Source: an uncultured Bacteroidales bacterium (lineage in GTDB: Bacteria > Bacteroidota > Bacteroidia > Bacteroidales > UBA4417). From it: a DNA stretch of 64,000 nucleotides. The notes under the pieces are model-generated. The model ran no database searches. It was given only the letters and a program-made list of their open reading frames with translations, and had not been told where the DNA came from. How positions within the stretch are numbered: position 1 is the first letter of the stretch; each line of letters opens with the position of its first letter. A program made the translations under genes and the position numbers. The stretch lies in assembly GCA_903946925.1 (NCBI GenBank), contig CAJAXK010000057.1, positions 1,807 to 65,806 of the forward strand, in the 5' to 3' direction. Below are positions 1 to 64,000 of the stretch, piece by piece.

Positions 1-901
1 TTTTGATCATCACATTAAACGTATCAACAGTATTTTGAATGGTGTTATCCTTTTTGGAGAATAAGCCTACCTGCGCCACGATGCTAAAAACCCCATTTGG
101 CGGCAGGTCTTTGATAGCCCTGTAACTTATGTCTTGAAATTCTATTTCAAAGTGGCCAGAGTTTTCAAAGTAATTAACCTGGTAACCAGGGCCAAAAGCT
201 GCATTAAAGTTGTACGAATTGAGAGTAGTTAAGCCTTTAGCTTGTTGCATCTGCCTTGCGTATTCATAGTCGAATACAAAATTTTGGGCTGTTGTTTTTA
301 TAAACTCCACAGTTTTTACGATATAATTATCGTCCTTATAGCTCACATTCAATACTAAAGGAAGGACCTTTTTACTAAGTATGTCATAGTCGTACCCAAA
401 TTTGTAGTCCATTTCGTAAGGAACATCAATGCTCTTTCCCTCACCAGTAAAAGAGGCCTCCATTTTATCACCTTTGTTGTAGGCAACTATTTTCCCGGTA
501 ACTTTTGGAAGGCCTTTTTCGGCAAAAAACCTGCCCGATATTTCCAAAGTCAAGTTCCATTGCGTATCAAGTTTTTCTTTTTCATAAATCAGTATAATCC
601 CATTGCCTTTGGCTGCCAAACCATCCGTTCTGAGGTCAAATTTACCTTCGGCCTTGCCAGTAAGAAGCATATAATTGGTTTCCTTGGTTTTTGCGTCCCT
701 GATCTCGATGTCGAGGACAACCTCTATTTCACCTTCGGTATTCAAGGAAAGGGTAAACATTTTATCACCAGTCTCCTTGTAAATAAAACTGCCCGGATCG
801 CTTACAAACTTGAAATGGCATTGGTATTCGTTTGACAAAATCTGTGCATTAGTCAGCAAACTACTGACAACCAATAGAATTGATAGTATTGATTTTTTCA
901 T
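1..901 (-). CDS. hypothetical secreted protein (partial; C-terminus lies beyond the window edge)
   Basis: The minus-strand frame is open from the window edge to the ATG at 899-901 (rc). It gives MKKSILSILLVVSSLLTNAQILSNEYQCHF..., a Sec-type signal peptide. It is absent from the ORF track because it has no stop inside the window. No family recognised. Confidence 0.6.
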   Translation of the reverse strand, partial: MKKSILSILLVVSSLLTNAQILSNEYQCHFKFVSDPGSFIYKETGDKMFTLSLNTEGEIEVVLDIEIRDAKTKETNYMLLTGKAEGKFDLRTDGLAAKGNGIILIYEKEKLDTQWNLTLEISGRFFAEKGLPKVTGKIVAYNKGDKMEASFTGEGKSIDVPYEMDYKFGYDYDILSKKVLPLVLNVSYKDDNYIVKTVEFIKTTAQNFVFDYEYARQMQQAKGLTTLNSYNFNAAFGPGYQVNYFENSGHFEIEFQDISYRAIKDLPPNGVFSIVAQVGLFSKKDNTIQNTVDTFNVMIK

Positions 902-1188
902 TTCTGCTAATTTTTGGGATTTGTATTATGCTATTATTCATAATAATATTCTTGCAAGCACATTTAAAAAACCAAATCCTTCAAACGTCTCTGATTTATC
1001 CCTTTATAGAACCTCACTTTTTCTTTGTGAAAATTTTAGCCGGATTCTACATTTATGAATAAAGGAATATCAAAAAAAAGATGGATTTAAAAGCTAAAGT
1101 ATGGAATTATGGAACATTAAGGAAGAGTATTGCAAAAAAAATGGCTGCTTTAGCAGCAACCATTTTTTTATGTGATTTCCGGAAAAAA

Positions 1189-4100
1189 TCAAGGCTTTTT
1201 CACCACCACAAACCCGGCAGCATTGTTGTCGGCCATAACAAGGTCGAAAGCATCCACAATTCCATCGCCATTTACGTCGGTGGTGAGATATCCTATTGTA
1301 AAACCTACGGCAGTGGTTTGTATGGATGTTTGGTCAAGGGCATTTACAGCACCATCCTGATTAACATCCCCACAATAAATTAGAAAAACTGTTCCTTTTT
1401 GTTTCAGGTTGTTTCCATAGGCCGCTGTAACAGTTGTACTAAAATTGTAGCTTACTGTACTACCGGCAAAAGAAACCGGTGCTGCCGACCAGGTTTGTAT
1501 GCTGTTGCGGTGTTTTACCACAATATAATAGTTTGCGCTTAATGTACCTGGTATGCTTAAAGATGCAGTTCCATCGGTATTCAAGTTAGCAATATATGGA
1601 CCACCGGCAAGTGCATAAGGCGTGGTTGAGTTGTGCAATTCCACAGTAATTTGGTCAGCAATGGTACCTGAATATTGGTTGCCAACCCCATTTTGGGCTT
1701 TATTCATTGTACTTCCGGCGGTTACAGGGTACAATCCTTCGAGGAATACGTTAAGGTTAAGCGTTTTGGTAGGTAGGGCTGTAACGGTAATAGTATAATC
1801 TTCCACTTCTCCCCATACAGCAGTGCCACAAGGCGAAGTGGCTTCATTGGTATAATGAATCCGAATCCTCATCCTTTTTGAGCCAATAGATGCATTTGCA
1901 GGGCAAGCAATTGTTGCCGAAAAAGGTCCAGGGGTTCCTGTAACAACAATTGCCTGATCGTCTGAAAAATCACCATTGCTGTTCCAGTCCACCCAAATAC
2001 CACAGCGGTCTCCTGTATAAAGTATCCCATTTGAAACAGTAATAGGTACCGATGCCCCTTGTACAATACTTGTTAACAAACTTGTGTAATTAGCATAACC
2101 GCCGGATGAACAAGTGCTAGAATTACTAATTGTACCAATCACAACGTCAGAAATATATTCGTCACAAGTAATTCCATTAGCGGAACAATAGCTAACCAAT
2201 ATTTGTCTATTCCCGGCAGGATTGGTAACCGTCGGCGTTTTAGCTGTTCCCACAGTTAACGAGGTGCATTGTGCATCCAAAGAGTTGTTTAAAACAGCAC
2301 TTTCTGGTACATCATAAGCCAGCCAAAAATAATTTGTCCCACCACTCAAAATCTGGGTTCCTGTAATGGTGAAAGTGCCATTGGGTGAAACAGAAGTGGC
2401 TCCAAATTGAGTTGTAGTAGCAAAAGCATTGCTAGTTCCTGTAAAATACAATTTTGAATTTGTAATATCGGTTACAGGACTTGTAGAGCCAGTTGTATTA
2501 AAAGTAAATGAAGTAGCACTTAAAGGTGTCAAATCACCATTTGTAACAATTTGGATACTAATAATTTCTTGGTTTACCTGATTTGGGGCAACAGATGAAA
2601 TATTGTTTTGGGTTACCGTACTCGAAACATAAGTCATTGCCGTTGACGAATAATAGACAAGAGATTCCCAAAGGCCCCTGCCGAAAGTTGCAGCCCTTAA
2701 CTTGCTTTGTTGAGGATTTGATGCATAATAGATTTCCAATTCGCCTATTTGGACATTAGGTAAACCCGTGTTATAAGCAGCCCAATTATCAGTGCCCTTT
2801 TTAAAATATACACCTAATTCGGTTCCAACATACAATTGTACTTCGGAAGCCGATTGTTTGTTTTGCACAATAGTATAAGCCGGAAGCTGCGGTAAACCTG
2901 CAGAAATATTTGTCCAAGAAGTGCCAGCGTTTATTGATTGATAAACCGTTGAAGCAGAATAACCACTTAAGGTTACCCAAAGTGTATTTGCATCATTGTT
3001 TTTTACAGCAATGTAGGTAATGCTGCCTGAACCTACTGGTAAACTGCCAGTTATAATGGACCAAGAAGCACCTCCATTCGTAGTTTTCCATATTGTTGAT
3101 TGATCAGCTACATAGATTACTTGTGTATTTGAAGGCGCAATTGCCATTGAACGGATTAAATTTGATGTGTTCATGGTGGAAATTTGTGTCCAGTTAGTTC
3201 CCCTGTCAACAGTTTTCCACACATTGGCATATCCGGCATATAATATCATTGGATTGGTAGGATCAATTATGTATGGTGTTACCCATGCACCACTGCCAGC
3301 ACCGGATGGCTCAATTGCAGAAGAAGAAGCCCAATGATTTGTAGTTATATCAATTTGGCCGTTTGTATAAGTTCCATATTGAATATTTACATTCGTATAG
3401 TCAATCAAACATTCCATGCCATCGCCACCTTTCACGTCAGACCAGGTTCCTCCCGAAATAAGTTTGGTGCCGTTATCCTGCAAGCCAGTAATAACCTCAT
3501 TGGAAACTGTTTGCGAAACACCCAGCTTGTACATCTGACTGATAACCATTCCATTGGTTTTGTCAGTCCAGCTTGTTCCGTTGTTGGTCGAAATATAAAC
3601 GCCCCCATCGTTACATTCGAATAAATCGCCATTGTTTCTATAATTTAAGCTATGTTTATCGGCGTGAACCGCTTGGGCACCATAACCACCATACCAGTGG
3701 TTTACCAAAGCCCAACTTGTTCCACCATTAGTCGAACGCCAGGTATTTACACCACCAACCAAAAGGGTATTAGCATTTGATGGTGAAGCGGCAAGGCTCA
3801 AATCGTACCAGCCTTGTCCCCCATCATCACTTCCTGGAATACCATCGTACCATCCCAATAAATTTTTGGTAGTCCCAGCAAAAATTTGCGAATATGAAGA
3901 ACCACTGTTTATTGATTTATAAATCCCGTAAAGCCCACTAACTGAATTAACGGCCAGTGCATAAACCCAGGTTGGTTGATTTGCCGAAACAGCCAGTTCA
4001 ATTCTATAGGCATTTGCATCTATAAATGTCTGTGTCCAGGAAGTTCCGCCATTTGTTGACAAATAAATTGATCCACTTGTTGTTGATCCATAAAGAGTAT

Positions 4101-4962
4101 TAAAATCGCCAGGTTTGTATTCCATGTCGATAAAACTGGTAGTTGTCAATTGTGTGCTCCAGGTAGTTCCACCATTTGTGGTTTTATACACGCCGTTTGA
4201 TGTGGCTGCAATAAGGGTCTGGTTGTTCGATGGATCCAATAGGAGTCTGTAAACCATATTCCAACCCGATAGAGCATAACTTAGCCCTGTAGTATTCCAT
4301 GTAACACCGCCATCAGTTGACTTTAAAACACCAATACTGTTATTGTCCCAATGATCTTTATCGCCTGTTGCAATATAAATTGTGTTTGATGTAGCGAAAT
4401 CGGAAGGGATAACAATATCGCTTACAGCCAGAACTCCATTATTGTCGGTTAAACAGGTCCAGCTTGTGCCATTATTTGTTGTAACCCATAAACCGCCTGA
4501 AGCAGCTCCAACCCAATAGGTATTTGTGTTTGTTGGGTGATAAGCAATACAATTCAAACGGCCAACCCCGGCGTAACCACCAGTAGAACTGCTTGTGCCC
4601 AATGATGACCAACTTGCCGCTGCCGCAGCTTTTGATTGTGGGTTTGTTTTTAAATATCCTTCGTAAATTTCCGCTGCCGTTTTCACTGGGAATTCGCCAG
4701 AAGCTGGATCTATTTTACTTTCCATATCGTATTCCCAGCGCTTAAATTGCTTCCAACCAATTGCTTTTTTCTTTACCCCATTTTCAATATAAAAACCTCT
4801 TTCAACATTATAAGGTTCCCAATACTGATCAAAAGCAGTTTTATAATCAAAAAAAGTCAATTGGCTTTTCGATTTTTGTTGGGGCAAATTTTTTAGCCAG
4901 GCTTGTGAAAACAACATTGATGTTATAAACATCATTACGGATAACAAGTAGATTTTTTTCAT
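1189..4962 (-). CDS. giant secreted protein: BNR/Asp-box beta-propeller region + GEVED domain + C-terminal LEGLY/dockerin-like module
   Basis: 1257-aa ORF with signal peptide MKKIYLLSVMMFITSMLFSQ. About 10 blades carry S/T-x-N/D-G-G-x-S/T-W motifs (TNNGTSW, STDGGVTW, TTNGGTTW...), as in sortilin/VPS10- or GH74-like propellers. WGEVEDYTITV matches the GEVED motif. The last ~190 aa hold two dockerin-type Ca loops, DVNQDGAVNALD and DVNGDGIVDAFD. Confidence 0.85.
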   Translation of the reverse strand: MKKIYLLSVMMFITSMLFSQAWLKNLPQQKSKSQLTFFDYKTAFDQYWEPYNVERGFYIENGVKKKAIGWKQFKRWEYDMESKIDPASGEFPVKTAAEIYEGYLKTNPQSKAAAAASWSSLGTSSSTGGYAGVGRLNCIAYHPTNTNTYWVGAASGGLWVTTNNGTSWTCLTDNNGVLAVSDIVIPSDFATSNTIYIATGDKDHWDNNSIGVLKSTDGGVTWNTTGLSYALSGWNMVYRLLLDPSNNQTLIAATSNGVYKTTNGGTTWSTQLTTTSFIDMEYKPGDFNTLYGSTTSGSIYLSTNGGTSWTQTFIDANAYRIELAVSANQPTWVYALAVNSVSGLYGIYKSINSGSSYSQIFAGTTKNLLGWYDGIPGSDDGGQGWYDLSLAASPSNANTLLVGGVNTWRSTNGGTSWALVNHWYGGYGAQAVHADKHSLNYRNNGDLFECNDGGVYISTNNGTSWTDKTNGMVISQMYKLGVSQTVSNEVITGLQDNGTKLISGGTWSDVKGGDGMECLIDYTNVNIQYGTYTNGQIDITTNHWASSSAIEPSGAGSGAWVTPYIIDPTNPMILYAGYANVWKTVDRGTNWTQISTMNTSNLIRSMAIAPSNTQVIYVADQSTIWKTTNGGASWSIITGSLPVGSGSITYIAVKNNDANTLWVTLSGYSASTVYQSINAGTSWTNISAGLPQLPAYTIVQNKQSASEVQLYVGTELGVYFKKGTDNWAAYNTGLPNVQIGELEIYYASNPQQSKLRAATFGRGLWESLVYYSSTAMTYVSSTVTQNNISSVAPNQVNQEIISIQIVTNGDLTPLSATSFTFNTTGSTSPVTDITNSKLYFTGTSNAFATTTQFGATSVSPNGTFTITGTQILSGGTNYFWLAYDVPESAVLNNSLDAQCTSLTVGTAKTPTVTNPAGNRQILVSYCSANGITCDEYISDVVIGTISNSSTCSSGGYANYTSLLTSIVQGASVPITVSNGILYTGDRCGIWVDWNSNGDFSDDQAIVVTGTPGPFSATIACPANASIGSKRMRIRIHYTNEATSPCGTAVWGEVEDYTITVTALPTKTLNLNVFLEGLYPVTAGSTMNKAQNGVGNQYSGTIADQITVELHNSTTPYALAGGPYIANLNTDGTASLSIPGTLSANYYIVVKHRNSIQTWSAAPVSFAGSTVSYNFSTTVTAAYGNNLKQKGTVFLIYCGDVNQDGAVNALDQTSIQTTAVGFTIGYLTTDVNGDGIVDAFDLVMADNNAAGFVVVKKP

Positions 4963-5161
4963 TGGTTTCAGGGTGATAAAAAGGGTTAATTATTTGCTTG
5001 CTTTTGGATGGAAGGCTTTATTCCCAATTTAACTAATTGGCAATAACGCAATTTTAAAAAACCGCTAAATTATATCATATTGCGATTTATCACAACAGGA
5101 TAAAATAGTGAAGGCCACCAAGAAAAAGGCAGCCTTCAAACATTAGTAGGTTAAAGTCATT

Positions 5162-8100
5162 TCACGGCTTTTTCACCATTATGAAAGCAGCTGCGTTATT
5201 GTCGGTCAATATCAAATCCAAAGCATCAACCACAGCATCGCCATTCACATCCTGCTCAATATATCCTGAACCAAACGACGAGGATTGGCTTTCGCACGAA
5301 TCCATATCAAGTATGTTAACAAACCCATCTTGGTTTATATCGCCACCATAAACGACATATTGACCTGCAGCCATAGTTTTCAGGTTGCTTCCGTAAGCCT
5401 TGGCAGGGTTATCGAAGTAATAATCAATTGTTGCAGCCGAAAACGAAACAGGGTTTGCCGATGTAGTCTCAATACTGTTCCTGTGTTTTATAGTTATATA
5501 ATAAGAGCCATTGTAATTTCCTGGAACCGTAATTGTTGCCTGTCCGTTGGTAAGCAGATCAACACTGCTGGCAGTATAAACAATTTGGCTATAGTTGGTT
5601 GCACTGTGCAATTCCACATCAATATGGTCGGCGATACCGACACCAAAATGTGGCCCGTTTGCATCCTTTGCCTGTTGCATTGCGTTTGGGCCATCATACA
5701 ATCCTTCGAGCAAAACTTTGATATTGAGAGTATGTGGAACCGAAGCAACCGCTACCGTAATAAGGTCGGATCCTGAACAAACATTATTACCTGTAACTGT
5801 CAAAGTGTAAGTTGTTGTTTCTGTAGGGGAGGCAAGTGGATTTGAAATTGCAGGATTATTTAAACCGGCTGAAGGGGTCCACAAATAAGTGTAAGGAGTG
5901 CTTCCACCAGTTGCCGTCCCATTTAATTGAACCGAACTCCCTGGAGACATATTCAAATCTGTTCCGGCATCAACAATCAGTGCATTGGCAACAACCGAAA
6001 TGTTGGAATTAACATAAAATGAGGTTATTACAGCACCAGAAACATCGCTATATTCGCAGGCGCCAGTTGTTTGTGTGTCCCAGCTCAAGCTTGCCGAAAT
6101 TCCAGAAATGGCTTTAAACCTATATTGAATCAAGACTCCGTTTCCTAAGTTTGCGGCGGTTGTTGAAGCCCAAGTTAGATAAACTTTGTTGGCTGAACGG
6201 TTCACAACAAGCAATCCTCCTGTAAGCGCGGCATTGGGAGATTGATATCCATCAAAAACCATTTTGGTTGTGTCGAAAACCATAGTCAGCGAAATACTTC
6301 CTACATTGCTACCGTTTGTAACATTTATTGGCACAAGCAAATTACCTGTACAGGAGTTTGAAATAGTTCCCGAAGTGGTTGTAATGGCTGCCTGTGTAAC
6401 CGTTAATTGTGAGGTGTTTGAAATTACCGATGGGGTGCAAGTTCCGGAAACCACACATTGGTATAAATAACCATTCATTCCAACAGCCGCAGGATTTATG
6501 CCAAGTGAGGCAGAGTTTACACCCGAATAAGGAGATACATTGGTAAGGTTTGACCAATTTGTGCCTCCATTGGTGCTAACCTGCCACTGATAACTTACCG
6601 AAGTTCCTGTGGCTGCAACCGAAAAACTTGTACTTCCACCTGCATAAATGCTTTGGTTTACAGGCTGGTTGGTTAGGGCAGGAGGTTGGTTTATGGTAAT
6701 GTTCCCATTGGTCCAGGTCGAGAAAATAACCAAACCATTGATGTCGCTGTATTCGCAGTTGCCTGTTGTTTGCGTGTCCCAGGTTAAACTGCTTGTTCCG
6801 GGTATTCCAGTAAATTTCAACTCAACAAGCAAACCGGCAGTGGCGATTGTCGCTGCCGAGTTATTTGACCATGTAAGATAAACTTTGCCTCCAACAGCGT
6901 TTACGTTAATCATGCCACCGGTTATTGCAGCATTCAAATTCTGATAGCCGGTATAAATCAACACCGATGGGTTGTAGTTCAACGCAAGCGAAAAGGAAGC
7001 TACACCAATAAAATCGGTTACATTTATGGGAACAATAACTTGTCCGGGACATACAGTTGCCGTTCCGCAGGTGGTGAGAATATTGGGTAAAACTGTAAGA
7101 ACCGCTGGGTTGGAATATACAATTGGGGTACATGTTCCACTAATTTTGCATCGGTATTGGTAAGTGCTTATCGAAAGCTGGGCATTTGTTATGCCAAGAG
7201 TAGCTGTGGTAACATTGGAATACGTGGCTGTATTGCTCAAATCGGTAAAAGTTGAACCACCGTCGGAGCTAACCTGCCAAAGATATCCAATCCCCGATGC
7301 CGTTGCAGTAACACTAAAACTGGTATTCTGCCCTTTTGCTATTATTTTATCGGTTGGATGTGCGGTAACTACTGGTACGCCATAAATGGTTTCATTTCCA
7401 TTAACAAAATCTGTTGCTATTGCTAACCCATTGCTATCGGAATATTCGCAGTTGCCCGAGGTTGCCAGATCCCATGTAAGTCCGCTTGAGCCTGTGGCAG
7501 CGGTAAACAGTAGTTTTACCAAAGTATCGTTAGTAAATGTTGCTGAGGCTGTCGCTGACCAGGTCATATAAACCATACCATTATTGGCATTCGCAACAAA
7601 ATTGCCTCCCGACAAGGCTCCGTTCAGGTTTTGAAATCCTGTATAGGTAAGCACGCTTGGGTTATAGGCAAATGCCAGCGAAAAAGAAGCAACACCTGTA
7701 AAATTGGTAACCTTAACCGGAACAACAATATTTCCAGGACAAAAACTACCTGTTGGCAAAGTGCTTGTTATTGGGTTTACGACAGAAAGTGTAACCATAT
7801 TTGAATAAATCACAGGAGTACAAGTTCCGGTGAGCCGGCACTTGTATTTGTATCCGTTATAACCTAACAAGCAGTTGGTAATGCCCAAAGTTGGGGTGGT
7901 AACACCCGTATAGGTTGCATTGTTGGCTAAATCGGCCCATGTATTCCCTCCATTGGTGCTGTATTGCCAAAGATACGCTATGGATGTTCCTGTGGCGGAA
8001 ACGCTGAACGAGGTATTTTGTCCAACCAAAACCGATTTATCCAAAGGCTCTGCACCTATAATTGGCGGCTGGTTTATGGTTTCAGTTCCATTAACGAAAG

Positions 8101-8536
8101 TGGCTGCAAGGGCAACGCCGTTTACATCGCTGTATTCGCAGTTTCCCGGCGTCTGTGTGTCCCAAACAAGCGAAGTGATACTTGGCAAAGCATTGAACCT
8201 TAATTCAACCAATGTGCCGTTTCCAAGGTTAGCGGCGGTTGTCCTGGCCCAGCCTATCACGACCTGGTTGCCGGAAGAATAAATTGTCATCAGCCCCCCG
8301 TTCAATTCAGGGTTTAGGTTCTGGTAACCTGAATAGGTCAATTTGGTGTTGTCGAAATTCAGCAGCAGCGAAATAGCACCGATACCATTGCAATTGGCAA
8401 CAGTTATAGGAACCACAATTTCGCCCGGACAGCTTGTGACCGATCCTGCGGTTGTGCTTATCGTTTGGGCATTAATGAAACCCGCCCAAATTATCAGCAA
8501 CAGCAGTGGTATTCGATGTAAAATCAGAGTTTTCAT
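5162..8536 (-). CDS. secreted scaffold-like protein: 4 cohesin-like modules alternating with Ig-like modules + C-terminal LEGLY/dockerin-like module
   Basis: 1124-aa ORF with a signal peptide. Four ~130-aa units fit the cohesin pattern (PGEIVVPITVANCNGIGAISLLLNFDNTKLTYSGY...LVELRFNAL...CEYSD). The first three are each followed by a ~95-aa Ig-like unit (SFSVSATGTSIAYLWQYSTNGGNTW...YKYKCRLTG). The C-terminus carries DINQDGFVNILD and DVNGDAVVDALD and ends ...FIMVKKP. Confidence 0.8.
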   Translation of the reverse strand: MKTLILHRIPLLLLIIWAGFINAQTISTTAGSVTSCPGEIVVPITVANCNGIGAISLLLNFDNTKLTYSGYQNLNPELNGGLMTIYSSGNQVVIGWARTTAANLGNGTLVELRFNALPSITSLVWDTQTPGNCEYSDVNGVALAATFVNGTETINQPPIIGAEPLDKSVLVGQNTSFSVSATGTSIAYLWQYSTNGGNTWADLANNATYTGVTTPTLGITNCLLGYNGYKYKCRLTGTCTPVIYSNMVTLSVVNPITSTLPTGSFCPGNIVVPVKVTNFTGVASFSLAFAYNPSVLTYTGFQNLNGALSGGNFVANANNGMVYMTWSATASATFTNDTLVKLLFTAATGSSGLTWDLATSGNCEYSDSNGLAIATDFVNGNETIYGVPVVTAHPTDKIIAKGQNTSFSVTATASGIGYLWQVSSDGGSTFTDLSNTATYSNVTTATLGITNAQLSISTYQYRCKISGTCTPIVYSNPAVLTVLPNILTTCGTATVCPGQVIVPINVTDFIGVASFSLALNYNPSVLIYTGYQNLNAAITGGMINVNAVGGKVYLTWSNNSAATIATAGLLVELKFTGIPGTSSLTWDTQTTGNCEYSDINGLVIFSTWTNGNITINQPPALTNQPVNQSIYAGGSTSFSVAATGTSVSYQWQVSTNGGTNWSNLTNVSPYSGVNSASLGINPAAVGMNGYLYQCVVSGTCTPSVISNTSQLTVTQAAITTTSGTISNSCTGNLLVPINVTNGSNVGSISLTMVFDTTKMVFDGYQSPNAALTGGLLVVNRSANKVYLTWASTTAANLGNGVLIQYRFKAISGISASLSWDTQTTGACEYSDVSGAVITSFYVNSNISVVANALIVDAGTDLNMSPGSSVQLNGTATGGSTPYTYLWTPSAGLNNPAISNPLASPTETTTYTLTVTGNNVCSGSDLITVAVASVPHTLNIKVLLEGLYDGPNAMQQAKDANGPHFGVGIADHIDVELHSATNYSQIVYTASSVDLLTNGQATITVPGNYNGSYYITIKHRNSIETTSANPVSFSAATIDYYFDNPAKAYGSNLKTMAAGQYVVYGGDINQDGFVNILDMDSCESQSSSFGSGYIEQDVNGDAVVDALDLILTDNNAAAFIMVKKP

Positions 8537-8549
8537 AACGAAATGATTT

Positions 8550-11500
8550 TTAGTTTGATACCACTACCTTTATCATGTCGGAACTGTATTGTCCGTTGCT
8601 GGTGATTTCTATTTTTAATAAATATATGCCTGGTTTGAGGTTTGAAGCATCTAAAGCAACTTTATGGTTTCCTGAAGCAAGCTCAGTATTTTTGAGGTCT
8701 TTAACAAATGTACCGGCACTGTTTAACAGGGAAATATGAACATTTCCTTCTTTTTCGAGTGAAAATTCGATTACCGATTTAAGGGTAATCGGGTTAGGAT
8801 ATACTGATAATCCAACAAGTTTGCTGCCATCGTCAATCCCTATTGCTTTGGCATTGATGGTAGGTATTGAAACTATTTGCCAATTGTTTGGAGTTGCCAA
8901 GCCGTCAGCAAACTCACAATCCTCATACATTTCCAATTCAATACCAACATTTAGGTTCGAAAGGTCTTTAGCTTTCATCCGGAGTATTACCACAATTTCG
9001 TCATCGTTTACATCCAATGTATTCCTGTCGCACCATCCCATTTTAAATAATCCATCCACAGCAGTCCACGAAAAATCATTGTAACCATTAGCTAGTTTAG
9101 CCCCGACAATTTCGAGATATTGTTCAGGATAATAGAACCCTAAGGATATGGCACCAACCTGCATTCCAGTTTTCAGCCTTACCGGAAATTCAAATTCTGT
9201 ATTCGATTCCACTTGCAACGTACCTTCGAGAACCAATCCTGATGATAGTGCACTTTTTGAGGCCGGGGCATACGATGCATTTACATCGCCAAAGCAAAGC
9301 ACTTCGATATTTCCGGTAACGTTGCTTCCGTTTATAATCACAGTATCGTAATTGTAGAGGTAATCGCCGGCTGGGAAAGTACTGATTTGGTTTGCAAAAC
9401 GTTTCAACACCAAAAGGGCATCGGTACCGTTCACGCTGTGGCTGAAGTTAACATCTGCAGCAGCCAGTTTTATTCCTGAAATCGGGATTGTTTGAGCAAA
9501 ATGGTTCAGTATTGCCAAAGCGTCAGTTGAGTTTACACCACCCCATACAGTAGGTGTTACCGTCATTTTGTAATTACCCGAAGCCATGGAAGGCAAGGTA
9601 TAAACACCTGAACCATTTGCTGTGGTGGAATTGATAGTTGCATTGCCAAAATCTTTGACCACCAAGCCGGCATTCATCATTGGGTAAGCACTGGCACTGG
9701 AATATTTTACCGTTCCACCCATTATTGTGGCAGAAGTAAAAAGTGAAGGCACTTGTGCGAAAGGACCAATATAAACCCTTCCTTTTGCGGCATTATCTGA
9801 TTTGTCGTAAATCCGGTACATTGCCATGGTGGAGTCACCGGTTCCCCAAAAGTTGTAACGCGCGTCTATAGTGTTGGCCGTATTGTTGTACAGGTCGTAA
9901 GAACCATAATTGTTCAGGAAGTTGTTGGTGTAAGCCGAGGTGTTTCCCAAGGTTGGTGTACTGCTTCCATCCAAATAAATCCCATAAGCGGTGTTGTAAT
10001 CAAAAGTAGAATTCCTAATTGCCGGGGAAGAATTCACAATATTTAAACCGTTACCGACTGCTTGATTAATGTTACAATATTGAATGGTTGGCTGTGTGGT
10101 ATTTTCGGCAAGCACATTGTAAATATTCCCTTTTCTTATGTTGCTGTATTTTAGGGAACTAACAGCACCACCATAATCACTCAGATCGTGAAAATAGATT
10201 CCATTCCAATCCCCGGCAATACCGGTGTACGGTGCGTAGGTAATTGTACTATCGGCTTTTCCAACCGACCATAATTCGCCTCCATAAGGATATCCGGCAG
10301 CATAGCCAACCTGTATATTTTTTCCTGATGCGAAATTTAAAGTATTGCCAGGTTCAACGGTTAGCCTACACACCGAATAATATTTCCCAATGGTAATATT
10401 TCCCAACACCAGATAATCGGCATTATCCTTCAATAAAGTCCTGTTTTCGGAATAGGTTCCGCCCGACAAGGCCAACATATTCAGAACATTTCCCGAAAAA
10501 GTATTGTACTTGTGGTAAGGTGCCGATGTCCAATCGAGGAAATTTACAGGATATCTGCCATTGTTGCTAAACGTACAATTGGTAAAAGACCCGCTACTTG
10601 CATTGTATCTAAGTCCATCGGTAACGGCGTTGGAGAAGGTACAATTGTCTAAAGTTACACTGCTGGTATTTTCGCAAAGTATATTGTAGGCATTCGCTTT
10701 TTGAACTATGCAATATTTCAATTGATTGGTGGCTCCACTAAAATCGCTAAAATCGTGAAAGTATATACCGTTCCAATCCCCGGCAATTCCACTGTAGGGT
10801 GTAAATGTTATAATGCTGTCAGCCTTCCCAATAGCGTACAATTCGCCTCCGAAAGGATAACCATCAGGATAGCCAACCTGAATTTTTTTACCTGGTGCAA
10901 ACGAAAGTGTTAAGCCCGGTTCAATGGTTAACCGACAGAAAGTATAGTATTTACCAACCATGATGTTATCTAAGATATGGTATCCGATACCATCATTCTG
11001 AAGGGTGCGGCTATCAGTCATACTTCCACCACTAAAACCAATCATATTGATTCCGTTTCCCGAATAGGTGTTGCCACTCAAAACCGGAAATGTGTGTACT
11101 TCAGAAAAATAAAGGGGATACCTTCCGTTATTTGCAACTGTAGAATTTGTAAGGGCATTGTAAGCTCCGTAAAATTTAATCCCATCCTGAACAGCATTCC
11201 TTATGGTGCAATGGTTAATGCTTGGTTGATTTGTATTTTCTATATACAAATTGTATGCGTTGGCTTTTTCTACCACGCAATAGTACAGAACAGATGTTGA
11301 GGTGTAAGAATCGCTCAGATCATTAAAATACAGTCCTTCCCAACCTCCTGCCGTACCATTGAACGAAGTAAAAGTTATCAAACTATCGGCACCGCCAATG
11401 GCATACAATTCGCCGCTGTAAGGATAACCCGCATAGAAACCTATTTGTATATTTTTTCCCGCAAGCATTTTTATAGTGTTTCCTGGCTCAATCGTGAGGC

Positions 11501-13715
11501 GGCAAGAAGAGTAGTATTTCCCAACCCTTAAGTTGTTTGTTATGATTATGGGAAATGAAAGGGAATTCCAACGGTAGTTACTCTCCACGTCGCCTCCCGG
11601 CAAACAAACACCGTTGTAGGTGTTGTTTGTTAAGGTAAGTGTTCCAAGATGCTCGGTGAGCGTAATACTTACTGTTGGATAAAATAAGGCATACAGGTTA
11701 TTGGAAATGGTAGTGTTACTATAATTAGGCAACGAAGTGGCAGACGAAAGATAAACTCCTGCGTTTGTATTGTTGGTAATCGTACTGTTTATCAATGAAG
11801 GATTTGAGTTGTAAAGATACAAACCGTTTCCTGTACCGTTTTGTATTTTTGAGTTCTGGATTACAAGATTAGATGTCTCCAGGCGTATTCCTGTACCTTC
11901 GGCCCGGTTTATGTTGCAGTTCGACAAAAGAGGTTCGTTTGTTTGGTCGCAAAACAAGTTGGCATCATTAGATCCAAACCCTGCATTGGAAATTACTGTG
12001 TAATTAAATTGGGAAGAAACGCTTACATCGCTCTCGGGCGCAAAATAAATTCCATCCCATTTCCCAACTTCGCTGTTGTAGCTCAGGAATTTAACTGAAT
12101 CAACCGCTGTGCCATTACAAACTACATTGGCTTGACCAACATTAAGTCCTGTTTCGGGCAGGAATAAAATGGTGGATCCGGCTTGGAAGGTATGCGTTCC
12201 ACCGGTAAACGAAATATCTGATGTGGCCCAATAAGGACTAGCCGCTTTTGTAAACGTAAGCGTGGAGTTGAGGTTTCCGCTAAGCTGTGTGCCCTGAGTG
12301 GTCAATTTCATTTCGTTAAACGTTGAGTTAAACGTAGTTGAACCAGTCAAAATAGCGGCATATTGAAGGTATTGCTTGGTAATGCCTAAAATTATGGGCG
12401 ATGCCGTAACCAAAGAAGTCCAGTTACCCCAAATCCCATCGCTGCCAGCGGTGCGATACGTTACCTGTAAATTTGCCGGGGCAGTAAACGCTTTTTTGAA
12501 GGCTATAGAATCAATAATCCTTTCGCCTCCAAGCTCAAAAAATGGATTGGAGACAAAAACCCCATGGTTTACAAAATTGGAAGTCATTGCTAAATTTGCA
12601 TACCTACAGTTAAAAATGGGGGTGCCCGAAAGGTTGGCCCCACCAGCATAATATAATTGTCCGTTTCCGCTAAAAGCTGAACCATCTTTGGTATAATCGT
12701 ACAACACATTGGCGGATGTTGACCACGCCAGGGAAACGGCATCGGCATTGGCAAAATAAACAGTGTTACTCAGTGTTGCTCCAACAGCACCGGCCATAAC
12801 CGTTATCAAGCCATTTGTAACTACCGACGAATGGTTGCTTATGGCCACAGGCAAGTTTGTTCCTGTACTCCACGCGCCCGTTGAACCATCCAAACCTGGC
12901 GTAGCAATATACACCGTATTTACTTTTGTGCCTGAGTTGTTGTAACCGCCAAGCACATAAAGTTTACTGTTGTAGGTTAAGGCACTATGTCGGTTACAAG
13001 CTGTTGGCAGACTTGTTCCGGAAACAAAAGCCGATAGTGTGTTCAGCGCATTAACTTTTGCATAATAAACTGTGTTCAAAGCCGTGTTCTCTGTCAATGA
13101 ACTTGAACCTCCAATCACATAAATGGCTCCCATCATGTACGTTGCGGTATGCCCCCAAAGGTTTACGGGAAGTGTTACGGATGAGGTTTGCCATGCCCCT
13201 ATTGTACCATCGGTATTAATTGCCGCATAGTAAATGGTATTAAATACCTGTGTATCGTTTTTCCCACCAATTACATAAATTGTGTTGGTTCCAATTACTA
13301 CCGCTGGATCGCGCAAAGCAGTTGGCAGGGCATTTAGTGCCGTCCAACCTGTAATTCCTCCCGACTGTATGGTTGCAACATAAACCGTGTTTACATAGCT
13401 GGTATTGTTAAAACCCCCAACCATGTACACATACCTGTCGTTCCATGAAACGGTTTTATGCCCGGCCAAAGTTTGGGGCAAAACCGTAGCGGTAAGCCAA
13501 CTACCGACATCGGTAGCTGAATTTTGAAGGTAAACATTGTCGCTTGCAGCCACAACGTTGTTAAACACGCCTTTGTTAAAATCGGCATTCAGGGTTTGTG
13601 TAAAATTAACCTGAGCCATAAGGCTCGTAATTCCCATTGCTAAAATGGAAACAAATCCCATGAAAAGAGTTTTTAGCGTAAGCCGGTTAGTCGTAAAACG
13701 TAAATTGTTTTTCAT
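8550..13715 (-). CDS. giant T9SS-sorted surface protein: Kelch blades + triplicated beta-helix modules + dockerin-like pair + one cohesin-like module + T9SS type-A CTD
   Basis: 1721-aa ORF with a signal peptide. Kelch-type strands are present (YVYMVGG, IYVIGG, LYVLGG). Three ~190-aa repeats each contain NNGRYP(L/V). A dockerin-like pair is GGVNSTDALAILNHF / SVNGTDALLVLKRF. One cohesin-like unit reads FEFPVRLKTGMQVGAISLGFYYPEQYLEIVG. The terminal ~85 aa (LSVYPNPITLKSVIEF...GIYLLKIEI...VVVSN) fit the Por secretion tail. Confidence 0.85.
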   Translation of the reverse strand: MKNNLRFTTNRLTLKTLFMGFVSILAMGITSLMAQVNFTQTLNADFNKGVFNNVVAASDNVYLQNSATDVGSWLTATVLPQTLAGHKTVSWNDRYVYMVGGFNNTSYVNTVYVATIQSGGITGWTALNALPTALRDPAVVIGTNTIYVIGGKNDTQVFNTIYYAAINTDGTIGAWQTSSVTLPVNLWGHTATYMMGAIYVIGGSSSLTENTALNTVYYAKVNALNTLSAFVSGTSLPTACNRHSALTYNSKLYVLGGYNNSGTKVNTVYIATPGLDGSTGAWSTGTNLPVAISNHSSVVTNGLITVMAGAVGATLSNTVYFANADAVSLAWSTSANVLYDYTKDGSAFSGNGQLYYAGGANLSGTPIFNCRYANLAMTSNFVNHGVFVSNPFFELGGERIIDSIAFKKAFTAPANLQVTYRTAGSDGIWGNWTSLVTASPIILGITKQYLQYAAILTGSTTFNSTFNEMKLTTQGTQLSGNLNSTLTFTKAASPYWATSDISFTGGTHTFQAGSTILFLPETGLNVGQANVVCNGTAVDSVKFLSYNSEVGKWDGIYFAPESDVSVSSQFNYTVISNAGFGSNDANLFCDQTNEPLLSNCNINRAEGTGIRLETSNLVIQNSKIQNGTGNGLYLYNSNPSLINSTITNNTNAGVYLSSATSLPNYSNTTISNNLYALFYPTVSITLTEHLGTLTLTNNTYNGVCLPGGDVESNYRWNSLSFPIIITNNLRVGKYYSSCRLTIEPGNTIKMLAGKNIQIGFYAGYPYSGELYAIGGADSLITFTSFNGTAGGWEGLYFNDLSDSYTSTSVLYYCVVEKANAYNLYIENTNQPSINHCTIRNAVQDGIKFYGAYNALTNSTVANNGRYPLYFSEVHTFPVLSGNTYSGNGINMIGFSGGSMTDSRTLQNDGIGYHILDNIMVGKYYTFCRLTIEPGLTLSFAPGKKIQVGYPDGYPFGGELYAIGKADSIITFTPYSGIAGDWNGIYFHDFSDFSGATNQLKYCIVQKANAYNILCENTSSVTLDNCTFSNAVTDGLRYNASSGSFTNCTFSNNGRYPVNFLDWTSAPYHKYNTFSGNVLNMLALSGGTYSENRTLLKDNADYLVLGNITIGKYYSVCRLTVEPGNTLNFASGKNIQVGYAAGYPYGGELWSVGKADSTITYAPYTGIAGDWNGIYFHDLSDYGGAVSSLKYSNIRKGNIYNVLAENTTQPTIQYCNINQAVGNGLNIVNSSPAIRNSTFDYNTAYGIYLDGSSTPTLGNTSAYTNNFLNNYGSYDLYNNTANTIDARYNFWGTGDSTMAMYRIYDKSDNAAKGRVYIGPFAQVPSLFTSATIMGGTVKYSSASAYPMMNAGLVVKDFGNATINSTTANGSGVYTLPSMASGNYKMTVTPTVWGGVNSTDALAILNHFAQTIPISGIKLAAADVNFSHSVNGTDALLVLKRFANQISTFPAGDYLYNYDTVIINGSNVTGNIEVLCFGDVNASYAPASKSALSSGLVLEGTLQVESNTEFEFPVRLKTGMQVGAISLGFYYPEQYLEIVGAKLANGYNDFSWTAVDGLFKMGWCDRNTLDVNDDEIVVILRMKAKDLSNLNVGIELEMYEDCEFADGLATPNNWQIVSIPTINAKAIGIDDGSKLVGLSVYPNPITLKSVIEFSLEKEGNVHISLLNSAGTFVKDLKNTELASGNHKVALDASNLKPGIYLLKIEITSNGQYSSDMIKVVVSN

Positions 13716-13897
13716 ATTGCTGGTTTTTGATTAGGTTTCTGGAAATAAAGTCAAGGTTTGGAAGTAAAGTATGGAGTTGAACGATTCGCACAAGACAAAA
13801 AAGAATGGAACCTGCAGCGATTAAAAAGAATTCAAAAGCTTGAATGGCACAGTGTTCTGAATGGTTCCCCAATAGTATTACAAAATTGAACCGAAGT

Positions 13898-13931
13898 TAA
13901 ACAATCTGCAATAGCCTAATCAGGTCATTTT
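13898..13931 (-). promoter_or_regulatory. conserved intergenic motif, copy 1 (minus-strand reading AAAATGACCTGATTAGGCTATTGCAG...)
   Basis: Near-identical to 14368..14403 and similar to 19656..19680. Lies ~180 nt upstream of the 13715 start codon. Confidence 0.5.
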
Positions 13932-14241
13932 GCGTTGTTGATACGCGCTCTCAGAATAAGGAATTTTTGCACCAATTAAGTTTTTGGAGAAATGTTTGCC
14001 AAGCTGGCAGGGGATTGAAAAAAGCTTATCTGAATATTAGAGTCTGCTTAACTAAAAGAGGGATTGGCAATCAATAAAACACATACAGAAAAAGACCGGT
14101 ATGAACTGTAGGTATAATAAAACCAGGTCTAATGATTTACACAGATCGAAAGGCAATGGCATTGAGGCTGCAAGACTTTGGTTTTTGATGTAGATGTGGT
14201 ATTTTATTCTAAGCCAATCCAGGATAAATAAAAATAAAAAT

Positions 14242-14340
14242 GCTACCTCCAAAAACAAAAAATGATGTCAAAATTTTGGGATCAATATCTTAAAGCAATA
14301 CATAGAAAGCATATCAGAATCTATTGTTTTCGGAGGTAGC
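14242..14340. repeat. 17-bp inverted repeat (GCTACCTCCAAAAACAA / TTGTTTTCGGAGGTAGC) with a 65-nt loop
   Basis: The arms at 14242..14258 and 14324..14340 are reverse complements with one mismatch. The element sits in the 920-bp gap between two giant-protein genes. Confidence 0.6.
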
Positions 14341-14367
14341 CTTTTGTTGTGCAAACATGAGGGAATG

Positions 14368-14403
14368 TAAATAATACTGCAATAGCCTAATCAGGTCATT
14401 TTT
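14368..14403 (-). promoter_or_regulatory. conserved intergenic motif, copy 2
   Basis: taaataatactgcaatagcctaatcaggtcattttt compared with copy 1 taaacaatctgcaatagcctaatcaggtcatttt: two mismatches in 34 nt. Confidence 0.5.
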
Positions 14404-14634
14404 GTGTGCTAAACAAATAAGACCAATCGTAACGGATTTAATGAAATTAACAGACGGGAAACCGAATACGGAAAACGGGGTAAAAGGGAATTTGCAGTAA
14501 ATATTCTGTTAAAAAAGTTTCATTCGTAGATAAGTTGGTTGAATGTTAGCTGTTAAGCATAAAAATCTCAGATGGGAATTCCGGACTCCCGGAAATCTTA
14601 TTCAACACACGAAATGAATAGCCGGAACAGTTGC

Positions 14635-16110
14635 TTATGGCAAAATTACCGTTACAAACGCAGCTGCATTGTTATCCAAAAGTATCATATCCAGGGCATC
14701 CACAATTCCATCGCCATTTATGTCCTCCGAAATATAATCTATGCCAAAAGAGTCTGCATGGTTTTTAACATCCAGCATATCAAGAGCATTTACAACACCA
14801 TCCTGATTGGAATCTCCGCCAAATAGAGCATACTGCCCATCGGCAAGTAGTTTCAAGTTGTTTCCAAAAACCAATTCCGGCTGTGTAAAACTGTAATTTA
14901 TAGTGCTTGCAGCAAAGGAAACAGGCAGTTTGGTGGTTACCGATACACTGTTGCGGTGTTTTACCGTAACATAAAATGAACCGCTATGTGTAGCAGGAAT
15001 ACTAATTGAAGCTGACCCGTTGGTAAGGAGGTTTACATTATTGTCGGTGTAAGCAACAGTATTGTAATTTGAGTTTTGGTGAAGCTCAATTGACAACTTG
15101 TCGGCAATATTACCTGTAAACTGATCCCCCGAACCGCTCTGCGCTTTGTTCATCTGGCCTCCACCTGCATAAAGTCCTTCGAGATAGAGATTTAGGTTCA
15201 GAATTTTGTTAACCAATGCCTGTAAACCAGTAAATGTACCGAAGGTGGTAAGACCGGTAGCGGCAAACTGGTGGAGGTTGGAGTTTACTGGTGTAAAATA
15301 TACAGCAGGCACTGGCAAAACCTGGGCTCCACTGATACTGTTTTCATCGCCTACAACATCGGAATCAACATATTGGAAAACAGCATTGCATTGTGGATTT
15401 GTGATTCCATTCTGTCTTAATTCCCAGTACCTGCTTAAGTAATTTCCTGATGAACCGGGAAAAGCGGAATTTGCGAGTTTCACGCCTAAATAATTTTCTG
15501 AGCTAAAAGTACCTCCAGCAAAAGTTATAGTTACAGGCGTATAATCGGGTGTTCCGGAATTATCGCCCACGGGAAAAGTGAAAGTACCAACACCTGAAAA
15601 ACTTTTTCGCAATTCGCCGGTACCAGTGGCAACAACCATTGCAGAAGAAGATGGCGTTCCGGAAACCGAAGCAGTGCTACCCAGTATAAGGTTATTTGAT
15701 CCAAGCCTGATATGGCCGCCTTGAAGAGAAAGCGCAGTATTTACAGCAGTATTCCCATTGAGGTCGATTCCTGCCGGATTATTCACAACCAATGTGCCAA
15801 TTGTATTTTGGCCGGTAGCACTTTGGGCAGTTGTTCCAGAAAACTCAATTGTACCATTGCCCAAATTTCCGAAAGGATTTTGGTTGACAAGATTTTTCTT
15901 GAGGATAAGGGTGCCATCCACAGTAAGCCCGCCTCCATTTTGAACGGCCAGGTTTTGCAATGAAGTTACAACGGTTCCAGAACTTATTTTGATATTCGTC
16001 CCGCTCAAAACAGTGTTCTGTGAAATTACCGGATCAAACAGAAGGTTTGTGGCAAGGATAACTACTACAACTATTGCCAATTTATCGGGAAACAATTTAA
16101 GAAACAACAT
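14635..16110 (-). CDS. secreted protein with a beta-solenoid-like N-terminal part and the C-terminal LEGLY/dockerin-like module
   Basis: 491-aa ORF with a hydrophobic N-terminus. The C-terminal 190 aa (LNLNLYLEGLY...VTVKHRNSVSV...DSNQDGVVNALD...DINGDGIVDALD...FVTVILP) are homologous to the tails of 1189..4962 and 5162..8536. Confidence 0.8.
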   Translation of the reverse strand: MLFLKLFPDKLAIVVVVILATNLLFDPVISQNTVLSGTNIKISSGTVVTSLQNLAVQNGGGLTVDGTLILKKNLVNQNPFGNLGNGTIEFSGTTAQSATGQNTIGTLVVNNPAGIDLNGNTAVNTALSLQGGHIRLGSNNLILGSTASVSGTPSSSAMVVATGTGELRKSFSGVGTFTFPVGDNSGTPDYTPVTITFAGGTFSSENYLGVKLANSAFPGSSGNYLSRYWELRQNGITNPQCNAVFQYVDSDVVGDENSISGAQVLPVPAVYFTPVNSNLHQFAATGLTTFGTFTGLQALVNKILNLNLYLEGLYAGGGQMNKAQSGSGDQFTGNIADKLSIELHQNSNYNTVAYTDNNVNLLTNGSASISIPATHSGSFYVTVKHRNSVSVTTKLPVSFAASTINYSFTQPELVFGNNLKLLADGQYALFGGDSNQDGVVNALDMLDVKNHADSFGIDYISEDINGDGIVDALDMILLDNNAAAFVTVILP

Positions 16111-16130
16111 ACTTTTCTGTTATAATTTTA

Positions 16131-19100
16131 TTAAAAAGCCCTGATTGCACGTACGAGTGATCCATCATGCTTATAGCCATCTCCTGTATAATTTAAATAA
16201 AAGATATGGAAATATGCACGTTGAGAATTTAACTGAGACGAACTCCAGTACATAGCACTTCCAAAACCTCCGATTGCAGTTCTTTGTTGATACATCTGAA
16301 GTAGTTCATTTAATGAAGGTAAAAACCAATCATTATATCCATTCAATACTAGCTCATCACAAACTCGGGCGGCAGTTCCAGCTTCAGCGCATCCGGCCAA
16401 AATTGCATTCGTATTAGCTTGCCCTGTGCCAAAAGCTGGGGAGGTTCCAATTGAAGTATTTGTACAACCCCAGGGTACATATACTGCAGTTTGATCGGTT
16501 GTAGCTGAAATAAGTCCGTGCTGGCCTGTGCCATCGATATAAAAGATTATTCCTCCTTGGTAACTCTGTCCAATTGCAAGTGCTACATTGGTGCTAAAAG
16601 TTACTTCGTTGCCATAAGCCGTACCTGAGCTGTTTGTGGCATAAGCTCTGACATAGTAGGGTGTATTTGGTGTAAGACCACTAAGTTGGCTTACAAATGC
16701 ACCTGTTCCGCTTCCATCCGAGGTATGACTCTCAGTTATAGTAGGATTTGCAGTAGTACTCCAACAAACTCCCCGAGCGGTAACAGATCCGCCACCGTCT
16801 GAAGTTATGTTCCCACCACCGGTGGCGTTGGTTTGACCTGTGTTTGTAATAGTTGAAGTGGTAACAGTAGGGATTGTGGATGAGCTACCGGCATCTTTTA
16901 AACAACGGACCGCGATGCCATACGATTTAGAATGGTACGTTAAATTGCAGTAAATAAAATAGGAATAAAGGAATAAACCGTCGGAAACATTGCTTTGTGT
17001 GCTTGACCATAACAAAGCTTCCTGCCCGCGACCGATAAGGTTTGCAAATTCATTATGAATGGCTCCGGCAGCATGTATTTTTAAATCAGAGTTCCACGAA
17101 CCGCTCCAGTTTGTCCAGCCCCCATTAGCGTCAACATTGAACCATTCTTGATAAGTTGGAATGCGCCATCCGGAACCTAACTCTAAAGAGCAGGGGTCAT
17201 TGGCTGCAATCCAATTAGAAGGTTCTTCTATCCAAGTTATCCAAGTTGTGTTGGGTGTACGCGTTGTACCATCATGTTTAAACCCTTGTATTCTGTTAAA
17301 TTGCCAGTACCAGCCTGCAGATTCTTCGGATACATCGCTAACGTATGTTGCCTGGTGATCGGCACCAAGGTTACTGGTTATCCAACATTTAGTTGGTTCC
17401 CCGAGTATGCCCGTAACCGTACCATAAGCTACGGTTTTTGTAACAGGTGCGACTGATCCGGTTACATGATTGATGGTGAGTGTATTGCCGCAAGCAAATG
17501 CACATGCTGAAGTGGTTTGCATGAGTGTAACAGGAGTAGAATTGCCACAGGCACTATAAGCCCAAGCATATCTTGTGTATACCGTATTACAGATTAGGGA
17601 TGTTTCGGTTTTGGTTGTGGTTGTGGTCATATCTATAGCCGAACTATAATCATTGCTGGTATTCCATTTGTAACCAGTGGCTCCTGAAACTACATTCCAG
17701 TTCCAGACAACCTGAGTTGCTGACGGCACATGGGTTCCGGCAGGTGGGGTTGCAGGTGGATTTAAGGATGTGGTTTGGGTAAGTGTGATGGGAGTAGAAT
17801 TGACACAGGCACTGTAAGCCCAGACATATCTGGTATATGCTGTATTGCAGATTAGGGATGTTTCCGTTTTGGTTAGGGCAGTAGCCATATCGGTGGCCGA
17901 AGCATAATCATTGGTGGTATTCCATTTATAACCTGTTGCACCTGCAACAACATTCCAGTTCCATACAATTTGGGTTGCAGATGGAACATGTGTTCCGGCT
18001 GTGGGTGTTGCTGGCGGATTTAAAGAGGTGGTTTGGGTAAGAGTAACTGCTGTAGAATTTCCGCAAGCACTATATGCCCAGGCATATCTTGTATAAGCCG
18101 TGTTGCAGATTAACGATGTTTCCGTTTTTGTTAGGGCAGTAGCCATATCGGTGGCCGAAGAATAATCATTGGTGGTATTCCATTTATATCCTGTTGCCCC
18201 TGTAACTACATTCCAGTTCCAAACTATTTGGGTTGCTGATGAAATATGTGTGCCAGTAGTTGGTGTTGCTGGAGGGTTTAAAGAAGTGGTTTGGTTAAGG
18301 TTTACTGGCGAAGAATTGCCGCAGACACTATAAGCCCAGGCATATCTGGTATATGCCGTATTACAGATTAAGGAAGTTTCCGTTTTGGTTAGGGCGGTGG
18401 CCATGTCGGTGGCCGAAGCATAGTCATTGGTGGTATTCCATTTGTATCCTGTTGCCCCTGCAACTGCATTCCAGTTCCAAACTATTTGGGTTGCTGATGG
18501 AATATGTGTGCCAGTAGTTGGTGTTGCTGGTGGGTTTAAAGAGGTAGTTTGAGATAAGGTAACAGGATCTGATAAACCACAGTCGCCATAAGCCCATACA
18601 TAACGTGTGTATGTTGTATTGCAAGTAAGCCCGAACTCTTGATTCATGGTACTTGTTCCCAAATCGGTAGCTGATCCATAATCATTCGAGGTATTCCATT
18701 TGTAACCAGTTGCACCTAAAGCCGCATTCCAATTCCAAGTAATCATCTGTGGCATTGAGAAATGAGTGCCAGAGGTTGGGGATGCTGGTGGGTTTTCTGG
18801 TGTGCTCTGGGTCAGTAGCTCTGGTGTGGAATTGCCACATGCGCTGTAAGCCCATACATAACGTGTGTAGGGAGTATTGCAGGTAAGGCCAAACTCTTGG
18901 TTCGTGGTGTTTGTCCCCATGTCGGTAGCCGATGTGTAATCATTAGTGGTATTCCATTTATAACCTGTGGCACCCGAAACTGTGCTCCAGTTCCACATAA
19001 TCATTTGTGGCATGGCTATATGGCTTCCTTGGGTTGGGGCAAACAAAACATCACCTGCGGTAGTATGTGTTAAAACTGTTGCGGTTGAAGCTCCGCAGGA

Positions 19101-19595
19101 ACTAAAAGCCCAAATATATCTTGTGTAAGGTGTTAAGCAATCAAGATTTGTTTCTGTATAAAAAGTACTTGTCCCAACATCAAATGCGGTTGATATATCA
19201 TTTGTAGTGTTCCATTTGTATCCTAATGCATTTGTAACCATATTCCAATTCCACTCAATTTGAGATGAGGTAGCTGTATGGCTTCCTGATGTAGGAGATA
19301 AAGGTCCCAAGCAGTTAGCACTTAATGTGTACCATTCGCCCGAAATAAACAACGATAAAGCACCGGTCCCATTTGCACAATCGGTACAATAAACCATCAA
19401 CCCATCAGCAGGATTTGGTATAGCACCCATTTCTGCCCTTGTCATCCGAGGGATCAACAAACCTTTGTTAGTGGATTTAACATCCAGCATTGCTGAATTG
19501 TCGGGATTAGTACCATCAATATTTATGGAAACCTGTGAAAAGAGCACGCCATTGATGAACAAAATCAGTATCAGGGAAAAAAGATTTTTCTTCAT
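16131..19595 (-). CDS. secreted protein: 7 tandem FN3-like repeats + Fibrobacter-paralogous (FISUMP)-like domain + FN3-like + DUF1566-like lectin-fold domain
   Basis: I moved the start to the ATG at 19595 (MKKNLFSLILILFINGVLFSQ, a signal peptide). The track ORF begins at an upstream GTG at 19658 that overlaps the conserved motif. There are seven 86-aa repeats (WNWN..GATGYKWNTTNDY..TRY.WAYS.CG). CWITSNLGA...DPC..LGSGWRIPTYQEW is FISUMP-like. GGIIFYIDGTGQHGLIS...NGYNDWFLPSLNEL...YWSS...VRAIRAF is DUF1566-like. Confidence 0.8.
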   Translation of the reverse strand: MKKNLFSLILILFINGVLFSQVSINIDGTNPDNSAMLDVKSTNKGLLIPRMTRAEMGAIPNPADGLMVYCTDCANGTGALSLFISGEWYTLSANCLGPLSPTSGSHTATSSQIEWNWNMVTNALGYKWNTTNDISTAFDVGTSTFYTETNLDCLTPYTRYIWAFSSCGASTATVLTHTTAGDVLFAPTQGSHIAMPQMIMWNWSTVSGATGYKWNTTNDYTSATDMGTNTTNQEFGLTCNTPYTRYVWAYSACGNSTPELLTQSTPENPPASPTSGTHFSMPQMITWNWNAALGATGYKWNTSNDYGSATDLGTSTMNQEFGLTCNTTYTRYVWAYGDCGLSDPVTLSQTTSLNPPATPTTGTHIPSATQIVWNWNAVAGATGYKWNTTNDYASATDMATALTKTETSLICNTAYTRYAWAYSVCGNSSPVNLNQTTSLNPPATPTTGTHISSATQIVWNWNVVTGATGYKWNTTNDYSSATDMATALTKTETSLICNTAYTRYAWAYSACGNSTAVTLTQTTSLNPPATPTAGTHVPSATQIVWNWNVVAGATGYKWNTTNDYASATDMATALTKTETSLICNTAYTRYVWAYSACVNSTPITLTQTTSLNPPATPPAGTHVPSATQVVWNWNVVSGATGYKWNTSNDYSSAIDMTTTTTKTETSLICNTVYTRYAWAYSACGNSTPVTLMQTTSACAFACGNTLTINHVTGSVAPVTKTVAYGTVTGILGEPTKCWITSNLGADHQATYVSDVSEESAGWYWQFNRIQGFKHDGTTRTPNTTWITWIEEPSNWIAANDPCSLELGSGWRIPTYQEWFNVDANGGWTNWSGSWNSDLKIHAAGAIHNEFANLIGRGQEALLWSSTQSNVSDGLFLYSYFIYCNLTYHSKSYGIAVRCLKDAGSSSTIPTVTTSTITNTGQTNATGGGNITSDGGGSVTARGVCWSTTANPTITESHTSDGSGTGAFVSQLSGLTPNTPYYVRAYATNSSGTAYGNEVTFSTNVALAIGQSYQGGIIFYIDGTGQHGLISATTDQTAVYVPWGCTNTSIGTSPAFGTGQANTNAILAGCAEAGTAARVCDELVLNGYNDWFLPSLNELLQMYQQRTAIGGFGSAMYWSSSQLNSQRAYFHIFYLNYTGDGYKHDGSLVRAIRAF

Positions 19596-19655
19596 AGTAC
19601 TATCATTAAAAAAGTTGGGGATGTGGAAGTAAAAGTAGAACAGTTGAAAGTCTAT

Positions 19656-19680
19656 CACAATAGCCCAATCGGGTCATTTT
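19656..19680 (-). promoter_or_regulatory. conserved intergenic motif, copy 3 (AAAATGACCCGATTGGGCTATTGTG on the minus strand)
   Basis: Lies between the response-regulator stop (19686) and the 19595 start. It differs from copies 1 and 2 at two positions that keep CCY...RGG complementary. Confidence 0.5.
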
Positions 19681-19685
19681 TATAC

Positions 19686-20315
19686 TTAAACCAATTTATC
19701 TTTATATGCTTTTACCACAACTTGTGCCCTTGAGTGAACATGTAATTTTTCGTAAATATTTTTAATATGATTGCGCACGGTTTGCACGCTTATAAACAAA
19801 GCACCCGCAATAATTTCATTCGTCATCCCTTGTGCAATAAGCACAAGTATTTCCTTTTCGCGAACAGTAAGATTAGATGAAGTGCCTGGATTTGCTAACT
19901 GAGGTTTCAAAAATGCCATCACCTGCTTGGCTACCATGGGCGTGAGGGCAGCACCTCCTTCATAAACCTGCTGTATAGATTCAAGTATTTTACTTGGGCT
20001 TGATTTTTTGAGAATATAACCATCAGCTCCATTTTTAATGGCTTCGAAAATATGATATTCGTCTTCGTTTATAGTAAGCATCACAATTTTCTGAGTGCGG
20101 CTTTTTTGCTTGAACAAATTGATTGCTTCCAATCCCGATAAGCCTGGTAAATTGATATCCAATAACATAACATCAGTTTCGGTATAATCCGCTAAGGCTT
20201 CTTCAACCGATGGGTACGACCATGAAACTGTATAATCAGTAAAGGACGAAATAAGATACACTAGGCTCTGCCTGAACTCTGTGTGATCTTCAACTATCCC
20301 AATTGAAATTGCCAT
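19686..20315 (-). CDS. response regulator, NarL/LuxR family (REC + LuxR-type HTH)
   Basis: 209 aa. Receiver motifs are DVMLLDINLPGLSG and a conserved K region. The C-terminal LTVREKEILVLIAQGMTNEIIAGALFISVQTVRNHIKNIYEKL is a LuxR HTH. It sits 57 nt downstream of the kinase gene. Confidence 0.9.
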   Translation of the reverse strand: MAISIGIVEDHTEFRQSLVYLISSFTDYTVSWSYPSVEEALADYTETDVMLLDINLPGLSGLEAINLFKQKSRTQKIVMLTINEDEYHIFEAIKNGADGYILKKSSPSKILESIQQVYEGGAALTPMVAKQVMAFLKPQLANPGTSSNLTVREKEILVLIAQGMTNEIIAGALFISVQTVRNHIKNIYEKLHVHSRAQVVVKAYKDKLV

Positions 20316-20372
20316 GTTATTTTTTTTGTAAAAGTAATGCCGAAAAAAGGTGTGGTCAATAGCCTTAAAAGG

Positions 20373-23300
20373 TCATATTTTGAAATGCAGCCTAATTTCA
20401 ACCCCACTATTTTGGGCAGGTAGTATTGAAAAATTAATGCCCGATTCCTGTGCCCTTCTCCGCATGTTTACCAATCCGTTGCCATGCGATCCTTTTTTTA
20501 AGGCTGCGTTTTCGCTCATACCTACACCATCGTCGGTAAGTAAAATAGTACAATGGTTATCAATAAGTTCAGCTTTAAACGCCACATTTTTGGCTCCCGA
20601 ATGGCGGATAATATTGTGCAAACCTTCTTTCAATATCAAAAAAGCATCGTTCCTGATTTTTTCTTTAAGTACAATAGGTTCATCAGGGATATCAAGGCTT
20701 GACCGGAAATTTATGTTGTTATCGGTAAGTATTTCGAACATATAATTGTTCGTTTTCGATACAAGGCTCTGCAAGGTATCGTTCCTGGGCGAGGTCATCC
20801 AAATAATATCACTTATGGATTGTAGCGCCGACTGGTTAAGTGCCGCTATTTTTGCCGAAAGTTTTTTAAAATCGTGTCTTTCGGGTTCGTTCATGCCCTT
20901 AAGGGTTTCGGCATAAATGGAAATGCTGCCAAGGGTGGAAGCAAGGTCATCGTGCAGGTCGCGCGACAGTTTTTCGCGCAATTCATGCTTTTCTTTTTGT
21001 GCCAACCTTCGCATCAATATCCTTCCGATAAACAAATGCAGCATTACAAGCAGGCCTATAGCGATAGAAGGCGCGATAAAAAACAACACCGAAGGCCATT
21101 CGAATAATAAAAACTGGTTTGTAAAAATAAAAATTATAAAAATAAAACCTGTTGCTAACCAAGTGTTTACTGCAAAATTCCACTTGCTTTGATGTAGTTT
21201 CAGATTATAAAAAACAATCAACAATAGGATGAGGATATACTTCACTATCTCCGGTTGATTTTCTTGATCAATGAAAAAATGCACAAAACGTTTCCTGCTT
21301 TGCTCATATAGGGCGGCAAGCCCTTCCAACTCATAAATTTCCTTTATGTTGCCAGCAACCAAATTATATAACCTAAGTGTGTCATCTGATGAAGGGAATT
21401 TAACCAACGCATAATAGTTTGCTCCTTTTTCTATACCAAAAATCATTTCCTTTGCCGAAATAGATGCATAGCCGTTGCCTCCGTTTATTTCGCGGTAACC
21501 AGCTAAAACGCCCTTTTTGCTTATTTCAAGAGTTTTATATAGCCATACTTTTGCCCCAATAGCATCTTTGTTCGACAAAACCCCATAAAGTTTTAATTTA
21601 ACAAAACTCTTTTTTTCAGTAATGTTCAAAAACAAACTGCTGTTCCCATTTATATAATTGGCAACATATAAATCAGGGTCTCCATCGTTATCCACATCGC
21701 CAGTGGCGCAACCGGTACAATAGCCGCTCAATTCGGCACCAAATTGCGAGGTAACATCCTGAAAACACTTGCCGCCCATGTTTTTATACAATACGTTGTC
21801 GCCTACATTTGTGATATACAAATCCTGAAAACCATCCAAATCAAAATCGGCAAAAACTGCACCATTGGTCATAAAGTTTTCATTATCAAAATATTCATTG
21901 GTTTTATCCGTAAATATCCCATCGCCATTGTTCAAATACAGTTTGTTCGGAATATTTCTGTTTGCTATAAAAAGATCGGTGAAACCATCGTTGTTAATAT
22001 CTGCAAAAGCCACAGCATTGCTTTTTGATGGCGTTGCTTTGGAAATATCGGTCAATTTGGTAATATCGCGGAAATATATATGTCCATTTTGGGTCGCATT
22101 TATATATAACTTATTTGTTGGATACCAAAAGGATACACACAAATCGGGTAAACCATCGTTGTTTACATCGGCAAAGGAAGCACACATGCCGCCACCAACC
22201 GAACTTAGTCCTGAAGTTTTAGTAATATCAGTAAAATGGCCGGTTCCGTTATTTTCGTATAGCCTGTTAGTGCCCTGCTCGTTGGCAACAAACATATCGA
22301 GATCAACATCTATATCAACATCGGCAAATACTACCGAATTGGAACGCTTCATATTTTCACAAGCACGATATTTTTGCTCCGATACATTCCTAAAATATCC
22401 CCTGCCATTGTTAATCAGCATTTTATTCAGGCTGTTGAGATAACACAGATAAATGTCCTGATCGCCATCGTTATCCAAATCAGCAACGCTTATGCCTAAT
22501 TTAAGCTCATTTTGCGCTTTGTTGTTCCGTGGGCTGATAACCCCGTTTGCATTCCTTTTCACGGATTCCTCAGCAAAACCAAATTCGCCAGTTAACTTGT
22601 TCGATTCAGCTAGATTATTGATATACAATCTATTTTGCTCATAAATCCTAACTGCATATATATCTGTTTTGCTGTCGCCATTAAAATCGGCCATGGCTAC
22701 ACCGTACTCATCGTCGGTATTTATACCGTATGTAATAAGTTTATGCGTCGAAAAACCTTCATTTCCCTGAGTGTCATCAGCATAATTGTGTTTTCCACTA
22801 AAAAGCATGCTTCCATTGCGCCCCACAATCCAAATATCGTTGTATCCAGTTCCGTTTATATCAATCAGATCATCGGTACAGGTGGTTTTTATGCGTTTCA
22901 ATTTCCCGTTCCGAAAGCTTAAAACCAATCCCTTTTCACCACAAAAAAGTAGGGTGCGATCCTTCAACAATATCATCCTGCTTACCTTCGAAAAGTCAGT
23001 ACTGCCGCAAATATATTTTATCCCTGTTGGCGATATGCTGTACAAACTATCCTCTGATAGGAAAAAACCATCGTTCATATCGGCAAAACAAAAATCTTTC
23101 ACTACTTTATTGTAAGGCAGTCTTTTATAAATGCCATTGCTGTAAAGCATAAGCTCGCCCAAGCCAGAAAGTGCCCAAAAACTTGAACAATCCTTACTGT
23201 ATAATTTCGATATGCTTGAATTTGTTGGAGCAGGAGGCAATATTTTGAAAAGACCCTTTTCGTAAACTGCAATATCAGCAAAACCGGCAAATACGGCAGA

Positions 23301-23690
23301 GTGTGCTGAGGTAAAATACATGCTACTTATAATGTTTGCAAAAGGCGAACGTATATTTTCGGTAATACCGTCGTGGGAATGATACAGAACAGAAATGCTG
23401 GTTATCTGGTTTATTGTAAACCAAATATCGTTTGTAGATAATGCGTAAAACAAAGAAATTTTTCCATCAGTAGGAAAATCCAGTTTGGTTGTCTTATTAT
23501 CTTTGAAAGAAAAAATTTTATTGGTAAGGAAAAAAACTTCCTGTTGCTGTGTTTGGGTAATTTTAATGATATCGGCTTTTGTGCCTGAATTTATTTTCTT
23601 GAATATCAATGGCTGACAAACACTATCAGCACCAATTACAAATAGTGCTAAAATTATACGCAAACGAAAATTACCGAAAAACGAATTCAA
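20373..23690 (-). CDS. sensor histidine kinase (HisKA_3 + HATPase_c) with a large FG-GAP/VCBS + ASPIC/UnbV-like extracytoplasmic domain
   Basis: 1105 aa with a signal/TM N-terminus. At least 7 FG-GAP-type Ca loops are present (DFNGDSKTDIY, DLDNDGDQDIY, DVNNDGLPDL, DINNDGFTDLF, DFDLDGFQDLY, DVDNDGDPDLY). An ASPIC/UnbV-like segment reads KDAIGAKVWLY...EINGGNGYASISAKE. A TM block follows, then the H-box LSRDLHDDLASTLGSI and the ATPase motifs DDGVGM and GHGLVNMRRRA. Confidence 0.85.
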   Translation of the reverse strand: MNSFFGNFRLRIILALFVIGADSVCQPLIFKKINSGTKADIIKITQTQQQEVFFLTNKIFSFKDNKTTKLDFPTDGKISLFYALSTNDIWFTINQITSISVLYHSHDGITENIRSPFANIISSMYFTSAHSAVFAGFADIAVYEKGLFKILPPAPTNSSISKLYSKDCSSFWALSGLGELMLYSNGIYKRLPYNKVVKDFCFADMNDGFFLSEDSLYSISPTGIKYICGSTDFSKVSRMILLKDRTLLFCGEKGLVLSFRNGKLKRIKTTCTDDLIDINGTGYNDIWIVGRNGSMLFSGKHNYADDTQGNEGFSTHKLITYGINTDDEYGVAMADFNGDSKTDIYAVRIYEQNRLYINNLAESNKLTGEFGFAEESVKRNANGVISPRNNKAQNELKLGISVADLDNDGDQDIYLCYLNSLNKMLINNGRGYFRNVSEQKYRACENMKRSNSVVFADVDIDVDLDMFVANEQGTNRLYENNGTGHFTDITKTSGLSSVGGGMCASFADVNNDGLPDLCVSFWYPTNKLYINATQNGHIYFRDITKLTDISKATPSKSNAVAFADINNDGFTDLFIANRNIPNKLYLNNGDGIFTDKTNEYFDNENFMTNGAVFADFDLDGFQDLYITNVGDNVLYKNMGGKCFQDVTSQFGAELSGYCTGCATGDVDNDGDPDLYVANYINGNSSLFLNITEKKSFVKLKLYGVLSNKDAIGAKVWLYKTLEISKKGVLAGYREINGGNGYASISAKEMIFGIEKGANYYALVKFPSSDDTLRLYNLVAGNIKEIYELEGLAALYEQSRKRFVHFFIDQENQPEIVKYILILLLIVFYNLKLHQSKWNFAVNTWLATGFIFIIFIFTNQFLLFEWPSVLFFIAPSIAIGLLVMLHLFIGRILMRRLAQKEKHELREKLSRDLHDDLASTLGSISIYAETLKGMNEPERHDFKKLSAKIAALNQSALQSISDIIWMTSPRNDTLQSLVSKTNNYMFEILTDNNINFRSSLDIPDEPIVLKEKIRNDAFLILKEGLHNIIRHSGAKNVAFKAELIDNHCTILLTDDGVGMSENAALKKGSHGNGLVNMRRRAQESGINFSILPAQNSGVEIRLHFKI

Positions 23691-23804
23691 GGCTTGGCTT
23701 TTTGCAGATATGCAAATCTACAAAACAAAAATATATAAAAATATGGATGTGTGTTCTTTAAGCCAGGCTTTCATCCATTAATAAAAACATACAAACACAG
23801 TTTA

Positions 23805-25328
23805 CTACTCTTCGAACGCCGGCTTAATAACTATTCCATCATAGCGTTTTTCTACATCTCCACGATATGTAATTATGAGGAACGGACTTCCATCTTCGTT
23901 AAATGTAACCCAATCGCCTTCGCGGCTACCGTTTATATAATTGCCTTGATCTTTAAGTTTGCCTATTGGCCAATACCAGTTTATTTTTCCGTTAAGGTTA
24001 TCGTCAATATATTCGCCTTCAAATTTCAGTGTACCATCGGCATAATACGATTTCCATTTGCCAAAACGCGCGCCTGCTTTGTAGCTTCCAAGTTCGCGGT
24101 AATTGCCAAAATCGAATACCCAATCACCTTCTTCCAAACCTTCAACAAACTGTCCCTTAACTATTTGCCTAGCTGTTTCGTCGTGTTCTTCATATTCGCC
24201 ATCTTCCATACCGGCGATATACGATTGCACACGCCTTATGCTTCCATCTTCAAAATACCAGCGCCAGGTTCCATCCAACAAGCCTGTTTTTGTATATTTT
24301 CCTTCTGATTCGAGTTTACCATTTTCGAAGTAATATTTCCAGTTACCTACTGGTTTTCCATTGGTGTATGCGCCTATGCTGCGCAAAGTGCCATCGGTGT
24401 AATATTCCTTCCAATCGCCTTGTTTGTTGCCTTCTTCGTCCACAATGCCTTCGCCGGTTAGGGCACCCTTAGTAAAAATATAGCCGGCTTTTATTTTTCC
24501 ATCCTCGCTATACTCACGGCGAACACCTTCGGCAACATCGCCATTGTAGCTTGCAACTGTTTTTACTTGACCGTTTGGATAATAATCGGTTTTTAATTTC
24601 AGGCTTGTAAGTTCTTGCGCTTCAATTTGTTCTACATCATTAATAAATTTCTTTACCGATAGTAGGCTTCCGTTTTCATCATAATCTTTAAAATAACCAT
24701 TCTTTTTATCGTCTTTGTAAACACCTTCGAGCTTAAGGTTGAAATTATCGTAAAAATATTTCCAACGGCCTTGTTTCAATCCTTTACTATCCTTACGGTT
24801 TATCCGCTCACGGCTAACCAGGAAACCTTTTTTATACTCCATGTAAGTAATTACGCTTCCATCAGGCGCAAGTTCGCGGGCAACCCCGTTTTCGAGACCT
24901 GAAACAAAATTTATAATTAAACGCACTTTTCCGTCAGGGTAGTAATAGGTTGTTGGTCCTTGCTTTACATCGTTAACAAAATTTTCGGAAACAATTTCAC
25001 CTTCACGGTAAGTGGTCTTTAAACCATTCTTTTTATCAGCCAAATAGGTTATTGAAACCAAAAGCCTGGCCGAATCGTCGTAAAATTTCCAAACGCTATC
25101 CAATAAAAAAAACTTCCGGTTTCCTTCCGATTTCAGGAAACCTTTTTCGTTATAGGTTTTCCAATATCCATCAGGTTTTCCATCGCGCATTGTTCCTTCA
25201 CTCGACAATTGCCCGTTAGGATAATAAAACTTTGTGATGCTATCTCCATTAGGCAAAGCAGATTCTTGTGCCTTTATATTGGCAACAAAAACAAAGCATA
25301 GCAGTATAAAAACTAATGATCTCGACAT
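23805..25328 (-). CDS. secreted MORN-variant repeat protein
   Basis: 507 aa with a signal peptide. It has many copies of the YYPNGQLxSEGxxxxGKxDGxWKxYxExG-type repeat (MORN_2 / YwqK-like). Confidence 0.8.
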   Translation of the reverse strand: MSRSLVFILLCFVFVANIKAQESALPNGDSITKFYYPNGQLSSEGTMRDGKPDGYWKTYNEKGFLKSEGNRKFFLLDSVWKFYDDSARLLVSITYLADKKNGLKTTYREGEIVSENFVNDVKQGPTTYYYPDGKVRLIINFVSGLENGVARELAPDGSVITYMEYKKGFLVSRERINRKDSKGLKQGRWKYFYDNFNLKLEGVYKDDKKNGYFKDYDENGSLLSVKKFINDVEQIEAQELTSLKLKTDYYPNGQVKTVASYNGDVAEGVRREYSEDGKIKAGYIFTKGALTGEGIVDEEGNKQGDWKEYYTDGTLRSIGAYTNGKPVGNWKYYFENGKLESEGKYTKTGLLDGTWRWYFEDGSIRRVQSYIAGMEDGEYEEHDETARQIVKGQFVEGLEEGDWVFDFGNYRELGSYKAGARFGKWKSYYADGTLKFEGEYIDDNLNGKINWYWPIGKLKDQGNYINGSREGDWVTFNEDGSPFLIITYRGDVEKRYDGIVIKPAFEE

Positions 25329-25341
25329 GGTATTCTTTTAT

Positions 25342-25447
25342 GTTATTGGTTAATAGTTATTGGTTATTGACTTCAAGCAAAAACTTCTATTAACTATTTA
25401 CTATACTCTATTTTCCATTAACTATTAACCAATCAACCATTAACTAT
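25342..25447. repeat. word-repeat hairpin element (TTGGTTAATAGTTA arm / CCATTAAC-word arm)
   Basis: The left arm gttattggttaatagttattggttattg (25342..25369) and right arm ccattaactattaaccaatcaaccattaactat (25415..25447) share a perfect 14-nt complement. The element lies downstream of the nadA stop. Confidence 0.6.
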
Positions 25448-25450
25448 TTC

Positions 25451-26383
25451 CTATCGTACCGACAACTCCAGCATCCTCAAAATCGGCTTCCGGGCTTTTT
25501 CTATTATTTCATCCGATAAAGTAATTTCGGGAGTTTGGTTAAGGAGGCAAAGGTAGAGTTTCTCCAGCGTATTCAACTTCATATACGGACAATCGTTGCA
25601 CGAACATGTTTCGTCTGAAGGAACTACAATAAACTCCTTTTCAGGTGAAAGTTTTTGCATTTGATGGATTATGCCTGTTTCGGTGGCAACAATAAACTTT
25701 TGGCTGCTGTCCTTGGCAGTAAAATCGAGCATTGCAGCTGTTGAACCAATAAAATCGGCCAAAATCAATACCGGCTGTTTACATTCAGGATGTGCAATAA
25801 GTTTGGCATCAGGGTTTTGGAGTTTAAGCTGCAAAATACTTTCTGTCCTAATGGTTTCGTGAACTTCGCAAGCACCGTCCCAAAGCAACATATTCCTGCC
25901 AGTCAATCCATTAATGTAAGCACCCAGGTTTTTATCAGGCGCAAAAATCAGTTTCTGGTATTTGGGGAACGATTCTACAATTTTCACCGCATTGCTCGAA
26001 GTAACAATTACATCGGACCAGGTTTTAACAGCGGCAGAGCAATTAATATAAGTAACTACTTTATGATCAGGATGTTGCTTTACAAAGTCGGAAAATTCTT
26101 TTTCGGGCGCGCTCGAAGCCAAGGAACAACCTGCTTCCAAATCGGGCAAAAGAACTACTTTTGATGGCGAAAGTATTTTCGCGGTTTCGGCCATAAAATG
26201 AACACCGGCAAAAACAATAATGTCGGCATCAGTTTCGGCTGCACGTTGCGAAAGCTGCAAACTATCGCCAACAAAATCGGCAATATCCTGTATTTCGGCC
26301 ACCTGATAATAATGCGCAAGTATTACCGCGTTCTTTTTCTTCTTGATTTCCTCAATTAATTTTACAAGTTTATCTTTTTCCAT
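25451..26383 (-). CDS. nadA: quinolinate synthase
   Basis: 310 aa. ILAHYYQ, DIADFVGDSLQLS and FAGVHFMAETAKIL are typical NadA motifs. Confidence 0.93.
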   Translation of the reverse strand: MEKDKLVKLIEEIKKKKNAVILAHYYQVAEIQDIADFVGDSLQLSQRAAETDADIIVFAGVHFMAETAKILSPSKVVLLPDLEAGCSLASSAPEKEFSDFVKQHPDHKVVTYINCSAAVKTWSDVIVTSSNAVKIVESFPKYQKLIFAPDKNLGAYINGLTGRNMLLWDGACEVHETIRTESILQLKLQNPDAKLIAHPECKQPVLILADFIGSTAAMLDFTAKDSSQKFIVATETGIIHQMQKLSPEKEFIVVPSDETCSCNDCPYMKLNTLEKLYLCLLNQTPEITLSDEIIEKARKPILRMLELSVR

Positions 26384-26927
26384 TTTTGCAAACTTTCGTA
26401 AAAGCCATTATTATATGTTTATTTTAATTTATAATTATAGTATTATTATATCGCTGTTCATAGTGTTGAAAATTTACTTAATTTTTTCTTTCCGCATAAG
26501 CAAACAGTAGTTTATCCACACTTTATTAACAGTAGTTTATGTGTTTAAGTTTTGACAGTTACCATTTTATGCAGTTATCAACAGAGTGTTAGTACAGCGG
26601 CGAGTAACAAGTGTGCAAGGTTACAAACAGGTGCAATGTGTTGATATCTTGTTGCTAAAAAACTCATAACTAAACCAAACTTTTTAGCGCGCCTTTCAAA
26701 TTGCTTACCTGTGAAATTAATGTTAACAGCAACTATATTCTGTTCACATTTTAGTAACAAAAGTAATCACTTATTAACAATAAATTGTTTAATAATTCTA
26801 TTGTGTTGATTATGAAACACCTGATTTTTGGACGTACTTTTGCACTTTGTTGTAAGTGCTTTATACGAAAGCAAATGGGCAACAAAGCTTGGATCAATTA
26901 ATACACCGAAAAAATAACTTATTAACA

Positions 26928-27371
26928 ATGCTTGATAAAACAAAAACTTTAGCTTTGGGCTGCGACCAAGGTGGGTTTGAATTAAAAGAATTTTTAAAGA
27001 TAAAGCTCGCTGAATCAGGATATTCGGTACGCGATTTTGGTACATATTCTGCCGAAAGCATGGACTATCCCGATGTTGCCCACCCAGTTGCTTCGGCTGT
27101 GGAAAATGGCCTTTTTCCGATGGCAATTTTAATCTGCGGCAGCGGAAACGGCATTTGCATGACAGCAAACAAGCATCAAAATATCCGGGCTGCTTTATGC
27201 TGGACAACCGAAATAGCCCGCCTGGCCCGTTCGCACAACGATGCCAATATTTTATGTTTGCCCGGAAGGTTTATCTCCGAAAAAGAAGCTTTAAACGCAA
27301 CAATGGCATTCCTGAAAACAGATTTTGAAGCTGGCAGGCACCAATTACGGATAGAAAAAATACCTTTGTAG
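26928..27371 (+). CDS. rpiB: ribose-5-phosphate isomerase B (RpiB/LacA/LacB family)
   Basis: LALGCDQGGFELK, ILICGSGNGICMTANKHQNIRAA and ARSHNDANILCLPGRF are RpiB motifs. I chose the ATG at 26928 (MLDKTKTLALGCD) over the longer track ORF that starts at 26856. Confidence 0.88.
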   Translation: MLDKTKTLALGCDQGGFELKEFLKIKLAESGYSVRDFGTYSAESMDYPDVAHPVASAVENGLFPMAILICGSGNGICMTANKHQNIRAALCWTTEIARLARSHNDANILCLPGRFISEKEALNATMAFLKTDFEAGRHQLRIEKIPL

Positions 27372-27465
27372 AATACTTTTAAGCAAAATTCACATGTTTT
27401 TGTAGCTATTCAAAGCTGGATTTCCGGAAGCCAATAGCAATTGACATTAATGTAAACGAATTCCC

Positions 27466-28851
27466 ATGAGCGATTCATACCATAAATTTGTTGCCGACAG
27501 CGAGAAAAAAGCTTTCGACAAAACCCATAGGGCCACGGTGGCTTTCAACATTTCGCGTTACGATGCCGCAGTGGTGCGGGGCAAGGAGCAATATTGCAAC
27601 CTCGAACTGGCGAAAGAACGCGGCGCGCATATCAAGAACAAGGTAATTACCGATATGGCAAAATACCTCACCGATTTTGAATCCGCCTTCCAATCGCGTG
27701 GCGGTAAGGTGCTTTGGGCTTTAGATGGTGCCGAAGCCGTGGCCGAAGTGTTGAAAATTGTAAAAAAACAACAGGCAAAGCGTGTTGTGAAAAGCAAAAC
27801 CATGGTAACTGAGGAAATTTCGCTTAACGAAAACCTCGAAAAAGCAGGCATCGAATCGCTTGAAACCGATTTAGGTGAATACATCGTACAACTGGCTGGC
27901 GAAAAACCTTACCATATTGTTACACCGGCCATGCACAAATCGAAAGAGGAGGTGGCCGAACTTTTCAACCAAAAGTTTGGTATGGCTGCCAACAGCACAC
28001 CCGAACAAATTACGGCTTATGTGCGCGGATTGTTGCGCGAAAAATTTGTGCAAGCTGATATTGGAATAACAGGAGCAAACTTTTTAGTCGCCGATATTGG
28101 AGCTATTTGCCTTACCGAAAACGAGGGCAATGCCTTGATGACCATGTCGTTCCCGAAAGTACATATAGTAATAGCGGGCATCGAAAAACTAATCCCTAAA
28201 ATGCGCGACCTCGACCTTTTCTGGCCGTTGTTAGCCACGCACGGAACAGGTCAGAACATTACGGTTTACAATTCGATAGTTACCGGGCCCCGGCAGGATG
28301 GCGAAACCGACGGCCCCGAAGAAATGTACGTAATCCTTCTCGACAACAACCGCACCGAGATACTTGCCCATAAAAACCAACGCCGCTCCCTGGCCTGCAT
28401 ACGTTGCGGCGCATGCCTCAATGTTTGCCCGGTTTACAAAAGCATTGGCGGCCATGCTTACGGAACTACTTACAGCGGCCCGATTGGCTCGGTAATAACA
28501 CCTTGGATGCGCGGGATGAAAGATTTTAAACATCTTAGTTTCGCCTCCTCACTCTGCGGAAGTTGTACCGAAGTTTGCCCTGTAAAAATAAACCTCCACG
28601 AACTGCTCCTCTACAACCGCAACGATTCGGTGAAGGATGGCTATGCCAACCGTTTCGATAAAACCTTGATGTTTGCCTATAAAACCGCCATGGGCAAGCG
28701 AAAATACTTAGATATGCTCAGCGGGAAAAGCAAACAAAACATGATGAAAAAATTCTTCGCCAAAAGCTGGGGGCCAAGGCGCGAACTGCCCGATGTGGCC
28801 GCCAAAAGCTTTAAGGAACTTTGGGAAGAACGGCGGGAAGGAAAGAAATAG
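27466..28851 (+). CDS. lutB: LutB/LldF-type iron-sulfur lactate-utilisation protein
   Basis: 461 aa. Two ferredoxin-type Cys clusters are present: CIRCGACLNVCPVY and CGSCTEVCPV. The N-terminal part has the DUF162/LUD-like pattern. Confidence 0.8.
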   Translation: MSDSYHKFVADSEKKAFDKTHRATVAFNISRYDAAVVRGKEQYCNLELAKERGAHIKNKVITDMAKYLTDFESAFQSRGGKVLWALDGAEAVAEVLKIVKKQQAKRVVKSKTMVTEEISLNENLEKAGIESLETDLGEYIVQLAGEKPYHIVTPAMHKSKEEVAELFNQKFGMAANSTPEQITAYVRGLLREKFVQADIGITGANFLVADIGAICLTENEGNALMTMSFPKVHIVIAGIEKLIPKMRDLDLFWPLLATHGTGQNITVYNSIVTGPRQDGETDGPEEMYVILLDNNRTEILAHKNQRRSLACIRCGACLNVCPVYKSIGGHAYGTTYSGPIGSVITPWMRGMKDFKHLSFASSLCGSCTEVCPVKINLHELLLYNRNDSVKDGYANRFDKTLMFAYKTAMGKRKYLDMLSGKSKQNMMKKFFAKSWGPRRELPDVAAKSFKELWEERREGKK

Positions 28852-29158
28852 GGGAGGGGATTGATTTTAAAAGTTTGTTACGAACGGAGCAGAAAAAAAA
28901 ATCCTGCTGCAGGTAATTTTAGCGACTATTAGTGTTAAACCAAACAAACACATCAACCTGCCATGTTAAACCTTTTATTTAGCCTTTTTAACCTACCACT
29001 TCCCAATAATCAAATGAAAATTAGCTTATAATACCTTTTTATACCTTGGTTAGAAGTATATAAAACACACATTCTTACAACTTCGTACCAATAAAAACAA
29101 GTCCCATTAATTTTATGGTAAGGTGAGAACGAAAAAGAACTTTTTAAAAAACCACTCT

Positions 29159-29326
29159 TTACGAGAGCACAATTTCTTTCCGGTTAATCCTGGATAAATA
29201 CCGTTGCCTTGCATCATCGGCATTTGCATCCATTGCAATATAAATGGTTGTTTTGTTGTCAATTACAACAGCCTGCATCTTGTTCACATTGGGTGATTCG
29301 TAATTGACTCCCTTTTTTTCACTCAT
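29159..29326 (-). CDS. possible small protein (55 aa), unknown function
   Basis: Hand translation gives MSEKKGVNYESPNVNKMQAVVIDNKTTIYIAMDANADDARQRYLSRINRKEIVLS*. It falls below the ORF-track cutoff and sits alone in a 950-bp gap. Confidence 0.25.
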   Translation of the reverse strand: MSEKKGVNYESPNVNKMQAVVIDNKTTIYIAMDANADDARQRYLSRINRKEIVLS

Positions 29327-29800
29327 TATCTAAGGTTTTTATGGGCGTGAAATAATGCCCTGTACATCAAAAGGCACAAGGTAATACTTTTTTTCGAGCT
29401 AACCGAATTTATTTTAAATTTAGCCTAAAACTATATGTGAAGAATTATATTGTACGGAGTTATAGTGCAGCAAAACAACTATTTACACCACTGCCTCGTG
29501 TTCGTAACTGAGCAGGGTTGAAAAAGTTATAAAAACAGAAAATTTGAAAGCACAAATGGTTTTCGCCAACTGTTCAGATGTACCTTTTTTGTGCCCTCGC
29601 CTAGCAGATTATTAAAAGGGTTGCCACGTTTAAAGGGAAAATAGTATCAGATAAATTGAGCCCACTCCGAAAACATAAAAATGAAGAGACATTTCTAAAC
29701 GATATGCCTAGTGTAGCACTTTGTGGTAAAAAACAGCATTTCGAGTATGACTCAAAGAGTAGATGTTTACTCTATTTATCTTTCTTCCTTAAAACCGGAT

Positions 29801-32800
29801 TTAATTTACGAACAACATTTTTGAGCTAAACACGCCTGAATGGCATTTGACTTTAATCAAATAATACCCAGCAGGGCTGTTTAGGTCGATCCTCGTTTTA
29901 TCAACTTTAATTTGATTGCAGAATATTTGCTGACCTAACAGGTTGTAGATACTCAACTCGTATCCTTGTGTGGCATCCCCCATGGTTTCAACGTAAATGG
30001 ACTTTCCTGAAACAGAGCAATGAAACATGGGTTCATCCTTATTTTCCTCTATTCCGAAAGCCCTACCGAAATGAACAGCAAACCGATCAGAATTATCAGT
30101 AGCATGCGAGGAGAAATTATAAATTGGATTTAAACGCAAATCCTGCTTGATATTCAGTTTTCTATCTTCGAGCAAAATCGAAACATCCGGATCAAAACTT
30201 TCTAACCCTTCAGCTTTTAAATTATAAATAGTTGATGAACCCGCTTTAAAACCATAATAAACAATTTTATTATTCTCGGCATAAGGCAAAGTGTTTGTTG
30301 ATAGAAAAGCTTTTTTTTGTGCTATTGAATACAATTCGGGAGCCTGATCAATACCTGCCAGAAAATAACTGTCGCACGCAAGATCAAACCCAGAGGTAGA
30401 ATTAGCATTAAACTGCACCACGGATCTCTGGTTTGTATTATTTTCTGTTGAATAAGCTGTGATCTGAAGTCTGTCGGCAATAGCGTTTTCTGATTTTTTA
30501 TACCAATTTGTTGTTACATCATGAACCCTGGTTGCCAAAGGGATTCTTATTGTATTGAAGTTTTCACTTACCCATATCATAAAACCATTCATTGCCGGGA
30601 TATTCTCATTAGGATTAACATCAAGATAAGTTCCACCGTTTTCGGACCAAACTTTACAAATTCCGGCTACGTTGCTCAGGTTCCAGGATCCATCATTCCA
30701 TTTTACAGCCGAAGGGAAAGGATTTCCCAACAAGTGCCAGCCTCGGTATTCTTGCGATGGTGTGTATGACAGATTTGCAAAATCGATATCTAGGTTGTTA
30801 AGGGAGCCGGAAAATATTTTAAGTTGATTTGTTGTGTTGTATTCAACCAAATAACCCTCTCCGGGCATAAATACGTTAATATTGTTTTCAGGCACTTTTT
30901 GGTTTAACCAAAGGGTGGTTGTCTCGTCCCATTTGAAGAAGTCGTAATTTTCGGGTGTTGGATCTATAAAAGATGGAACAATAATCTGGTTGTTTATGGG
31001 TGATGATAGAAAATGCCAGCCATCCGTTGGTCCTGTCCAGTTTTCGATGTACCTCTGAACATCAACTGAACCCAATCCAGAATAAAAAATATTTCCATTT
31101 GTAATGAGCGATGCTGATGCTCCGTGAGTTAAAGGAGATGTAAGAACAACACAATTAGGGCTGGTAAGATTAACAGGGCCGTTAACTGTTAAGGTTTTAC
31201 CAGCTTCCATCTCAAGTTTTGAAAAAGGGTTTACAAAAAGAAATCCATTCACTGTCATATCCTCAATATATGTAAGTGTACCTGATGTACTCACAGTTAG
31301 ATTTTGTAAGGTTTTGGGTGGCGTTGTTGGAAGAAAATTTGTCGTTTTTATAACAAGAGGTTCCATGCAGTTAAACTCATAATCGGTGAATGCCGAAATT
31401 GTTTTTGTACCGCTTACCTGTATATTTCCTGTTACTCCATTTACATGTCCTATTCCTAATTTCGATCCTGGAAAGGTTTGGAATGAGCCAATATTTGAAA
31501 TTACAAATGCCGATAAATTCAGGTATCCATAAACGGAAGCAGTGCCAAACAATTTCAAATTATTGTTAAGTGTAACGCCATTGCTGTTGAGAATGGTTAA
31601 ATTATTTAAATTATTTACACTTGTTGGAATTGATACCCCGGAAGAACTGCCTCCAAAACTTAGGGAGGATAAAGAAGTCGTTTGTAGTAAGGTGGGTGTG
31701 CCGCTGATAGCACTTCCGTTGAGCGAAAGTGTTACATTGTCATTGATAATAAATGATCCTTTGGAAAGTGTAAGTGTGCCATTTATAGTCCGGTCGGCAG
31801 TCAGCGATACTGAAACCGTGTTATCTGATGTAAGATTGTACGGTCCGTTAGTTATAGGAAATTCGGAAGCCGAGGTTACTTGAGCTAAACTGCCGTTGTA
31901 TAATAATGTTCCGGATGTTCCATACGAAAAAGTTTTACCGTTTAGTGTGAGTGAACCGGCAGTTAGTGTGAAAGTTCCATCAACATTTACATTTCCTGCA
32001 AACCTTATGCCACTGTTGGGTCTGTTTAATGATATATTATTAAGTGAAACAGCCGGTAAATCTATGGCAGTAAGACTTAAACCACCAATAGATAAGTTGG
32101 ATGATCCTCCTCCTGCCAAAGTTCCGGATGAAATATTTGTCGCCCCGTTGAGGGTAAGGGTATTCGCTCCAATCGAAAATTGGCCGGCACTAAAAGTAAG
32201 AGTACCATCTATTCCCCTGCTGGCATGTAAACTTACATTGTTGTCAATAAAAAGATTGTATGGTCCCGATGCGGCAGGAAATTCGCTATTGGAGGTAGAA
32301 TATGCTCCAGTATATTTTAATGTTCCCGCCGAACCATACGATAATGTTCCGCCACCGAGCGAAAATGTTCCTGCCGCCATAGTCATGGTTCCGTAAACAG
32401 TTACATTGCCGGTAAGACTTATGGTTGCACTTGAACGGTTGATAGTAAGATTGTTAAGTCCGTTTAATACAGATGGAAGGCTCGTGCTTCCGCTACCGCC
32501 AAAAAGTATATTTGAAGTATGGGTTAAATAACCGGTCAGGCTGCCCGAAGTTACAGAAATAGTTCCATTCACCGTCAGTGTGTTGTTGTCGCCTATTGAT
32601 AAAGCACCGGAATAAAGGTTCAGGTTTGTGCCAATCGTTTTGCCTGAGTTTAGTGTAACCCCGGCGGAATTGTTGATCTTCAGGTTAGGTACTGTGTTCG
32701 ATGGCCATTCGTTGTTTCCGGTTACTTGTGCCGATGTTCCCCAGTATTCAAGTATTGCCGATGATCCGTAACTTATATTCGATGTGGCAACGGTGCCTTT

Positions 32801-34039
32801 GATAATGATGAGTGAATTGTTAATCGCCGTTGAGTTGGTAAAACTCAGGTTGGTTGTATTGATTGACGACCCTATTGTAACCATACCTGATAAGGGTGTT
32901 GATAAACCATTTCCGGTTGACTGGCTTCCGCTTGCATAAAACGTATAATTTGCACCTGATGAATAGGTTCTGGTTCCAGTAACCTGAACACAGCCACTTG
33001 AGCCACTTAACGCAATCCCGTTCGCATTTGCTGTCATTAAACCTGCACCGGAGCTTAAAGTAAATGTTCCCGAAGTGTATAGAAAGTTTCCGAGTACTCC
33101 GGTTCCTATATCCAGTGTGGAATTACTGTTCACTTGGAAGTTCAGTTTGTTGGAAAGTGCATCCTGTGCGGCCGGCGATATGAAAGTTTGAATGCCATTT
33201 TTGTTAAAAACTAAAGTTGTACTGCCTGATCCACTGGGAGGTCCCCCAAGCTTCCCGCCAGTCATGTTAAAATTGCCTCCAATGTAAAGGATATCATCTG
33301 CCGAACCGTTTGATGGAAAGAAATTCCCGCCTTGCTGAATATAATCTCCATAGATATACATATTCGTATTTGTAGAAGATGACAAAGTAAGGGAAGCTGA
33401 TGACCCTGTGCTGATTATGGAAAAATTGCCATAAACAATAGGAATAGTGCTCAGATTTGGCGTTGAAGTCTGACCGGTACAATTCCATGTAAAGTTTCCG
33501 AAATTTTGATCCAGATTAGAAGGGTTACTGCCTACATAACCAGTTATTTCACAGGTTGAGTTGGTTGACCAAGAGGCATCCTCCACGGTTCCGCCATCCT
33601 GAGCGTGTTTATAAAAGGAGTTGTCATAATAGTTTATAACACCATCGGTTTTCGACAAGGTTCCTTGATTGATAATAGTGCCATAAACATACAAATAGGC
33701 TAAATTTGATGATGTATTATCAACGGATACATCCGTTAATGATCCATTGTTTATGGTGAGTATAATACCAGAATTTAATGTCAGGTATCCTTTTACATTC
33801 ACCTGATCGACAGTAACCGCGGCAGTAATGGTAACCGAATGGTCCTCAAGTATCGTAATATCTTCATCATTGTAGGTAGGAATCCAGGTGGCATTTACCC
33901 ATGTGGAACCATTGTCCATTTGCCAAGTGGAAAGCGAATTCCAGTCTCCATTCGCTTTGGTCTTAAAATCTCTGTAAGCAGCCCATGTTTGAACAAGGGC
34001 TAAAAAAAGGAAAATGACGGAAAGGAAAAATTTTTTCAT
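29801..34039 (-). CDS. giant T9SS-sorted adhesin-like protein with degenerate beta-solenoid repeats
   Basis: 1412 aa with signal peptide MKKFFLSVIFLFLALVQTWA. It has repeated ...GTLT(L/F)S.G.F.I..N.LTLNG... units. The C-terminal YELSIYNLLGQQIF...GYYLIKVKCHSGVFSSKMLFVN fits the Por secretion tail. Confidence 0.8.
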   Translation of the reverse strand: MKKFFLSVIFLFLALVQTWAAYRDFKTKANGDWNSLSTWQMDNGSTWVNATWIPTYNDEDITILEDHSVTITAAVTVDQVNVKGYLTLNSGIILTINNGSLTDVSVDNTSSNLAYLYVYGTIINQGTLSKTDGVINYYDNSFYKHAQDGGTVEDASWSTNSTCEITGYVGSNPSNLDQNFGNFTWNCTGQTSTPNLSTIPIVYGNFSIISTGSSASLTLSSSTNTNMYIYGDYIQQGGNFFPSNGSADDILYIGGNFNMTGGKLGGPPSGSGSTTLVFNKNGIQTFISPAAQDALSNKLNFQVNSNSTLDIGTGVLGNFLYTSGTFTLSSGAGLMTANANGIALSGSSGCVQVTGTRTYSSGANYTFYASGSQSTGNGLSTPLSGMVTIGSSINTTNLSFTNSTAINNSLIIIKGTVATSNISYGSSAILEYWGTSAQVTGNNEWPSNTVPNLKINNSAGVTLNSGKTIGTNLNLYSGALSIGDNNTLTVNGTISVTSGSLTGYLTHTSNILFGGSGSTSLPSVLNGLNNLTINRSSATISLTGNVTVYGTMTMAAGTFSLGGGTLSYGSAGTLKYTGAYSTSNSEFPAASGPYNLFIDNNVSLHASRGIDGTLTFSAGQFSIGANTLTLNGATNISSGTLAGGGSSNLSIGGLSLTAIDLPAVSLNNISLNRPNSGIRFAGNVNVDGTFTLTAGSLTLNGKTFSYGTSGTLLYNGSLAQVTSASEFPITNGPYNLTSDNTVSVSLTADRTINGTLTLSKGSFIINDNVTLSLNGSAISGTPTLLQTTSLSSLSFGGSSSGVSIPTSVNNLNNLTILNSNGVTLNNNLKLFGTASVYGYLNLSAFVISNIGSFQTFPGSKLGIGHVNGVTGNIQVSGTKTISAFTDYEFNCMEPLVIKTTNFLPTTPPKTLQNLTVSTSGTLTYIEDMTVNGFLFVNPFSKLEMEAGKTLTVNGPVNLTSPNCVVLTSPLTHGASASLITNGNIFYSGLGSVDVQRYIENWTGPTDGWHFLSSPINNQIIVPSFIDPTPENYDFFKWDETTTLWLNQKVPENNINVFMPGEGYLVEYNTTNQLKIFSGSLNNLDIDFANLSYTPSQEYRGWHLLGNPFPSAVKWNDGSWNLSNVAGICKVWSENGGTYLDVNPNENIPAMNGFMIWVSENFNTIRIPLATRVHDVTTNWYKKSENAIADRLQITAYSTENNTNQRSVVQFNANSTSGFDLACDSYFLAGIDQAPELYSIAQKKAFLSTNTLPYAENNKIVYYGFKAGSSTIYNLKAEGLESFDPDVSILLEDRKLNIKQDLRLNPIYNFSSHATDNSDRFAVHFGRAFGIEENKDEPMFHCSVSGKSIYVETMGDATQGYELSIYNLLGQQIFCNQIKVDKTRIDLNSPAGYYLIKVKCHSGVFSSKMLFVN

Positions 34040-34618
34040 GGCACTTTTGATTAGAAGGTTAAACTATATGTTTGTTCGACTTGTCAATTGTACACGAAGA
34101 AAAATTCAAGCAATCTCGAGTAAGGTTTCTAACAGGAGTTTATCATTGACTTTTTTTATGGATAATTCAGTATGAAAAATACGGTTAAACAGGCATGTAA
34201 ATATACACTATTTTTTTATGGAAAGCAAGGAAATTTTTTTGCGCGAATACGATATGCTGAGGTTAAACGCCCCTTCTCCAGTTTGTTACGTTTTTGATGC
34301 AACCCTTCCTACTATAAACTGCAAATTTGGTAACAGCACGAGTCGGAAGCAAAGGTTTTGTATTAGACAGATGCAAAAAGAAAACACTTATAGGAAATTA
34401 AAAATTAAAATAATAATCACGACACAATATTCAAAAGCATTTTCATCACCCGTTTAAAACTGATTTCGGATGTGTAAAAGCACACCTTATCAAATTGCAA
34501 ACTTGGAGCTTGGACTAGAAGGAAAATGATATTAAATCGGTATTGGCTATTTTTTGTTGAGGGGTTTACTTGTTTTATAAATTAATTTAAACGCAAATTG
34601 ATTACAATTTCCCGGAGT

Positions 34619-35857
34619 TTACCTTGGTTTCCGAGCGGTGTTCCCAGGCTTTTTCCCACCTTTTCTTTTTCCACCAAACCCACGTTTTTCGCTTTTACGC
34701 CTGAGGGTTGGGTTATATACAGGCGTTTCACCATACTGTTCGGGAACAGGCGATTTTTCTATTTCGCGTTCGAGCAGGTTTTCTATGGCACCAAAGCGTT
34801 GCTGGTCGCGTTCGTTTATAAATGTTACTGCCGTACCTTCGGCCGAAGCGCGGGCTGTGCGGCCAATACGGTGTATATAATCTTCACCATCGTGCGGTAC
34901 ATCGTAGTTTATCACCATGTCAATATCTTCGATATCAATGCCGCGCGAAACAATATCGGTTGCCACTAACACAGGGATATCACCGCTTTTAAAACGGATA
35001 ATCACAGTCTCGCGTGTAGTTTGTTCAAGGGTGGAATGTATTTCTTCGGCTTTGATACCTGCACGTTTAAGTTCCTGATAAACTTGCCGTGTTTTTTCTT
35101 TTGTGGAACAAAAAACCAGCACACGCTTCATTTCGGTTTCCTTCAAAAGCATTTTTATAAGCGGGATTTTTTGAGCATCGTAAACCACAAAAGCCTTTTG
35201 CACAATCTTTTCCGCCGGTTTCGACATGGCGATATTTATCTCAAAAGGATTGTGTAGGATTTGTTTTGCCAAATGCCTTATCTTGGATGGCATGGTGGCC
35301 GAAAACATCAGGTTTTGCCGTTGCTTGGGCAGGAAGGAGATAATTTTGAGTATATCTTCATGGAAACCCATATCCAGCATACGGTCAGCTTCGTCGAGGA
35401 TAAGGAATTTGAGTTCCGGGAATTTGATATATCCCATGTTTATATGCGCCATCAACCTCCCGGGCGTACAAACAATCAGGTCGGCGCCTTCGGTCAGGGC
35501 TTGTTTTTCGCGCGAAAACACGGTTCCATCCGTACCTCCATAAATGGCAATGGAGCTAACGTGGGTATAATACGAAAAACCTTCCATCTGCTGATCAATT
35601 TGTAGGGCAAGTTCGCGGGTTGGCACTATTACCATGGCTTTCACCTGGTTGTCGTGCGGCATGGCCATAAGTTTTTCGATAACCGGCAGTAAAAATGCTG
35701 CGGTTTTTCCAGTGCCGGTCTGGGCCGAAGCTATTAAATCGCGGCCTTCGAGAATTACCGGAATAGCCGATTCCTGCACGGGTGTTGCGTTTTCGTATCC
35801 TATTGCTTCTATGCCTTCCATTATCGAAGGACTGAAGCCAAATGTTGAGAAGTTCAA
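34619..35857 (-). CDS. DEAD-box ATP-dependent RNA helicase (RhlE-like)
   Basis: AQTGTGKTAAF (motif I), DEAD, SAT and HRIGRTAR motifs, plus a basic C-terminal tail. Confidence 0.92.
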   Translation of the reverse strand: MNFSTFGFSPSIMEGIEAIGYENATPVQESAIPVILEGRDLIASAQTGTGKTAAFLLPVIEKLMAMPHDNQVKAMVIVPTRELALQIDQQMEGFSYYTHVSSIAIYGGTDGTVFSREKQALTEGADLIVCTPGRLMAHINMGYIKFPELKFLILDEADRMLDMGFHEDILKIISFLPKQRQNLMFSATMPSKIRHLAKQILHNPFEINIAMSKPAEKIVQKAFVVYDAQKIPLIKMLLKETEMKRVLVFCSTKEKTRQVYQELKRAGIKAEEIHSTLEQTTRETVIIRFKSGDIPVLVATDIVSRGIDIEDIDMVINYDVPHDGEDYIHRIGRTARASAEGTAVTFINERDQQRFGAIENLLEREIEKSPVPEQYGETPVYNPTLRRKSEKRGFGGKRKGGKKPGNTARKPR

Positions 35858-35910
35858 TGTTGTTAAGTTAAATTGTTGTTTTTATGGTGAAATGAGAAGG
35901 GAGAAATTTT

Positions 35911-35941
35911 GAGGGGAGACAAGGTGAGGGGAGACAAGGTG
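35911..35941. repeat. tandem 15-mer GAGGGGAGACAAGGT x2 (purine-rich arm)
   Basis: Direct tandem copy read in the sequence. Its complement-type partner lies at 37951..38005. Confidence 0.6.
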
Positions 35942-35957
35942 TCTGTGCTAAAAGGGT

Positions 35958-36806
35958 TTAATCATCAATTTCCTTGATTTTGGATTGCATCAACGATTTT
36001 GCATTTTTTGATGTTACCACTTTTTTGCCTGTGGTGCTTTCCAATTGCACCCTGGCGGCTTTGGCAACTTCGCCACCTTTTTGTGCCACTTTTTTGTTTT
36101 CGTTGAAGGTTTTTGGTTTTTTATCTTTCGATATTTCGGTTGTGGAGGCTTCGGCTAACATGTTAAGCACCAATTCGAGGTTGGTCATGTTGTCGCGGAG
36201 GTTTTCTTTTTTCAGGTCTTTATGGTTTTTATACTCCTTTACGCTCAACCCGCTCCAGGTTTTTGTAATTTCGTCGGTAAGTATGGCAAATTCCGGACCT
36301 TTTTTAACCCCACGCGTATCCCATTCATCGGTAAGTTCTTTACGTATTTCAATACTTTTCAGCCTTTGGTTTACCCATTCCTTGCTGTAACCTTTGCGGA
36401 GATAGGTTTCCATCAAGCGGTCGAAACCCAATTCGGGATCTTCTATTTCATCTATCCGTTCACGGCCGGCTTTGGCAAGCCATGTTTTAAAAGGCTCTGC
36501 TTTTGGCGAAGGGATGGATTGGATAAGGCGGAAAAGCTGCTCGGTATCGGCGACATCGGTTTCCCTTAATTTACCATCTTCAGCCTCCATCTTCAACCGG
36601 TTACAATTTGTAACCGTTTCGTTTCCCTCTTTTAGCAATCTGCTTTTCAGCACTTTCCAATAGTTTCTGGCACCTTGATGGTTAGGTTGGTCGGTAAGTG
36701 TTTCAACCACATCAACAACAGAAAAATACCATTTTTCGGCATTATCATCCCAAACCGAACGGATTTGTTTGGTTTCAAAAAGTTTTATGGCTGTGTCCTT
36801 GTTCAT
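35958..36806 (-). CDS. Bro-N domain protein (DinD / phage antirepressor-like)
   Basis: 282 aa. The N-terminal IRSVWDDNAEKWYFSVVDVVETLT fits the Bro-N pattern. The overall architecture resembles DNA-damage-inducible protein D. Confidence 0.6.
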   Translation of the reverse strand: MNKDTAIKLFETKQIRSVWDDNAEKWYFSVVDVVETLTDQPNHQGARNYWKVLKSRLLKEGNETVTNCNRLKMEAEDGKLRETDVADTEQLFRLIQSIPSPKAEPFKTWLAKAGRERIDEIEDPELGFDRLMETYLRKGYSKEWVNQRLKSIEIRKELTDEWDTRGVKKGPEFAILTDEITKTWSGLSVKEYKNHKDLKKENLRDNMTNLELVLNMLAEASTTEISKDKKPKTFNENKKVAQKGGEVAKAARVQLESTTGKKVVTSKNAKSLMQSKIKEIDD

Positions 36807-36955
36807 AGTTGAATACAGATTTTAATGTCGGGATAAAGGCATTAAAATTAGAGTAATTGGAATTTTTTTTGCAAAAACGCAGGAGTAAGTTAGTTTCAGA
36901 TTTATGGTTTCACTAAACAATTTGGTTTTATGATATTTCCAAACCCCGAAATTAC

Positions 36956-37834
36956 TTAAAAATGCCGGATAATGCGCAAAACCTGTGCGGCATAGCTGCC
37001 ACCAAACAAATTTACATGTACCAAAAGTGGATAAAGGTTGAAAATATCTGTTCTTTTCTGCCAATCTTTTTCCAGTGGAAAGGTTTCATTATAAGCATGA
37101 TAAAACTCCGGCGAAAATCCCCCAAACAATTGCGTCATTGCAATATCGGCTTCCCGGTGCCCATAATAAACGGCAGGGTCAAAAATGCAAGGTGCGCCCA
37201 TTGCATTTACCATGAAATTACCACTCCAAAGGTCGCCATGCAACAAAGCCGGTTTTTCAATTGGAATAATACTGTTCAGCCTGTTGAAAAGCGAATCAAA
37301 ATATCGAGTATCGCCTTGGTTTAAAGCACCTTGGTTTCTGGCAATTTTTAATTGGGGTTCAAGGCGTTGTGAGATAAAGAAACTGATAAAATCGAGGTGT
37401 TGTTTATTTTCCTGAACAAGTGAACCTATATAATTGTCATGCGATAAACCAAAATTATCGGATGTATTTCGGTGTAAACCAGATAACAATGTGCCGAAAT
37501 TGTACCAAAAATCATTTTTTTGCCTTCCTGTTTCAATAAACTGGAGCAAGAGGTAAGCGTGTTTTCCTGTTTCGCTTGCACAAATTACTTCAGGGACAGA
37601 AATCGTATTTGTATCAGCCAAAATTCTTAACCCGGCAGCCTCCTTTTCGAACATTCTGGGAAATGCTCCGGTAGAATTGAACTTTACGAAATACTTTCCC
37701 GCATTGGTTTTTAAAGAATATGCTTCATTAATACAGCCACCGCCAATTGAACTGGTTTCGGTAATTTGAACCACTTTCCCTATTTGGGTACTTAACGTGT
37801 TTTCTATAGATTTTTTCAGTTCGTTTGGAAACAT
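36956..37834 (-). CDS. fructosamine/ketosamine-3-kinase family protein
   Basis: 292 aa. GGGCINEAY, LLHGDLWSGNFM and FDPAVYYGHREADIAMTQLFGGF are family motifs. Confidence 0.88.
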   Translation of the reverse strand: MFPNELKKSIENTLSTQIGKVVQITETSSIGGGCINEAYSLKTNAGKYFVKFNSTGAFPRMFEKEAAGLRILADTNTISVPEVICASETGKHAYLLLQFIETGRQKNDFWYNFGTLLSGLHRNTSDNFGLSHDNYIGSLVQENKQHLDFISFFISQRLEPQLKIARNQGALNQGDTRYFDSLFNRLNSIIPIEKPALLHGDLWSGNFMVNAMGAPCIFDPAVYYGHREADIAMTQLFGGFSPEFYHAYNETFPLEKDWQKRTDIFNLYPLLVHVNLFGGSYAAQVLRIIRHF

Positions 37835-37950
37835 TTAATAAAATCAAGTTTGGGTTTAGAGGTAAAAAAAAAATCATTTTGCCCATGTCGGCAAAATGAT
37901 TTTTTGTAAGTGTCAACAATTCAATGTCAACTTATAAATATTTTTTTGAT

Positions 37951-38005
37951 AGTCTCCTTGTCTCCTCTCTCCTTGTCACCCCCCGCCATGTCACCCCTCG
38001 CTCTC
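37951..38005. repeat. pyrimidine-rich word repeat (CTCCTTGTC / CATGTCACC words)
   Basis: agtctccttgtctcctctctccttgtcaccccccgccatgtcacccctcgctctc contains CCTTGTCTCCTCTC. That segment pairs over 14 nt (one G:T) with GAGGGGAGACAAGG at 35911. Confidence 0.55.
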
Positions 38006-38023
38006 AATAAATAATACGGAGAA

Positions 38024-38458
38024 CTAACGCTTTGCAGGATCAACCTGTGGCCGGCGGCTAATAACCTGATCGAAAACAGAAACCAATAAGATAGCAATAG
38101 AAACCGGGACAAAATAGGCATATTTGCCAAGTGCCCCAATTTTTCCAAACAATTGGCCTACAGTTACAACTGCCTCTGAAAGCAAGTTGCCGGCCATTTG
38201 GGCTGCGGAAGTTCCGGCCATCTGTACATCGAAATCAAAAACAGTCCAGGCAGGGAAAACCAGCATTAAAATTGCAATACCGGCAGCAACGGCAAGTATG
38301 CCATATTGATAGGCGATCATCCATTTCTTAACAGGTTCGGGTTGTACGAGCAGGCGATCCATGATACGCGCGGTAAAACCTTCCGATGGCTTGTCGAGCC
38401 TTGTGCGGCTAACAATGCGGCGGATGGCTTCGTCGTGGTTGTTTTTATCAGTTGTCAT
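38024..38458 (-). CDS. putative anti-sigma factor / membrane protein
   Basis: 144 aa, 36 nt downstream of the ECF sigma gene. It has a cytoplasmic N-terminus followed by TM helices. The call rests on position only. Confidence 0.5.
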   Translation of the reverse strand: MTTDKNNHDEAIRRIVSRTRLDKPSEGFTARIMDRLLVQPEPVKKWMIAYQYGILAVAAGIAILMLVFPAWTVFDFDVQMAGTSAAQMAGNLLSEAVVTVGQLFGKIGALGKYAYFVPVSIAILLVSVFDQVISRRPQVDPAKR

Positions 38459-38494
38459 GGTTCATTTTATTTCAAGGTTCAAAAGTACATTTTT

Positions 38495-39058
38495 TTAAGC
38501 TACGGTTTCAAATTTCATCTGCAATTGATCGTGAAGTTTTTTGCGGATGCGGAACAATTTCACTTTTACGTTCGAAACGCTTAAGCCTGTAATCTGGCTA
38601 ATATCGTCAATGCTGTTTTCTTTCAGATAAAAGAGAGTAACAATGGCGCTTTCGTCGGCGGGCAGGCTGTTTATGGCTTCGTTTACTAACTTCGACTGTA
38701 ATTCGGTATCAAGCGAGTCGAGGTTTTCAAAAATTTCGTCTTCGGTTGTGTCGCTCATTACCCTTTCGTCCAATTGGGTGAAATCTTGTTTTTTGCGCCT
38801 GGTGTGCGATATAGCTGCATTATAAACTATCCGGTAAAGCCAGGTGCTGAATTTCGAGTCTCCTTTAAAATACCGCAAGGATTGGTATGCTTTAATGAAG
38901 GAATCCTGTGCAATTTCTTCTGCATCCTCGCGGTTGCGGACAATTTTATTGGCAATGGTGAACGCCATATCGCTGTGCTTTTCGACCAAAAAGGCGAATG
39001 CTGCGGTATTGCCCGCAAGCACCTTTTGCACGTGAAAAATGTCGTCCTGTTCTTTCAT
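38495..39058 (-). CDS. ECF-type RNA polymerase sigma-70 family factor
   Basis: 187 aa. Region 2 reads FSTWLYRIVYNAAISHTRRKK. The region 4 HTH reads NSIDDISQITGLSVSNVKVKLFRIRKKL. Confidence 0.9.
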   Translation of the reverse strand: MKEQDDIFHVQKVLAGNTAAFAFLVEKHSDMAFTIANKIVRNREDAEEIAQDSFIKAYQSLRYFKGDSKFSTWLYRIVYNAAISHTRRKKQDFTQLDERVMSDTTEDEIFENLDSLDTELQSKLVNEAINSLPADESAIVTLFYLKENSIDDISQITGLSVSNVKVKLFRIRKKLHDQLQMKFETVA

Positions 39059-39115
39059 GTGGTAGTATGACGCCGGATGTGGGATAAGGTTACAAGGAGT
39101 AAAATTTGTTTAAGG

Positions 39116-39329
39116 GTTCAATGCTTAGCGTTCAAATGTTCAAATGTTCAAATGTTCGTTTGTTCAAATGTTCGCATGTTCAAATGTTCAAATGTTCAAA
39201 TGTTCGCTTGTTCAAATGTTCGCTTGTTCAAATGTTCAAGGTTCAATTGGCTTCGCCGTTCAAATGTTCAAATGTTCGCTTGTTCAAATGTTCAAGGTTC
39301 AATTGGCTTCGCCGTTCAAATGTTCAAAG
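39116..39329. repeat. tandem array of 21 eight-bp units (GTTCAAAT and variants) with a 56-bp higher-order duplication
   Basis: Units counted by hand from 39130. Two 16-nt inserts ttcaattggcttcgcc lie at 39242..39257 and 39298..39313. The array sits in the divergent region between the sigma gene and 39493. Confidence 0.9.
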
Positions 39330-39492
39330 GAACGGCCATTGGGCTTATCGAAGTACAAATATTCCATGTTCCGGGAGCTGCAAATACTTTTGTGTAAAAT
39401 TACAATATAAATCCCCCTTTTTGTAACCTGTTATTAAATATTTCGTCATAAGGGACAGAAAACAAAAATCATAAACCTTAAAACTTATTGAT

Positions 39493-39837
39493 ATGAATAG
39501 CGCTGAATTTTTAATCCCGATTTCATTTTTTGCGATGATACTTGGCATTGTTTATATGTCGTACCGTAAAAAAGAACGTATGGCACTAATCCAAAGCGGC
39601 CGCGATGCCTCTGTTTTAAAGGATGATGGCCGCTGTTATTCCTCGCTTAAATGGGGATTATTGCTCTTTGGTGTTGGACTTGGATTGCTCATTGCCGAAT
39701 TTATGGCAAAATACCAGGTTATGTCGCCCGAAGCCGCCTATTTTTCAATGGCTGCCATTTTTGGCGGCATGGCTTTGATAATTGATTTCTTTATCGAAAA
39801 ACACAGGAAAGAAATCAATACAGATACTGAAAAGTAA
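39493..39837 (+). CDS. small membrane protein, unknown function
   Basis: 114 aa with three predicted hydrophobic helices. It is divergent from the ECF sigma gene. Confidence 0.6.
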   Translation: MNSAEFLIPISFFAMILGIVYMSYRKKERMALIQSGRDASVLKDDGRCYSSLKWGLLLFGVGLGLLIAEFMAKYQVMSPEAAYFSMAAIFGGMALIIDFFIEKHRKEINTDTEK

Positions 39838-39861
39838 AACTGGATTTTTTTAAAAAACAGA

Positions 39862-39893
39862 AGCCTTTCGTAAATTGTTACGAAAGGCTTTTT
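39862..39893 (+). terminator. rho-independent terminator (potentially bidirectional)
   Basis: agcctttcgtaa-attg-ttacgaaaggct forms a 12-bp stem followed by tttt. It lies between convergent genes. Confidence 0.75.
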
Positions 39894-39972
39894 GCATCTG
39901 TATAATTTGCTAATTGATTGATCTGTTGATATGAATTTCAGGTTAGCAGAATTAGAACTGACTCGGGCTATT

Positions 39973-40698
39973 TTAAGGTAGATCCTTTTTTAATTGTTTT
40001 ACAACCTCTTCTTTTTCAATAAACCCTGTATTTGCCCAAACGAGTGTTTTGTTTTTGTAAATCTGTAAAACGGGTATGGCTTCAATTTTCAGTTCTTTGC
40101 AAAGTGCCCGGCTATCGTCAGCATTAATTCGGACTACCACTACTTTATCGGCCATTTCATTAGAAATTTCATCCAGATAAGGCTTCATTTTTTTGCAGGG
40201 GGCGCACCAATCGGCATAAAAATCTATCAACACTATTTTATCTGTAACAAGCAGGTTATCAAATTGTTGTTTACTAATTCCTGTTGAAGCAGCAGCAACT
40301 TCGGTAGTTTCGGGAAGGTTGGCAGCCCTCCATTTCATCATGCCGCCGTTTAACTCATAAACCTGTTGAAAACCGTTGGATTGCATATACTTAAGGGCGT
40401 ATGTGCTCCTGCTGCCGGTAAGGCAATAAACTAAAATAGGTTTCGATTTGTCGAGCGAGGCGATTTGGTTTACAAATTCGCTAGTGCTTATATCGTAGTT
40501 TAAAGCGTTTTTTATGTGTCCTTGCGAAAATTCCCCAGGAGTCCTAACATCAATAAGAGGAGCATTAGGGAGTTCGGTTATTTTTTTCGAAAACTCGACT
40601 GCCGAAACAGAAGGATTGCCAGGTGTTGATTGGCCATTAGAGCAACTGTTGAATAGGAGTGTGACTATGGCCAAACTGATTGAAAGGTACTTCATCAT
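39973..40698 (-). CDS. lipoprotein with fused rhodanese and thioredoxin domains
   Basis: 241 aa with lipobox LLFNSC. The rhodanese part reads IDVRTPGEFSQGHIKNA...LVYCLTGSRS. The thioredoxin part reads FYADWCAPCKKM. Confidence 0.85.
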   Translation of the reverse strand: MMKYLSISLAIVTLLFNSCSNGQSTPGNPSVSAVEFSKKITELPNAPLIDVRTPGEFSQGHIKNALNYDISTSEFVNQIASLDKSKPILVYCLTGSRSTYALKYMQSNGFQQVYELNGGMMKWRAANLPETTEVAAASTGISKQQFDNLLVTDKIVLIDFYADWCAPCKKMKPYLDEISNEMADKVVVVRINADDSRALCKELKIEAIPVLQIYKNKTLVWANTGFIEKEEVVKQLKKDLP

Positions 40699-40702
40699 TT
40701 TA

Positions 40703-40951
40703 TTATTTTGTTTTTATTTCTTTAAAAGTTTCATCGTCTATAGTAGTTTGTTTTGGTTCTGCTGAACAGTTTCCGCCTACGCAATTTCCTGATGCACAGC
40801 CAAAAGCGAAAAACCCCATGGCGGCAAAATATCCACCGAAGGCAATACCAAACCACTGTTGTACCATAAATGACTGAACGATAACAAATATCCCCATAAT
40901 GAGATAAAATGCCCGTGTAAAAGTCCAGTTTGTTAAAATTCTTTCCTTCAT
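40703..40951 (-). CDS. small membrane protein with a Cys-rich tail (CASGNCVGGNC)
   Basis: 82 aa with two hydrophobic helices. Its start overlaps the upstream stop by 1 nt (TAATG). Confidence 0.55.
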   Translation of the reverse strand: MKERILTNWTFTRAFYLIMGIFVIVQSFMVQQWFGIAFGGYFAAMGFFAFGCASGNCVGGNCSAEPKQTTIDDETFKEIKTK

Positions 40952-41262
40952 TATAATTTGTTTTGCAAGCGGTTAATACTGCCTCCGTTGTAAACTACAG
41001 TATAGCCGTTCGATTTCAGGATATTTTTTGCTGCCGCACTTCTCATCCCTGATTCGCAGTAGGTTATAATAGGTTTGGATTTGCTTTTCAACTTGTGAAG
41101 ATTGCTGCTAAGCTGCTCAACGGCAATATTGATAGAGCCTTTTATGTGCCCACCAGCATATTCCCCTTTGCTGCGGACATCTAAAATAATTGCACCTTCT
41201 TTTACAAGTTGTGCATAGTCGGTTTTTTCCTTAGCGAATAATCGTAATATCGATTCGAACAT
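40951..41262 (-). CDS. single-domain rhodanese-like sulfurtransferase
   Basis: 103 aa. ILDVRSKGEYAGGHIKGSINI and the ITYCESGMRS active-site loop. Confidence 0.85.
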   Translation of the reverse strand: MFESILRLFAKEKTDYAQLVKEGAIILDVRSKGEYAGGHIKGSINIAVEQLSSNLHKLKSKSKPIITYCESGMRSAAAKNILKSNGYTVVYNGGSINRLQNKL

Positions 41263-41282
41263 TTTCTATCTGAATTTTAGTT

Positions 41283-41489
41283 TTACTTCTTTTTCTTTAG
41301 GGTTGACAAACCGATAGGCATATACAAAGGGCAAAAACCCAATAAACTTGTAAGGATAAAAACACCTGCCAGAACTAAAAGCACTATGGCAACAGTTCCC
41401 GAAATTACATTTGCGAAATATAAGACAGCGATTGCAACGGCTATCAGAATTCTTACCACTTTATCTGTGGTTCCCATGTTTTGCTTCAT
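41283..41489 (-). CDS. DUF2892 (YgaP C-terminal-like) membrane protein
   Basis: 68 aa. GTTDKVVRILIAVAI...LLGFCPLYMPIG is the family pattern. Confidence 0.8.
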   Translation of the reverse strand: MKQNMGTTDKVVRILIAVAIAVLYFANVISGTVAIVLLVLAGVFILTSLLGFCPLYMPIGLSTLKKKK

Positions 41490-41566
41490 TTAGTACGAAT
41501 TTTAAATGTGAAAAAAAATTTCACTGCAAAAGTCAAACATTTCAAATTGCCTCACAGCAACGTTTG

Positions 41567-42187
41567 TTACATAAGGGAAATCTTATTTCTGCCTAATTTT
41601 ACCAGACCCACATCTTCCATTTGTTTCAGCAGGCGCGAAACTACCACACGGGCCGTTCCCAACTCATTGGCAAGTTGTTCGTGGGTTACGCTTAAGGTGT
41701 TGGTGTTCATTAGTTCGCATTTCTTTTTTATAAAATTGAATAAGCGTTCATCTAACTTTTTGAATGCAATTGCGTTCACGGCATCCAATAATTCTTCGAA
41801 GCGCTCGTGGTATAAGCGGAAGATATAATCTAACCATTCGGGAAATTCTTTAATGAGCAAGCCAACCTTGTCAATAGGGATAAACAATATTTGTGTTTCT
41901 TCTTCGGCAATGGCTTTTACTTTGCTTGTATCGTGGTGCAAGCCACCTAAAAAGGACATAACACAACTTTCGCCCGCTTTGATATAATATAGCAAGATTT
42001 CCCGGCCCTCTTCGTCGGTCCGCATCACCCTTACGCTTCCCACGGTTACAATTGGGATAGCTTTTATGTAAGCATTTTCATTGAGTATAACTTCCCCTTC
42101 TTTAAATGTTTTTGGAAACCCGGAGTCAATCAGCCGCTTGATTATCAGCGGAGAGGATTTGAATTCAATGATCTCGTTCAGTTTCAT
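41567..42187 (-). CDS. Crp/Fnr family transcriptional regulator
   Basis: 206 aa with a cNMP-binding-like barrel and the C-terminal HTH THEQLANELGTARVVVSRLLKQMEDVGLV. Confidence 0.88.
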   Translation of the reverse strand: MKLNEIIEFKSSPLIIKRLIDSGFPKTFKEGEVILNENAYIKAIPIVTVGSVRVMRTDEEGREILLYYIKAGESCVMSFLGGLHHDTSKVKAIAEEETQILFIPIDKVGLLIKEFPEWLDYIFRLYHERFEELLDAVNAIAFKKLDERLFNFIKKKCELMNTNTLSVTHEQLANELGTARVVVSRLLKQMEDVGLVKLGRNKISLM

Positions 42188-42274
42188 AACACAAAGGTAA
42201 GATTTATAGCGTGGCGATTGGTTTTTTGTATCTTTAACAAAACAGAAATTGTACGGTAAATATTGTTAAACTGA

Positions 42275-42410
42275 ATAATTCATCACTTGATGGAATTGAA
42301 CACGGATGACACAGATCCAACTGATTTGCACGGATTTTTATCTTCATCAGTGTTAATCAGTAACATCAGTGTTATCTGTGTTCTATAAAATTTGTGAATA
42401 AATCAGGTTA
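42275..42410. repeat. 136-bp intergenic foldback element, copy A (CACGGAT / ATCAGTG words)
   Basis: By hand alignment it differs from copy B (60874..61010) by 10 substitutions and 1 indel. Its two halves are imperfect reverse complements. Confidence 0.85.
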
Positions 42411-42490
42411 ATACTTGTATTTCAAAGTATTGAAACCTAAATGAGAAATCATGTGGTGATAGCATAAGTTGATTGTCCCTTTCCGGGATT

Positions 42491-43048
42491 TTAAACGAGT
42501 TGGATTGAAAACACTTTCACATACAATGGACCTTCGCGGCGGAGTATGCTTTCGTAGAGTATGATTTCGGAAACACTTTCTTCCTGAATTTCAACCGTAT
42601 TGTATTTTCCGATGATTTGTTGAAAAAGCTGTTTGTCCTTCAGTTCTTTTATACGGCCAATGGTTAAATGAGGGACGAAATTCTGGCGGTCGCGCGGGTA
42701 TCCGCATGTTACGAGACGGGCAAACAGATTATTGGCCAACATTTCCAGTTCTTGGTTTTTTTCGATTCCAAACCACACCACTTTTGGGTCGTAACGGCTC
42801 CCGAAAATGCCGGTATTTGAAATATTAAGTGAAAAGGGCTTCGATTTTTTCAGCGATTCTTCCGTCGCCAACTTAATAGCAGGGATTAAATTTTCATCTG
42901 TTTCACCAAAAAATTTCAGTGTAAGGTGCATGTTTTCGGGTTCCACCCATTTGATACGCTCATGGCGTAGTGAAGAGGAAATTTCGTTGAATAGGCTGAT
43001 ATACCGGGCAGTGGGGTGGATTTTAATGGCTGCGAACAAACGTTTCAT
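42491..43048 (-). CDS. thpR: RNA 2',3'-cyclic phosphodiesterase (2H family, LigT/ThpR)
   Basis: 185 aa with two H-x-T/S-x motifs: HLTLKFFG and HLTIGR. Confidence 0.88.
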   Translation of the reverse strand: MKRLFAAIKIHPTARYISLFNEISSSLRHERIKWVEPENMHLTLKFFGETDENLIPAIKLATEESLKKSKPFSLNISNTGIFGSRYDPKVVWFGIEKNQELEMLANNLFARLVTCGYPRDRQNFVPHLTIGRIKELKDKQLFQQIIGKYNTVEIQEESVSEIILYESILRREGPLYVKVFSIQLV

Positions 43049-43107
43049 AAAAAATAAAGTTTTTTGGGTAAAATTACGAAAGTTTCTTACTTTTGCGGCA
43101 CTGTAGC

Positions 43108-43181
43108 GGGGCGTTAGCTCAGTTGGCTAGAGTGTCAGACTGGCAGTCTGAAGGTCATGGGTTCGACTCCCATACGCTCCA
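43108..43181 (+). tRNA. tRNA-Ala (anticodon GGC)
   Basis: Hand-folded cloverleaf. Acceptor GGGGCGT/ACGCTCC has the G3:U70 Ala identity pair. D-stem is GCTC/GAGT. Anticodon stem TCAGA/TCTGA carries the loop CT-GGC-AG. T-arm is ATGGG-TTCGACT-CCCAT. Discriminator is A. CCA is not encoded. Confidence 0.92.
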
Positions 43182-43193
43182 CAACCAAGAAAG

Positions 43194-43235
43194 ATAAAGC
43201 ACTGTATATTAATAATATATGGTGCTTTATTTTTT
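43194..43235 (+). terminator. hairpin + T-tract after the tRNA
   Basis: ataaagcac ... gtgctttat forms a 9-bp stem with an AT-rich palindromic loop, followed by ttttt. Confidence 0.6.
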
Positions 43236-43543
43236 ATATACACACACTAATACACACACTCTTTCTTTATAGTAAATACCAACAGGTATATTGAAATTGG
43301 TAATGCTGTAACCGGTAAACTATGTAAAATTTTGTCACTTATATAAAATAGACATGTGAAGCAAAGAATAACCACTTTTACCAAACTGTGGTTAAAACAG
43401 TGCCTCTCTTAAATCGTGGTGGATTTAGGTCAAATTAGAAGTGGATCTGGGTTGACTTATGGGTATAATTATAAGTTATTTCGCAGTTTAATTACTAAAA
43501 TTGTAAAATAAAAAAATGCAAATGTGCTAACAGACGTGGTGAT

Positions 43544-44245
43544 TTAAACAGAGATTACTTTATGTCCCTGTTCGTCAATGATGATTTTTTTTCCATCTAA
43601 CTGTGTAACCAGTGCAAAGCCATTGTAAAAAGGTTCAACTGCTAAATATCTTTGTTGGTAAATTTCGTTTCCGCTTATATCAATGTGATGCCAACCATAT
43701 TTATCCAAAGCAGTTGCAAAGTTTTTGTGAAAAACCCCAAGATCCAAAAAAGCTTTATTATTTAGAAAACTCCCCTTTGTGTCAATATGCCTGTATAGTC
43801 CGTCGTCTGCTTTTGCACAGGCATTACCATCTTTGAAATCGCCACAATAGATAAAACTGCCTGTGTATATTCTTTTTCCATCAAGGTCAATATGAAAATA
43901 CTTGTTGTCGTTGCCCCTTACTGAACATAGGTTTTCCTGATAATTGCCTGTCCAATTATATGATTGGTCATAAGCCTTTAAGCCTTTGTCTGTCAAGTGA
44001 AACCAATTGTCGGCTTTAACAACCGTAGCCCTGCTGCAATAATAGCCAAAAGTCCGAGTGAACCTTTCATCGTAAAGTTGATTACCAATACTGTTAATGT
44101 GATATGAACCGCTTTCATCTTTTACAGGAGCAAGTCCTGGCGAATGAAATTTTAAAACTTCAATAAACACACTTCCGAAAAGCGGTTGTTCATTAAATAG
44201 AAAATGTGTCTTGTCTGCTGATACTTTTATGTCTTGCCAATTCAT
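43544..44245 (-). CDS. WG-containing repeat protein
   Basis: 233 aa. Repeats are of the type YHINSIGNQLYDERF, YFHIDLDGKRIYTGSF, LYRHIDTKGSFLNNKAF and GWHHIDISGNEIYQQRY. A 4-nt overlap (ATGA) joins it to the upstream gene. Confidence 0.65.
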   Translation of the reverse strand: MNWQDIKVSADKTHFLFNEQPLFGSVFIEVLKFHSPGLAPVKDESGSYHINSIGNQLYDERFTRTFGYYCSRATVVKADNWFHLTDKGLKAYDQSYNWTGNYQENLCSVRGNDNKYFHIDLDGKRIYTGSFIYCGDFKDGNACAKADDGLYRHIDTKGSFLNNKAFLDLGVFHKNFATALDKYGWHHIDISGNEIYQQRYLAVEPFYNGFALVTQLDGKKIIIDEQGHKVISV

Positions 44246-45207
44246 TTTTTGAAAATTAGAATGGTTTGTAATTGATTTAACTTTTTGTCTTCTTGAAAAT
44301 TAAAACCGAATTCTTCACATAGTTTAATGTATTCAGTGGAACTGCGCTCAAAACTTTGGCACATTACAGCCATATTCAATGACAATAACCATAATTTGAT
44401 ATTAATTTTATCTGTGCAATTCTCAATAACATATAAAGTTCCATTAGAAGGTAATGCATGGAAGCAATTTTTAAGAATAAGTTTCGCTTTTTTATTATTC
44501 CAGTCGTGCAAAACTCTGGAAAGAATTATCGCTTCTGAACACTTGGGGATTCCCTCAAAGAAATTCCCACCTATTCTTTCAATAGTTTTGTATGAAACTT
44601 GTTTAATTACTTTATCTAAATCGAAAAGTACGCATCTTGCAGTATGATTTTTTTCTTTAATCAGATTTAACGCAGCACCATAGCCACCGCCAACGTCCAT
44701 TATTGACTGGTGAATGCTAAAATCGATAATGTTAGGAAGTTCTTTATAATCATCTATTGCATATTCTGACATTGCTTTATGATAATTCTTTAGTTTTTCA
44801 GGATTATCATTCAAATACTCGAAGTATGTTTTTTGGTAAATCTGTTCAAATGAGCTTTTACCTGATTGAATCGAACATTTAAGATGTTGCCATGCTATAA
44901 GGTGTTCGCCAGACCAATTTAAGCAAGCATAATACAGCCCCCCTTTATTTTCTTTTCTTAGGAGATTTCCCCTTTCTGTAAGCGTGTAATTATTATTTCC
45001 CAATTCGTTTATATAGTTATTTTCTGTTAGAAATTCGAGCAAATTCAACAAACTTTTTAAATCCCACTTGTTATTTTGTAATAATTTATCCAAACTGTTT
45101 TGCCCTTCAAATATTTTATCAAATAATTGTAACTGGCAAGCCGCATTTACAGCCAGGTATTTCCAATGTTCTGTGAACAAAGATTTTAGTTCTTTTTTCG
45201 CTTCCAT
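44242..45207 (-). CDS. class I SAM-dependent O-methyltransferase (COMT/Methyltransf_2 type with N-terminal dimerisation domain)
   Basis: 321 aa. Motif I is MDVGGGYGAALNL; also FDLDKVI and ILSRVLHDWNNKKAKLILKNCFHALPSNGTLYVIE. Confidence 0.85.
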   Translation of the reverse strand: MEAKKELKSLFTEHWKYLAVNAACQLQLFDKIFEGQNSLDKLLQNNKWDLKSLLNLLEFLTENNYINELGNNNYTLTERGNLLRKENKGGLYYACLNWSGEHLIAWQHLKCSIQSGKSSFEQIYQKTYFEYLNDNPEKLKNYHKAMSEYAIDDYKELPNIIDFSIHQSIMDVGGGYGAALNLIKEKNHTARCVLFDLDKVIKQVSYKTIERIGGNFFEGIPKCSEAIILSRVLHDWNNKKAKLILKNCFHALPSNGTLYVIENCTDKINIKLWLLSLNMAVMCQSFERSSTEYIKLCEEFGFNFQEDKKLNQLQTILIFKK

Positions 45208-45209
45208 GA

Positions 45210-46643
45210 TTAATCGAGTAATTTGTTTTTAAGAGATTCTATTTGACTCGCTGAAAGCCCACACCATTGCAAATAATTTTCAATCCCTCCTTTTTCCTTG
45301 ACGATGTCAAGAACCAAATTCAAACGATAAAGCTTTACGTCTACTTCACTTACCAGGTAATCTACTTGAATATCAGTGAGTGGTGTATCGGCAAGCAAAT
45401 GAAGCAGTGAAATAAAAATTCCTGTTCTGTCTTTTCCAGCAAAGCAATGAATGGCTACAGAACCGTTGCGCTCATTTAATATGGCTTCCATTGCAGTTTT
45501 GATTTTGTCCTTACACCCAATTGCAAAAAAGCGGTATGCGATTTCTTCATTTGTCCCTTGATGATGATTTTGTTTGAACCAATCGGGTTGGTTCCAGGGA
45601 TCGAGTTGTGCTTTTACATAGTTGAACTTAGATAGCGTTCGATCTAAATACGGCATTTCTTTAATTTCTTTTTCTGCTCTTAAATCAATTATTGTTTTTA
45701 TTCTTTTTTCTCTCAGCAATTTTTCAAAGTGAGATTCATCTTGAAAAAGAGTCAATGTTGCAGTTCTATATATTTTTCCGCTTTTTATTCTAGGATTGTG
45801 CGTGCAGATGTCTCGAAAGTTCCAAAAATAATCTCTGTCAAAAATCCATTCGCAAAACTGTTTTAGTTCAATAAACTTTTCATAGCTCACCAATGGTTGA
45901 ATTGCAATATAAAAGAAATCTAGTAATTTTCTTTTTTGCTGATTGGCTTCAGGCAAAAAAAGGGTTCCTTTTAAACCATAAAAAGAGTCTTGTTCTTCCT
46001 TGTTAATAACATTTGGAATAAAATATTTAGGCAAATAATGAAATTTGGTGTGTCCTTTTGAAGAATGTTTCAACTGAATGGCAACTTGTAAAGCAATGTT
46101 GTAGAAAAAATAAAATTGGTAACCATCACTTCTGCGGTGCATTCCCGAGCAACTTTCAAATTCGTATATGAATTTGTCAATCAATTCAGCAATTCCTTTT
46201 TCATTTTGGTGAGGAGTTTTATTTAGGTTATAATCTCTAACATGTTGATAGAGATAAGTTCCAATATTATACTTTGCTGGTCGTTTTTCAAATAGAATAG
46301 TGTCGGCTATGTTTGATATTTCAGAACTCAAATAATTTCTGTTAATCTCTGAAATGTGATTGCAAACAGCGAATTCTATTTTTGGTTGTGCTTTGAAATA
46401 AGCCACAACTTTATTTCGCAATGCAACCTCACGAATATCAACAAGTTCTTGCTGAAATTCATTTCGCAACGCTTCATTCAGAAATTTGGATTCAAATTCA
46501 CCATCAACCAAAAGTTGAATATCAATGTCTGAATTCGGCGTTGCCTCATTTCTTCCAAATGAACCATACAGAAGTGCAACATCTATACCTTTCACTTGCG
46601 GAAATAATTTTTGGAGCAGTACTATTGTTTGTAATTGTTTCAT
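45210..46643 (-). CDS. fusion protein: Pol-beta-superfamily (GlnD/GlnE-like) nucleotidyltransferase + tyrosine-phosphatase-family domain
   Basis: 477 aa. The N-terminal LLYGSFGRNEATPNSDIDIQLLV matches the G-S/G-x-G-R-x-E-x3-5-SDIDL NTase signature. The C-terminal NFRDI...YRTATL...IIDLRAEKE and AIHCFAGKDRTGIF fit the CX5R loop of the Y_phosphatase3 pattern. Confidence 0.8.
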   Translation of the reverse strand: MKQLQTIVLLQKLFPQVKGIDVALLYGSFGRNEATPNSDIDIQLLVDGEFESKFLNEALRNEFQQELVDIREVALRNKVVAYFKAQPKIEFAVCNHISEINRNYLSSEISNIADTILFEKRPAKYNIGTYLYQHVRDYNLNKTPHQNEKGIAELIDKFIYEFESCSGMHRRSDGYQFYFFYNIALQVAIQLKHSSKGHTKFHYLPKYFIPNVINKEEQDSFYGLKGTLFLPEANQQKRKLLDFFYIAIQPLVSYEKFIELKQFCEWIFDRDYFWNFRDICTHNPRIKSGKIYRTATLTLFQDESHFEKLLREKRIKTIIDLRAEKEIKEMPYLDRTLSKFNYVKAQLDPWNQPDWFKQNHHQGTNEEIAYRFFAIGCKDKIKTAMEAILNERNGSVAIHCFAGKDRTGIFISLLHLLADTPLTDIQVDYLVSEVDVKLYRLNLVLDIVKEKGGIENYLQWCGLSASQIESLKNKLLD

Positions 46644-48997
46644 AAAGATATTGGTTTGCGCATGTTACATGTTTTACATATTGGTTTCATTTTATATTTG
46701 CTTACCAGTTCCATATAAACAAAACCTTTTAAAACATCTTCAATCGATGTGGTTGAAATGTTTCCAAAGTCGCCTAAAGACTTTCTCAAATTGTCAGGCG
46801 CACAACATGGCGAGATATTCCCTGTTGCTGAAACCCAAAGTTCTTTTGTCAGAAAAGGGCACTCATATTCTTCGGGAAGTTCTTTAGTTTCATTGTCGTG
46901 AAGCGGAATAATGTTTTCTAAGATTACTTTTTCGCCGTTTGGTTTTCTAAATTTTTCCTGTGCATCAATAGCTTGCTTTACAAATACATTCCATTGCATT
47001 ACACTCTCTTGATTTGCTTTCATTGAGAGGTTTTTGATTTCCTCAAAATGTGCCCAAAGCTGATGTCCTTTTACCCTGTCAACACCAAGTGAAGCAGCCA
47101 ATTTTATAATCTCAGCCAACTCGTGCATGTTGTTTTGCATAAAAGTTAATTGAAATGTAACTCTACAGAAATATCCTGTTTTGGCAAAATGCTCATCACG
47201 GAATTTTATGAATGACTTAACATTTTCGATGGCTTGGTTAAAGTCAATTCCAATCATCACTTTTTGGGCTGTTTCTTCTGTTGCTCCGTTCCAGCTTATT
47301 TTTATATCTATAGTGTTTGGCACTATCAACTTTGCCCATTCTTGTACAGTTTTTTTAGGAAATGTCCCATTGGTAGTGAGATTGATTTTAATTTTTGTTT
47401 GCTCAGCCAATTCAAAAATTTTGTCAAACTCTTTGTATAGTAAGGGTTCTCCCATTGTGGAAGGTATGATTTCCTTTACTCCCAATTTTTCTGCCTGGTG
47501 AAAAACCTCTTCCACATCTGCAAATTTCATCCGTCTGCGTTTTACTCCGGTTTCCTTGAAAAGAGATGGAATAAATTTGCTGTATGGGCTGTGCTCCTCA
47601 CACATCACACATTTGAGGTTACAATCTTCCGGATTGGTATCAATGGTAATACGCCAGAGATTTTTTGAAGGGATAAATTGACGATATATTTTCTCCAATT
47701 CTTTGCAATGGTTATGAATATCAGGCACATTGCCATCTTCTGAATACAAATATCCTCTTTGCCCCAACCCTTTCATCAGGTTAGGGTTTTCAACAGCAAA
47801 CCTTAACTGCTCAGCCAAAGAATAGATGTTTCGATGTTCAAATAATAATCCGTTCAAATGGTGTTGAACATATTCTTTCATTCCTCCAAAATCAGCTGTT
47901 ATTACAGGCACTCTGCACGACTGTGCTTCATGAATTACCAATGGAGAGTTTTCGCCCCAAATGGAAGGAACCACTATGCAATCTACTTGTGAAAAAACTT
48001 CATCTGCTAAATTCTTGTTAATGTATTCCCCCTTGAACTGTATTGATAAATTGTATTCTCCGGCTATTTCCATCAGTGCTATAGTGCTTTGTTGAGCTTT
48101 TGATCCCCAAATTAAAAGTTCTGCATCACCCTCTAACTTTTTAAAAGCTTCAATCAATAAGTTGATTCCTTTGGATGGGACATGAGTGCCAATATATCCG
48201 AAGGTAAAATGTTTATTTCTTTTTCTGTTATAGGTTGGTGTCAAGTAATGGGTAGGGAAACCATAATCTAAATAGGTCAGTTTATTTTCTGGAACGTTAA
48301 ATTCTGCAATAAATCGATTTCTTAAATAGTGCGAAGGAGCAATGAACGCATCTACTTTATTTATTACTGACCGGGTTTCATCCATTCTGGCATCAATCCA
48401 ATTCTCCCAATATTGCTGATCATTTAATACATCTTTTCTACAAGGAATTTTATGCTCAAATTCATAGGAAAGCATATTATCAAAAGATGATGTATAACCG
48501 GAATGCAAAGGTTTATAACAAATACTTGCACATTTGCAGTTTTCCTGTTTATCACATAATTGCCAGACCTTTTCTCCATCCGAATTACGCTGTAAGAACT
48601 GGCCCCGTGGGCACATCAACCAAAAGTCATGAAGTGTAAATACAACCGGAATCTGCTTTCTGTTTAACTCATCAATAATACCAGTTGAAAGATGATTCAA
48701 ATGGCCAATATGGGCTATATCTGGTTTAATATTATCGAGTAGTTCAGCAAATTGACTGTCAATTTCCCTATGTCTGAAACCATCTTTGCCTTGGGCCATA
48801 TTCACAAAAAACAGAGTTAAATTCTCTTTTAATTTTTGTGTTCTGATTGTAAAATCAGGGGCATAAGGGTTCTCTTCGCGAGTAAAAACAAAAACTTCAT
48901 TTTCTTTTGATAATTCTTCGCAAATGGATTGGGTGTAAACTTCCGAACCAGCATTGTAGTTTGGTGGATAGCCGTGAATGATTTTGAGAATACGCAT
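46640..48997 (-). CDS. fusion protein: GT4-type glycosyltransferase + radical SAM/SPASM domain
   Basis: 785 aa. The N-terminal half (MRILKIIHGYPPNYNAGSEVY...; ENSPLVIHEAQSCRVPVITADFGGMKEYV) is GT-B / Glycos_transf_1-like. The C-terminal half has CNLKCVMC (CxxxCxxC), GEPLL, and a SPASM-like tail CPFLTKELWVSATGNISPCCAP...CKTCNM. A 4-nt overlap joins it to the downstream gene. Confidence 0.85.
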   Translation of the reverse strand: MRILKIIHGYPPNYNAGSEVYTQSICEELSKENEVFVFTREENPYAPDFTIRTQKLKENLTLFFVNMAQGKDGFRHREIDSQFAELLDNIKPDIAHIGHLNHLSTGIIDELNRKQIPVVFTLHDFWLMCPRGQFLQRNSDGEKVWQLCDKQENCKCASICYKPLHSGYTSSFDNMLSYEFEHKIPCRKDVLNDQQYWENWIDARMDETRSVINKVDAFIAPSHYLRNRFIAEFNVPENKLTYLDYGFPTHYLTPTYNRKRNKHFTFGYIGTHVPSKGINLLIEAFKKLEGDAELLIWGSKAQQSTIALMEIAGEYNLSIQFKGEYINKNLADEVFSQVDCIVVPSIWGENSPLVIHEAQSCRVPVITADFGGMKEYVQHHLNGLLFEHRNIYSLAEQLRFAVENPNLMKGLGQRGYLYSEDGNVPDIHNHCKELEKIYRQFIPSKNLWRITIDTNPEDCNLKCVMCEEHSPYSKFIPSLFKETGVKRRRMKFADVEEVFHQAEKLGVKEIIPSTMGEPLLYKEFDKIFELAEQTKIKINLTTNGTFPKKTVQEWAKLIVPNTIDIKISWNGATEETAQKVMIGIDFNQAIENVKSFIKFRDEHFAKTGYFCRVTFQLTFMQNNMHELAEIIKLAASLGVDRVKGHQLWAHFEEIKNLSMKANQESVMQWNVFVKQAIDAQEKFRKPNGEKVILENIIPLHDNETKELPEEYECPFLTKELWVSATGNISPCCAPDNLRKSLGDFGNISTTSIEDVLKGFVYMELVSKYKMKPICKTCNMRKPISL

Positions 48998-49026
48998 TTA
49001 GTTATGAATTATTTGTTTTTGGAAAG

Positions 49027-49048
49027 GGTTGGGGAGCGATCCCCAACC
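49027..49048 (-). promoter_or_regulatory. perfect 9-bp stem / 4-nt loop hairpin between the micro-ORF and the GT-rSAM gene
   Basis: ggttgggga-gcga-tccccaacc. It lies 2 nt after the micro-ORF stop and 29 nt before the 48997 start. No U-tract follows on the coding strand. Confidence 0.7.
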
Positions 49049-49050
49049 AA

Positions 49051-49146
49051 TTACTTCTTAGGTTTCGGAGGATTATTACCTCTACCACCGCCGGATGGTT
49101 TGCCAGTTGTGCTTGGAGCGTTTACTGGTTTCGTTGTTTTAGACAT
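49051..49146 (-). CDS. micro-ORF, 31 aa (candidate precursor peptide)
   Basis: Hand translation gives MSKTTKPVNAPSTTGKPSGGGRGNNPPKPKK*. The ATG is 3 nt after the stop of the preceding micro-ORF. It lies directly upstream of the rSAM/SPASM gene. Confidence 0.4.
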   Translation of the reverse strand: MSKTTKPVNAPSTTGKPSGGGRGNNPPKPKK

Positions 49147-49149
49147 TGA

Positions 49150-49227
49150 TTATCTATTATTGTGATGCCTCCTTTTTTGCGTTTCGGCTGCCGCACTATA
49201 AGTTTTATGGACTTCCAGTTGATCCAT
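49150..49227 (-). CDS. micro-ORF, 25 aa (candidate peptide)
   Basis: Hand translation gives MDQLEVHKTYSAAAETQKRRHHNNR*. The ATG is 1 nt after the TAG of 49229..49531. Confidence 0.3.
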   Translation of the reverse strand: MDQLEVHKTYSAAAETQKRRHHNNR

Positions 49228-49228
49228 T

Positions 49229-49531
49229 CTAATTAAGTATTTGGATAAAATAATTCTGTTTTTTTATAATATGAGTAAGTACATTTGAGAAAAATGCTCT
49301 TATAAGTTTACCGTTCTTCACGGTTAGACACAAGTTGGGCAGTTCCATGTTTTCGGGAAACGAAATTTTATTTCGTTTCATCCATTCATATCTTGCAATA
49401 ATGACAATGCTTTTTTGAAGATGTTTCTTCTTTGCAGAAGCCAATGCAACTTTGATTGCTTTTTGGTCGGGTGAAAACTTAACAGCTTTACATTCATTGT
49501 TTGAACTAATTGAAAATTTTGTTGTGTCCAT
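49229..49531 (-). CDS. hypothetical 100-aa protein (paralogue of 49639..49941)
   Basis: ORF-track entry. Its C-terminal NLCLTVKNGKLIRAFF...YFIQILN resembles ETCLVLIVKKNLILRGYW...HFQILYK in the neighbour. No family recognised. Confidence 0.55.
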   Translation of the reverse strand: MDTTKFSISSNNECKAVKFSPDQKAIKVALASAKKKHLQKSIVIIARYEWMKRNKISFPENMELPNLCLTVKNGKLIRAFFSNVLTHIIKKQNYFIQILN

Positions 49532-49638
49532 TTTGATTTGATCTTTGATTGATTTTATTATTAGAAATGAAGTTTTAGTATTCGTATTAAATTATAGCAC
49601 CTGACTTAAAAAATTAACTTATCAAGGATACTGTTTTT

Positions 49639-49941
49639 TCATTTGTACAAGATTTGAAAGTGAGCATTCTTTTCCTTGCTGAACAAATAGCTGATATGGT
49701 CGCACCAGTAGCCTCTTAGAATCAGATTCTTCTTAACGATAAGGACTAGACAAGTTTCATCATCCCTGGCCACCCCTTTCCTTTTCAAGAAGGAAGGCAA
49801 CACAAGCACAATATCTTTTTCGCATTCGGAGCATTCTACATATGGTAGGATTTTGTTGAGTATTTGGTCGTCAATACTTCTATCCCATTGGCTAAACATA
49901 AAGTGGGTTGTTTTCCTAAACTCTAAAATCTGTTTATTCAT
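49639..49941 (-). CDS. hypothetical 100-aa protein, first gene of the divergent operon
   Basis: ORF-track entry. The TTHFMFSQWDRSIDDQILNKIL segment is loosely reminiscent of DUF4258/RelE-like small proteins; I am not confident in that resemblance. Confidence 0.55.
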   Translation of the reverse strand: MNKQILEFRKTTHFMFSQWDRSIDDQILNKILPYVECSECEKDIVLVLPSFLKRKGVARDDETCLVLIVKKNLILRGYWCDHISYLFSKEKNAHFQILYK

Positions 49942-49965
49942 TTTCTTTAAATTTTAATTATGCTT

Positions 49966-49983
49966 AGACATAAAGTGTGCCAA
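49966..49983 (-). promoter_or_regulatory. candidate sigma54 (-24/-12) promoter, strong -24 and weak -12
   Basis: The minus strand reads TTGGCAC-ACTTT-ATGTC. The -24 TTGGCAC is perfect, but -12 is ATGT instead of TTGC. It lies ~25 nt upstream of the 49941 ATG, facing away from the sigma54-activator gene. Confidence 0.35.
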
Positions 49984-50079
49984 AATACTAAAAATAGTTT
50001 AACAACTTGAATATCAGTACCATAAATAAATTATTATAAATAAATAAAATACCTATAAGTAAATTAATACCTTTACAAT

Positions 50080-51906
50080 ATGAAAAATATTTATATAACC
50101 TGGCATTATACAACCCACGGTGTTGCATACTTAAAGCACATTCTTAGCCAATTCTACCTAATTCGAGAACTTCCAATTGAAATTAATTTTAGTCAGTTAG
50201 AGCAAGAAGAACTTAATTCAACTTTTAACAGTCCTAAATCAACAGGATTTCTTTTTGACGAGATAATTTATCTAACTGCACCACAAAAGGCATTTGATGG
50301 AGTTTCAAGCAGGAGATTCAGTCATAGAACAACTGTTTTGGATGATCCTGAAATTAAAAAAAGTAAATTGGGAATAGTATATCATGAACTTATCGAAATT
50401 TATCCAGAACATAAGCTGTCTGAGGAAATCAGTTTTATAGAAAACAACTATCCCGACCTGCTATCAGAGTACAAAGAATTGGTGTGGCGTAACATTCAGC
50501 ATTATCCAGTTGAAGAACAGATTAAGTGGTTAACAGAATATTCAAACTTTAAAAATGTATATTCTAATAAATTTAAGGTTGTTGAATTAAAGATTGATGA
50601 CTTTAGAAATGAAAAGCAAATTTCAGATGTAATAAGTAGATGGATTAGACATTACTTTTTCAGGCAAAAGAATTGTCGGCCAATAATTAATGTTTCACTT
50701 GGAAGTAATGAAACGCAAGTGGTATGGCATATACTGGCAGAAGCAGGCCAGTTGCCTGACACTACAAGATTTATTAAAACATATGATGATAAAAATGATA
50801 AGCCTGAAAAACGATTTAAGCAATTTTCAATTCAAGAAATTGCAACTAATCTAATTTCTACGATTGGAGCTGAGTTCAAGATATACGATGACACAAAATC
50901 ACCTTCTCGGGCTTTGGCTAATAAAAAAATGGAAACCTATCTTAAATTGGGTTTTTCGATTTTGCTAATTGGGGAAAGAGGAATCGGAAAATCAAAAATT
51001 GCTAGCGAAGCAAAGCAAAAGTTTGATCCCCAAAGTCCTTTCGTAGAAGCAAATTGCGCCTCATTTGATGAAGATAGTAAAGCAGAATCGGAGTTGTTTG
51101 GGTATGAAAAAGGAGCATTTACCGGAGCTAACGCTGTAAAAATAGGTCTTTTAGAAGCAGCAAATGGCGGTATTCTGTTTCTTGATGAAATTCATCATTT
51201 ATCAAAGCTTGTTCAGGCTAAACTAATGAAGGCATTGCAGACTGATAAGAAAAACAAAATGGCCATCCGGAGAATAGGCAGTAATAAAGAGATCAAAGTT
51301 GAATGCCGATTAATTTTTGCAACTAATAAAAGTATTGTTGAATTAAGAAATGAATTACTGCCCGATTTTTACGATAGAATTGTACAGTATGTTGTAAACA
51401 TCCCACCGATAAGAAACAATATTAAAGATAGGCCGTCTGATTGGGAAAAAGTTTGGAGTGATTTGAATTTAAAAGGGATGGATGGAAAATGGCTACGAGA
51501 ACCTCCTGATGATGAAAAATTGAATGAATGGCTATTAACTCTCCCATTGTATGGGAATTACAGAGATTTGCAAAAAATAGCCATCAGTTATCATGCTTTT
51601 AATCATTTTGACATGGAAACAAAGGGTATGTTGATTGAGGCCAATGCTTTCCAGTATGCAAAAAATGAATTTGAAAAATATCACTCACTTGTAGTCCAAC
51701 CTGAAAATGAGAAATTCAATTTCAATAACAGCCAAACAACAAAAGAAATGTTAGCTGACTATTTATTTGAATTGCAAAATTGGGCTGTGTTGAATTATAA
51801 ATCACGAAAAGCTGCAATAGAACATTTTCGGTTATTGGGAGATACAGTTGCTCCTGAAACCTTTAATAACTGGAAGAATAGGGATTCTGTAAAAAAGAAA
51901 AAATAG
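50080..51906 (+). CDS. sigma54-dependent transcriptional activator with an RtcR-like (CARF-like) N-terminal domain
   Basis: 608 aa. The AAA+ core has LLIGERGIGKS (Walker A), FGYEKGAFTGA (the GAFTGA sigma54-contact loop) and GGILFLDEIHHL (Walker B). The ~290-aa N-domain contains INVSLGSNETQVVWHILAEAGQLP, which parallels IHITTGTHVAQICWFLLAEARYLP of E. coli RtcR as I recall it. Confidence 0.75.
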   Translation: MKNIYITWHYTTHGVAYLKHILSQFYLIRELPIEINFSQLEQEELNSTFNSPKSTGFLFDEIIYLTAPQKAFDGVSSRRFSHRTTVLDDPEIKKSKLGIVYHELIEIYPEHKLSEEISFIENNYPDLLSEYKELVWRNIQHYPVEEQIKWLTEYSNFKNVYSNKFKVVELKIDDFRNEKQISDVISRWIRHYFFRQKNCRPIINVSLGSNETQVVWHILAEAGQLPDTTRFIKTYDDKNDKPEKRFKQFSIQEIATNLISTIGAEFKIYDDTKSPSRALANKKMETYLKLGFSILLIGERGIGKSKIASEAKQKFDPQSPFVEANCASFDEDSKAESELFGYEKGAFTGANAVKIGLLEAANGGILFLDEIHHLSKLVQAKLMKALQTDKKNKMAIRRIGSNKEIKVECRLIFATNKSIVELRNELLPDFYDRIVQYVVNIPPIRNNIKDRPSDWEKVWSDLNLKGMDGKWLREPPDDEKLNEWLLTLPLYGNYRDLQKIAISYHAFNHFDMETKGMLIEANAFQYAKNEFEKYHSLVVQPENEKFNFNNSQTTKEMLADYLFELQNWAVLNYKSRKAAIEHFRLLGDTVAPETFNNWKNRDSVKKKK

Positions 51907-52240
51907 CCTAGTTGTCGTATTAGTTGCGGTAGGGTAAAATGTAAATGTAGTTTGGGTCAACCTTAGTATTGGTAGAGCAACTCTTTTTATTTTTAAAATG
52001 TTTGCCAAATGACTTTCCGATCTTTTCTTTTTGTCAGGCGACATACCCAAAGATTGAATAATGAGCAGTTTTCAACCATTACTAATACCGCCCATAAATA
52101 CTCATCCAACCTCCAAAACACTGCTGTTTCAAATGCTCATAAACCATATTGGTTTTAACATTAACATCATTGGTTCGATAGGTAGGATAGCACTTCCTAT
52201 TGCCCGATTTAATAGTACAACAACATCTACAAGTTCACAA

Positions 52241-52270
52241 AAAAAGCTGTCTCTTTCGGGACAGCTTTTT
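52241..52270 (-). terminator. rho-independent terminator for 52287..52829
   Basis: aaaagctgtc-tctttcgg-gacagctttt forms the stem, with A/T tracts on both sides. It lies 17 nt downstream of the stop. Confidence 0.75.
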
Positions 52271-52286
52271 GTATTAGCAAATGAAG

Positions 52287-52829
52287 TTATTTTTTCTTGG
52301 TTTCAGTAGTGGGTGCTTTTTCGGCAGGAGTTTGTGCGGGTGTTGGCGTTTTTAAAACTGTTTTGTTGGCTGGAGTAGAAGGAGCAGCCTTTTTTTCAAC
52401 CGGTTTTCCGTTTGCATCCAAAAAAATTGGAGCTGGTTTTGTTGTGGTTCCTTGTGCAGCCAGTTTTACAGGAGCTGGTTTTGCCTGGTTAATAACAGGT
52501 TTTGCAGATTCTGCTGCTGAATGAACTGTTGATTTCACTGCCGATTTTGTTGAAGGTGCGGTATTCGCATTGGTTTTTGCCCCTTTTCCAGTTGATTCTT
52601 TGTAGCCTCCACTTTTGTATTCATTAGCTCTTTTCTTCGCTTCAGCGGCTTGTTCGGGGGTTAATGAATTGTATTTCTTTTTCAGTTCAGCCTGACGGGC
52701 TTTGTTTTTTTCGAGGTTTTCCTGTTTTTGTTTGTCGGCAGCTATTCCACTCGATTGGGCTTTGATTTCTGTACAGAACATAAAAGTTGCCACGACCAAA
52801 AACGATACAAATAATTTTGAAGTTTTCAT
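52287..52829 (-). CDS. secreted low-complexity Lys/Ala/Pro-rich protein
   Basis: 180 aa with a signal peptide ending ...EIKAQ. No family recognised. Confidence 0.6.
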   Translation of the reverse strand: MKTSKLFVSFLVVATFMFCTEIKAQSSGIAADKQKQENLEKNKARQAELKKKYNSLTPEQAAEAKKRANEYKSGGYKESTGKGAKTNANTAPSTKSAVKSTVHSAAESAKPVINQAKPAPVKLAAQGTTTKPAPIFLDANGKPVEKKAAPSTPANKTVLKTPTPAQTPAEKAPTTETKKK

Positions 52830-52887
52830 TTTTATAATTTTGAATTTAGCTTAAGCAAAAATTGATCCAAACAATTTATTGCCTCAT

Positions 52888-54072
52888 TTATTTGAATGGT
52901 TTATACCAAATCTGTGCTCCTTCGGAAGAAACCCTGTTAAGAAAAACATAGCTTCCATTAGTATTTGATAGTCCGGTAATGCAAAAATCGCCATTACTCA
53001 TTTCCACAATGCCAAAACCCTGATCTTCGCTTTCGCCTCCATACGTGGTGGTAGAACCTATCAGTGCGCCATTTGCATCGGTACGAATCAGATAAACGTC
53101 CTGTGTTCCTTTACTATCAGTTATTCCCGTAATTGCAAAGCCGCCAGTTGAAGCTTCCACCATTGAAGCACCATACTCATACCCGGTACCGCCAAAGGTT
53201 TTCATTGGCCAAAGCAAATTACCTGCTGTATCTGTTTTAATAAGGAAAACATCCTGGCTTGCCCCTTCCTGTAGCGAACCACTGATGGCTATAGAATTGT
53301 CCTTGGTAAGGATTAACGAATAGCCGACTCCGGTGTTATAGGTTTTGGTCCACAAACTATCGCCTTTAGCCGAAACCTTCATAAGGAACACTTTTCCACA
53401 GCAGGAACTATAACCCCTTATGGAACCAGTAAGGAAATAACCTCCATCGGGTGCGCCAATTACGCAATATGCTGCATCATTTACCGTATCGGAATTAACC
53501 TGATTTTTGGAGCCATATCTCTTTTCCCACAAAGAAACACCTGCATTGTTAATTCTTACGAGATACAAATCGCGGTCGGCATAGGTTGAATTTTGTATGT
53601 ATCCTGAAACCAAATATCCGCTGTCGGGATTAGCATGACGTAAAACATTAAAACCCTGGGAATAATTCGAGCCTCCGAATTTCCCCGAATTTACAAGTTT
53701 GCCGTTTGCATCGGTAATAACCACGTACATAGCCGGGGAATTTGAAGATGACTTATTACTAAACCCTGTAGCAATAAACCCTCCGGCATTTGATTTGGCT
53801 ACATTGTAAAACGCATCGGAATAAGAACTCCCAAATTTTTTGGACCAAAGCGTGTCGCCCGCCGAATTTGTTTTTATTAATGCGGCATCATACCCGGTCG
53901 AGCTTGATGTATTATAGCCGGCAATGATCAAATTTCCGTTATCATCGGCCATTGCAAGGCTGTTCCCACTGCGCAAATATGCTTCGGGAACGGTTTCTTC
54001 TTTTTTGCACGACGAGGCTAAACTAAGTAGGAATGCAGAAAAGAGTATGGTTTTAAAAAAGGTAATTTTCAT
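52888..54072 (-). CDS. lipoprotein with ~6 degenerate beta-propeller-like repeats
   Basis: 394 aa with lipobox LASSC. The repeated pattern is G(D/N).LW.K.(F/Y)G......(D/A)..........GG(F/Y).(I/L)TG. Confidence 0.65.
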   Translation of the reverse strand: MKITFFKTILFSAFLLSLASSCKKEETVPEAYLRSGNSLAMADDNGNLIIAGYNTSSSTGYDAALIKTNSAGDTLWSKKFGSSYSDAFYNVAKSNAGGFIATGFSNKSSSNSPAMYVVITDANGKLVNSGKFGGSNYSQGFNVLRHANPDSGYLVSGYIQNSTYADRDLYLVRINNAGVSLWEKRYGSKNQVNSDTVNDAAYCVIGAPDGGYFLTGSIRGYSSCCGKVFLMKVSAKGDSLWTKTYNTGVGYSLILTKDNSIAISGSLQEGASQDVFLIKTDTAGNLLWPMKTFGGTGYEYGASMVEASTGGFAITGITDSKGTQDVYLIRTDANGALIGSTTTYGGESEDQGFGIVEMSNGDFCITGLSNTNGSYVFLNRVSSEGAQIWYKPFK

Positions 54073-54390
54073 GTTAATGTTAAATTGTTGAAATGTTTAT
54101 TGTTAGTTAATCAGAGTTTGTTTTAAGCTGTTCGATCCTAAAATTTGCTATTTACGATTTGTTTTCAGCGAGTTATTAGTAACATCCTTCAATCCAGTGC
54201 GTTGAAAATAATCGGAAGTATTAGAACCCAGCTTTATTCACAGACTTTATTTAGTGTATGTTTTTCGACTTGGTTAAATTCAAAATGTACGAATTGCAAT
54301 GTACGATTGATTTATTTTCAGCGAGTTATAATCGTCAATCGCAATCCGTACATCGTAAATAAAAGTAAAACCCGAATTTATGGACAGGCC

Positions 54391-56544
54391 CTAATTACGT
54401 ATGTCTAGTTCTTTGATTAGGTTGGTGGCCCCGGCGTATTTTTCGATTACGAAAAGCACATAGCGTATGTCAACACAAATGGTTCGTTGCAATTGTGGTT
54501 CAAAAGCATAGTTGCCGCTCATAGCTTCCCAATTCCCATCAAATGCCAGTCCGGTAAGTTCGCCATTTCCATTAAGCACCGGGCTACCTGAGTTGCCTCC
54601 GGTGATATCGTTATTGGTAATAAAACCTATTACCATTTTCCCGTTTTCACCGTAATTTCCATAATCTTTGTCCTTGTAAAGCTGCTTGAGTTTTGCCGGC
54701 ACCGTGAATTCCAAACTTGTAGGATCTTCTTTAGCCATCAAGCCATCGAGCGTGGTAACATAATCGAAATTAACAGCATCGGCAGGGCTGTAATCAAGAA
54801 CTTTGCCATAAGTTACGCGCATGGTACTGTTTGCATCAGGATAAAAGTTCTTGTCGGACTGCATTTCGCGCAATCCCTTTACAAATAAGCGGCGGCCTTT
54901 GGCAAGCATTTCATTAGCTGGCTTTACTACTAAATCAATTTTAGCGGCATTTTCGGCAAAAGCTTCCTGTAAAGGCCATATTGGGTCTTTTTGTAAAGTT
55001 TTGAGTTTGGCATCCACAAGAAAAAGATCAACCTTCGATTGGCTGCCAAAAATGGTTTTGCTGAAAACTGCTTTGGCATATTCCTCGAAATTGCCTTTAT
55101 ATTTTGAATGGATTTTTTCGAGGTAAGCGGGCTGCATTTGTTTTGGAACATCGTTGTAATACAGTTCAAGCATGGCTGCCAGCATTTTAACATCGGTAGC
55201 CATATTGTAGTTTTTAAAATATTGCTTTGATGCCTCGTTGGCCTGATCGGTATATTTGCGGATTAATTGCTTGTCGGGGGCTGGTTTTGCCAATTCCTCG
55301 GCCAGTTTATTGAAATTTCGCGAAAAGGCAATAATCTCGCAGCCGCGTACAATGGCTTCGGAATTATAACGCACAGCAGCTTCGTATTTGTTTATGGTTT
55401 CGTAAGCATTTGAAATATTGAGCAATGCATCGCGGTATTTCAAACTGCGATCCTTGTCAGCACTAAACCATTTAGCAAATTGTTCTTCTATTTCGCGTTT
55501 CCTGTCGTAAACGCCTAAACGTTTCAGGCCTTTATTCTGACCGATAAAAAATTTCCAATAATTAGCGGAACCAGCGTATTTCGAAGCATATTTAATCCTT
55601 ACTTCGGCATCAGCAGCCATATCCTCACGAAGTATTTCCAGTTTTTTAGTCCTGATTTTAACTACCATTGGGTTGTTTTTCTCTAATGCCCAATTGATGG
55701 TATAAGAAGTAGCATATCGGTCGGTAGTACCTGGATAGCCCATAATCATTTGAAAATCACCTATTTTCTTTTCTTTTATCGAAATAGGAAGGAATTGTTT
55801 GGGTTTCATTGGAACATTGTTGGCTGCATATTCGGCAGGCTGGTTCTCTTTGTTGGCATATACCCTGAAAACCGAAAAATCACCTGTATGCCTTGGCCAC
55901 ATCCAATTGTCGGTATCGGCACCAAATTTTCCAATTGACGATGGCGGGGCGCCAACAAGCCTAACGTCTTTATATACTTCGTACAGGAAAAGATAGTATT
56001 CGTTTCCGTTAAAGAACGAAACAGTACGTGCATCGTATTGGGTTCCTTTGGTATTGGTAAATTCAATATTTTTCGAGTTTTCTTTTATTTTTTCAAGCCT
56101 TTCGGTCTCGGTCATATTGTCCTTTACACCGGCCAATACTGCACCGGTTACATCCTGTATGCTTACAAGGAAACGTGCTGTGAGGCCTGGTGTTGGCAGT
56201 TCCTCTTCGTAACGTGTTGCCCAGAAACCATCGCTTAAATAATCGTGGTCAACGGTGCTGTGCGATTGGATTGAGCCGTAGCCGCAATGATGGTTGGTGA
56301 ATATTAATCCGTTTGGCGAAACTATTTCGCCGGTGCAACCACCACCGAACATGATTATGGCATCCTTAAGGCTACTATGGTTTATGCTGTAAATTTCTTC
56401 AGCGGTAAGATGCAAACCTTCTTTTTGCATATCAACATAATTGAGTCGCTGAATAAATAGCGGCAGCCACATACCCTCATCGGCGCGGCTTTGGGTTGAA
56501 ATTACTGACAAAAGTAAAGCCAGTGCAATTGTAATTTTTTTCAT
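54391..56544 (-). CDS. S46 family dipeptidyl-peptidase (DPP7/DPP11-like)
   Basis: ADEGMWLP follows the signal peptide. The catalytic His context is IFTNHHCG and the catalytic Ser context is TGGNSGSPVLN. I moved the start to the ATG at 56544 (MKKITIALALLL) from the track start at 56616. Confidence 0.9.
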   Translation of the reverse strand: MKKITIALALLLSVISTQSRADEGMWLPLFIQRLNYVDMQKEGLHLTAEEIYSINHSSLKDAIIMFGGGCTGEIVSPNGLIFTNHHCGYGSIQSHSTVDHDYLSDGFWATRYEEELPTPGLTARFLVSIQDVTGAVLAGVKDNMTETERLEKIKENSKNIEFTNTKGTQYDARTVSFFNGNEYYLFLYEVYKDVRLVGAPPSSIGKFGADTDNWMWPRHTGDFSVFRVYANKENQPAEYAANNVPMKPKQFLPISIKEKKIGDFQMIMGYPGTTDRYATSYTINWALEKNNPMVVKIRTKKLEILREDMAADAEVRIKYASKYAGSANYWKFFIGQNKGLKRLGVYDRKREIEEQFAKWFSADKDRSLKYRDALLNISNAYETINKYEAAVRYNSEAIVRGCEIIAFSRNFNKLAEELAKPAPDKQLIRKYTDQANEASKQYFKNYNMATDVKMLAAMLELYYNDVPKQMQPAYLEKIHSKYKGNFEEYAKAVFSKTIFGSQSKVDLFLVDAKLKTLQKDPIWPLQEAFAENAAKIDLVVKPANEMLAKGRRLFVKGLREMQSDKNFYPDANSTMRVTYGKVLDYSPADAVNFDYVTTLDGLMAKEDPTSLEFTVPAKLKQLYKDKDYGNYGENGKMVIGFITNNDITGGNSGSPVLNGNGELTGLAFDGNWEAMSGNYAFEPQLQRTICVDIRYVLFVIEKYAGATNLIKELDIRN

Positions 56545-56697
56545 CTGTTTGTTTTTTATTTTTTTACGGGTCAGATGGAATACGCCATGAGAATAATCAT
56601 TTCGGTTGGTGACCAAATTTTCTGCTCATGGCTATTTCATACTATTTCTATTTCGTTTTTCTAATTCGTGTTGTGATTTATAAAGAGGGATGGAACA

Positions 56698-56732
56698 ACA
56701 ATTGTCAATTATCAATTGTCAATTGTCAATTA
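56698..56732. repeat. tandem 7-mer array CAATTGT/CAATTAT x5
   Basis: acaattgtcaattatcaattgtcaattgtcaatta read directly from the sequence. Confidence 0.8.
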
Positions 56733-56757
56733 AGCACCCCCATGCAAATAAATTCGG

Positions 56758-57849
56758 TTAAACGAATGCTTCCCCTTTTTCGAGGCGCACTGCATCCACA
56801 TATCCACGTATGTTTTGTTCGTCGCTACGTTTGCAAATCAGCATTATACCGTTGTCTTCCACCACAATACAATCATCAACACCCTGAATAACAGCAACCA
56901 TGCCCGATGGTAGGTTAATTATATTGTTGTGTGTATTGTATGTGAGGGGTTTTGCACCGATAATTGCGTTTCCATTCCCATCTTTATCGGAAGTATCGTA
57001 TAGTGAACCCCAGGTCCCCAAATCGCTCCATCCAATGTCGGCGGCCAGAACAAAAACATTGTCTGCTTTTTCCATTATACCATAGTCGATGGAAATGCTT
57101 TTACAAACTGTGTAGGCTTTTTCGATATATGCAGGTTCGTTTTCGGTGAAGTATTGGTCGGAACCATCCATGAAAAGGGTGTTCAATTCTGGAAGGTGTT
57201 TCTCGAAAGCGTGAAGAATGCTTTTAATTGACCAGATAAAAATCCCTGCATTCCACAGAAAATCACCACTTTGCAGGAATGAAACTGCCAGTTCGTGATG
57301 CGGTTTTTCGGTAAATGTTTTCACCTTTCGCACTTTACAGTCGGCCTGATAATTATTCGAGTCGTCGAATTGAATATAGCCGTAGCCTGTATCGGGCCTA
57401 CTGGGAGTAATGCCAAGGGTAAGCAACCAGTTGTTTTGTTCGGCCGATTTTAAAGCACAAAGCAGGGTTTGTGTAAAAACATCTTCCTTCAAAATAATAT
57501 GATCCGATGGAGCCACCACAATACAGGCGTTCGGGTTGAGCTTGTTAATTTTATGTGTAGCGTAAGCAATACAGGGAGCAGTGTTCCGCCTCATGGGTTC
57601 GCACAATACATGTTCGGGCACAATGGCAGGAAGTTGTTCAACCACCTGATCGAAGTACTGGAGATGTGTTACAACAAAAATATTTTCGGGCGGGCAAATG
57701 GTGGTAAGCCGCCTAAAGGTTTGCTGTATTAGGGTTTCGCCGGTCCCTAATATGTCGATAAACTGTTTTGGGCGCGAATTGCGGCTTAAGGGCCAAAAAC
57801 GCGCACCAACGCCACCAGCCATAATAACACAGTAATAGTTCTTGTTCAT
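56758..57849 (-). CDS. mannose-1-phosphate guanylyltransferase (NTP_transferase family)
   Basis: 363 aa. The N-terminal VIMAGGVGARFWPLSRNSRPKQF is the signature of the ManC/CpsB-type nucleotidyl-transferase domain. Confidence 0.85.
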   Translation of the reverse strand: MNKNYYCVIMAGGVGARFWPLSRNSRPKQFIDILGTGETLIQQTFRRLTTICPPENIFVVTHLQYFDQVVEQLPAIVPEHVLCEPMRRNTAPCIAYATHKINKLNPNACIVVAPSDHIILKEDVFTQTLLCALKSAEQNNWLLTLGITPSRPDTGYGYIQFDDSNNYQADCKVRKVKTFTEKPHHELAVSFLQSGDFLWNAGIFIWSIKSILHAFEKHLPELNTLFMDGSDQYFTENEPAYIEKAYTVCKSISIDYGIMEKADNVFVLAADIGWSDLGTWGSLYDTSDKDGNGNAIIGAKPLTYNTHNNIINLPSGMVAVIQGVDDCIVVEDNGIMLICKRSDEQNIRGYVDAVRLEKGEAFV

Positions 57850-58046
57850 GTGGTTGAGTATTTAGTATAACAAATTAGATTACAACATTTTGAGTACATT
57901 TTTATTGTTGCAAAGGTAATAAATCTGTTATCAGATTTACATTATGCAGTAGGAAAATTCTGTTATAAGATTAGGCACAGTTGAAAAAGTAGAAAGGCAA
58001 AAATTTTAAGCAAGAATCAGCTCCATTAACCCTAAAAAAGGTAAAA

Positions 58047-58137
58047 CCACGGAGGCGCAGAGGGCACAGAGGTACACAGAGTATTGTTAATCTGAACTAT
58101 AGCCTTAGTGAATCTTAAAGGCTTTGTGCCTTTGTGG
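58047..58137 (+). repeat. word-repeat hairpin (CACAGAG words) that pairs fully only as plus-strand RNA
   Basis: ccacggaggcgcagag (58047..58062) pairs over all 16 nt with ctttgtgcctttgtgg (58122..58137) if 4 G:U pairs are allowed. Confidence 0.6.
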
Positions 58138-58250
58138 CGAAAAAAGACTTTTCGGAGTGGTCTCAAACAAGCACTATTTTTATTTCTCCTTTTATACAAC
58201 ACCTTCGAAGATAAAAAACCCGAAACCCGAAAGCCTAAATCCTTATTCGA

Positions 58251-58323
58251 CATTTTCCATTAACCAACAACCAGCAACCATTAACCATTTTCCATTAACC
58301 AACAACCATTTTCCATTAACTAT
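58251..58323. repeat. direct repeats of cattttccattaaccaacaacc (CCATTAAC word family)
   Basis: Copies lie at 58251..58272 and 58286..58307, with a partial copy at 58308..58320. It shares attttccattaactat with 25409..25424 and overlaps the stop of 58316..58939. Confidence 0.75.
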
Positions 58324-58939
58324 CCCCCAATCCCACCACTTGCGCCGAGCGCGAAACAAGATAATATTTTCGTGTTTCGGGACAAAAACACTTGTAGCGG
58401 GTGCGCAGTTTTTCTATTTTCACAAATTTGCGGCCGCTCGATAAGGTAAAACTGCTATTTAAAGGTATATCGTGTACGGTTACAATAGCCTTGCCACCCT
58501 CTAAGGATGCCAAAGTGTTGATTAGCCGGGTATCGCGATGAAAAGTAGCCGGGGTATTTATAAAGTACCTGCGTAATTCAACAGCAAGTACCGGAGGGAA
58601 AATGCCCTGTTCGAAGTAGGGTTGAACCGTTTCACGGTAAGTTTCTTTCCACTCAGCACCGTGCGGTTTGGCTTTCCTACCATAGCGTTTCATTACTTTT
58701 AGATGTGCAAGCTCATGCAAAAAAACGAGCAGGAAGGAGTATTGACCAAGGTCCGAATTTATTTGTATTACTGGCGTTCCACCATTTCTAACACCTTTAA
58801 AACTGCCGAGGCGCGTTTGCCGTGGGGTAGTTATCCTGAAAATAAAATGATAATCATTGAATAGTGGGGCGGTTAGTTGTCGGGCCTGCTCCGGAAAACG
58901 CAAAAGTACATCTGCTAAAGTTTCAGGCTTGTACCGCAT
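58316..58939 (-). CDS. SprT-like zinc-metalloprotease-domain protein
   Basis: 207 aa. VFLHELAHL (HExxH) is followed by HGAEWKETY, as in SprT-like domains. Confidence 0.6.
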   Translation of the reverse strand: MRYKPETLADVLLRFPEQARQLTAPLFNDYHFIFRITTPRQTRLGSFKGVRNGGTPVIQINSDLGQYSFLLVFLHELAHLKVMKRYGRKAKPHGAEWKETYRETVQPYFEQGIFPPVLAVELRRYFINTPATFHRDTRLINTLASLEGGKAIVTVHDIPLNSSFTLSSGRKFVKIEKLRTRYKCFCPETRKYYLVSRSAQVVGLGDS

Positions 58940-59174
58940 ATTCAGTCTGCTGGTACAGTTTTAAGGCAGGATTGCTTATTGGTTTTAGCAGGCAGCCGCA
59001 GCGGTTGTGGCCTGTTGATGCGGGCGAACGGTACCAATTGTTGCGTTGACTATTGTAACCGCTTGATGTACAAGCCGTAAACATTGTTAATAACACAGCC
59101 AAAGCCATAACAAGAGCTGGCCGGACAGGTAGAAAGCTAAACGTATTTTTAATTTTTTTTTGTATCATTTCCAT
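58923..59174 (-). CDS. possible small lipoprotein
   Basis: 83-aa ORF. Its hydrophobic segment ends in the lipobox-like LTMFTAC. It overlaps the next gene by 17 nt. Confidence 0.35.
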   Translation of the reverse strand: MEMIQKKIKNTFSFLPVRPALVMALAVLLTMFTACTSSGYNSQRNNWYRSPASTGHNRCGCLLKPISNPALKLYQQTEYAVQA

Positions 59175-59306
59175 GCTAAAACGTTATTAAAACAGCCATT
59201 TTCACTTGCATTCCTATCGCTATTTCATCGAACTTGTTCTATAAAAACAAAACATTAGGTGCCAGTCTCAAAATTTACGCTAATTTAGCACTTATTATTG
59301 TACGAA

Positions 59307-60047
59307 ATGAAATTTTTATTCCACTTTGGGCGTTACCTCACCTTATTGCGCCAATCTTTTCAACGCCCTGAAAAGCAGTCTATTTACTTCAGGCAGGTTC
59401 TGGTGGAGATGGATAAACTTGGCTTAGCCTCTTTGGGGATTGTTGCCATTATATCGGTTTTTATGGGTGCGGTTGTAGCAATACAAATGGCATTTAACAT
59501 CGATACACCGCTAATCCCAAGATACACTATAGGATTTGTAACCCGTCAAAGCGTAATTTTAGAATTTTCGCCAACAATTATAAGCCTGATTTTGGCCGGA
59601 AAAGTTGGCTCTCGGATTGCCTCGGAAATTGGCACCATGCGTGTAACCGAGCAGATTGACGCACTCGAAATAATGGGCATCAACCCCGCCACATTCCTGA
59701 TACTTCCCAAAATAATTGCTTCCATGCTCATAAACCCCTTCCTGATCGGCATGAGCATGATACTGTCAATTGGTGGCGGCTGGCTTGCTGGCGTAACCAC
59801 CGGGCTTTTCCCTTCGGCAGATTATATTTATGGTTTACAGTCGTTTTTCCACATGTACGATATTTCGTATGCTTTTATCAAAACAATAGTTTTTGCATTT
59901 ATAATTGCCTCGGTATCGGCGTACAATGGGTTTTATACCAAAGGGGGCGCTTTAGAAGTTGGCGAGGCCAGCACAAATGGCGTGGTTTATAGCAGTATAG
60001 GAATTATTTTTGTGAACCTTATTCTTACACAAATCCTGTTGGCATGA
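59307..60047 (+). CDS. mlaE: MlaE-family ABC transporter permease
   Basis: MRVTEQIDALEIMGINP is the MlaE signature. I preferred the ATG at 59307 over the TTG at 59298. Confidence 0.8.
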   Translation: MKFLFHFGRYLTLLRQSFQRPEKQSIYFRQVLVEMDKLGLASLGIVAIISVFMGAVVAIQMAFNIDTPLIPRYTIGFVTRQSVILEFSPTIISLILAGKVGSRIASEIGTMRVTEQIDALEIMGINPATFLILPKIIASMLINPFLIGMSMILSIGGGWLAGVTTGLFPSADYIYGLQSFFHMYDISYAFIKTIVFAFIIASVSAYNGFYTKGGALEVGEASTNGVVYSSIGIIFVNLILTQILLA

Positions 60048-60802
60048 TAGAAGGGAAAAACATAAGCAAGAGTTTTGGCGACCGTTTGGTGCTCGACAAC
60101 ATTTCGGTTTGTATGGAGAAAGGGAAAACCAACCTTATTATCGGCCAAAGCGGCATGGGGAAAACAGTGCTGCTTAAATGCCTGGTAGGTTTGGTGAAAG
60201 CAGACAAAGGGCAAGTGTTTTATGATGGAAGGGCTTTTTCAAAAATGTCGTTTAACGAAATGAAAGAAATCCGGCAGGAAATTGGTATGCTTTTTCAGGG
60301 AGGGGCTTTGTTCGATTCGCTGACTGTTGAGCAAAATGTAATTTTCCCGCTTACCATGTTTACCGAACAAAACCCAGCCCAAAAACTTGAAAGGGCAAAT
60401 TTTTGCCTTTCGAGGGTAAACCTTACGAATGCCAACAAATTATACCCATCGGAGTTGAGTGGGGGAATGAAAAAACGTGTTGCTATTGCACGCGCCATTT
60501 CCATGAACCCACGTTATCTTTTCTGCGACGAACCCAATTCGGGGCTTGATCCCCAAACTGCGCACCTTATCGACGAGCTAATCAAAGAAATAACATTGGA
60601 ATACGATATGACTACCGTTGTGGTAACCCACGATATGAATTCTGTTCTCGAAATAGGCGAAAAAATTTATTTCCTTTATCAGGGAAAACTTTGGTGGGAA
60701 GGTACAAAAAACAATATCCTTCATACTGATAATGCTGAACTACAAGAATTTGTGTTTACTTCGGAACTTACCAAAAGGCTTAGGCCGGCGAAAGGGATTT
60801 AG
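60044..60802 (+). CDS. mlaF: MlaF-like ABC transporter ATP-binding protein
   Basis: Walker A is GQSGMGKT, the signature is LSGGMKKRVAIARA and Walker B is YLFCDEP. A 4-nt overlap joins it to the permease gene. Confidence 0.85.
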   Translation: MIEGKNISKSFGDRLVLDNISVCMEKGKTNLIIGQSGMGKTVLLKCLVGLVKADKGQVFYDGRAFSKMSFNEMKEIRQEIGMLFQGGALFDSLTVEQNVIFPLTMFTEQNPAQKLERANFCLSRVNLTNANKLYPSELSGGMKKRVAIARAISMNPRYLFCDEPNSGLDPQTAHLIDELIKEITLEYDMTTVVVTHDMNSVLEIGEKIYFLYQGKLWWEGTKNNILHTDNAELQEFVFTSELTKRLRPAKGI

Positions 60803-60873
60803 GATTTAGGATGTCGGATGTTGGATGTTGATTCTTCTGGCATACAAAATTATTCTACGTTGTCTTCGCTTGT

Positions 60874-61010
60874 ATAATTCATCACTTGAAGGTAATTGAA
60901 CACGGATGATACGGATCCAACTGATTTGCACGGATTTTTGTCTTTATCAGTGTTAATCTGTAACATCAGTGTTATCAGTGTTCTATAAAGTTTTTAAATA
61001 AATCAGGTTA
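60874..61010. repeat. 137-bp intergenic foldback element, copy B
   Basis: See copy A at 42275..42410. Confidence 0.85.
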
Positions 61011-61041
61011 GCACCTTAAACATTAAGCGCCAAAAATCAAA

Positions 61042-61578
61042 ATGTCAACATTAGATATAATCCTTGCCCTTTTTCTGTCGTATTTTGCCTTTAAGGGTTT
61101 TAGCAATGGTTTTATTGTGAGCATTGCCACTTTAATTGGTTTGGTTATTGGGTTTTATGCTGCAACACATTTTTCGGAATTTACCGCCAACTGGTTGAAA
61201 AGCGATTTGGGTTTGGAGAGCAGCAACATCAAACTTATTGCTTACATAGTAACGTTTGCCATAGTTGTAGTCCTGATCTTTTTGCTTGGCCGTTTCCTTA
61301 CGGGTGTGGTTAAAACGGTGGGACTCGGAATTGTTAACCGTTTGGCCGGAGCCATATTTGGGATTGCAAAAGGGGCGCTTATTGTTAGTTTTTTATTTAT
61401 GTTCCTTTCACGTATCGACAGCCAGGGCAGTCTCTTGTCGGCAGAACAAAAAAATGGCTCTGTTTTGTATAAACCAGTTTCCATGGTTGCTCCGGCAACT
61501 ATACCTTTGGTGAAAAAATACACTACCCAGGTTGAAGAACTTATTCAGGACAAGGGATCGGAAGCAATTTCGAAATAA
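61042..61578 (+). CDS. cvpA: CvpA family membrane protein
   Basis: 178 aa. The N-terminal LDIILALFLSYFAFKGFSNGFI and four TM helices are typical of the colicin V production protein family. Confidence 0.8.
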   Translation: MSTLDIILALFLSYFAFKGFSNGFIVSIATLIGLVIGFYAATHFSEFTANWLKSDLGLESSNIKLIAYIVTFAIVVVLIFLLGRFLTGVVKTVGLGIVNRLAGAIFGIAKGALIVSFLFMFLSRIDSQGSLLSAEQKNGSVLYKPVSMVAPATIPLVKKYTTQVEELIQDKGSEAISK

Positions 61579-61902
61579 ACAAAACCTTTTGTAACACCAT
61601 AAATCAGACAAAAATTTGGTTCATAGCTTAATTCTCGGGTAAAAAGCTTATAAAAGCTGTTCGGAAAATGGGAGGCGGAAAGTATCCATGATGTATATTC
61701 CGTTGCAATTGGCAGATTGAAGGACAATTAGTTTTTCAAACCAATGTACCAAGGGGAAAATACAACAACAATTGCACTCAAAGTGTAGCTATCGGTTCCC
61801 CCAAAAGAAATCTCAGATTGTTTGTTTTGAATCAAGATAGTTTATGCTTGTGAAGCCAAACTATTTATTTTTTGAATTGTTGGTTTTAAAACATCGTAAT
61901 AA

Positions 61903-64000
61903 ATGCAAAAAAAGCACCTGAAAATTATAACAATCATACTCTCTGCAATTGCAGTTTTAGTAATTGCTTTATTTTTTTCCATTTCGCCTCTGGCAAAATA
62001 TTTCATAGAGAAAAACAGCGAGGAGTGGACCGGGCGCAAAATCACCATGAACCACCTTTTCATTAACCTTTGGGATTGGAACCTTACCGTGAAAGGACTG
62101 AAAGTTTATGAGAACAAAAGCGATTCGGTTTTTTTTAGTGCCTCAAAAATACATACAGCAATAAGTGTACTTCAGCTTTTAAAAAGTGAGTATAAAATCC
62201 TGGTTTTTCAGGTCGAGAAACCTGCTATTGTTGTTGAACAGACCGGCGAACATTTTAATTTCGATGATCTGATAACAAAGTTTACGGCTCCTGATACCAC
62301 CCAAAAGGCAACCGAACAGCCCTCAGAACCTGTAAAATATAAAATAGAAAATATTCAAATTACTGATGGCACAATTACTTACCGTGATAAAACCATGAAC
62401 CTGGAAGCAGTGATGCAACAATTTAAAATGGGTTGTCCTTCACTTTCGTGGGATTCGCCCATGCTGAATACCGCAACTTCCTTTTCACTCAAATCAGGTG
62501 GCAGAGCCGATGCCCGTCTAGCCCTCAACCTCGATTCCTTAACTTATATAATCAGTGCAAAACTTTCGCAGTTCAACATGCAACTGTTGATGCCTTACAT
62601 GAAAGATTATCTGAAGACCTCATACACATCAGGGCTTTTGAGCAGCGATCTCATAATCAAAGGTGATTTCGATGTGCCTGAAGCGGTTGCAGTTAAAGGA
62701 GATGTTTCCCTTGCCGATTTCAGGATTGACGATGAAACCAAAAACACTGTTGCCTCGTGGAACAACCTGGCGATCCAGATAGATTCGCTTGATGTGGCTG
62801 CCAATATGTACAATTTTGGTGAAATTATACTCGACAAACCTTACCTGCTTTTTGAAATGTATGAGAAAAGCGATAATTTTAGCAGGATGATGGTCAGCAC
62901 CGGCACGGAAACGGTTGATACTGCCACTGTAGTTGACGAAGTTGATTATTCAAACCCATTTACTATAATGGCTGACTATGTTAAACAAATCAGCAAGGAC
63001 TATATCATCAGCAACTATACCGCCAAAGATGTTATGCTGCACAACGGACAAATTGTGTACAGGGATTTTACCCTTGAGGACAAATTTGTTTACAACCTCG
63101 AAAATCTCGAACTAAGTTCGGGGCGCATTGATTCAAAAAGCGACAGTATAACTTTCGACATGAAATGTTTGGCCAACCGTTCCGGAATTCTCAATGCACA
63201 TCTCGCCTTCGACCCACGCGATTATATGAATATGGCGATAAATTATACTATTGACAATATGCGGATTTCCGATTTTAACCCGTACTCTAAATTTTATGTT
63301 GCACATGCATTTGTCGAAGGATTGCTGTTTTATAAAAGCACCAACACCATACGCAATGGCAAACTTGTAAGCAGCAATGTGTTGAATATTAAGAAGATAG
63401 AAGTAGGCCGCAAATTAAAAGGGATTGGGTTATTTGAAGTTCCGCTGCGTTTGGCTATTGCTATTCTGCGCGACAGAAAAGGTGATATAAATATTGATAT
63501 TCCGGTAGAAGGTGATCTGAAAGACCCAAACTACAAAGTGGGGAAAATGATCTGGCAGATAGTGAAAAACCTCATAGTGAAAGCAGCGACTGCCCCTTTC
63601 GACTTGCTGGCAAAGGCATTCGGCGGGAATGAAGAGGAGATTAAGGTGATCCGTTTTGAGTACCTTCAGCAGCAATTTGTACCTCGACAGATGAAAAGCC
63701 TTGATATTATCAGCAATGCGTTAAGTGAAAAGCCTGAGCTCAAAGTTTCGCTCGTTCAGGTTGCCAGCCGCGAAAGCGAGAAAGAACTTTTGGCTTTGTC
63801 GCTAGCAAAACAAGTGTATTATCGTAAGCAAATCCTGCAACCAGCCAAGGACAGCCTCGATGCAAAAGAAATCAGCGCTGCTGTAGAAATCCCAAACAAA
63901 GATTCATTGTTCAATATGTGGCTGAACCAACAATTGTTGCCTGAGGATGTTTCGGTACTGCCAAGCCAGTTGAAATGCCGCAAACTTATGGGAGAAGCCT
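61903..64000 (+). CDS. DUF748/AsmA-like membrane-anchored protein (partial; continues beyond the window)
   Basis: The ATG at 61903 gives MQKKHLKIITIILSAIAVLVIALFF..., an N-terminal anchor. I spot-checked the frame as open through 62.4-62.9 kb. It is absent from the ORF track because it has no stop in the window. Confidence 0.65.
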   Translation, partial: MQKKHLKIITIILSAIAVLVIALFFSISPLAKYFIEKNSEEWTGRKITMNHLFINLWDWNLTVKGLKVYENKSDSVFFSASKIHTAISVLQLLKSEYKILVFQVEKPAIVVEQTGEHFNFDDLITKFTAPDTTQKATEQPSEPVKYKIENIQITDGTITYRDKTMNLEAVMQQFKMGCPSLSWDSPMLNTATSFSLKSGGRADARLALNLDSLTYIISAKLSQFNMQLLMPYMKDYLKTSYTSGLLSSDLIIKGDFDVPEAVAVKGDVSLADFRIDDETKNTVASWNNLAIQIDSLDVAANMYNFGEIILDKPYLLFEMYEKSDNFSRMMVSTGTETVDTATVVDEVDYSNPFTIMADYVKQISKDYIISNYTAKDVMLHNGQIVYRDFTLEDKFVYNLENLELSSGRIDSKSDSITFDMKCLANRSGILNAHLAFDPRDYMNMAINYTIDNMRISDFNPYSKFYVAHAFVEGLLFYKSTNTIRNGKLVSSNVLNIKKIEVGRKLKGIGLFEVPLRLAIAILRDRKGDINIDIPVEGDLKDPNYKVGKMIWQIVKNLIVKAATAPFDLLAKAFGGNEEEIKVIRFEYLQQQFVPRQMKSLDIISNALSEKPELKVSLVQVASRESEKELLALSLAKQVYYRKQILQPAKDSLDAKEISAAVEIPNKDSLFNMWLNQQLLPEDVSVLPSQLKCRKLMGEA

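Follow-up and report, generated by a model that had tools for sequence, protein, structure and literature searches.

The analysed window is a stretch of 64,000 nucleotides from an uncultured Bacteroidales bacterium; the nearest genome is the MAG KTt_bin-0938, and Lentimicrobiaceae are ~ 61–63% identical. Four minus-strand ORFs, designated A, B, C and D, were found at exactly the coordinates of the initial annotation (Table 1). All five cohesins and four dockerins of the window are confined to nucleotides 1189–16110, and since this arrangement is also kept in other genomes, the clustering of the modules is not due to chance. Gene B lies downstream of C with an intergenic gap of 13 nt. The terminator-like hairpin that follows B suggests that C and B form a single transcription unit and that A is transcribed apart.

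Table 1 Features of the cohesin–dockerin locus, in order of position within the window.
Feature	Position (nt)	Strand	Evidence
Gene A, 1257 aa	1189..4962	-	X-dockerin tail at nt 1192–1773
Terminator-like hairpin	5109..5138	-	Directly 3' of B stop codon; 11-bp stem then T run; consensus scan only
Gene B, 1124 aa	5162..8536	-	Pfam Cohesin E 8.4e-24, entire protein
B X-dockerin tail, aa 931–1124	5165..5746	-	45–51% identical to A and D tails
B cohesin 4, aa 714–850	5987..6397	-	Cohesin 21.3 bits, under gathering score; homologous to cohesins 1–3
B cohesin 3, aa 484–618	6683..7087	-	Cohesin 31.1 bits; positional orthology
B cohesin 2, aa 253–387	7376..7780	-	Cohesin 39.8 bits; positional orthology
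B cohesin 1, aa 24–157	8066..8467	-	Cohesin 34.3 bits
Gene C, 1721 aa	8550..13715	-	Pfam and NCBIfam; orthologue adjoins four-cohesin gene upstream in 60/62 loci
C T9SS type-A C-terminal sorting domain (CTD), aa 1638–1721	8553..8804	-	Por_Secre_tail PF18962 38.3 bits, TIGR04183 30.4 bits
C cohesin, aa 1488–1625	8841..9254	-	hhalign, profile match to 2xdh_A, AF2/Foldseek
C CarboxypepD_reg-like module and C-type dockerin, aa 1321–1487	9255..9755	-	Dockerin_1 35.7 bits
C right-handed beta-helix, three repeats, ~ aa 500–1290	9846..12218	-	Beta_helix 86.3 bits (five stretches), NosD 41.4 bits
C Kelch-type beta-propeller, ~ aa 90–370	12606..13448	-	Kelch_KLHDC2 82.5 bits, Kelch_1 45.8 bits
Gene D, 491 aa	14635..16110	-	Dockerin_1 31.0 bits; X-dockerin tail at nt 14638–15219

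The B polypeptide has a signal peptide and then four cohesins interspersed with three Ig (Ig_3) modules, a PKD module and a C-terminal X-dockerin. An invariant Cys pair is present in every cohesin and Ig module. When the modules were scanned singly, cohesins 1–3 passed the gathering threshold of Pfam Cohesin (PF00963, 24.1 bits) and cohesin 4, which shares 39–47% identity with the other three, fell just under it. Each cohesin is 60–73% identical to the module at the same position in close orthologues versus 39–54% between positions within B; for cohesin 1, the identity with orthologues is 50–72% at position 1 and 34–49% at other positions. Exactly four cohesins are present in 108 of the 120 best B homologues. 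The four cohesins are old, non-equivalent and individually retained. With four cohesins, as initially annotated, and no catalytic domain, B is predicted to be a non-catalytic multi-cohesin scaffold.

The C polypeptide comprises a signal peptide, a Kelch propeller, three β-helix repeats that are discernible in the translation, a C-type X-dockerin, one cohesin and a T9SS type-A CTD. The sorting domain, which also gives a profile match to 8glj_D, is the only CTD that Pfam and NCBIfam detect in A–D. The cohesin is not matched by Pfam. Nonetheless, its family aligns with the B-cohesin family (hhalign probability 98.6%, E 1.3e-15), the family profile matches the solved Archaeoglobus cohesin 2xdh_A (E 4.5e-8), and several homologues of the cassette are called PF00963 outright. 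The AlphaFold (AF2) model of the module (pLDDT 91.4) superposes in Foldseek on 5nrm_A, 2xdh, 2vn6_A, 6kgd_A and 4ums with TM scores of 0.63–0.74 and RMSD of 3.2–3.9 Å. Because hhalign, the 2xdh profile match and the AlphaFold superposition agree, the module is a cohesin despite the silence of Pfam. The dockerin that precedes it matches the profiles of dockerins 1ohz_B and 8x3a_A and is modelled by AF2 with three helices. Of its Ca loops, the first is degenerate (WGGVNSTD) and the second is DVNFSHSVNGTD, so that the two-loop dockerin pattern is present only in part. This dockerin, with a CarboxypepD_reg-like module before it (24.2 bits, under the cut-off of that family), is of another class than the tails of A, B and D. 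The initial annotation had given C one cohesin-like module, a dockerin-like pair and the only T9SS type-A domain of the set, a composition borne out here, and the protein is a candidate surface anchor and candidate partner of B.

The A polypeptide consists of a signal peptide, a Sortilin/Vps10-type BNR propeller, BNR_assoc_N, GEVED and an X-dockerin tail. Scanned alone, the N-terminal 787 residues gave the BNR-type propeller family Sortilin-Vps10 as Pfam's best call (72.7 bits), which agrees with the first description of A as a BNR propeller with GEVED. The accompanying proposal of a GH74-like propeller was not supported, the GH74 matches being partial (E ~ 1e-6) and driven by the BNR repeats. 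In D, the signal peptide is followed by ~ 295 residues of no recognised family, which match nothing in Pfam or the PDB, and by an X-dockerin tail. Pfam detects neither a GH, CE or PL catalytic domain nor a CBM in A–D, consistent with the earlier view that this is not a classical cellulosome.

A, B and D end in one common 194-residue module. The dockerin-like end first noted in these proteins is indeed shared, but it is an X-module followed by a dockerin and not a dockerin alone. Each tail contains two canonical Ca loops (D-x-N-x-D-G-x-x-x-x-x-D), which in B are DINQDGFVNILD and DVNGDAVVDALD, and the Ca-loop residues are conserved at 90% or more across 97 members of the tail family. The dockerins of A (30.0 bits), C and D exceed the Dockerin_1 (PF00404) gathering threshold of 22.9 bits, and that of B is marginally below it (22.5 bits); the HMM scoring proposed earlier as a check thus recovers these three dockerins and B cohesins 1–3, and leaves B cohesin 4 and the B dockerin under threshold and the C cohesin without a match. 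The X part matches no Pfam family. The AF2 model of all 194 residues of the D tail (pLDDT 97.6, pTM 0.92) places two helices at tail residues 145–156 and 175–186. Each of the top 10 Foldseek matches in the PDB is a type II X-dockerin from CipA, CipB or ScaA. Against chains that contain the X-dockerin only, the alignments span 190–198 columns with TM scores of 0.60–0.63 by target chain and 0.50–0.52 by query; the structural alignments to the clostridial X-dockerins have 11–16% identity and RMSD of ~ 5 Å. The tail is thus predicted to be a rigid type II-like X-dockerin dyad. Its family is large (> 3,000 protein clusters) and occupies the extreme C-terminus, with a final Pro in 113/120 and 122/141 members. 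The A orthologue in locus L073 has a tail 72% identical to that of A. The top families in 47 tail carriers are GEVED, PKD, BACON, CUB and S8, C25 and M14 peptidases, and the tail family is carried by proteins of peptidase and adhesin type rather than by cellulases.

A second CTD protein is encoded in the window at 29801–34039, which argues that a T9SS exists in the host; Pfam and NCBIfam scans of the window ORFs, covering the smaller ones only in part, identified no T9SS component. An extracytoplasmic location of the locus proteins is plausible because of the signal peptides, the invariant Cys pairs and this second CTD protein. A, B and D each begin with a signal peptide; Pfam and NCBIfam detect no CTD in them, their C-termini being dockerins. 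The presence of genuine cohesins and dockerins, the sockets and plugs of clostridial cellulosomes, at a Bacteroidales locus, tied to a T9SS protein and to non-cellulase proteins, is confirmed.

Of 62 informative Bacteroidales loci, 60 contain the C→B gene pair, among them that of the cultured Roseimarinus sediminis, and the adjacency of the two genes persists to ~ 41% identity. The dockerin, cohesin and CTD are all detected in C in 55 of these 60 loci. The conserved unit is C→B, with A and D as lineage-specific additions, a revision of the four-gene set described first. B orthologues end in their own CTD in 35 loci and in an X-dockerin in 19 (7 canonical, 12 divergent). Within 10 kb, further X-dockerin genes are encoded in 11/19 of the B-X-dockerin loci versus 1/35 of the B-CTD loci (Fisher p = 8e-6, on loci that are phylogenetically non-independent). 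B and neighbour tails are of the same subtype in 13/13 loci that have both, and share lineage-specific dockerin-helix residues within a genome; identity is 44.5% between B tails and 43.8% between B and neighbour tails. The B tail is of the same class as the A and D tails and co-varies with them within genomes. For this reason, module type is silent on whether A and D sit on B or directly on C, and the order of anchor, scaffold and cargo that had been read from module types does not follow from them. The initial interpretation is supported in part, namely in its real modules, its non-cellulosomal character, its multi-cohesin scaffold and its CTD restricted to C; the second-class dockerin of C has no role in its three-tier model.

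Module divergence relative to a reference was compared for seven modules over independent closest pairs, 10 from CTD and 6 from X-dockerin lineages. The value for the C cohesin is 0.84 in the CTD lineages and 1.37 in the X-dockerin lineages, a shift (p = 0.016) that is not significant after correction for seven tests and that relaxed constraint could explain equally. The other six modules, B cohesins included, show no rate shift with the state of the B tail (p > 0.14). The Doc-Coh-CTD cassette of C is kept in lineages whose B ends in a CTD and lacks X-dockerin neighbours, and therefore the ancestral partner of the C cohesin cannot be the B tail. In two metagenomic loci, L124 and L144, a CTD protein with a B-type cohesin adjoins a protein that combines a B-type cohesin with an X-dockerin, which hints that B-type cohesins may be X-dockerin receptors.

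The arrangement resembles the sca cluster of Ruminococcus flavefaciens (ScaC-ScaA-ScaB-CttA-ScaE), in which ScaE, itself covalently anchored, uses its one cohesin to receive X-dockerins from the scaffoldin ScaB, CttA and a cysteine peptidase (PMC5301203). Both sets comprise a multi-cohesin X-dockerin scaffoldin (ScaB or B), a non-scaffold protein with an X-dockerin of the same class (CttA in R. flavefaciens) and a single-cohesin protein, which is fixed covalently to the envelope in the case of ScaE and is a candidate surface anchor in the case of C. There is thus precedent, by analogy, for one anchor cohesin serving the scaffoldin and the non-scaffold X-dockerin proteins of one cluster. The R. 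flavefaciens ScaH dockerin binds the cohesin of its own protein, which recalls the presence of both modules in C. The locus differs in its diderm, not Gram-positive, host, in the T9SS type-A CTD in place of LPXTG/sortase attachment, and in the lack of a CAZyme or CBM in A–D. Its cohesins are only remotely related to those of R. flavefaciens, the best PDB sequence match being the archaeal 2xdh, and unlike ScaE the candidate anchor C is a large Kelch/β-helix protein with its own dockerin. The predicted tail shares its two-module architecture and relative orientation with the type II X-dockerins of Clostridium thermocellum CipA/CipB and Acetivibrio cellulolyticus ScaA (2b59, 5k39, 4wi0), which like that of B are C-terminal on scaffold proteins, whereas the dyad described here is also carried by non-scaffold proteins across its clusters. 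Of the cellulosome hallmarks, A–D contain the scaffoldin with several cohesins (B), and neither dockerin-bearing CAZymes nor a scaffoldin CBM.

A cellulosome-like complex was proposed in silico for Ca. Stygibacter, of the T9SS-bearing phylum Cloacimonadota, with a 3,755-residue tandem-cohesin scaffoldin that carries CBM2/CBM3 modules and a T9SS CTD, and with S8 and C25 peptidases and GH18 as the dockerin carriers (PMC8542988). This scaffoldin and its cargo resemble the B-CTD orthologues and the tail-carrier repertoire; however, the phylum is different and no X-dockerin dyad, conserved C–B type pair or CTD-to-dockerin swap is described there (PMC8542988). Cohesin–dockerin pairing outside cellulose degradation is represented by Archaeoglobus fulgidus 2xdh, the best sequence match of the cohesins, and by Clostridium perfringens GH84C/NagJ (2w1n, 2o4e), of which 2w1n is the best structural match; these come from unrelated organisms and other domain contexts, have no T9SS link and share ~ 15–18% identity.

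In the favoured explanation, the X-dockerin dyads of A, B and D would plug in a Ca-dependent manner into the cohesin of a CTD-bearing protein, most probably C. That the modules mediate assembly linked to a T9SS protein is rather probable. The particular wiring in which all X-dockerins go to the C cohesin is proposed tentatively, as somewhat short of an even call, by analogy and from weak comparative signals; the explanation as a whole, a compromise between the two estimates, is evenly poised. It fits the alternation of CTD and X-dockerin at the end of B, which would make the dockerin tail an indirect link to a T9SS-sorted protein. The conserved C→B pair, the co-location of X-dockerin genes, the single class of B and neighbour tails and the rate shift of the C cohesin also speak for it. 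Against the wiring stand the single C cohesin facing three local X-dockerin tails, the lack of a cohesin gene within 10 kb in 76/80 sampled X-dockerin loci, the L124 and L144 arrangement, and the retention of the C cassette in B-CTD lineages. That A, B and D are without any known signal for passage of the outer membrane counts against the model.

The hierarchy of the initial annotation, in which the C cohesin holds only the B tail and the B cohesins hold A, D and other X-dockerin tails, in the way that Clostridium thermocellum CipA carries its enzymes, is rather unlikely. The counts of sockets and plugs fit it (1 + 4 cohesins versus 3 + 1 dockerins), as do the position of the C–B pair between A and D, the X-dockerin gene that often directly follows B in X-dockerin lineages, the variants L124 and L144, and a tail family as large as the enzyme dockerins of cellulosome producers. 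However, a B tail that is not distinct from those of A and D, and co-varies with them, implies under this hierarchy that B would bind B too. The rate of the B cohesins does not shift from one type of lineage to the other, and X-dockerin neighbours occur in just one B-CTD locus. Known X-dockerin dyads, among them the Foldseek matches, go to anchoring and not to enzyme-integrating cohesins (PMC5301203). The tail might instead act independently of local cohesins as an autonomous sorting or surface-binding tag, which could be a new C-terminal secretion signal or a Ca-dependent binder of surface glycan or the outer membrane. Its extreme C-terminal, mostly Pro-ending position, its substitution for the CTD in B orthologues and the scarcity of nearby cohesin genes are compatible with a tag, and the carriers (C25, S8 and M14 peptidases, BACON, PKD, GEVED) are of the kinds that normally bear a T9SS CTD. 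Known T9SS CTDs are β-sandwiches that form the extreme end of the protein, but the last part of the tail is a helical dockerin. The tail is modelled with the fold of X-dockerins that bind cohesins, has both Ca loops intact and is co-located non-randomly with cohesin genes, so that a tag is decidedly unlikely.

It is highly improbable that no functional complex exists and that the modules have only a structural or stabilising role, having been shuffled and brought together by domain exchange between neighbouring genes. To our knowledge, cohesin- and dockerin-like modules are widespread outside cellulosomes with no partner shown, a subject reportedly reviewed by Peer et al. in 2009, as cited in PMC8542988, and the entire cassette common to A, B and D looks like the product of local duplication. 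Shuffling alone is difficult to reconcile with the long, position-specific retention of the four B cohesins, the deep conservation of C–B adjacency, the co-variation of tail subtypes and the conserved Ca-loop residues.

Under the favoured explanation, a T9SS-sorted protein would hold proteins without a T9SS signal at the cell surface, and the B of this lineage would have swapped its own CTD for indirect attachment via the X-dockerin. The four distinct cohesins of B would in turn bring in additional dockerin proteins; the C-type dockerin, present alongside B in every lineage, is the most conservative candidate ligand, and some X-dockerin proteins may also be ligands. The displayed proteins would be adhesin- and propeller-like and, family-wide, peptidase-like rather than cellulases.

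Four neighbouring minus-strand genes, here A to D, encode complementary cohesin and dockerin modules, with coordinates exactly as in the initial annotation, whose observation is thereby confirmed. Searched as whole proteins against Pfam, B matches Cohesin (E 8.4e-24) and A, C and D match Dockerin_1 above the gathering score; A also matches GEVED and BNR_assoc_N, and C also matches Por_Secre_tail, Kelch and beta-helix regions. Tested in isolation, cohesins 1-4 of B score 34.3, 39.8, 31.1 and 21.3 bits, respectively (gathering score 24.1), and the dockerins of A, B, D and C score 30.0, 22.5, 31.0 and 35.7 bits (cut-off 22.9). In its translation, B starts with a signal peptide; four cohesins with three Ig modules between them come next, before a PKD module and a 194-residue tail. 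A phmmer search of the PDB with whole B returned mostly Ig-domain matches, with a cohesin at only E 0.036, and profile searches were therefore needed. All five cohesins and all four dockerins of the 64-kb window fall within this gene set, the rest of the window being occupied by housekeeping and unrelated genes. Among the four proteins only C has a T9SS type-A C-terminal sorting domain (CTD); the other three start with signal peptides of the Sec type and have neither a lipobox nor a CTD. The signal peptides and the invariant Cys pairs are consistent with an extracytoplasmic location. A GH74-like identity had been considered for the BNR propeller of A and was rejected, the matches being partial (E ~1e-6) and spanning the BNR repeats, with Sortilin-Vps10 as the best Pfam assignment. 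The NCBIfam model 'F510_1955 glycosylhydrolase' scores this propeller below threshold (99.8 against a cut-off of 175 bits). The N-terminal 297 residues of D have no relative in Pfam or the PDB.

Table. Positions of the cohesin/dockerin genes and of other features in the window.
Feature	Position	Strand	Description
A	1189-4962	-	1257-aa ORF
B	5162-8536	-	1124-aa ORF
C	8550-13715	-	1721-aa ORF
Direct repeat, copy 1	13881-13931		51 nt
Inverted repeat	14237-14345		27 nt
Direct repeat, copy 2	14352-14402		51 nt
D	14635-16110	-	491-aa ORF
E	16131-19658	-	1175-aa protein
Response regulator	19686-20315	-	LuxR-type
Histidine kinase	20373-23690	-	FG-GAP/ASPIC-type sensor region
Second T9SS cargo	29801-34039	-	1412-aa ORF
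Bro-N domain protein	35958-36806	-	phage-associated family
tRNA gene	43108-43181	+	sole Rfam match in the window
O-methyltransferase	44242-45207
Fusion protein	45210-46643		nucleotidyltransferase/tyrosine phosphatase
Fusion protein	46640-48997	-	785 aa; GT4 glycosyltransferase/radical SAM

The second T9SS cargo protein matches TIGR04183 at residues 1355-1408 (24.4 bits, cut-off 23) and has no Pfam family at E<=0.001, no cohesin and no dockerin. The GT4 fusion (Glyco_transf_4 plus Glycos_transf_1, with a radical SAM/SPASM domain) and the two genes that follow it form an unusual modification gene cluster. Besides the Bro-N gene, nothing in the window points to a prophage.

The initial annotation held that A, B and D end in one dockerin-like module. 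The tail is indeed common to all three, but the shared unit extends beyond the ~60-residue dockerin to the whole 194 residues, over which the tails are 45-51% identical (BLASTP and alignment). Each contains a pair of conserved Ca loops of canonical form, such as DSNQDGVVNALD and DINGDGIVDALD of the D tail. The AlphaFold2 model of the D tail, computed with 97 relatives, has a pLDDT of 97.6 and a pTM of 0.92, and the tail is thus one rigid unit. Each of its top ten matches in the PDB is a type II dyad of an X-module and a dockerin (among them 5k39_B, 4wi0_B, 4u3s_B, 5m0y_B, 2b59_B, 5g5d_B, 3kcp_A and 4fl4), from C. thermocellum CipA/CipB or A. cellulolyticus ScaA. Superposition aligns 190-200 columns at 11-16% sequence identity, with a query-normalised TM score of 0.50-0.55; the target-normalised score is 0.60-0.63 for chains consisting of the X-dockerin only and 0.36-0.37 for longer cohesin-X-dockerin chains.

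By an exhaustive HMM search, the family of this X-dockerin tail numbers 3,378 representative clusters (defined at 50% identity) with a cut-off of E<=1e-30, rising to 8,715 when the cut-off is E<=1e-10. The tail forms the extreme C-terminus in nearly all of the best 150 members, and the final residue is Pro in 113/120 and 122/141 members. Carriers range from 260 to about 2,900 residues. Among 47 carriers the most frequent Pfam families are GEVED (12), PKD (7), BACON (7), CUB (5), Peptidase_S8 (3), Peptidase_C25 (2), Sortilin-Vps10 (2) and Peptidase_M14 (1), and the 25 most frequent of all 51 matching families include no glycoside hydrolase family. The repertoire is that of usual T9SS cargo, with an X-dockerin in place of the CTD. 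Many members of ~260 residues (P0243-P0260 and others) consist of a signal peptide, ~45 residues and the dyad, and nothing else. Tandem arrays of two or three X-dockerin genes are present in 18 of 80 metagenomic loci.

The C-terminal part of C comprises a CarboxypepD_reg-like module, a dockerin, a further module and the CTD. The further module has no Pfam match in isolation, and three independent tests agree that it is a cohesin. The corresponding module is annotated PF00963 in several of the more than 185 homologues of the cassette, and an alignment of 64 such modules matches that of 82 B-type cohesins (the class found in B) with an hhalign probability of 98.6% and an E value of 1.3e-15. Against solved structures, the cassette profile retrieves an Archaeoglobus cohesin (2xdh, E 4.5e-8), dockerins (1ohz_B, E 7e-6) and a T9SS CTD (8glj_D). 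In the AlphaFold2 model of residues 1321-1721 (pLDDT 91.4, pTM 0.74) the module superposes on cellulosomal and non-cellulosomal cohesins with TM scores of 0.63-0.74 and an RMSD of 3.2-3.9 Å (Foldseek); the cassette pTM also suggests that the dockerin of C may pack in cis on the cohesin of C. This dockerin, with a degenerate first loop (WGGVNSTD) and only the second loop near-canonical, belongs to another class than the tails of A, B and D. The unit of CarboxypepD_reg module and C-type dockerin, lacking cohesin and CTD, also occurs on GH18 chitinases, polysaccharide deacetylases, C1A cysteine peptidases, endonuclease I and a GH39-like protein with Bacteroidota and Ignavibacteriaceae as source names, and constitutes a second class of dockerins, with enzymes as cargo.

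Homologues of B number in the hundreds in uncultured Bacteroidales, with one named organism, Lentimicrobium sp. (63% identity), and the identical locus is present in several ENA metagenome assemblies. The number of cohesins is exactly four in 108 of the best 120 homologues. Identity of each window cohesin to its positional equivalent in close orthologues is 60-73%, vs 39-54% to the other positions of B, which indicates that the four sockets are old and non-equivalent, whereas the cohesins of CipA are near-identical. With each GTDB species represented by one genome, the scan yielded 72 loci, including Lentimicrobiaceae, Prolixibacteraceae and Draconibacterium MAGs and the cultured Roseimarinus sediminis DSM 28824, the closest locus being that of MAG KTt_bin-0938 (87%). 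Typed with custom HMMs, 60 of the 62 loci with upstream sequence have a C-type gene ending right at the start of the four-cohesin gene, with dockerin, cohesin and CTD all detected in 55 of those 60. The conserved core is thus the C-B pair, as backed in the window by a 13-nt gap between the genes and a terminator-like hairpin 3' of B. A and D are lineage-specific additions; the Lentimicrobium locus is instead flanked by a 2,740-residue S8 peptidase/GEVED protein and a 280-residue protein, both with X-dockerin tails. B itself ends in a CTD in 35 loci and in an X-dockerin in 19, of which 7 have the canonical form and 12 a divergent subtype; in the CTD forms the entire X-dockerin is exchanged for another module plus the CTD. 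Of the 19 X-dockerin-type loci, 11 have further genes with X-dockerin tails at a distance of up to 10 kb, as against 1 of the 35 CTD-type loci (p = 8e-6 by Fisher test, for loci that are not phylogenetically independent).

In Roseimarinus sediminis (NZ_JBNPXV010000004.1) the B orthologue of the pair, 1,507 codons stop-to-stop, has four cohesins and a CTD. A Bacteroidales MAG locus (L076, 5165-22027) contains an ORF that runs 5,621 codons from stop to stop and encodes 10 B-type cohesins and a CTD, next to genes with a single cohesin each; the cohesin scaffold can therefore expand greatly. Metagenomic variants (L124, 2-6355; L144, 493-6201; L121, 3205-4266) include anchors resembling ScaE of R. 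flavefaciens, with a single B-type cohesin and a CTD, adjoining adaptor-like proteins with B-type cohesin(s) and an X-dockerin tail; one protein of this set consists of a single cohesin and an X-dockerin. Directly upstream of D in the window, on the same strand and with gaps of 20-57 nt, lie the histidine kinase, the response regulator and gene E, which has about seven tandem repeats of ~95 residues, a Lcl/DUF1566-like C-terminal region and, in the source data, the annotation PTL_trimer, and is devoid of a dockerin. This trio is not kept beside the C-B pair of the Lentimicrobium locus. The 919-nt gap between D and C contains the direct repeat, whose copies are 76% identical and share an exact core of 26 nt (CTGCAATAGCCTAATCAGGTCATTTT), and both this and the inverted repeat are candidate regulatory elements 5' of the C-B operon.

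The initial annotation proposed a hierarchy in which C anchors B and B in turn carries A and D. The module identities and the restriction of the CTD to C agree with that proposal, which is supported in part; as to the hierarchy itself, the analysis slightly favours a ScaE-like wiring in which the tails of A, B and D would all dock into the cohesin of C. This preference draws on tail subtypes, tail class, the rate of the C cohesin and known systems. The tail subtypes of B and its neighbours agree in all 13 loci that have both. Mean identity is 44.5% among B tails and 43.8% between B and neighbour tails, and tails of one genome share lineage-specific dockerin-helix residues in both repeats (DTADM in the Lentimicrobium locus L006 and in L059, NALD/DALD in the window and L073). 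Judged by these alignments, B tails are not a class apart from those of their neighbours, which argues that scaffold and 'cargo' tails would use one receptor type. With module divergence scaled to that of the beta-helix region and Ig spacers over independent closest pairs (10 from CTD lineages, 6 from X-dockerin lineages), the C cohesin alone differed in rate (ratio 0.84 vs 1.37, p = 0.016, non-significant after correction for seven tests), with p > 0.14 for each of the four B cohesins, the C dockerin and the C CTD. This shift bears on the wiring but is suggestive only, as relaxation could also produce it. In known systems X-dockerin dyads fix proteins onto anchoring cohesins, and in R. flavefaciens ScaB, CttA and a cysteine peptidase each bind through an X-dockerin to the single cohesin of the sortase-anchored ScaE, ScaE, ScaB and CttA among others coming from one sca cluster (PMC5301203).

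Counting against the ScaE-like wiring, the C cohesin and the whole dockerin-cohesin-CTD cassette are kept in lineages without X-dockerin neighbours. A somewhat less favoured alternative is that B-type cohesins receive the X-dockerin tails, as in the proposed hierarchy; in L124 and L144 a B-type cohesin on a CTD protein lies beside a protein with a B-type cohesin and an X-dockerin, a pairing that likewise speaks against docking into C. Of the 80 metagenomic X-dockerin loci only four have cohesin genes (B-type in three, C-type-only in two, one locus having both), too few to settle the wiring. Since the dockerin of C is the sole dockerin that accompanies B in every lineage, its insertion into the B cohesins would be the most conservative account of the universal C-B pairing. 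We infer that cohesins and dockerins of the locus bind each other Ca-dependently, that the proteins are located at the surface and that C is the anchor.

In a diderm, A, B and D, with a Sec signal and neither a CTD nor a lipobox, need a route through the outer membrane. One conceivable route, which we regard as improbable, is that the X-dockerin dyad acts as a trans-acting T9SS sorting tag, with CTD-less proteins piggybacking on a CTD-bearing carrier. While still in the periplasm, A, B, D and the thousands of proteins related to them would bind the cohesin of a carrier such as C, and the folded complex would pass the T9SS translocon and remain displayed on the carrier, a branch of type IX secretion built from cohesin-dockerin pairs. 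The T9SS transports folded proteins and requires a folded CTD (PMC9251779). Such piggybacking would account for the CTD/X-dockerin swap among B orthologues, the strictly C-terminal position of the tail and its presence on classic T9SS-type cargo, for instance gingipain-like C25, S8 and M14 peptidases. No description of T9SS piggyback or hitch-hiking export was found in the literature searched.

As the initial annotation anticipated, the locus is not a classical cellulosome; CAZymes and CBMs are absent, the definition of a cellulosome does not apply, and the locus is classified as a putative cohesin-dockerin assembly. NCBI names relatives 'cohesin domain-containing' or 'dockerin type I domain-containing', and for Ca. 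Stygibacter of the Cloacimonadota an in silico study inferred a complex resembling a cellulosome, whose cohesin scaffoldin has a CTD (PMC8542988). The literature search found no description of the conserved C-B pair, of four positionally orthologous cohesins, or of the type-II-like X-dockerin family and its alternation with the T9SS CTD in Bacteroidales, and no paper joining cohesin, dockerin and Lentimicrobium. The cultured Roseimarinus sediminis DSM 28824, a carrier of the C-B pair, is an experimentally tractable entry point, and a concrete question is by which route proteins without a CTD arrive at the cell surface in Bacteroidota. Should the proposed binding hold, a C-terminal module of very wide occurrence that lacks annotation (>3,000 clusters at 50% identity, E<=1e-30) would gain a role, and new orthogonal cohesin/X-dockerin pairs would become available for protein engineering, with four non-equivalent cohesins per scaffold and two dockerin classes. 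Cohesin-dockerin assembly would then extend beyond the cellulosomes of Gram-positives and include a conserved surface system in diderm Bacteroidales, one that is widespread in MAGs of many metagenome projects, coupled to the T9SS, and displays adhesins and peptidases rather than cellulases.

Follow-up and report, generated by a model that had tools for sequence, protein, structure and literature searches.

Damage to tRNA is sensed by RtcR, which then induces enzymes of RNA repair (PMC7790460, PMC9650030). The preliminary description of the present DNA took RtcR-type regulators to sit normally beside rtcBA, which is an incomplete picture: RtcR-like CARF-AAA-HTH regulators without Rtc linkage were described near restriction-modification (R-M) genes in 2014 (PMC4012209) and at the head of defence superoperons in 2024 (PMC11090510), and a PADLOC model exists.

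Here, a regulator of this kind was analysed in a 64,000-nucleotide stretch of a Bacteroidales contig (the window), where it faces a divergent operon. The regulatory scheme is known and the cargo is new. No description of the cassette itself was found, in line with the novelty first claimed for its composition; it is an orphan cassette worth testing. The previously listed ORF coordinates are exact, and the 138-bp spacer between activator and operon is correct. The features of the locus are:

50080..51906, plus strand: predicted RtcR_PspF1-type enhancer-binding protein, 608 aa (CARF-like N-domain, sigma-54 AAA+, C-terminal region)
50080..50934, plus strand: predicted CARF-fold N-domain, residues 1-285 (AF2 model and Foldseek)
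50917..51390, plus strand: sigma-54 interaction AAA+ module, residues 280-437 (Pfam PF00158; motif alignment between loci)
50050..50074, minus strand: candidate upstream activator site AAAGGTATTAATTTACTTATAGGTA, a motif kept at the same position across loci
49967..49982, minus strand: candidate sigma-54-type promoter TGGCACACTTTATGTC (sequence)
49639..49941, minus strand: S100A, 100 aa, first operon gene, alpha/beta (homologues, AF2)
49229..49531, minus strand: S100B, second 100-aa protein, clustered in 9 loci
49051..49146, minus strand: 31-aa micro-ORF MSKTTKPVNAPSTTGKPSGGGRGNNPPKPKK, with related peptides in other loci
49027..49048, no strand assigned: GC-rich hairpin with a 9-bp stem GGTTGGGGATCGCTCCCCAACC (sequence)
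46640..48997, minus strand: GT4-radical SAM-SPASM fusion (Pfam)
45210..46643, minus strand: Polbeta/NTP_transf_2 and Y_phosphatase3 fusion (Pfam)
44242..45207, minus strand: Methyltransf_2 O-methyltransferase (Pfam, 1.2e-35)
43544..44245, minus strand: WG-repeat protein, 233 aa (Pfam WG_beta_rep, 22.5 bits)
43108..43182: tRNA-Ala(GGC)
42491..43048: thpR (TIGR02258, 142.7 bits against a cut-off of 65.7)

The string of ATGA overlaps reported for the operon holds at two of the three enzyme-gene junctions, whereas the third is a 2-nt gap.

The activator and its control region

The complete sigma-54 AAA+ core ascribed to the 608-aa protein was recovered, with a Sigma54_activat match at 4.7e-39 (Pfam) and with GERGIGKS (Walker A), the GAFTGA loop and ILFLDEIH (Walker B) all present. 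The PADLOC model PDLC01994 (RtcR_PspF1--CARF_AAA_HTH) matches residues 176-582 at 1.2e-76, and the C-terminal region aligns with the HTH end of this model. Judged by its sequence, the activator is a member of this catalogued RtcR-like subfamily. It is not RtcR itself, as the NCBIfam RtcR model gives 145.5 bits, far under the cut-off of 650. Full-length homologues number at least 120, at 56-75% identity.

In the case of the N-domain, the Pfam RtcR model sees the CARF-like segment weakly (residues 166-252, 16.8 bits, cut-off 23.1), and at the sequence level solved CARF structures gave no match. The AF2 model (pLDDT 84.8, pTM 0.86) includes a large helical insert at about residues 67-160. About 30 of its top 35 Foldseek matches in the PDB are CARF proteins (Csm6, Csx1-Crn2, Card1, Csa3, Can2, Cam1, VC1899), with modest scores (best E 1.5e-3, TM 0.27-0.39). 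Confidently modelled and matched almost exclusively to CARF proteins, the domain is, as far as the prediction goes, a CARF fold. The predicted fold and the PADLOC match both bear out the CARF-like N-domain first proposed, and altogether Pfam, PADLOC and Foldseek support a regulator that combines a CARF-like domain with a sigma-54 AAA+ module.

On comparing loci, a -24 element of sigma-54 type and, upstream of it, a conserved site were found before the operon. The candidate promoter TGGCACACTTTATGTC, 25 nt upstream of the first operon start codon, has a perfect -24 TGGCAC; its -12 region has TT and no GC, and the canonical -12 GC is missing in the window and in most loci. Thus, sigma-54 dependence rests on the -24 element, on the correlation with GAFTGA and on geometry. 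Regarding the correlation, TGGCA[CT] in operon orientation is present in 15 of the 20 loci with a GAFTGA-like regulator loop and in 0 of the 19 loci without; a 16th locus (L066) has it upstream of an over-extended ORF start. Regarding geometry, the site AAAGGTATTAATTTACTTATAGGTA is an imperfect palindrome, AGGTA-N6-TACTT with a third AGGTA, that starts 6 nt from the activator start codon. Its centre is about 80 bp upstream of the -24 GG, a distance typical for enhancer-binding proteins. A site of the form AGGTA-N6-TACCT(+AGGTA) lies directly beside the regulator start codon, in an unchanged position, in 13 or more loci with CARF-bearing activators, the intergenic DNA of which is unalignable outside this motif. 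We infer from this pattern that the AGGTA palindrome is a candidate activator-binding site.

Distribution of the cassette and its regulatory module

The cassette is found in at least 310 species from seven phyla, with a patchy distribution (~0.17% of species). It is an autonomous module with a core of the GT4-radical SAM (rSAM)/SPASM enzyme, the WG protein and a phosphatase (PTP with or without NTase, or histidine phosphatase), often joined by the O-methyltransferase. The association of activator and operon, rather than linkage to rtcBA, was confirmed: the cassette is divergent from every CARF-bearing homologue examined, comprising 7 looked-up activator homologues (56-100% identity) and 11 species-representative GTDB loci with a long regulator. 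Among 63 informative species loci, the CARF-sigma54 regulator is present in 11, no such regulator in 29, and a relative lacking both CARF and GAFTGA, unable to work through sigma-54, in a further 18.

S100A has no Pfam, NCBIfam or PADLOC match, and its AF2 model (pLDDT 82.5) no significant match among PDB folds; 25 homologues were found at 59-80% identity. Of 34 regulator-bearing loci, 26 have such a small protein, vs 0 of 29 regulator-less loci, and S100A is a constant companion of the regulator. S100B takes the position of S100A in other loci, instead of it. That the two are paralogous, as had been stated, is not demonstrable: BLASTP finds nothing between them, and a profile-profile comparison gives E=0.007 over the C-terminal 54 columns only.

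Two micro-ORFs had been noted, of which the 31-aa one is conserved elsewhere; the comparison loci showed no counterpart of the 25-aa one. Conserved in at least seven loci, the 31-aa peptide has the motif G-[RA]-G-N-N-P-P near its C terminus and contains no Cys. Its relatives lie just upstream of the GT4-rSAM gene in six loci (L007, L010, L017, L038, L054, L065), all regulator-bearing, and none of the 29 regulator-less loci showed it within the 1.5 kb searched upstream of the enzyme gene. The Flavobacteriaceae loci carry a 47-aa SMP-like peptide that is unrelated and differently placed. Altogether, the regulator, the ~100-aa protein and a small Lys/Pro/Gly-rich peptide are an optional add-on to the cassette. 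The 31-aa peptide may be a leader/regulatory peptide or a substrate. The hairpin GGTTGGGGATCGCTCCCCAACC lies 3 nt past its stop codon, has no T-run on the operon strand and is flagged by the terminator scan for the opposite strand only; a role as attenuator or processing site would be speculative.

Enzymes of the cassette

The described GT4-radical SAM/SPASM fusion agrees with Pfam (Glycos_transf_1 1.4e-27, Radical_SAM 1.1e-14, SPASM 1.2e-08). The GT4 part, with EX7E, covers residues 1 to ~440, followed by the radical SAM domain with CNLKCVMC at residues 459-466 and by SPASM at residues 713-778. No NCBIfam model is matched at its cut-off, the best being W_rSAM_matur (66 bits vs 380); the nearest families include PqqE, mycofactocin maturase, ScmF and sactipeptide maturases, all far below cut-offs. 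Relatives in 310 species genomes keep the fusion at 47-72% identity. The nearest solved enzymes to the GT4 domain, sucrose-phosphate synthase, PimB', BshA and MshA, use phosphorylated or small acceptors. In JGI, the fusion is labelled 'glycosyltransferase involved in cell wall biosynthesis / MoaA/NifB/PqqE family'.

This fusion is the invariant core enzyme and the WG protein, found in 72-74 of 80 loci, its invariant partner. The WG match is slightly below the Pfam cut-off; homologues in other loci also match WG_beta_rep. The original assignment stands.

In the case of the NTase-PTP protein, the fusion is real (Y_phosphatase3 8.2e-31; nucleotidyltransferase motif GS...DIDI; phosphatase motif HCFAGKDRTG), but the NTase is a minimal MNT/Polbeta-type domain and not GlnD-type as first named, with GlnD models reaching only E ~0.01. 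The nearest solved phosphatases are MptpB and those of PFA-DSP/Siw14 type. Between loci the phosphatase is swapped (NTase-fused PTP in 33, PTP alone in 5, His_Phos_1 in 30), and one of these three kinds is present in 68 of 74 loci. The O-methyltransferase, correctly identified, is of the small-molecule Methyltransf_2 type with a dimerisation domain and occurs in 36 of 74 loci. Cyanobacterial, verrucomicrobial and endosymbiont loci have it as a fusion with the WG protein; these fusions in distant phyla were counted for the autonomy and the chemistry of the cassette.

Proposed function and alternatives

As a whole, the best explanation is a CARF/sigma-54 switch inducing a small-molecule cassette, likely for stress or anti-phage purposes, to which we give about an even chance. 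Its regulatory part is well supported and very probable: the RtcR_PspF1-branch protein would bind the AGGTA palindrome beside its own start codon, the CARF domain would receive a signal, and ATP and the GAFTGA loop would open the sigma-54 promoter (TGGCAC at -24) of the divergent operon 49941..43544. By analogy with RtcR, the likeliest ligand would be of nucleotide or RNA-end type and would signal damaged RNA or an infection. The small peptide and the ~100-aa protein(s) would belong to the regulatory module, possibly as a feedback partner of the ATPase, in parallel to PspA as the partner of PspF.

The cargo part is more tentative, a little short of an even chance. The four downstream genes would form a self-contained, horizontally mobile cassette, with a sugar- or nucleoside-type small molecule as its most likely product or substrate. 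Firstly, the GT4 domain would glycosylate a phosphorylated acceptor. Secondly, the fused radical SAM/SPASM domain would remodel the product. The phosphatase would then take off the phosphate, and the O-methyltransferase, working with the WG protein, would cap the product. Such chemistry, probably inducible and directed at stress or phages, would be analogous in logic to viperin.

The accessory genes are a carbamoyltransferase, an NAD epimerase/dehydratase, a histidine phosphatase and an in-operon viperin with or without a kinase. Such genes speak for small-molecule chemistry of the sugar or nucleoside type and not for the modification of peptides. In L053, a bona fide viperin (NF038283, 288.7 bits vs a cut-off of 180) stands in the operon between S100A and the GT4-rSAM enzyme; L059 has a protein of that viperin's cluster in this position, and L089 a viperin with a viperin-type kinase. 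The flanks of 6 of the 7 looked-up loci hold McrBC, type I R-M, a DndD-like gene, helicases and a PLD gene with a second RtcR-like regulator. Within 10 kb, R-M, McrBC or SNF2-PLD genes occur in 14 of 80 species loci and integrases or recombinases in 8 of 80. With over 300 species, and some loci beside restriction systems or with viperin, an inducible defence or stress pathway is plausible, and the cassette may have a role in defence.

Metabolism outside defence, yielding a glycoside, compatible solute, cofactor or cell-surface sugar upon a physiological signal rather than phage or RNA damage, is unlikely. Pathways of the sucrose-phosphate, glucosylglycerate and mycothiol type classically pair a GT4 enzyme with a phosphatase; the nearest solved GT4 enzymes agree, and the JGI name cites cell wall biosynthesis. 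Context also fits, as 140 random neighbour ORFs from 80 loci are mostly ordinary and largely housekeeping (few integrases and helicases, one restriction enzyme), and no defence genes were found among the cassette neighbours within the window. However, such metabolism agrees poorly with the patchy distribution, the nearby integrases, the in-operon viperins of three loci, the many loci adjoining R-M or McrBC genes, the lack of membrane, export or polymerisation genes, and a regulator family otherwise tied to R-M/defence (PMC4012209, PMC11090510).

A RiPP-like pathway, in line with the peptide framing preferred in the preliminary description, is rather improbable. The 31-aa micro-ORF would be its precursor: the GT4 domain would O-glycosylate its Ser/Thr run, the rSAM/SPASM domain cross-link or modify it, and the NTase-PTP protein and the O-methyltransferase tailor it further. 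SPASM domains are typical of peptide-modifying enzymes, and peptide/cofactor maturases (PqqE, ScmF) are among the sub-threshold NCBIfam neighbours of the fusion. The micro-ORF, directly 5' of the enzyme gene, keeps GNNPP in at least seven loci and is followed by the hairpin. Its adjoining the gene of a SPASM-bearing enzyme counts against the small-molecule reading. Peptide modification is nevertheless less likely, because the peptide is tied to the regulator module and not to the enzymes, lacks Cys, differs entirely in Flavobacteriaceae and comes with neither a protease nor a transporter or recognition-element protein; the accessory genes are of sugar/nucleoside type, and what is conserved alongside the enzyme is the WG protein and no peptide.

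Little probability is likewise left for an RNA (tRNA) healing or modification system within the RtcR paradigm. In such a system, 2',3'-cyclic or 3' phosphates would be taken off by the phosphatase and 3' ends restored by the NTase, after which the methyltransferase would shield the mended end, in a Pnkp/Hen1-like logic; the GT4/rSAM enzyme would modify a base and the WG protein bind RNA. The activator family is RtcR-like, RtcR responds to damaged tRNA by inducing repair, the phosphatase is the most conserved accessory function (with the NTase fused in 33 loci), some RNA phosphatases have the PTP fold, and queuosine in eukaryotic tRNA is glycosylated by enzymes of the GT4 family; but the cassette has no ligase, kinase or cyclase, its methyltransferase, of Methyltransf_2 type with a dimerisation domain, is unlike Hen1, the NTase can be dispensed with (35 loci have a histidine phosphatase or a lone PTP instead), and the carbamoyltransferase and sugar epimerase/dehydratase do not fit. 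The tRNA-Ala and thpR pointed out near the block are both present in the window, but their arrangement is not conserved: thpR, found in 0 of the other loci compared, adjoins the cassette in the window alone, and the near-cassette tRNAs are of many identities.

Gene layout and identity of the activator

The operon and its activator are divergently transcribed, the minus-strand operon starting 138 bp from the activator gene. The open reading frames lie exactly where the preliminary description had placed them.

Features of the locus (window positions)
50080..51906, plus strand: activator, 608 aa, with a full sigma-54 interaction domain (Pfam PF00158, 4.7e-39)
49639..49941, minus strand: S100A, a 100-aa protein
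49229..49531, minus strand: S100B, a 100-aa protein
Between S100B and the next gene, minus strand: two micro-ORFs
46640..48997, minus strand: fusion of GT4, Radical_SAM and SPASM domains (Pfam), here the GT4-rSAM fusion
45210..46643, minus strand: fusion of a Polbeta-type nucleotidyltransferase (NTase) and a Y_phosphatase3 phosphatase (PTP) (Pfam)
44242..45207, minus strand: Methyltransf_2 O-methyltransferase (Pfam)
43544..44245, minus strand: WG-repeat protein
43108..43182: tRNA-Ala(GGC)
42491..43048: thpR

Some details of the earlier annotation had to be adjusted. The 4-nt ATGA overlaps described for the operon are found at two of the three enzyme junctions and are missing at the third. Both micro-ORFs are present, and conservation in other loci was seen for the 31-aa one only. 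S100A and S100B had been called paralogues, which is not established: BLASTP gives no similarity between them, and hhalign gives a profile similarity of E=0.007. The NTase domain, initially taken to be of the GlnD type, reaches E ~0.01 with GlnD models, and its best matches are of the MNT/Polbeta type (Polbeta/MntA).

The AAA+ domain of the activator contains the GERGIGKS, GAFTGA and ILFLDEIH motifs, which together mark it as a sigma-54 enhancer-binding protein. Regarding its family, the proposed identity held for 'RtcR-like' and did not hold for RtcR itself, as the scores are far below the cut-offs of both the NCBIfam RtcR model (NF038308, 145.5 bits, cut-off 650) and the Pfam RtcR model (PF06956, residues 166-252, 16.8 bits, cut-off 23.1). 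The PADLOC model PDLC01994 (RtcR_PspF1--CARF_AAA_HTH), which has no curated cut-off, matches residues 176-582 at 1.2e-76 (256.7 bits). This alignment covers model positions 70-453 of 468, leaving the first 70 unaligned, and spans the C-terminal half of the CARF domain, the AAA+ domain and the C-terminal (HTH) part. The activator is therefore a member of an already catalogued RtcR-like subfamily.

To describe the N-terminal domain, residues 1-285 were modelled with AF2 using 23 homologues (pLDDT 84.8, pTM 0.86). Almost all of the best 35 Foldseek matches of this model in the PDB are CARF proteins, among them Csm6, Csx1-Crn2 CARF-HTH, Card1, Csa3, Can2, Cam1, a ring nuclease and VC1899. The scores are modest (best E 1.5e-3, TM 0.27-0.39, probability up to 1.00) because a helical insert of ~95 residues interrupts the CARF fold, and a profile search of the domain against PDB sequences gave no meaningful match. 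A CARF domain would bind a nucleotide-derived ligand in a pocket formed by the motifs of strands 1 and 4; both signature positions are invariant in the 23 homologues, namely WHYTTHG after strand 1 and NVSLGSNETQVVWHIL after strand 4. Altogether, the structural matches, the confident model and the invariant positions confirm the earlier assignment of the domain to the CARF fold.

The closest well-known arrangement is RtcR-RtcBA of E. coli and Salmonella. Both systems have a divergent activator with a CARF N-domain, a sigma-54 AAA+ domain with GAFTGA and a C-terminal DNA-binding end, and both have a sigma-54 promoter before the regulated operon, which in the window is a candidate. Similarity can still be recognised in the CARF motif that follows strand 4, and the Pfam and NCBIfam RtcR alignments begin at residue 166. 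In contrast, the first ~165 residues of the activator are unalignable with RtcR and the ~95-residue insert is added. RtcA and RtcB domains were detected neither in the operon nor in any related locus by domain search; instead of rtcA and rtcB, the window locus carries the GT4-rSAM, phosphatase, O-methyltransferase and WG genes as cargo, and its module has two further parts, a ~100-aa protein and a micro-peptide.

Candidate promoter and upstream site, and the optional regulator

The pairing of activator and operon that had been proposed for the window is conserved in other genomes. Full-length homologues of the activator form more than 120 clusters across Bacteroidota (56-75% identity), and all seven homologues whose neighbourhood was looked up are transcribed divergently from a gene string in which a ~100-aa gene comes before the same GT4-rSAM fusion, a phosphatase, the O-methyltransferase and the WG protein.

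A sigma-54 promoter is defined by GG at -24 and GC at -12, spaced by 10 nt, ahead of the gene that it drives. The window has TGGCACACTTTATGTC on the minus strand (49982..49967), 25 nt before the operon's first start codon; its -24 half is perfect (TGGCAC) and its -12 position reads GT, not GC. A scan with the full consensus TGGCAC-N5-TTGCW at up to 2 mismatches did not pick up this intergenic site, and the matches across the window (51 vs 38.6 expected by chance) were barely above background. The case for a promoter was thus built on the comparison between loci. The full TGGCAT-N5-TTGCA occurs in a single locus (L071). The element TGGCA[CT] in operon orientation is found in 15 of the 20 loci with a GAFTGA-like regulator vs none of the 19 without the loop, and a 16th locus with a GAFTGA regulator carries it upstream of an over-extended ORF start call. 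Other sigma-54-like matches (TGGCACACATATTTCA, at 18240, 18498 and 18756) were rejected as promoters since they lie inside the coding repeats of a 1175-aa predicted secreted protein (16131..19658, minus strand), whose ~8 tandem modules of ~86 aa (GATGYKWNTTNDY...) have a DNA period of 258 bp, which creates the spacing of these sites.

Aligning the upstream DNA on the TGGCA[CT] site revealed, in 13 or more loci, a conserved AGGTA-N6-TACCT palindrome with a further AGGTA behind it. In long-regulator loci this palindrome directly adjoins the start codon of the regulator, in otherwise unalignable AT-rich spacers, and loci with short GAFTGA regulators show a related ATGTA...TACAT motif. The window copy (50074..50050) is positioned ~80 bp upstream of the -24 GG, within the 80-150 bp expected of an upstream activator site, and overlies the 5' region of the regulator itself. 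An upstream site combined with a -24 element is the standard geometry of enhancer-binding proteins. Binding of the activator to the AGGTA site and sigma-54 dependence of the operon are what we infer from this conserved arrangement. Overall, a CARF-gated, sigma-54-dependent activator with a mapped candidate upstream site and -24 element is a prediction of the regulatory mechanism that the comparison of loci supports well.

The regulator is an optional module of the cassette, as seen in the 63 loci with enough upstream sequence.

Regulator types in the 63 loci
Long CARF-bearing regulator: 11 loci
CARF-less relative (310-357 aa) keeping a GAFTGA-like loop: 5 loci
CARF-less relative without a GAFTGA-like loop: 18 loci
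No regulator: 29 loci

A ~100-aa protein of the S100A, S100B or S96 type (the last found in other loci) accompanies the regulator in 26 of the 34 regulator-bearing loci and occurs in none of the 29 regulator-less ones. Small Lys/Pro/Gly-rich peptides were likewise found only in regulator-bearing loci, either of the GNNPP type, as in the window, or of a 47-aa SMP-like type in Flavobacteriaceae. In the latter family the modules open with this conserved Ser/Ala/Lys-rich peptide (MSKSK.MT..AASRIQ...GSFA.RAQSAA; L005 9696..9839, L006 9693..9836, also L036, L037, L039, L060 and L070), which replaces the GNNPP-type micro-ORF and is weakly similar to the seed-maturation-protein repeat (Pfam SMP, E ~0.01-0.02).

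The CARF-less relatives (310-357 aa, AAA+ and C-terminal end) resemble PspF in architecture and still pair with a ~100-aa protein, PspF itself being controlled by its small partner PspA. By analogy, one may conjecture that the ~100-aa protein interacts with the regulator as PspA does with PspF; in contrast to that system, it has no PspA similarity, and 18 of the short forms lack the GAFTGA loop. The model of S100A is confident (pLDDT 82.5), and its fold has no significant structural neighbour in the PDB (best E 0.14). A DUF4258/BECR-type (RelE-like) RNase toxin had been suspected from an H-F...R-x-I-D pattern in S100A; without a Pfam match at E<=10 and without a significant PDB fold match, this guess was rejected as unsupported.

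Two Algibacter species (L036 and L037) share the same peptide, S96 gene and enzyme cassette and differ in their regulators: one has a 606-aa CARF regulator and a TGGCAC site, the other a 319-aa form without GAFTGA loop and without the site. The regulator has therefore been recently swapped or truncated. Additionally, a palindrome TGGCAA-N4-TTGCCA, or a near variant, was found at the start of regulators lacking both CARF and GAFTGA (L016 ~9598, L020 ~9598, L031 ~9603), and may be a different operator serving sigma-54-independent relatives.

Composition and possible chemistry of the cassette

Relatives of the GT4-rSAM fusion were found in 310 species by a scan of one genome per species. The best 80 loci are mostly from Bacteroidota, and also include Planctomycetota, Spirochaetota, Myxococcales, Verrucomicrobiota, Ignavibacteria, one cyanobacterium and one insect endosymbiont. 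Carriers that can be cultivated include Algibacter pectinivorans, Winogradskyella, Lutibacter, Flavobacterium lacus and Capnocytophaga granulosa ATCC 51502.

Clustering of all ORFs from these 80 loci gave a core, seen in 72-74 of 80 loci, of the GT4-rSAM fusion and the WG protein. Of 74 loci, 68 have a phosphatase, which is of one of three kinds confirmed by Pfam: NTase-PTP (33), PTP alone (5) and His_Phos_1 (30). The O-methyltransferase occurs in 36 loci and is fused to the WG protein in distant phyla; certain loci also encode a NodU-type carbamoyltransferase or an NAD epimerase/dehydratase. In the case of the endosymbiont (L086, Candidatus Symbiodolus clandestinus), the cassette has GT4 and rSAM split into a pair, together with a WG-OMT fusion and an epimerase/dehydratase; its retention in a reduced genome of 1.5 Mb is unexpected for a dispensable accessory cassette.

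The window fusion protein is above the Pfam cut-offs for Radical_SAM (55.3 bits, cut-off 29.5) and SPASM (35.6 bits, cut-off 21.5). It combines the CxxxCxxC motif with a C-terminal Cys-rich SPASM domain and is thus a radical SAM/SPASM protein; C459, C463 and C466 as well as the C-terminal Cys residues are invariant in four orthologues. The nearest solved GT4 enzymes are sucrose-phosphate synthase, PimB', GlgM, BshA and MshA, which act on phosphorylated or small acceptors, and the PTP domain resembles MptpB and PFA-DSP/Siw14 phosphatases. Searches of NCBIfam and PADLOC returned no curated family that claims any cargo protein: in NCBIfam, the rSAM domain scores ~67 bits at best against a cut-off of 380, and the WG protein, S100A and S100B have no match. 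In PADLOC-DB v2.0.0 the cargo matches no known or candidate anti-phage system; weak generic matches are pVip (33 bits, rSAM domain) and MNT-type NTase models (up to 25 bits), with no match for the O-methyltransferase, WG protein, S100A, S100B or micro-ORF.

The preliminary description had favoured peptide modification. A RiPP pathway is recognised by a precursor gene that accompanies its maturase from locus to locus. Only ~7 loci, all regulator-bearing, gave GNNPP-type peptides, and the 1.5 kb before the enzyme gene held none in regulator-less loci, a search that very divergent or distant peptides could escape. As the peptides were seen only in regulator-bearing loci and the accessory enzymes are of sugar/nucleoside type, this reading is now less favoured. 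Sugar- or nucleoside-type small-molecule chemistry is most likely, since one kind of phosphatase can replace another, some lineages have the WG protein and O-methyltransferase as a fusion, and a carbamoyltransferase and an epimerase/dehydratase serve as accessories.

Nucleoside/sugar antibiotic clusters such as that of tunicamycin combine a glycosyltransferase, a MoaA/PqqE-type rSAM enzyme, an SDR epimerase/dehydratase, a phosphatase and a methyltransferase. The inventory of gene functions, including the optional epimerase/dehydratase and carbamoyltransferase, is similar when compared by function. The cassette differs in being much smaller, in lacking acyltransferase, ACP and export genes, and in its predicted CARF-sigma-54 control.

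Genomic neighbourhood and a possible role in defence

Six of the seven looked-up loci are flanked by McrBC, type I restriction-modification (R-M), a DndD-like gene, helicases, or a PLD gene with a second RtcR-like regulator. More generally, R-M, McrBC or SNF2-PLD genes are found within 10 kb in 14 of the 80 species loci, and integrases or recombinases in 8. Against a defence role, the genes around the locus in the window do not belong to defence systems, and a random sample of 140 neighbour ORFs was heterogeneous, with mostly ordinary genes, for which reason the defence claim was lowered.

Viperin provides a further comparison. In L053 (9128..9988) a true viperin (NF038283, 288.7 bits, cut-off 180) lies between S100A and the GT4-rSAM gene; L059 has a member of the same cluster (c19), also between S100A and the fusion gene; and L089 (7132..8551) has a split viperin and a viperin-type cytidylate-kinase-like gene between a ~100-aa gene and the GT4-rSAM gene. 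These viperin genes are inside the divergent operon under the RtcR-like regulator, so that pVip, with or without kinase, has been inserted into the cassette operon. Prokaryotic viperin is a defence protein that makes a modified nucleotide and, like the cassette enzyme, is a radical SAM enzyme with kinase or phosphatase helpers. The rSAM domain of the window is itself not a viperin (NF038283, 26.6 bits vs cut-off 180) and, in contrast to viperin, carries a SPASM domain and a fused GT4.

RtcR-like CARF-AAA-HTH proteins unlinked to Rtc and often near R-M were already described by Makarova et al. 2014 (PMC4012209). Bell et al. 2024 (PMC11090510) found RtcR homologues heading CoCoNuT/defence superoperons with small RelE-like (BrnT-like) genes alongside, and proposed that they sense RNA fragments with cyclic-phosphate ends. 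Given these precedents, rewiring of the switch is a known theme. The activator belongs to the same subfamily (PDLC01994) as these RtcR_PspF1/PspF2 systems, and shares with them frequent R-M or McrBC neighbours and a small uncharacterised protein beside the regulator (BrnT-like RelE in the published cases). Unlike the published regulators, which are co-directional with their operons, regulators of the window type are divergent; the McrBC genes of L005 and L006 are convergent with the regulator and hence not its operon. The cargo here also consists of biosynthetic-type enzymes rather than nucleases or helicases, and the small protein has no detectable RelE/BrnT similarity. In L007 a second RtcR-like regulator (1099..3855; PADLOC RtcR_PspF2, 1.3e-120) directly follows the cassette on its downstream side and is transcribed divergently from two genes, one of the PLD family and one DUF4407, so that two CARF-sigma-54 switches stand side by side in one island.

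Taken together, a defence role of the cassette has a moderate probability, and the cargo is an orphan, horizontally mobile cassette, possibly for defence. A phage-borne system was rejected, as just one IMG/VR contig, the only one in the viral collection, encodes the GT4-rSAM fusion (UViG_2917530833_000001, 8001..10290, 60% identity). The fuller scheme is tentative and, in our estimate, rather unlikely: an inducible antiviral or conflict pathway that would make a modified sugar-nucleoside-type effector by viperin-like logic and, in one lineage, would be induced through a CARF-sigma-54 sensor that detects nucleotide or RNA-end signals arising from infection, the ~100-aa partner and the micro-peptide taking part in the switch.

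RtcR-like CARF-sigma-54 regulators are known as guards of RNA repair genes and, by genomics only, of restriction-type defence operons. In the present locus a switch of this type serves a biosynthetic-looking cassette for which we found no description in curated libraries or papers; a literature search returned nothing specific on the cassette, the module composition or RtcR_PspF1. What appears to be new is thus the cargo and the composition of the module, the predicted regulatory scheme being already known. Should the cassette turn out to produce an antiviral or stress metabolite, it would be a second radical-SAM-based chemical defence beside viperin, and a tractable case for RtcR-like CARF ligands outside Rtc and for the role of WG-repeat proteins. 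The cassette is conserved, uncharacterised and readily testable; its regulatory part lends itself to direct tests in the cultivable carriers, given the conservation and exact mapping of the predicted promoter and upstream site.

The position of the locus next to tRNA-Ala and thpR, for which a meaning had been considered, is incidental, as thpR occurs in no other locus and the nearby tRNAs are of many identities. Contigs of the same species from metagenomes (L001 and L002) are 99.98% identical to the window rightwards from 43167, inside the last 16 nt of tRNA-Ala, and wholly divergent to the left of it (L001 1..1631, L002 1..254), where L001 carries small ORFs including a Phage_CI_repr-like gene. 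Since these sister strains diverge exactly at 43167, with the CI-repressor-like gene in place of the window sequence, the 3' end of tRNA-Ala looks like an integration hot spot for a mobile element that differs between strains.

Follow-up and report, generated by a model that had tools for sequence, protein, structure and literature searches.

Does a single gene in this DNA truly join a glycosyltransferase to a radical SAM enzyme and, if so, what would the two activities make together? The window, meaning the whole 64,000-nucleotide stretch that was analyzed, comes from an uncultured Bacteroidales bacterium. The candidate gene was examined together with its neighbors and with related loci.

A continuous reading frame encodes both enzymes

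The single polypeptide proposed in the original prediction at 46640-48997 was recovered as an intact ATG-to-stop frame of 785 residues, located on the minus strand (48997..46640); the plus-strand frame across 46640..48997 is riddled with stop codons. All of the motifs quoted in that prediction were located in the protein. ENSPLVIHEAQSCRVPVITADFGGMKEY occupies residues 349-376 and holds the GT4 E-x7-E pair (E349 and E357), CNLKCVMC spans residues 459-466, GEPLL residues 516-520, SPCCAP residues 729-734 and CKTCNM residues 774-779. The proposed GT4 plus radical SAM/SPASM architecture is reproduced by four Pfam domains, each above its gathering score: Glyco_transf_4 (residues 17-131, E 8e-15), Glycos_transf_1 (residues 258-416, E 1e-27), Radical_SAM (residues 459-599, E 1e-14) and SPASM (residues 713-778, E 1e-8). 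The AlphaFold2 model of the full-length protein is of moderate quality (pLDDT 73, pTM 0.55), too modest to place the two domains relative to each other.

Two genes joined by a frameshift or a misassembly could produce such a frame. The two halves do occur as separate genes in some lineages, and broken pieces are present in one long-read assembly (L089). Against this, the region 46600-49100 is free of substitutions and indels in contigs assembled from four independent runs of lake-water metagenomes, the 120 top database homologues are without exception full length (754-788 residues, 67-100% identity), the linker between the two halves is conserved, and one continuous frame recurs in hundreds of full-length homologues. 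A relative is encoded in 328 stretches or species of GTDB, counted with one genome per species. The chance that the fusion is an artefact is therefore negligible and, judged by its sequence, the product of the ORF is a real enzyme with two functions. Catalytic motifs are invariant among members that are 35-69% identical. The fusion had been thought unusual, yet it belongs to a large family, whose database label is merely "glycosyltransferase".

The GT4 half

Residues 1 to ~440 (47678..48997, minus strand) are assigned by Glyco_transf_4 and Glycos_transf_1 to a GT4 domain of the GT-B fold and retaining type. E349-x7-E357, K276, H8-G9 and G17-S18-E19 are invariant in 20 diverse members. The half carries a family-specific insertion with four cysteines (C129, C148, C156 and C160), near-invariant in sequence, but modeled with a pLDDT below 50. 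We know of no such N-domain insertion in MshA/SPS-type enzymes.

Foldseek searches with the GT domain returned MshA, GlgM, SPS and BshA as the top matches. The fold aligns with that of MshA (3c4q) with a TM score of 0.72 normalized to the target, SPS (6kih) is likewise among the top structures, and SPS is also the best PDB match by sequence. The acceptors of these four enzymes are small and mostly phosphorylated. In the MshA/MshA2 pathway, which yields GlcNAc-inositol-phosphate, and in the sucrose-phosphate synthase/phosphatase pair, a GT4 synthase is coupled to a phosphatase; a phosphatase gene likewise stands beside the GT4-rSAM gene in nearly all loci. Neither pathway includes a radical SAM step, however, and the NCBIfam models of MshA and BshA are missed by a wide margin (for example, 37 bits versus a cut-off of 462).

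The radical SAM half and its truncated SPASM domain

Residues ~445-785 (46640..47665, minus strand) match, by Pfam, a radical SAM core with C459-x3-C463-x2-C466 and MGEPL, followed by a truncated, Twitch-like SPASM domain. The tail had been predicted to be SPASM-like. It does match Pfam SPASM, but it is not a full SPASM domain, which is defined by seven cysteines (PMC6231123); only CX12GX4C...CX2C, the first four of the seven, is present, hence the Twitch-like assignment. C713, C731, C732, C774 and C777 are invariant, C774-x2-C777 lies 8 residues from the protein end, and no later cysteine precedes the stop. The domain probably binds one auxiliary cluster.

The nearest structures of this half, by both sequence and fold, are the peptide and protein modifiers anSME and SuiB, each detected at E ~4e-6 in the profile search of the PDB. 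As with anSME, SuiB and PqqE, the Pfam SPASM model is matched, but the CX2CX5CX3C...C part of the seven-cysteine motif is missing, neither an RRE nor a conserved peptide substrate accompanies the enzyme, and all scores against the NCBIfam equivalogs of SPASM maturases are far below the cut-offs (for example, 66 versus 380 bits). Nor is this domain a viperin: it scores 33 bits against the prokaryotic viperin (pVip) model, against 208-300 bits for true pVips.

BtrM and BtrN (NeoM/NeoN-type) catalyze steps in the biosynthesis of 2-deoxystreptamine aminoglycosides, BtrN being a radical SAM dehydrogenase, and aminoglycoside pathways also include tailoring by carbamoyl and O-methyl transfer. They offer a parallel in which a GT4 enzyme and a Twitch-type radical SAM enzyme serve one sugar/cyclitol small-molecule pathway. 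BtrN is a Twitch dehydrogenase whose auxiliary cluster is fully ligated by cysteines (PMC6231123), and CX12GX4C...CX2C with nothing after it fits one such four-cysteine site. PDB searches with the GT4-rSAM protein gave no detectable sequence match to BtrN. The system described here differs in that the two activities share a single polypeptide, the accompanying genes include neither a cyclitol synthase nor aminotransferases, and they stand under a CARF/sigma-54 activator, usually without an exporter.

Upstream genes and the divergent activator

The putative operon starts with a 100-residue protein (cluster c6; 49639..49941, minus strand), a family found in 20 loci and weakly related by profile to the DUF4258-like cluster c17 (hhalign E 3e-4). 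A second 100-residue protein follows (cluster c7; 49229..49531, minus strand); it has no Pfam hit, and in 10 other loci a member of this cluster comes first in the operon. A candidate sigma-54 promoter (49967..49982, minus strand), TGGCAC (-24) followed by ACTTTATGTC, lies ~26 nt ahead of the first ATG. TGGCA[CT] occurs between activator and operon in ~15 of 32 loci, in most cases 25-45 nt before the first gene; the GC of the putative -12 element is poorly conserved.

Divergent from these genes lies a 608-residue sigma-54 enhancer-binding protein (50080..51906, plus strand) with an RtcR-like, CARF-type N-terminal region, an AAA+ domain with the GAFTGA loop and a C-terminal region (PADLOC RtcR_PspF1--CARF_AAA_HTH, E 1e-76; Pfam Sigma54_activat, E 5e-39). 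When this activator was used as the search seed, the GT4-rSAM cassette was recovered in most assessable loci, and its relatives in other phyla, down to 29-45% identity, still face the cassette. About half of the first 80 loci have a divergent RtcR-like activator and the other half have no adjacent one; a short, sensor-less form is present in about half of the activator-bearing loci. The domain order (CARF-like N-terminus, sigma-54 AAA+ and C-terminal domain) and the divergent placement next to the operon presumably controlled resemble those of the RtcR-RtcBA system. However, the protein scores 145 bits against an NCBIfam RtcR cut-off of 650, and the operon contains neither RtcB nor RtcA.

Between the c7 gene and the GT4-rSAM gene is a small ORF of 31 residues, MSKTTKPVNAPSTTGKPSGGGRGNNPPKPKK (49051..49146, minus strand), basic and hydrophilic. 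The C-terminal motif of its family (S1), G-x-GNNPPKPKK, occurs directly upstream of GT-rSAM in L002, L009, L024, L047 and L058, and two further small-ORF families take the same position in 22 more loci, such that about a third of the loci (~28 of 80) have a small ORF there. In the gap that separates the small ORF from the start of GT-rSAM, a terminator-like scan reported a G+C-rich hairpin (49027..49048, minus strand). Its 9 bp stem with 6 GC pairs was reported on the plus strand and folds equally on the transcript strand because it is palindromic; no T-run was scored on the transcript strand.

A RiPP-type maturase could have such an arrangement: the radical SAM half would modify the upstream peptide, for example by a cross-link, and the GT4 half would glycosylate it. 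The Pfam SPASM match, the SuiB and anSME relationships, the restriction of the three Ser/Thr/Asn/Lys-rich families to the position directly upstream and the hairpin all fit. Yet the three families are mutually unrelated, lack cysteine and mostly tryptophan, and are absent wherever a 100-residue gene abuts GT-rSAM (gap of -1 to +1 nt). The protein begins with the GT and has neither an RRE nor another peptide-binding domain, protease and exporter are absent, the partner genes encode a small-molecule O-methyltransferase, phosphatase, carbamoyltransferase, NDP-sugar enzymes and a sugar kinase, and the module added in eukaryotic megaproteins activates sugars rather than peptides. A RiPP maturase is thus decidedly improbable, and the earlier framing as a peptide- or protein-modifying radical SAM enzyme is not upheld.

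Partner genes

The GT4-rSAM gene belongs to a cassette with an interchangeable phosphatase, an optional O-methyltransferase or carbamoyltransferase and a near-universal WG-repeat β-propeller. Its edges are sharp, and the genes outside are unique to each locus. In the window, the phosphatase is part of a 477-residue fusion, identified by Pfam, of a Pol-β nucleotidyltransferase and a Y_phosphatase3 cysteine phosphatase (45210..46643, minus strand), whose first 4 nt overlap the end of the GT-rSAM gene. Both GS-x10-DID and HCFAGKDRTG are present, and PtpB, PFA-DSP1 and Siw14 come closest among PDB entries. This fusion is found in 35 of 80 loci; elsewhere its place is taken by His_Phos_1 or a stand-alone PTP, the phosphatases exchanged at this position being non-homologous. 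The next gene encodes a 321-residue class I SAM-dependent O-methyltransferase of the small-molecule type (44242..45207, minus strand; Pfam E 1e-35), a Methyltransf_2 protein with a dimerization domain, present in 34 of 80 loci. Its nearest solved relatives (COMT, Plu4890-5, CalO6 and DnrK) are all small-molecule O-methyltransferases. The last gene encodes the 233-residue WG-repeat propeller, termed F (43544..44245, minus strand), found in 74 of the 80 loci, the remaining six being truncated contigs. F has 77% mean column identity with about one invariant histidine per repeat; its AlphaFold2 model is confident (pLDDT 94) and gives generic propeller matches only. An NAD epimerase/dehydratase or NTP-transferase lies within several operons, and in one lineage the cassette is extended by a dioxygenase, a PLP enzyme and an ABC exporter. 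GT-rSAM, F and the O-methyltransferase are not represented by any PADLOC model, and a literature search found no paper describing the cassette. In the window, a gene for an RNA 2',3'-cyclic phosphodiesterase (TIGR02258, 143 bits versus a cut-off of 66) lies 0.5 kb downstream; none of the 80 related loci has one next to the cassette.

Phosphatase, nucleotidyltransferase and methyltransferase activities are also combined in Pnkp/Hen1 RNA repair, and their co-occurrence in the window, the phosphodiesterase nearby, the Pfam GT4-conflict match of GT4-rSAM (34 bits versus a cut-off of 26) and the RtcR-like regulator would suit a macromolecular target, such as RNA ends repaired or protected with glycosylation, or a protein or envelope glycan glycosylated against phage. 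RtcR itself is a sensor of damaged tRNA that governs RNA repair genes (PMC7790460). Set against this, the nucleotidyltransferase and the O-methyltransferase are optional and the phosphatase type is freely swapped, the O-methyltransferase is of the COMT-like family and not an RNA methyltransferase, the phosphodiesterase is peculiar to this locus among those compared, the cassette has no RNA ligase, RNA-binding domain, or membrane or lipid-carrier enzymes, and the sugar-kinase and UDP-sugar modules and the ABC exporter of relatives fit a metabolite. We regard a macromolecular target as unlikely. The preferred reading, a sugar-derived small molecule, is suggested by the partners: phosphatase, small-molecule O-methyltransferase, carbamoyltransferase and NDP-sugar enzymes.

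Split genes and larger fusions

GT and rSAM are separate genes in at least 15 divergent loci (L067, L073, L085, L100, L102, L110, L112, L114-L117, L120, L125, L127 and L134), always adjacent and in the order GT then rSAM. Other members are fused elsewhere: F with the O-methyltransferase in L080, L102 and, judged by size, apparently L127, and F with His_Phos_1 in L129, L131, L134 and L138. GT4-rSAM also occurs in single-celled eukaryotes. Chromera and a choanoflagellate have most of the cassette in one protein of ~2,300 residues, and some proteins of this size add a sugar kinase and a UDP-sugar pyrophosphorylase. Megaprotein P0251 has the order F-OMT-[UGPase-like + GHMP kinase]-GT4-rSAM, the same as that of Chromera velia P0253, and the second form, from Stephanoeca diplocostata, has [His-phosphatase-like]-carbamoyltransferase-GT4-rSAM-F. 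The constant adjacency of the split genes and the fusion of further pathway enzymes in eukaryotes argue that the two domains work together and so support the coupling originally proposed.

Viperin neighbors and the proposed pathway

Viperin, found in bacteria and eukaryotes, is a radical SAM enzyme whose product is a small intracellular antiviral molecule. In ~7 of ~100 distinct cassettes the operon includes a true pVip (E 1e-62 to 1e-90), repeatedly with the pVip kinase and in unrelated phyla. Operon and regulator are both shared in L046, L052, L085, L100, L125 and L127, the operon in L067, and the regulator alone in L082, where the activator and c6 precede pVip and the VakA kinase without GT-rSAM. 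GT4-rSAM resembles pVip and its associated nucleotide kinase in its probable intracellular radical SAM small-molecule chemistry and its occurrence in bacteria and eukaryotes, but differs in its Twitch/SPASM tail and fused GT. Hits among flanking ORFs (a random sample of 124, non-redundant) include type I R-M, GajA, HEC-06 and SngC.

The same enzymology, under sigma-54 control, might instead supply a stress protectant that stays inside the cell, a methylated or carbamoylated glycoside resembling a compatible solute, with the viperin genes as incidental passengers of a shared stress promoter. The classic arrangement for making sucrose, mannosylfructose or GlcNAc-inositol pairs a GT4 synthase with a phosphatase, and both SPS and MshA rank among the top structural matches. 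An exporter is usually not encoded, free-living bacteria from aquatic or marine habitats account for many of the hosts, and the upstream small-ORF family S3 reaches the threshold of a Pfam SMP/LEA-like model (22.6 bits versus a cut-off of 22). Among known compatible-solute pathways, however, none requires a radical SAM step, the regulator is RtcR/CARF-like rather than osmosensing, pVip and its kinase recur in the operon, and the distribution is patchy, with sharp boundaries and defence genes adjoining some loci. A stress protectant is a minority possibility, though one of some weight.

For an inducible cytoplasmic pathway to a radical-tailored glycoside, probably defence-related, we would put the case at about even. 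What was observed is the domain architecture, the conservation and the linkage and fusion of genes; the order of steps, a small-molecule substrate, the signal that induces the operon and a role in defence are inferred. The whole cassette in the window would form one operon, probably turned on by the divergent RtcR-like sigma-54 activator. The GT4 domain would glycosylate an acceptor, with an NDP-sugar (probably a UDP-sugar) as the donor. The rSAM domain, predicted to cleave SAM at one [4Fe-4S] cluster and probably to bind a single auxiliary cluster of the Twitch type, would then act on the same sugar-containing intermediate by oxidation, dehydration, epimerization or rearrangement. The phosphatase would strip a phosphate from a pathway intermediate, the O-methyltransferase or carbamoyltransferase would cap a hydroxyl group, and the WG-repeat propeller may be a substrate-binding or catalytic partner in the same pathway. 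Because the regulatory module also drives viperin in some genomes, and viperin itself is inserted in the operon in others, the most likely role of the cassette would be an infection- or damage-induced chemical defence.

Architecture and distribution of the fusion protein

GT-rSAM is encoded by an intact 785-residue ORF on the minus strand only, from an ATG at position 48997 to a stop codon at 46640. The original prediction described it as a GT4 glycosyltransferase fused to a radical SAM/SPASM (rSAM) domain, and every motif quoted in that reading was found in the protein. Four of four domains scored above their Pfam gathering scores, all on the minus strand: Glyco_transf_4 (PF13439, residues 17–131, 55.6 bits, cut-off 28.5), Glycos_transf_1 (PF00534, residues 258–416, 96.8 bits, cut-off 26.4), Radical_SAM (PF04055, residues 459–599, 55.3 bits, cut-off 29.5) and SPASM (residues 713–778, 35.6 bits). 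An assembly or frameshift error near 47.6–47.7 kb would have joined two genes artificially. The chance of this is practically nil, since four lake-water metagenome runs, independent of one another, yielded contigs free of substitutions and indels over 46600–49100, each of the 120 top-scoring homologues in a set of 5.8 billion proteins is full-length (754–788 residues, 67–100% identity), and the protein is widespread in GTDB. Relatives occur in 328 stretches of the GTDB collection (one genome per species), mostly from Bacteroidota, and also from Planctomycetota (Ca. Uabimicrobium), Spirochaetota, Myxococcota and Ignavibacteria. The loci closest to the window belong to Chitinophagaceae or ‘uncultured Bacteroidetes’, and the mean column identity is ~80% across Bacteroidota. 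With these closest loci, a T9SS sorting domain in the window and source runs from lake water, the window is assigned to a freshwater Bacteroidota.

Databases label the homologues ‘glycosyltransferase’. The protein matches 53 NCBIfam families, all far under cut-off (the tungsten-cofactor rSAM maturase comes top, with 66 bits for a cut-off of 380), so no named NCBIfam family applies. Literature searches of CC-licensed PMC full texts and bioRxiv turned up no GT4-rSAM fusion like this one, no such cassette and no viperin under a sigma-54 enhancer-binding protein, and a subscription-journal account is possible. PMC7159879, the sole match to recur, refers to GT and rSAM domains of unrelated systems.

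The glycosyltransferase half

In 20 correctly paired diverse members, 35–69% identical to the window protein, the invariant GT residues are E349-x7-E357, K276, G270/G277, H8-G9, G17-S18-E19 and H123-D124. The E-x7-E motif and the Lys/Gly-rich NDP-binding loop of GT4 enzymes (E349, E357, K276, G270 and G277) are therein kept in 20 of 20. Because these catalytic residues are invariant, the GT domain is very probably active. The top 19 Foldseek matches of this half are GT-B enzymes, mostly GT4, with MshA as the best (PDB 3c4q, TM 0.72 normalised to the target) and GlgM, methylmannose-polysaccharide mannosyltransferase, sucrose-phosphate synthase (SPS) and BshA also ranking high. SPS is in addition the best PDB sequence match. 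The small-acceptor GT4 enzymes MshA, GlgM, SPS and BshA are among the top structural matches, and in three of them the acceptor is phosphorylated.

An insertion in the GT4 N-terminal domain carries a near-invariant set of four cysteines, C129-x18-C148-x7-C156-x3-C160 (48518..48613, minus strand), which is kept even in loci where the GT is a separate gene. The full-length AF2 model (pTM 0.55) has pLDDT values below 50 over residues 124–194 and does not place this insertion. The set could bind Zn or a further Fe-S cluster. To our knowledge, it has no counterpart in characterised GT4 enzymes.

The radical SAM half

The CX3CX2C motif of the SAM cluster corresponds to C459, C463 and C466. Of these, C463 is found in 20 of 21 diverse members and the other two in all, and the glycine-rich, GGE-like SAM-binding motif M515-G516-E517-P518-L519 is invariant, as are many core residues. 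This half contains five more invariant cysteines, C713, C731, C732, C774 and C777, while C611 is not conserved.

A passage of PMC6231123 defines the SPASM domain, which binds two clusters, by the pattern CX9-15GX4C-gap-CX2CX5CX3C-gap-C, and Twitch as the truncated form that binds one. The predicted SPASM domain is borne out by the Pfam match but not by this seven-cysteine motif. The protein has only C713-x12-G726-x4-C731, a gap and C774-x2-C777, with eight residues left before its end at 785. Four cysteine positions fit the Twitch pattern, with C732 as an extra invariant cysteine. Since the second half of the seven-cysteine motif is absent, the C-terminal domain is tentatively read as Twitch-like; the Pfam SPASM model matches because the first half of the motif is common to SPASM and Twitch.

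A single-sequence search of the PDB with the rSAM half returned marginal matches only. A profile search returned anSME and SuiB at E ~4e-6, and weaker matches to QueE and BlsE. BtrN was expected but is not among these PDB matches, so the cysteine pattern is the sole basis of the analogy with BtrN. By these comparisons, the rSAM domain belongs to none of the characterised subfamilies.

A sharply bounded gene cassette

All ORFs of 80 related loci were clustered together with those of the window. The resulting cassette is sharply bounded, and all genes beyond it are locus-specific. The full GT-rSAM ORF is present in 77 of the 80 loci. The phosphatase is an NTase-Y_phosphatase3 fusion in 35, a His_Phos_1 protein in 29 plus 3 and a stand-alone Y_phosphatase3 in 5. 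A Methyltransf_2 O-methyltransferase (OMT; 34 loci) and a carbamoyltransferase (4 loci) are optional. The 233-residue WG-repeat protein F is found in 74, the other six loci being truncated contigs. In the window, the GT-rSAM and NTase-PTP genes overlap by 4 nt, as do the OMT and F genes, and 2 nt separate NTase-PTP from OMT, an arrangement that fits a single operon (49941..43544). Metatranscriptomes contain a few exact 151-nt pieces inside GT-rSAM, too sparse to address co-transcription or induction.

The nearest PDB entries of the OMT are all small-molecule O-methyltransferases; PtpB and two inositol-pyrophosphate phosphatases, PFA-DSP1 and Siw14, are closest to the PTP. Conservation of protein F equals that of GT-rSAM (mean column identity 77%), and each of its repeats has about one invariant His. 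Its predicted AF2 fold is a small β-propeller (pLDDT 94). It has no sequence match in the PDB, and Foldseek finds generic propellers only (BamB and designed proteins; TM 0.5–0.6, rmsd 5–9 Å), from which no function is transferable. PADLOC has no model for GT-rSAM, beyond a generic rSAM-core match, nor for F, the OMT or two upstream ORF clusters, c6 and c7.

Several neighbouring genes lie outside this set. A gene for the RNA 2',3'-cyclic phosphodiesterase ThpR/LigT (42491..43048, minus strand; TIGR02258, 143 bits, cut-off 66) is located 0.5 kb downstream of the operon, a suggestive place given the RtcR-like regulator, but was excluded as a cassette member, as no copy lies near any of the 80 related loci. 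Just downstream of a gene for a Crp-family regulator (41567..42187) are those for a rhodanese-thioredoxin fusion and a stand-alone rhodanese (39973..40698 and 40951..41262, minus strand), which may serve sulfur transfer or redox reactions and have no relation to the cassette. Farther away, 1189..16110 (minus strand) encodes a run of very large secreted proteins with cohesin, dockerin, Kelch/β-helix, GEVED and T9SS sorting (Por_Secre_tail) domains, in which the cohesin-dockerin pairing is cellulosome-like, in a Bacteroidota genome. The cassette of another locus is interrupted between its phosphatase and F genes (L061:11470-13193) by genes for an AbiEii toxin and a DUF6088 protein, likely a type IV TA pair.

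Upstream of GT-rSAM, the window contains two unrelated-looking 100-residue ORFs (c6 and c7), a 31-residue basic ORF and a hairpin. An hhalign comparison of c6 with c7 is not significant (E 0.044), and c6 resembles the DUF4258-like cluster c17 weakly (E 3e-4). Tiny basic hydrophilic ORFs of three unrelated families are found just 5' of GT-rSAM, and only there, in about 28 of the 80 loci. The window member is located at 49051..49146. One family (S1) ends in ...GNNPPKPKK, the second (S2) contains DKNQGNRGKQLNPNQKGKR and the third (S3) is SMP/LEA-like. Their products may be stress proteins, substrates or regulators. In a rival reading, GT-rSAM would mature a ribosomal peptide (RiPP) encoded by these ORFs. 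Pfam detects no RRE, the N-terminus is a GT, most loci are devoid of the small ORFs and no adjacent precursor is conserved. RiPP-maturase features are thus lacking, and we regard RiPP maturation as highly improbable.

Natural fissions and fusions

The GT (411–466 residues) and rSAM (319–362 residues) are encoded by separate neighbouring genes, always in the order GT then rSAM, in 15 or more loci of several phyla. The same boundary in independent assemblies rules out random frameshifts. A fusion of protein F with the OMT occurs in Polyangium, in Thiomargarita and, judging from size, apparently in a Planctomycetota locus (L127). One with a His phosphatase occurs in Enterobacterales, Myxococcales, another Pseudomonadota genome and Colwellia. 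That F joins two different tailoring enzymes speaks for a role in handling the substrate.

The rSAM half alone was searched against 1.84 billion cluster representatives (E ≤ 1e-30). The 91 clusters retrieved fall into three architectures: fused (~750–790 residues), stand-alone (~320–350 residues) and giant (860–2458 residues), and all giant proteins with a named source are eukaryotic. The Chromera velia protein (P0253, 2458 residues) has the order F, OMT, UGPase-like plus GHMP kinase, GT4 and rSAM, in which the UGPase-like and kinase domains were inferred from motifs in its aligned sequence. A 2277-residue protein (P0251) has the same order. Its GHMP kinase was found by Pfam and by a PDB search (galactokinase-type matches, the best 9ulx at 3e-44), and its uridylyltransferase-like region matches UTP-glucose-1-phosphate uridylyltransferases at ~2e-11 in the PDB search. 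The kinase region (residues ~1050–1375) fits 9ulx (‘AbGHMP’) far better than it fits galactokinases, and the AbGHMP substrate might point to the sugar used by the pathway. In the choanoflagellate Stephanoeca diplocostata (P0264, 2280 residues), an RHG-motif region precedes carbamoyltransferase, GT4, rSAM, F and a GT2-like tail; the labels His-phosphatase-like, for the RHG-motif region, and GT2-like come from motifs read by eye, with a non-significant match (E 0.17) as their only PDB support. Two shorter proteins (P0246 and P0248, 1318 and 1455 residues) comprise GHMP kinase, GT4 and rSAM, and the Cyanophora paradoxa protein (P0263, 899 residues) comprises GT4 and rSAM. The Chromera entry is named just ‘Radical SAM core domain-containing protein’, and the databases consulted assign no function to these megaproteins.

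An NAD-dependent epimerase/dehydratase is added to the operon in five bacterial loci (L030, L080, L102, L134 and L138). Three IMG/VR loci of one low-GC lineage (L164-L166, GC 33%) combine the fused GT-rSAM with a MobA-like NTP-transferase, an epimerase/dehydratase and an F-OMT-like fusion, and also carry a PhyH dioxygenase, a PLP enzyme (lyase) and an ABC exporter. Their contigs are classed as viral yet resemble bacterial natural-product clusters. Taken together, the linkage, the fusions, the added enzymes and the relatives of the OMT and PTP point to one pathway, in which the starting material is an activated sugar (probably UDP-linked) and a small phosphorylated intermediate is handled.

The divergent activator and a putative promoter

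A divergent sigma-54 enhancer-binding protein is encoded upstream in 38 of the 80 loci, the window included (50080..51906, plus strand). The window protein matches the PADLOC model RtcR_PspF1--CARF_AAA_HTH (E 1e-76) and has a GAFTGA loop and a canonical sigma-54 AAA+ domain matching the NtrC1 and PspF structures. Its first ~175 residues match no model. The RtcR-type architecture, namely a CARF-like N-terminus, an AAA+ domain with GAFTGA and a C-terminal DNA-binding region, is present, and the score on the NCBIfam RtcR equivalog is 145.5 bits, far under the cut-off of 650. Known RtcR controls RNA repair genes. Neither rtcB nor rtcA is found in the operon. Modification of a macromolecule or an RNA-repair-like function is in our judgement improbable.

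A search seeded with an alignment of the long activators found relatives down to 29–45% identity in Bacteroidota, Thiomargarita, Planctomycetota, Enterobacterales, Myxococcales and Colwellia. Where an activator locus extends far enough upstream, its divergent operon mostly comprises GT, rSAM and F; by our own rough count, ~33 have the cassette, 4–5 lack it and one has a prokaryotic viperin (pVip) only. The cassette thus faces the activator in most assessable loci, which makes the regulator a dedicated one. About half of the activator-bearing loci have a short form (305–350 residues) without the N-terminal sensor region.

A −24-type element, TGGCA[CT], occurs between activator and operon in ~15 of 32 loci, mostly 25–45 nt before the first gene (49982..49977 in the window). 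The pattern TGGCAC-N5-TTGCA is modestly above shuffled controls, with a good −24 and a poor −12 element. As the −12 GC is poorly conserved, we infer rather than assign a putative sigma-54 promoter at this position. In six loci with the short, sensor-less activator (L005, L006, L008, L012, L014 and L023), a palindrome, TG[GT]CAA-N4-TT[GA]CCA, precedes the first gene of the operon by ~85 nt and may be an activator binding site (UAS).

Association with viperin

True pVips are found inside the operon in seven loci (L046, L052, L067, L085, L100, L125 and L127; PADLOC E 1e-62 to 1e-90), with hosts that include Flavobacterium lacus (L046), Uabimicrobium (L067) and Planctomycetota (L127). A nucleotide kinase adjoins viperin in L067 and L125. 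In a Raineya locus (L082), the same activator and a c6-like gene are followed only by a pVip and a VakA kinase. GT-rSAM itself scores 33 bits against the pVip profiles, by its generic rSAM core only, compared with 208–300 bits for the true pVips of related loci, and is thereby excluded as a viperin. It has the defining sequence features of GT4 and radical SAM enzymes and lacks those of seven-cysteine SPASM proteins, RiPP maturases and viperins.

Among 124 non-redundant flanking ORFs sampled at random are matches to type I R-M, GajA, HEC-06 and SngC. The sample has no matched control and is taken merely as consistent with the cassette sometimes residing in defence islands.

Discussion

The cassette probably encodes a small-molecule sugar pathway. 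The GT4 domain would join an NDP-sugar to an acceptor, probably a phosphorylated one, and the Twitch-type rSAM domain would then make a radical change on the resulting glycoside. The phosphatase would take off the phosphate, the OMT or carbamoyltransferase would cap a hydroxyl, and the propeller F would take a direct part in substrate handling. Glycosyl-cyclitol, glycosyl-hydroxy-acid and nucleoside-type products are leads only. BtrM/BtrN resemble GT-rSAM as a GT-plus-rSAM pair of sugar natural-product pathways, and MshA and SPS as members of GT4 synthase/phosphatase pairs, but GT-rSAM is not a member of either group.

That most cassettes have no exporter suggests an intracellular site of action for the product. 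Induction by infection or RNA damage is suggested by the CARF-type activator and by the repeated presence of viperin in the operon. A defence role is tentatively proposed for the pathway. More doubtful is a specific form of it, a second viperin-like route of chemical immunity. In it, a cell that senses infection or RNA damage through the CARF-type activator would make a glycoside or nucleoside-like antimetabolite, tailored by radical chemistry and methylated or carbamoylated, to block phage replication, with giant fused forms persisting in Chromera, a choanoflagellate and Cyanophora. That the product is instead a stress-protectant glycoside seems unlikely.

If the sugar-pathway reading is correct, a compact, conserved single chain couples glycosyl transfer to radical SAM chemistry within a complete uncharacterised pathway, whose parts list is set by linkage and natural fusions, so that it is directly expressible and its product identifiable. 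With that parts list complete and cultured hosts in existence, the product is one expression experiment away. Cultured strains with the cassette are Flavobacterium lacus CGMCC 1.12504, which also has pVip in the operon, Algibacter pectinivorans DSM 25730, Winogradskyella ludwigii HL116 and Capnocytophaga granulosa ATCC 51502. The RtcR-like activator common to the cassette and viperin would provide a testable link from RNA-damage or nucleotide sensing to inducible chemical defence. The fused protist forms span three eukaryotic supergroups, which suggests that the function is ancient or was transferred repeatedly, and if the immune role holds, the cassette would be another immune module common to bacteria and eukaryotes.
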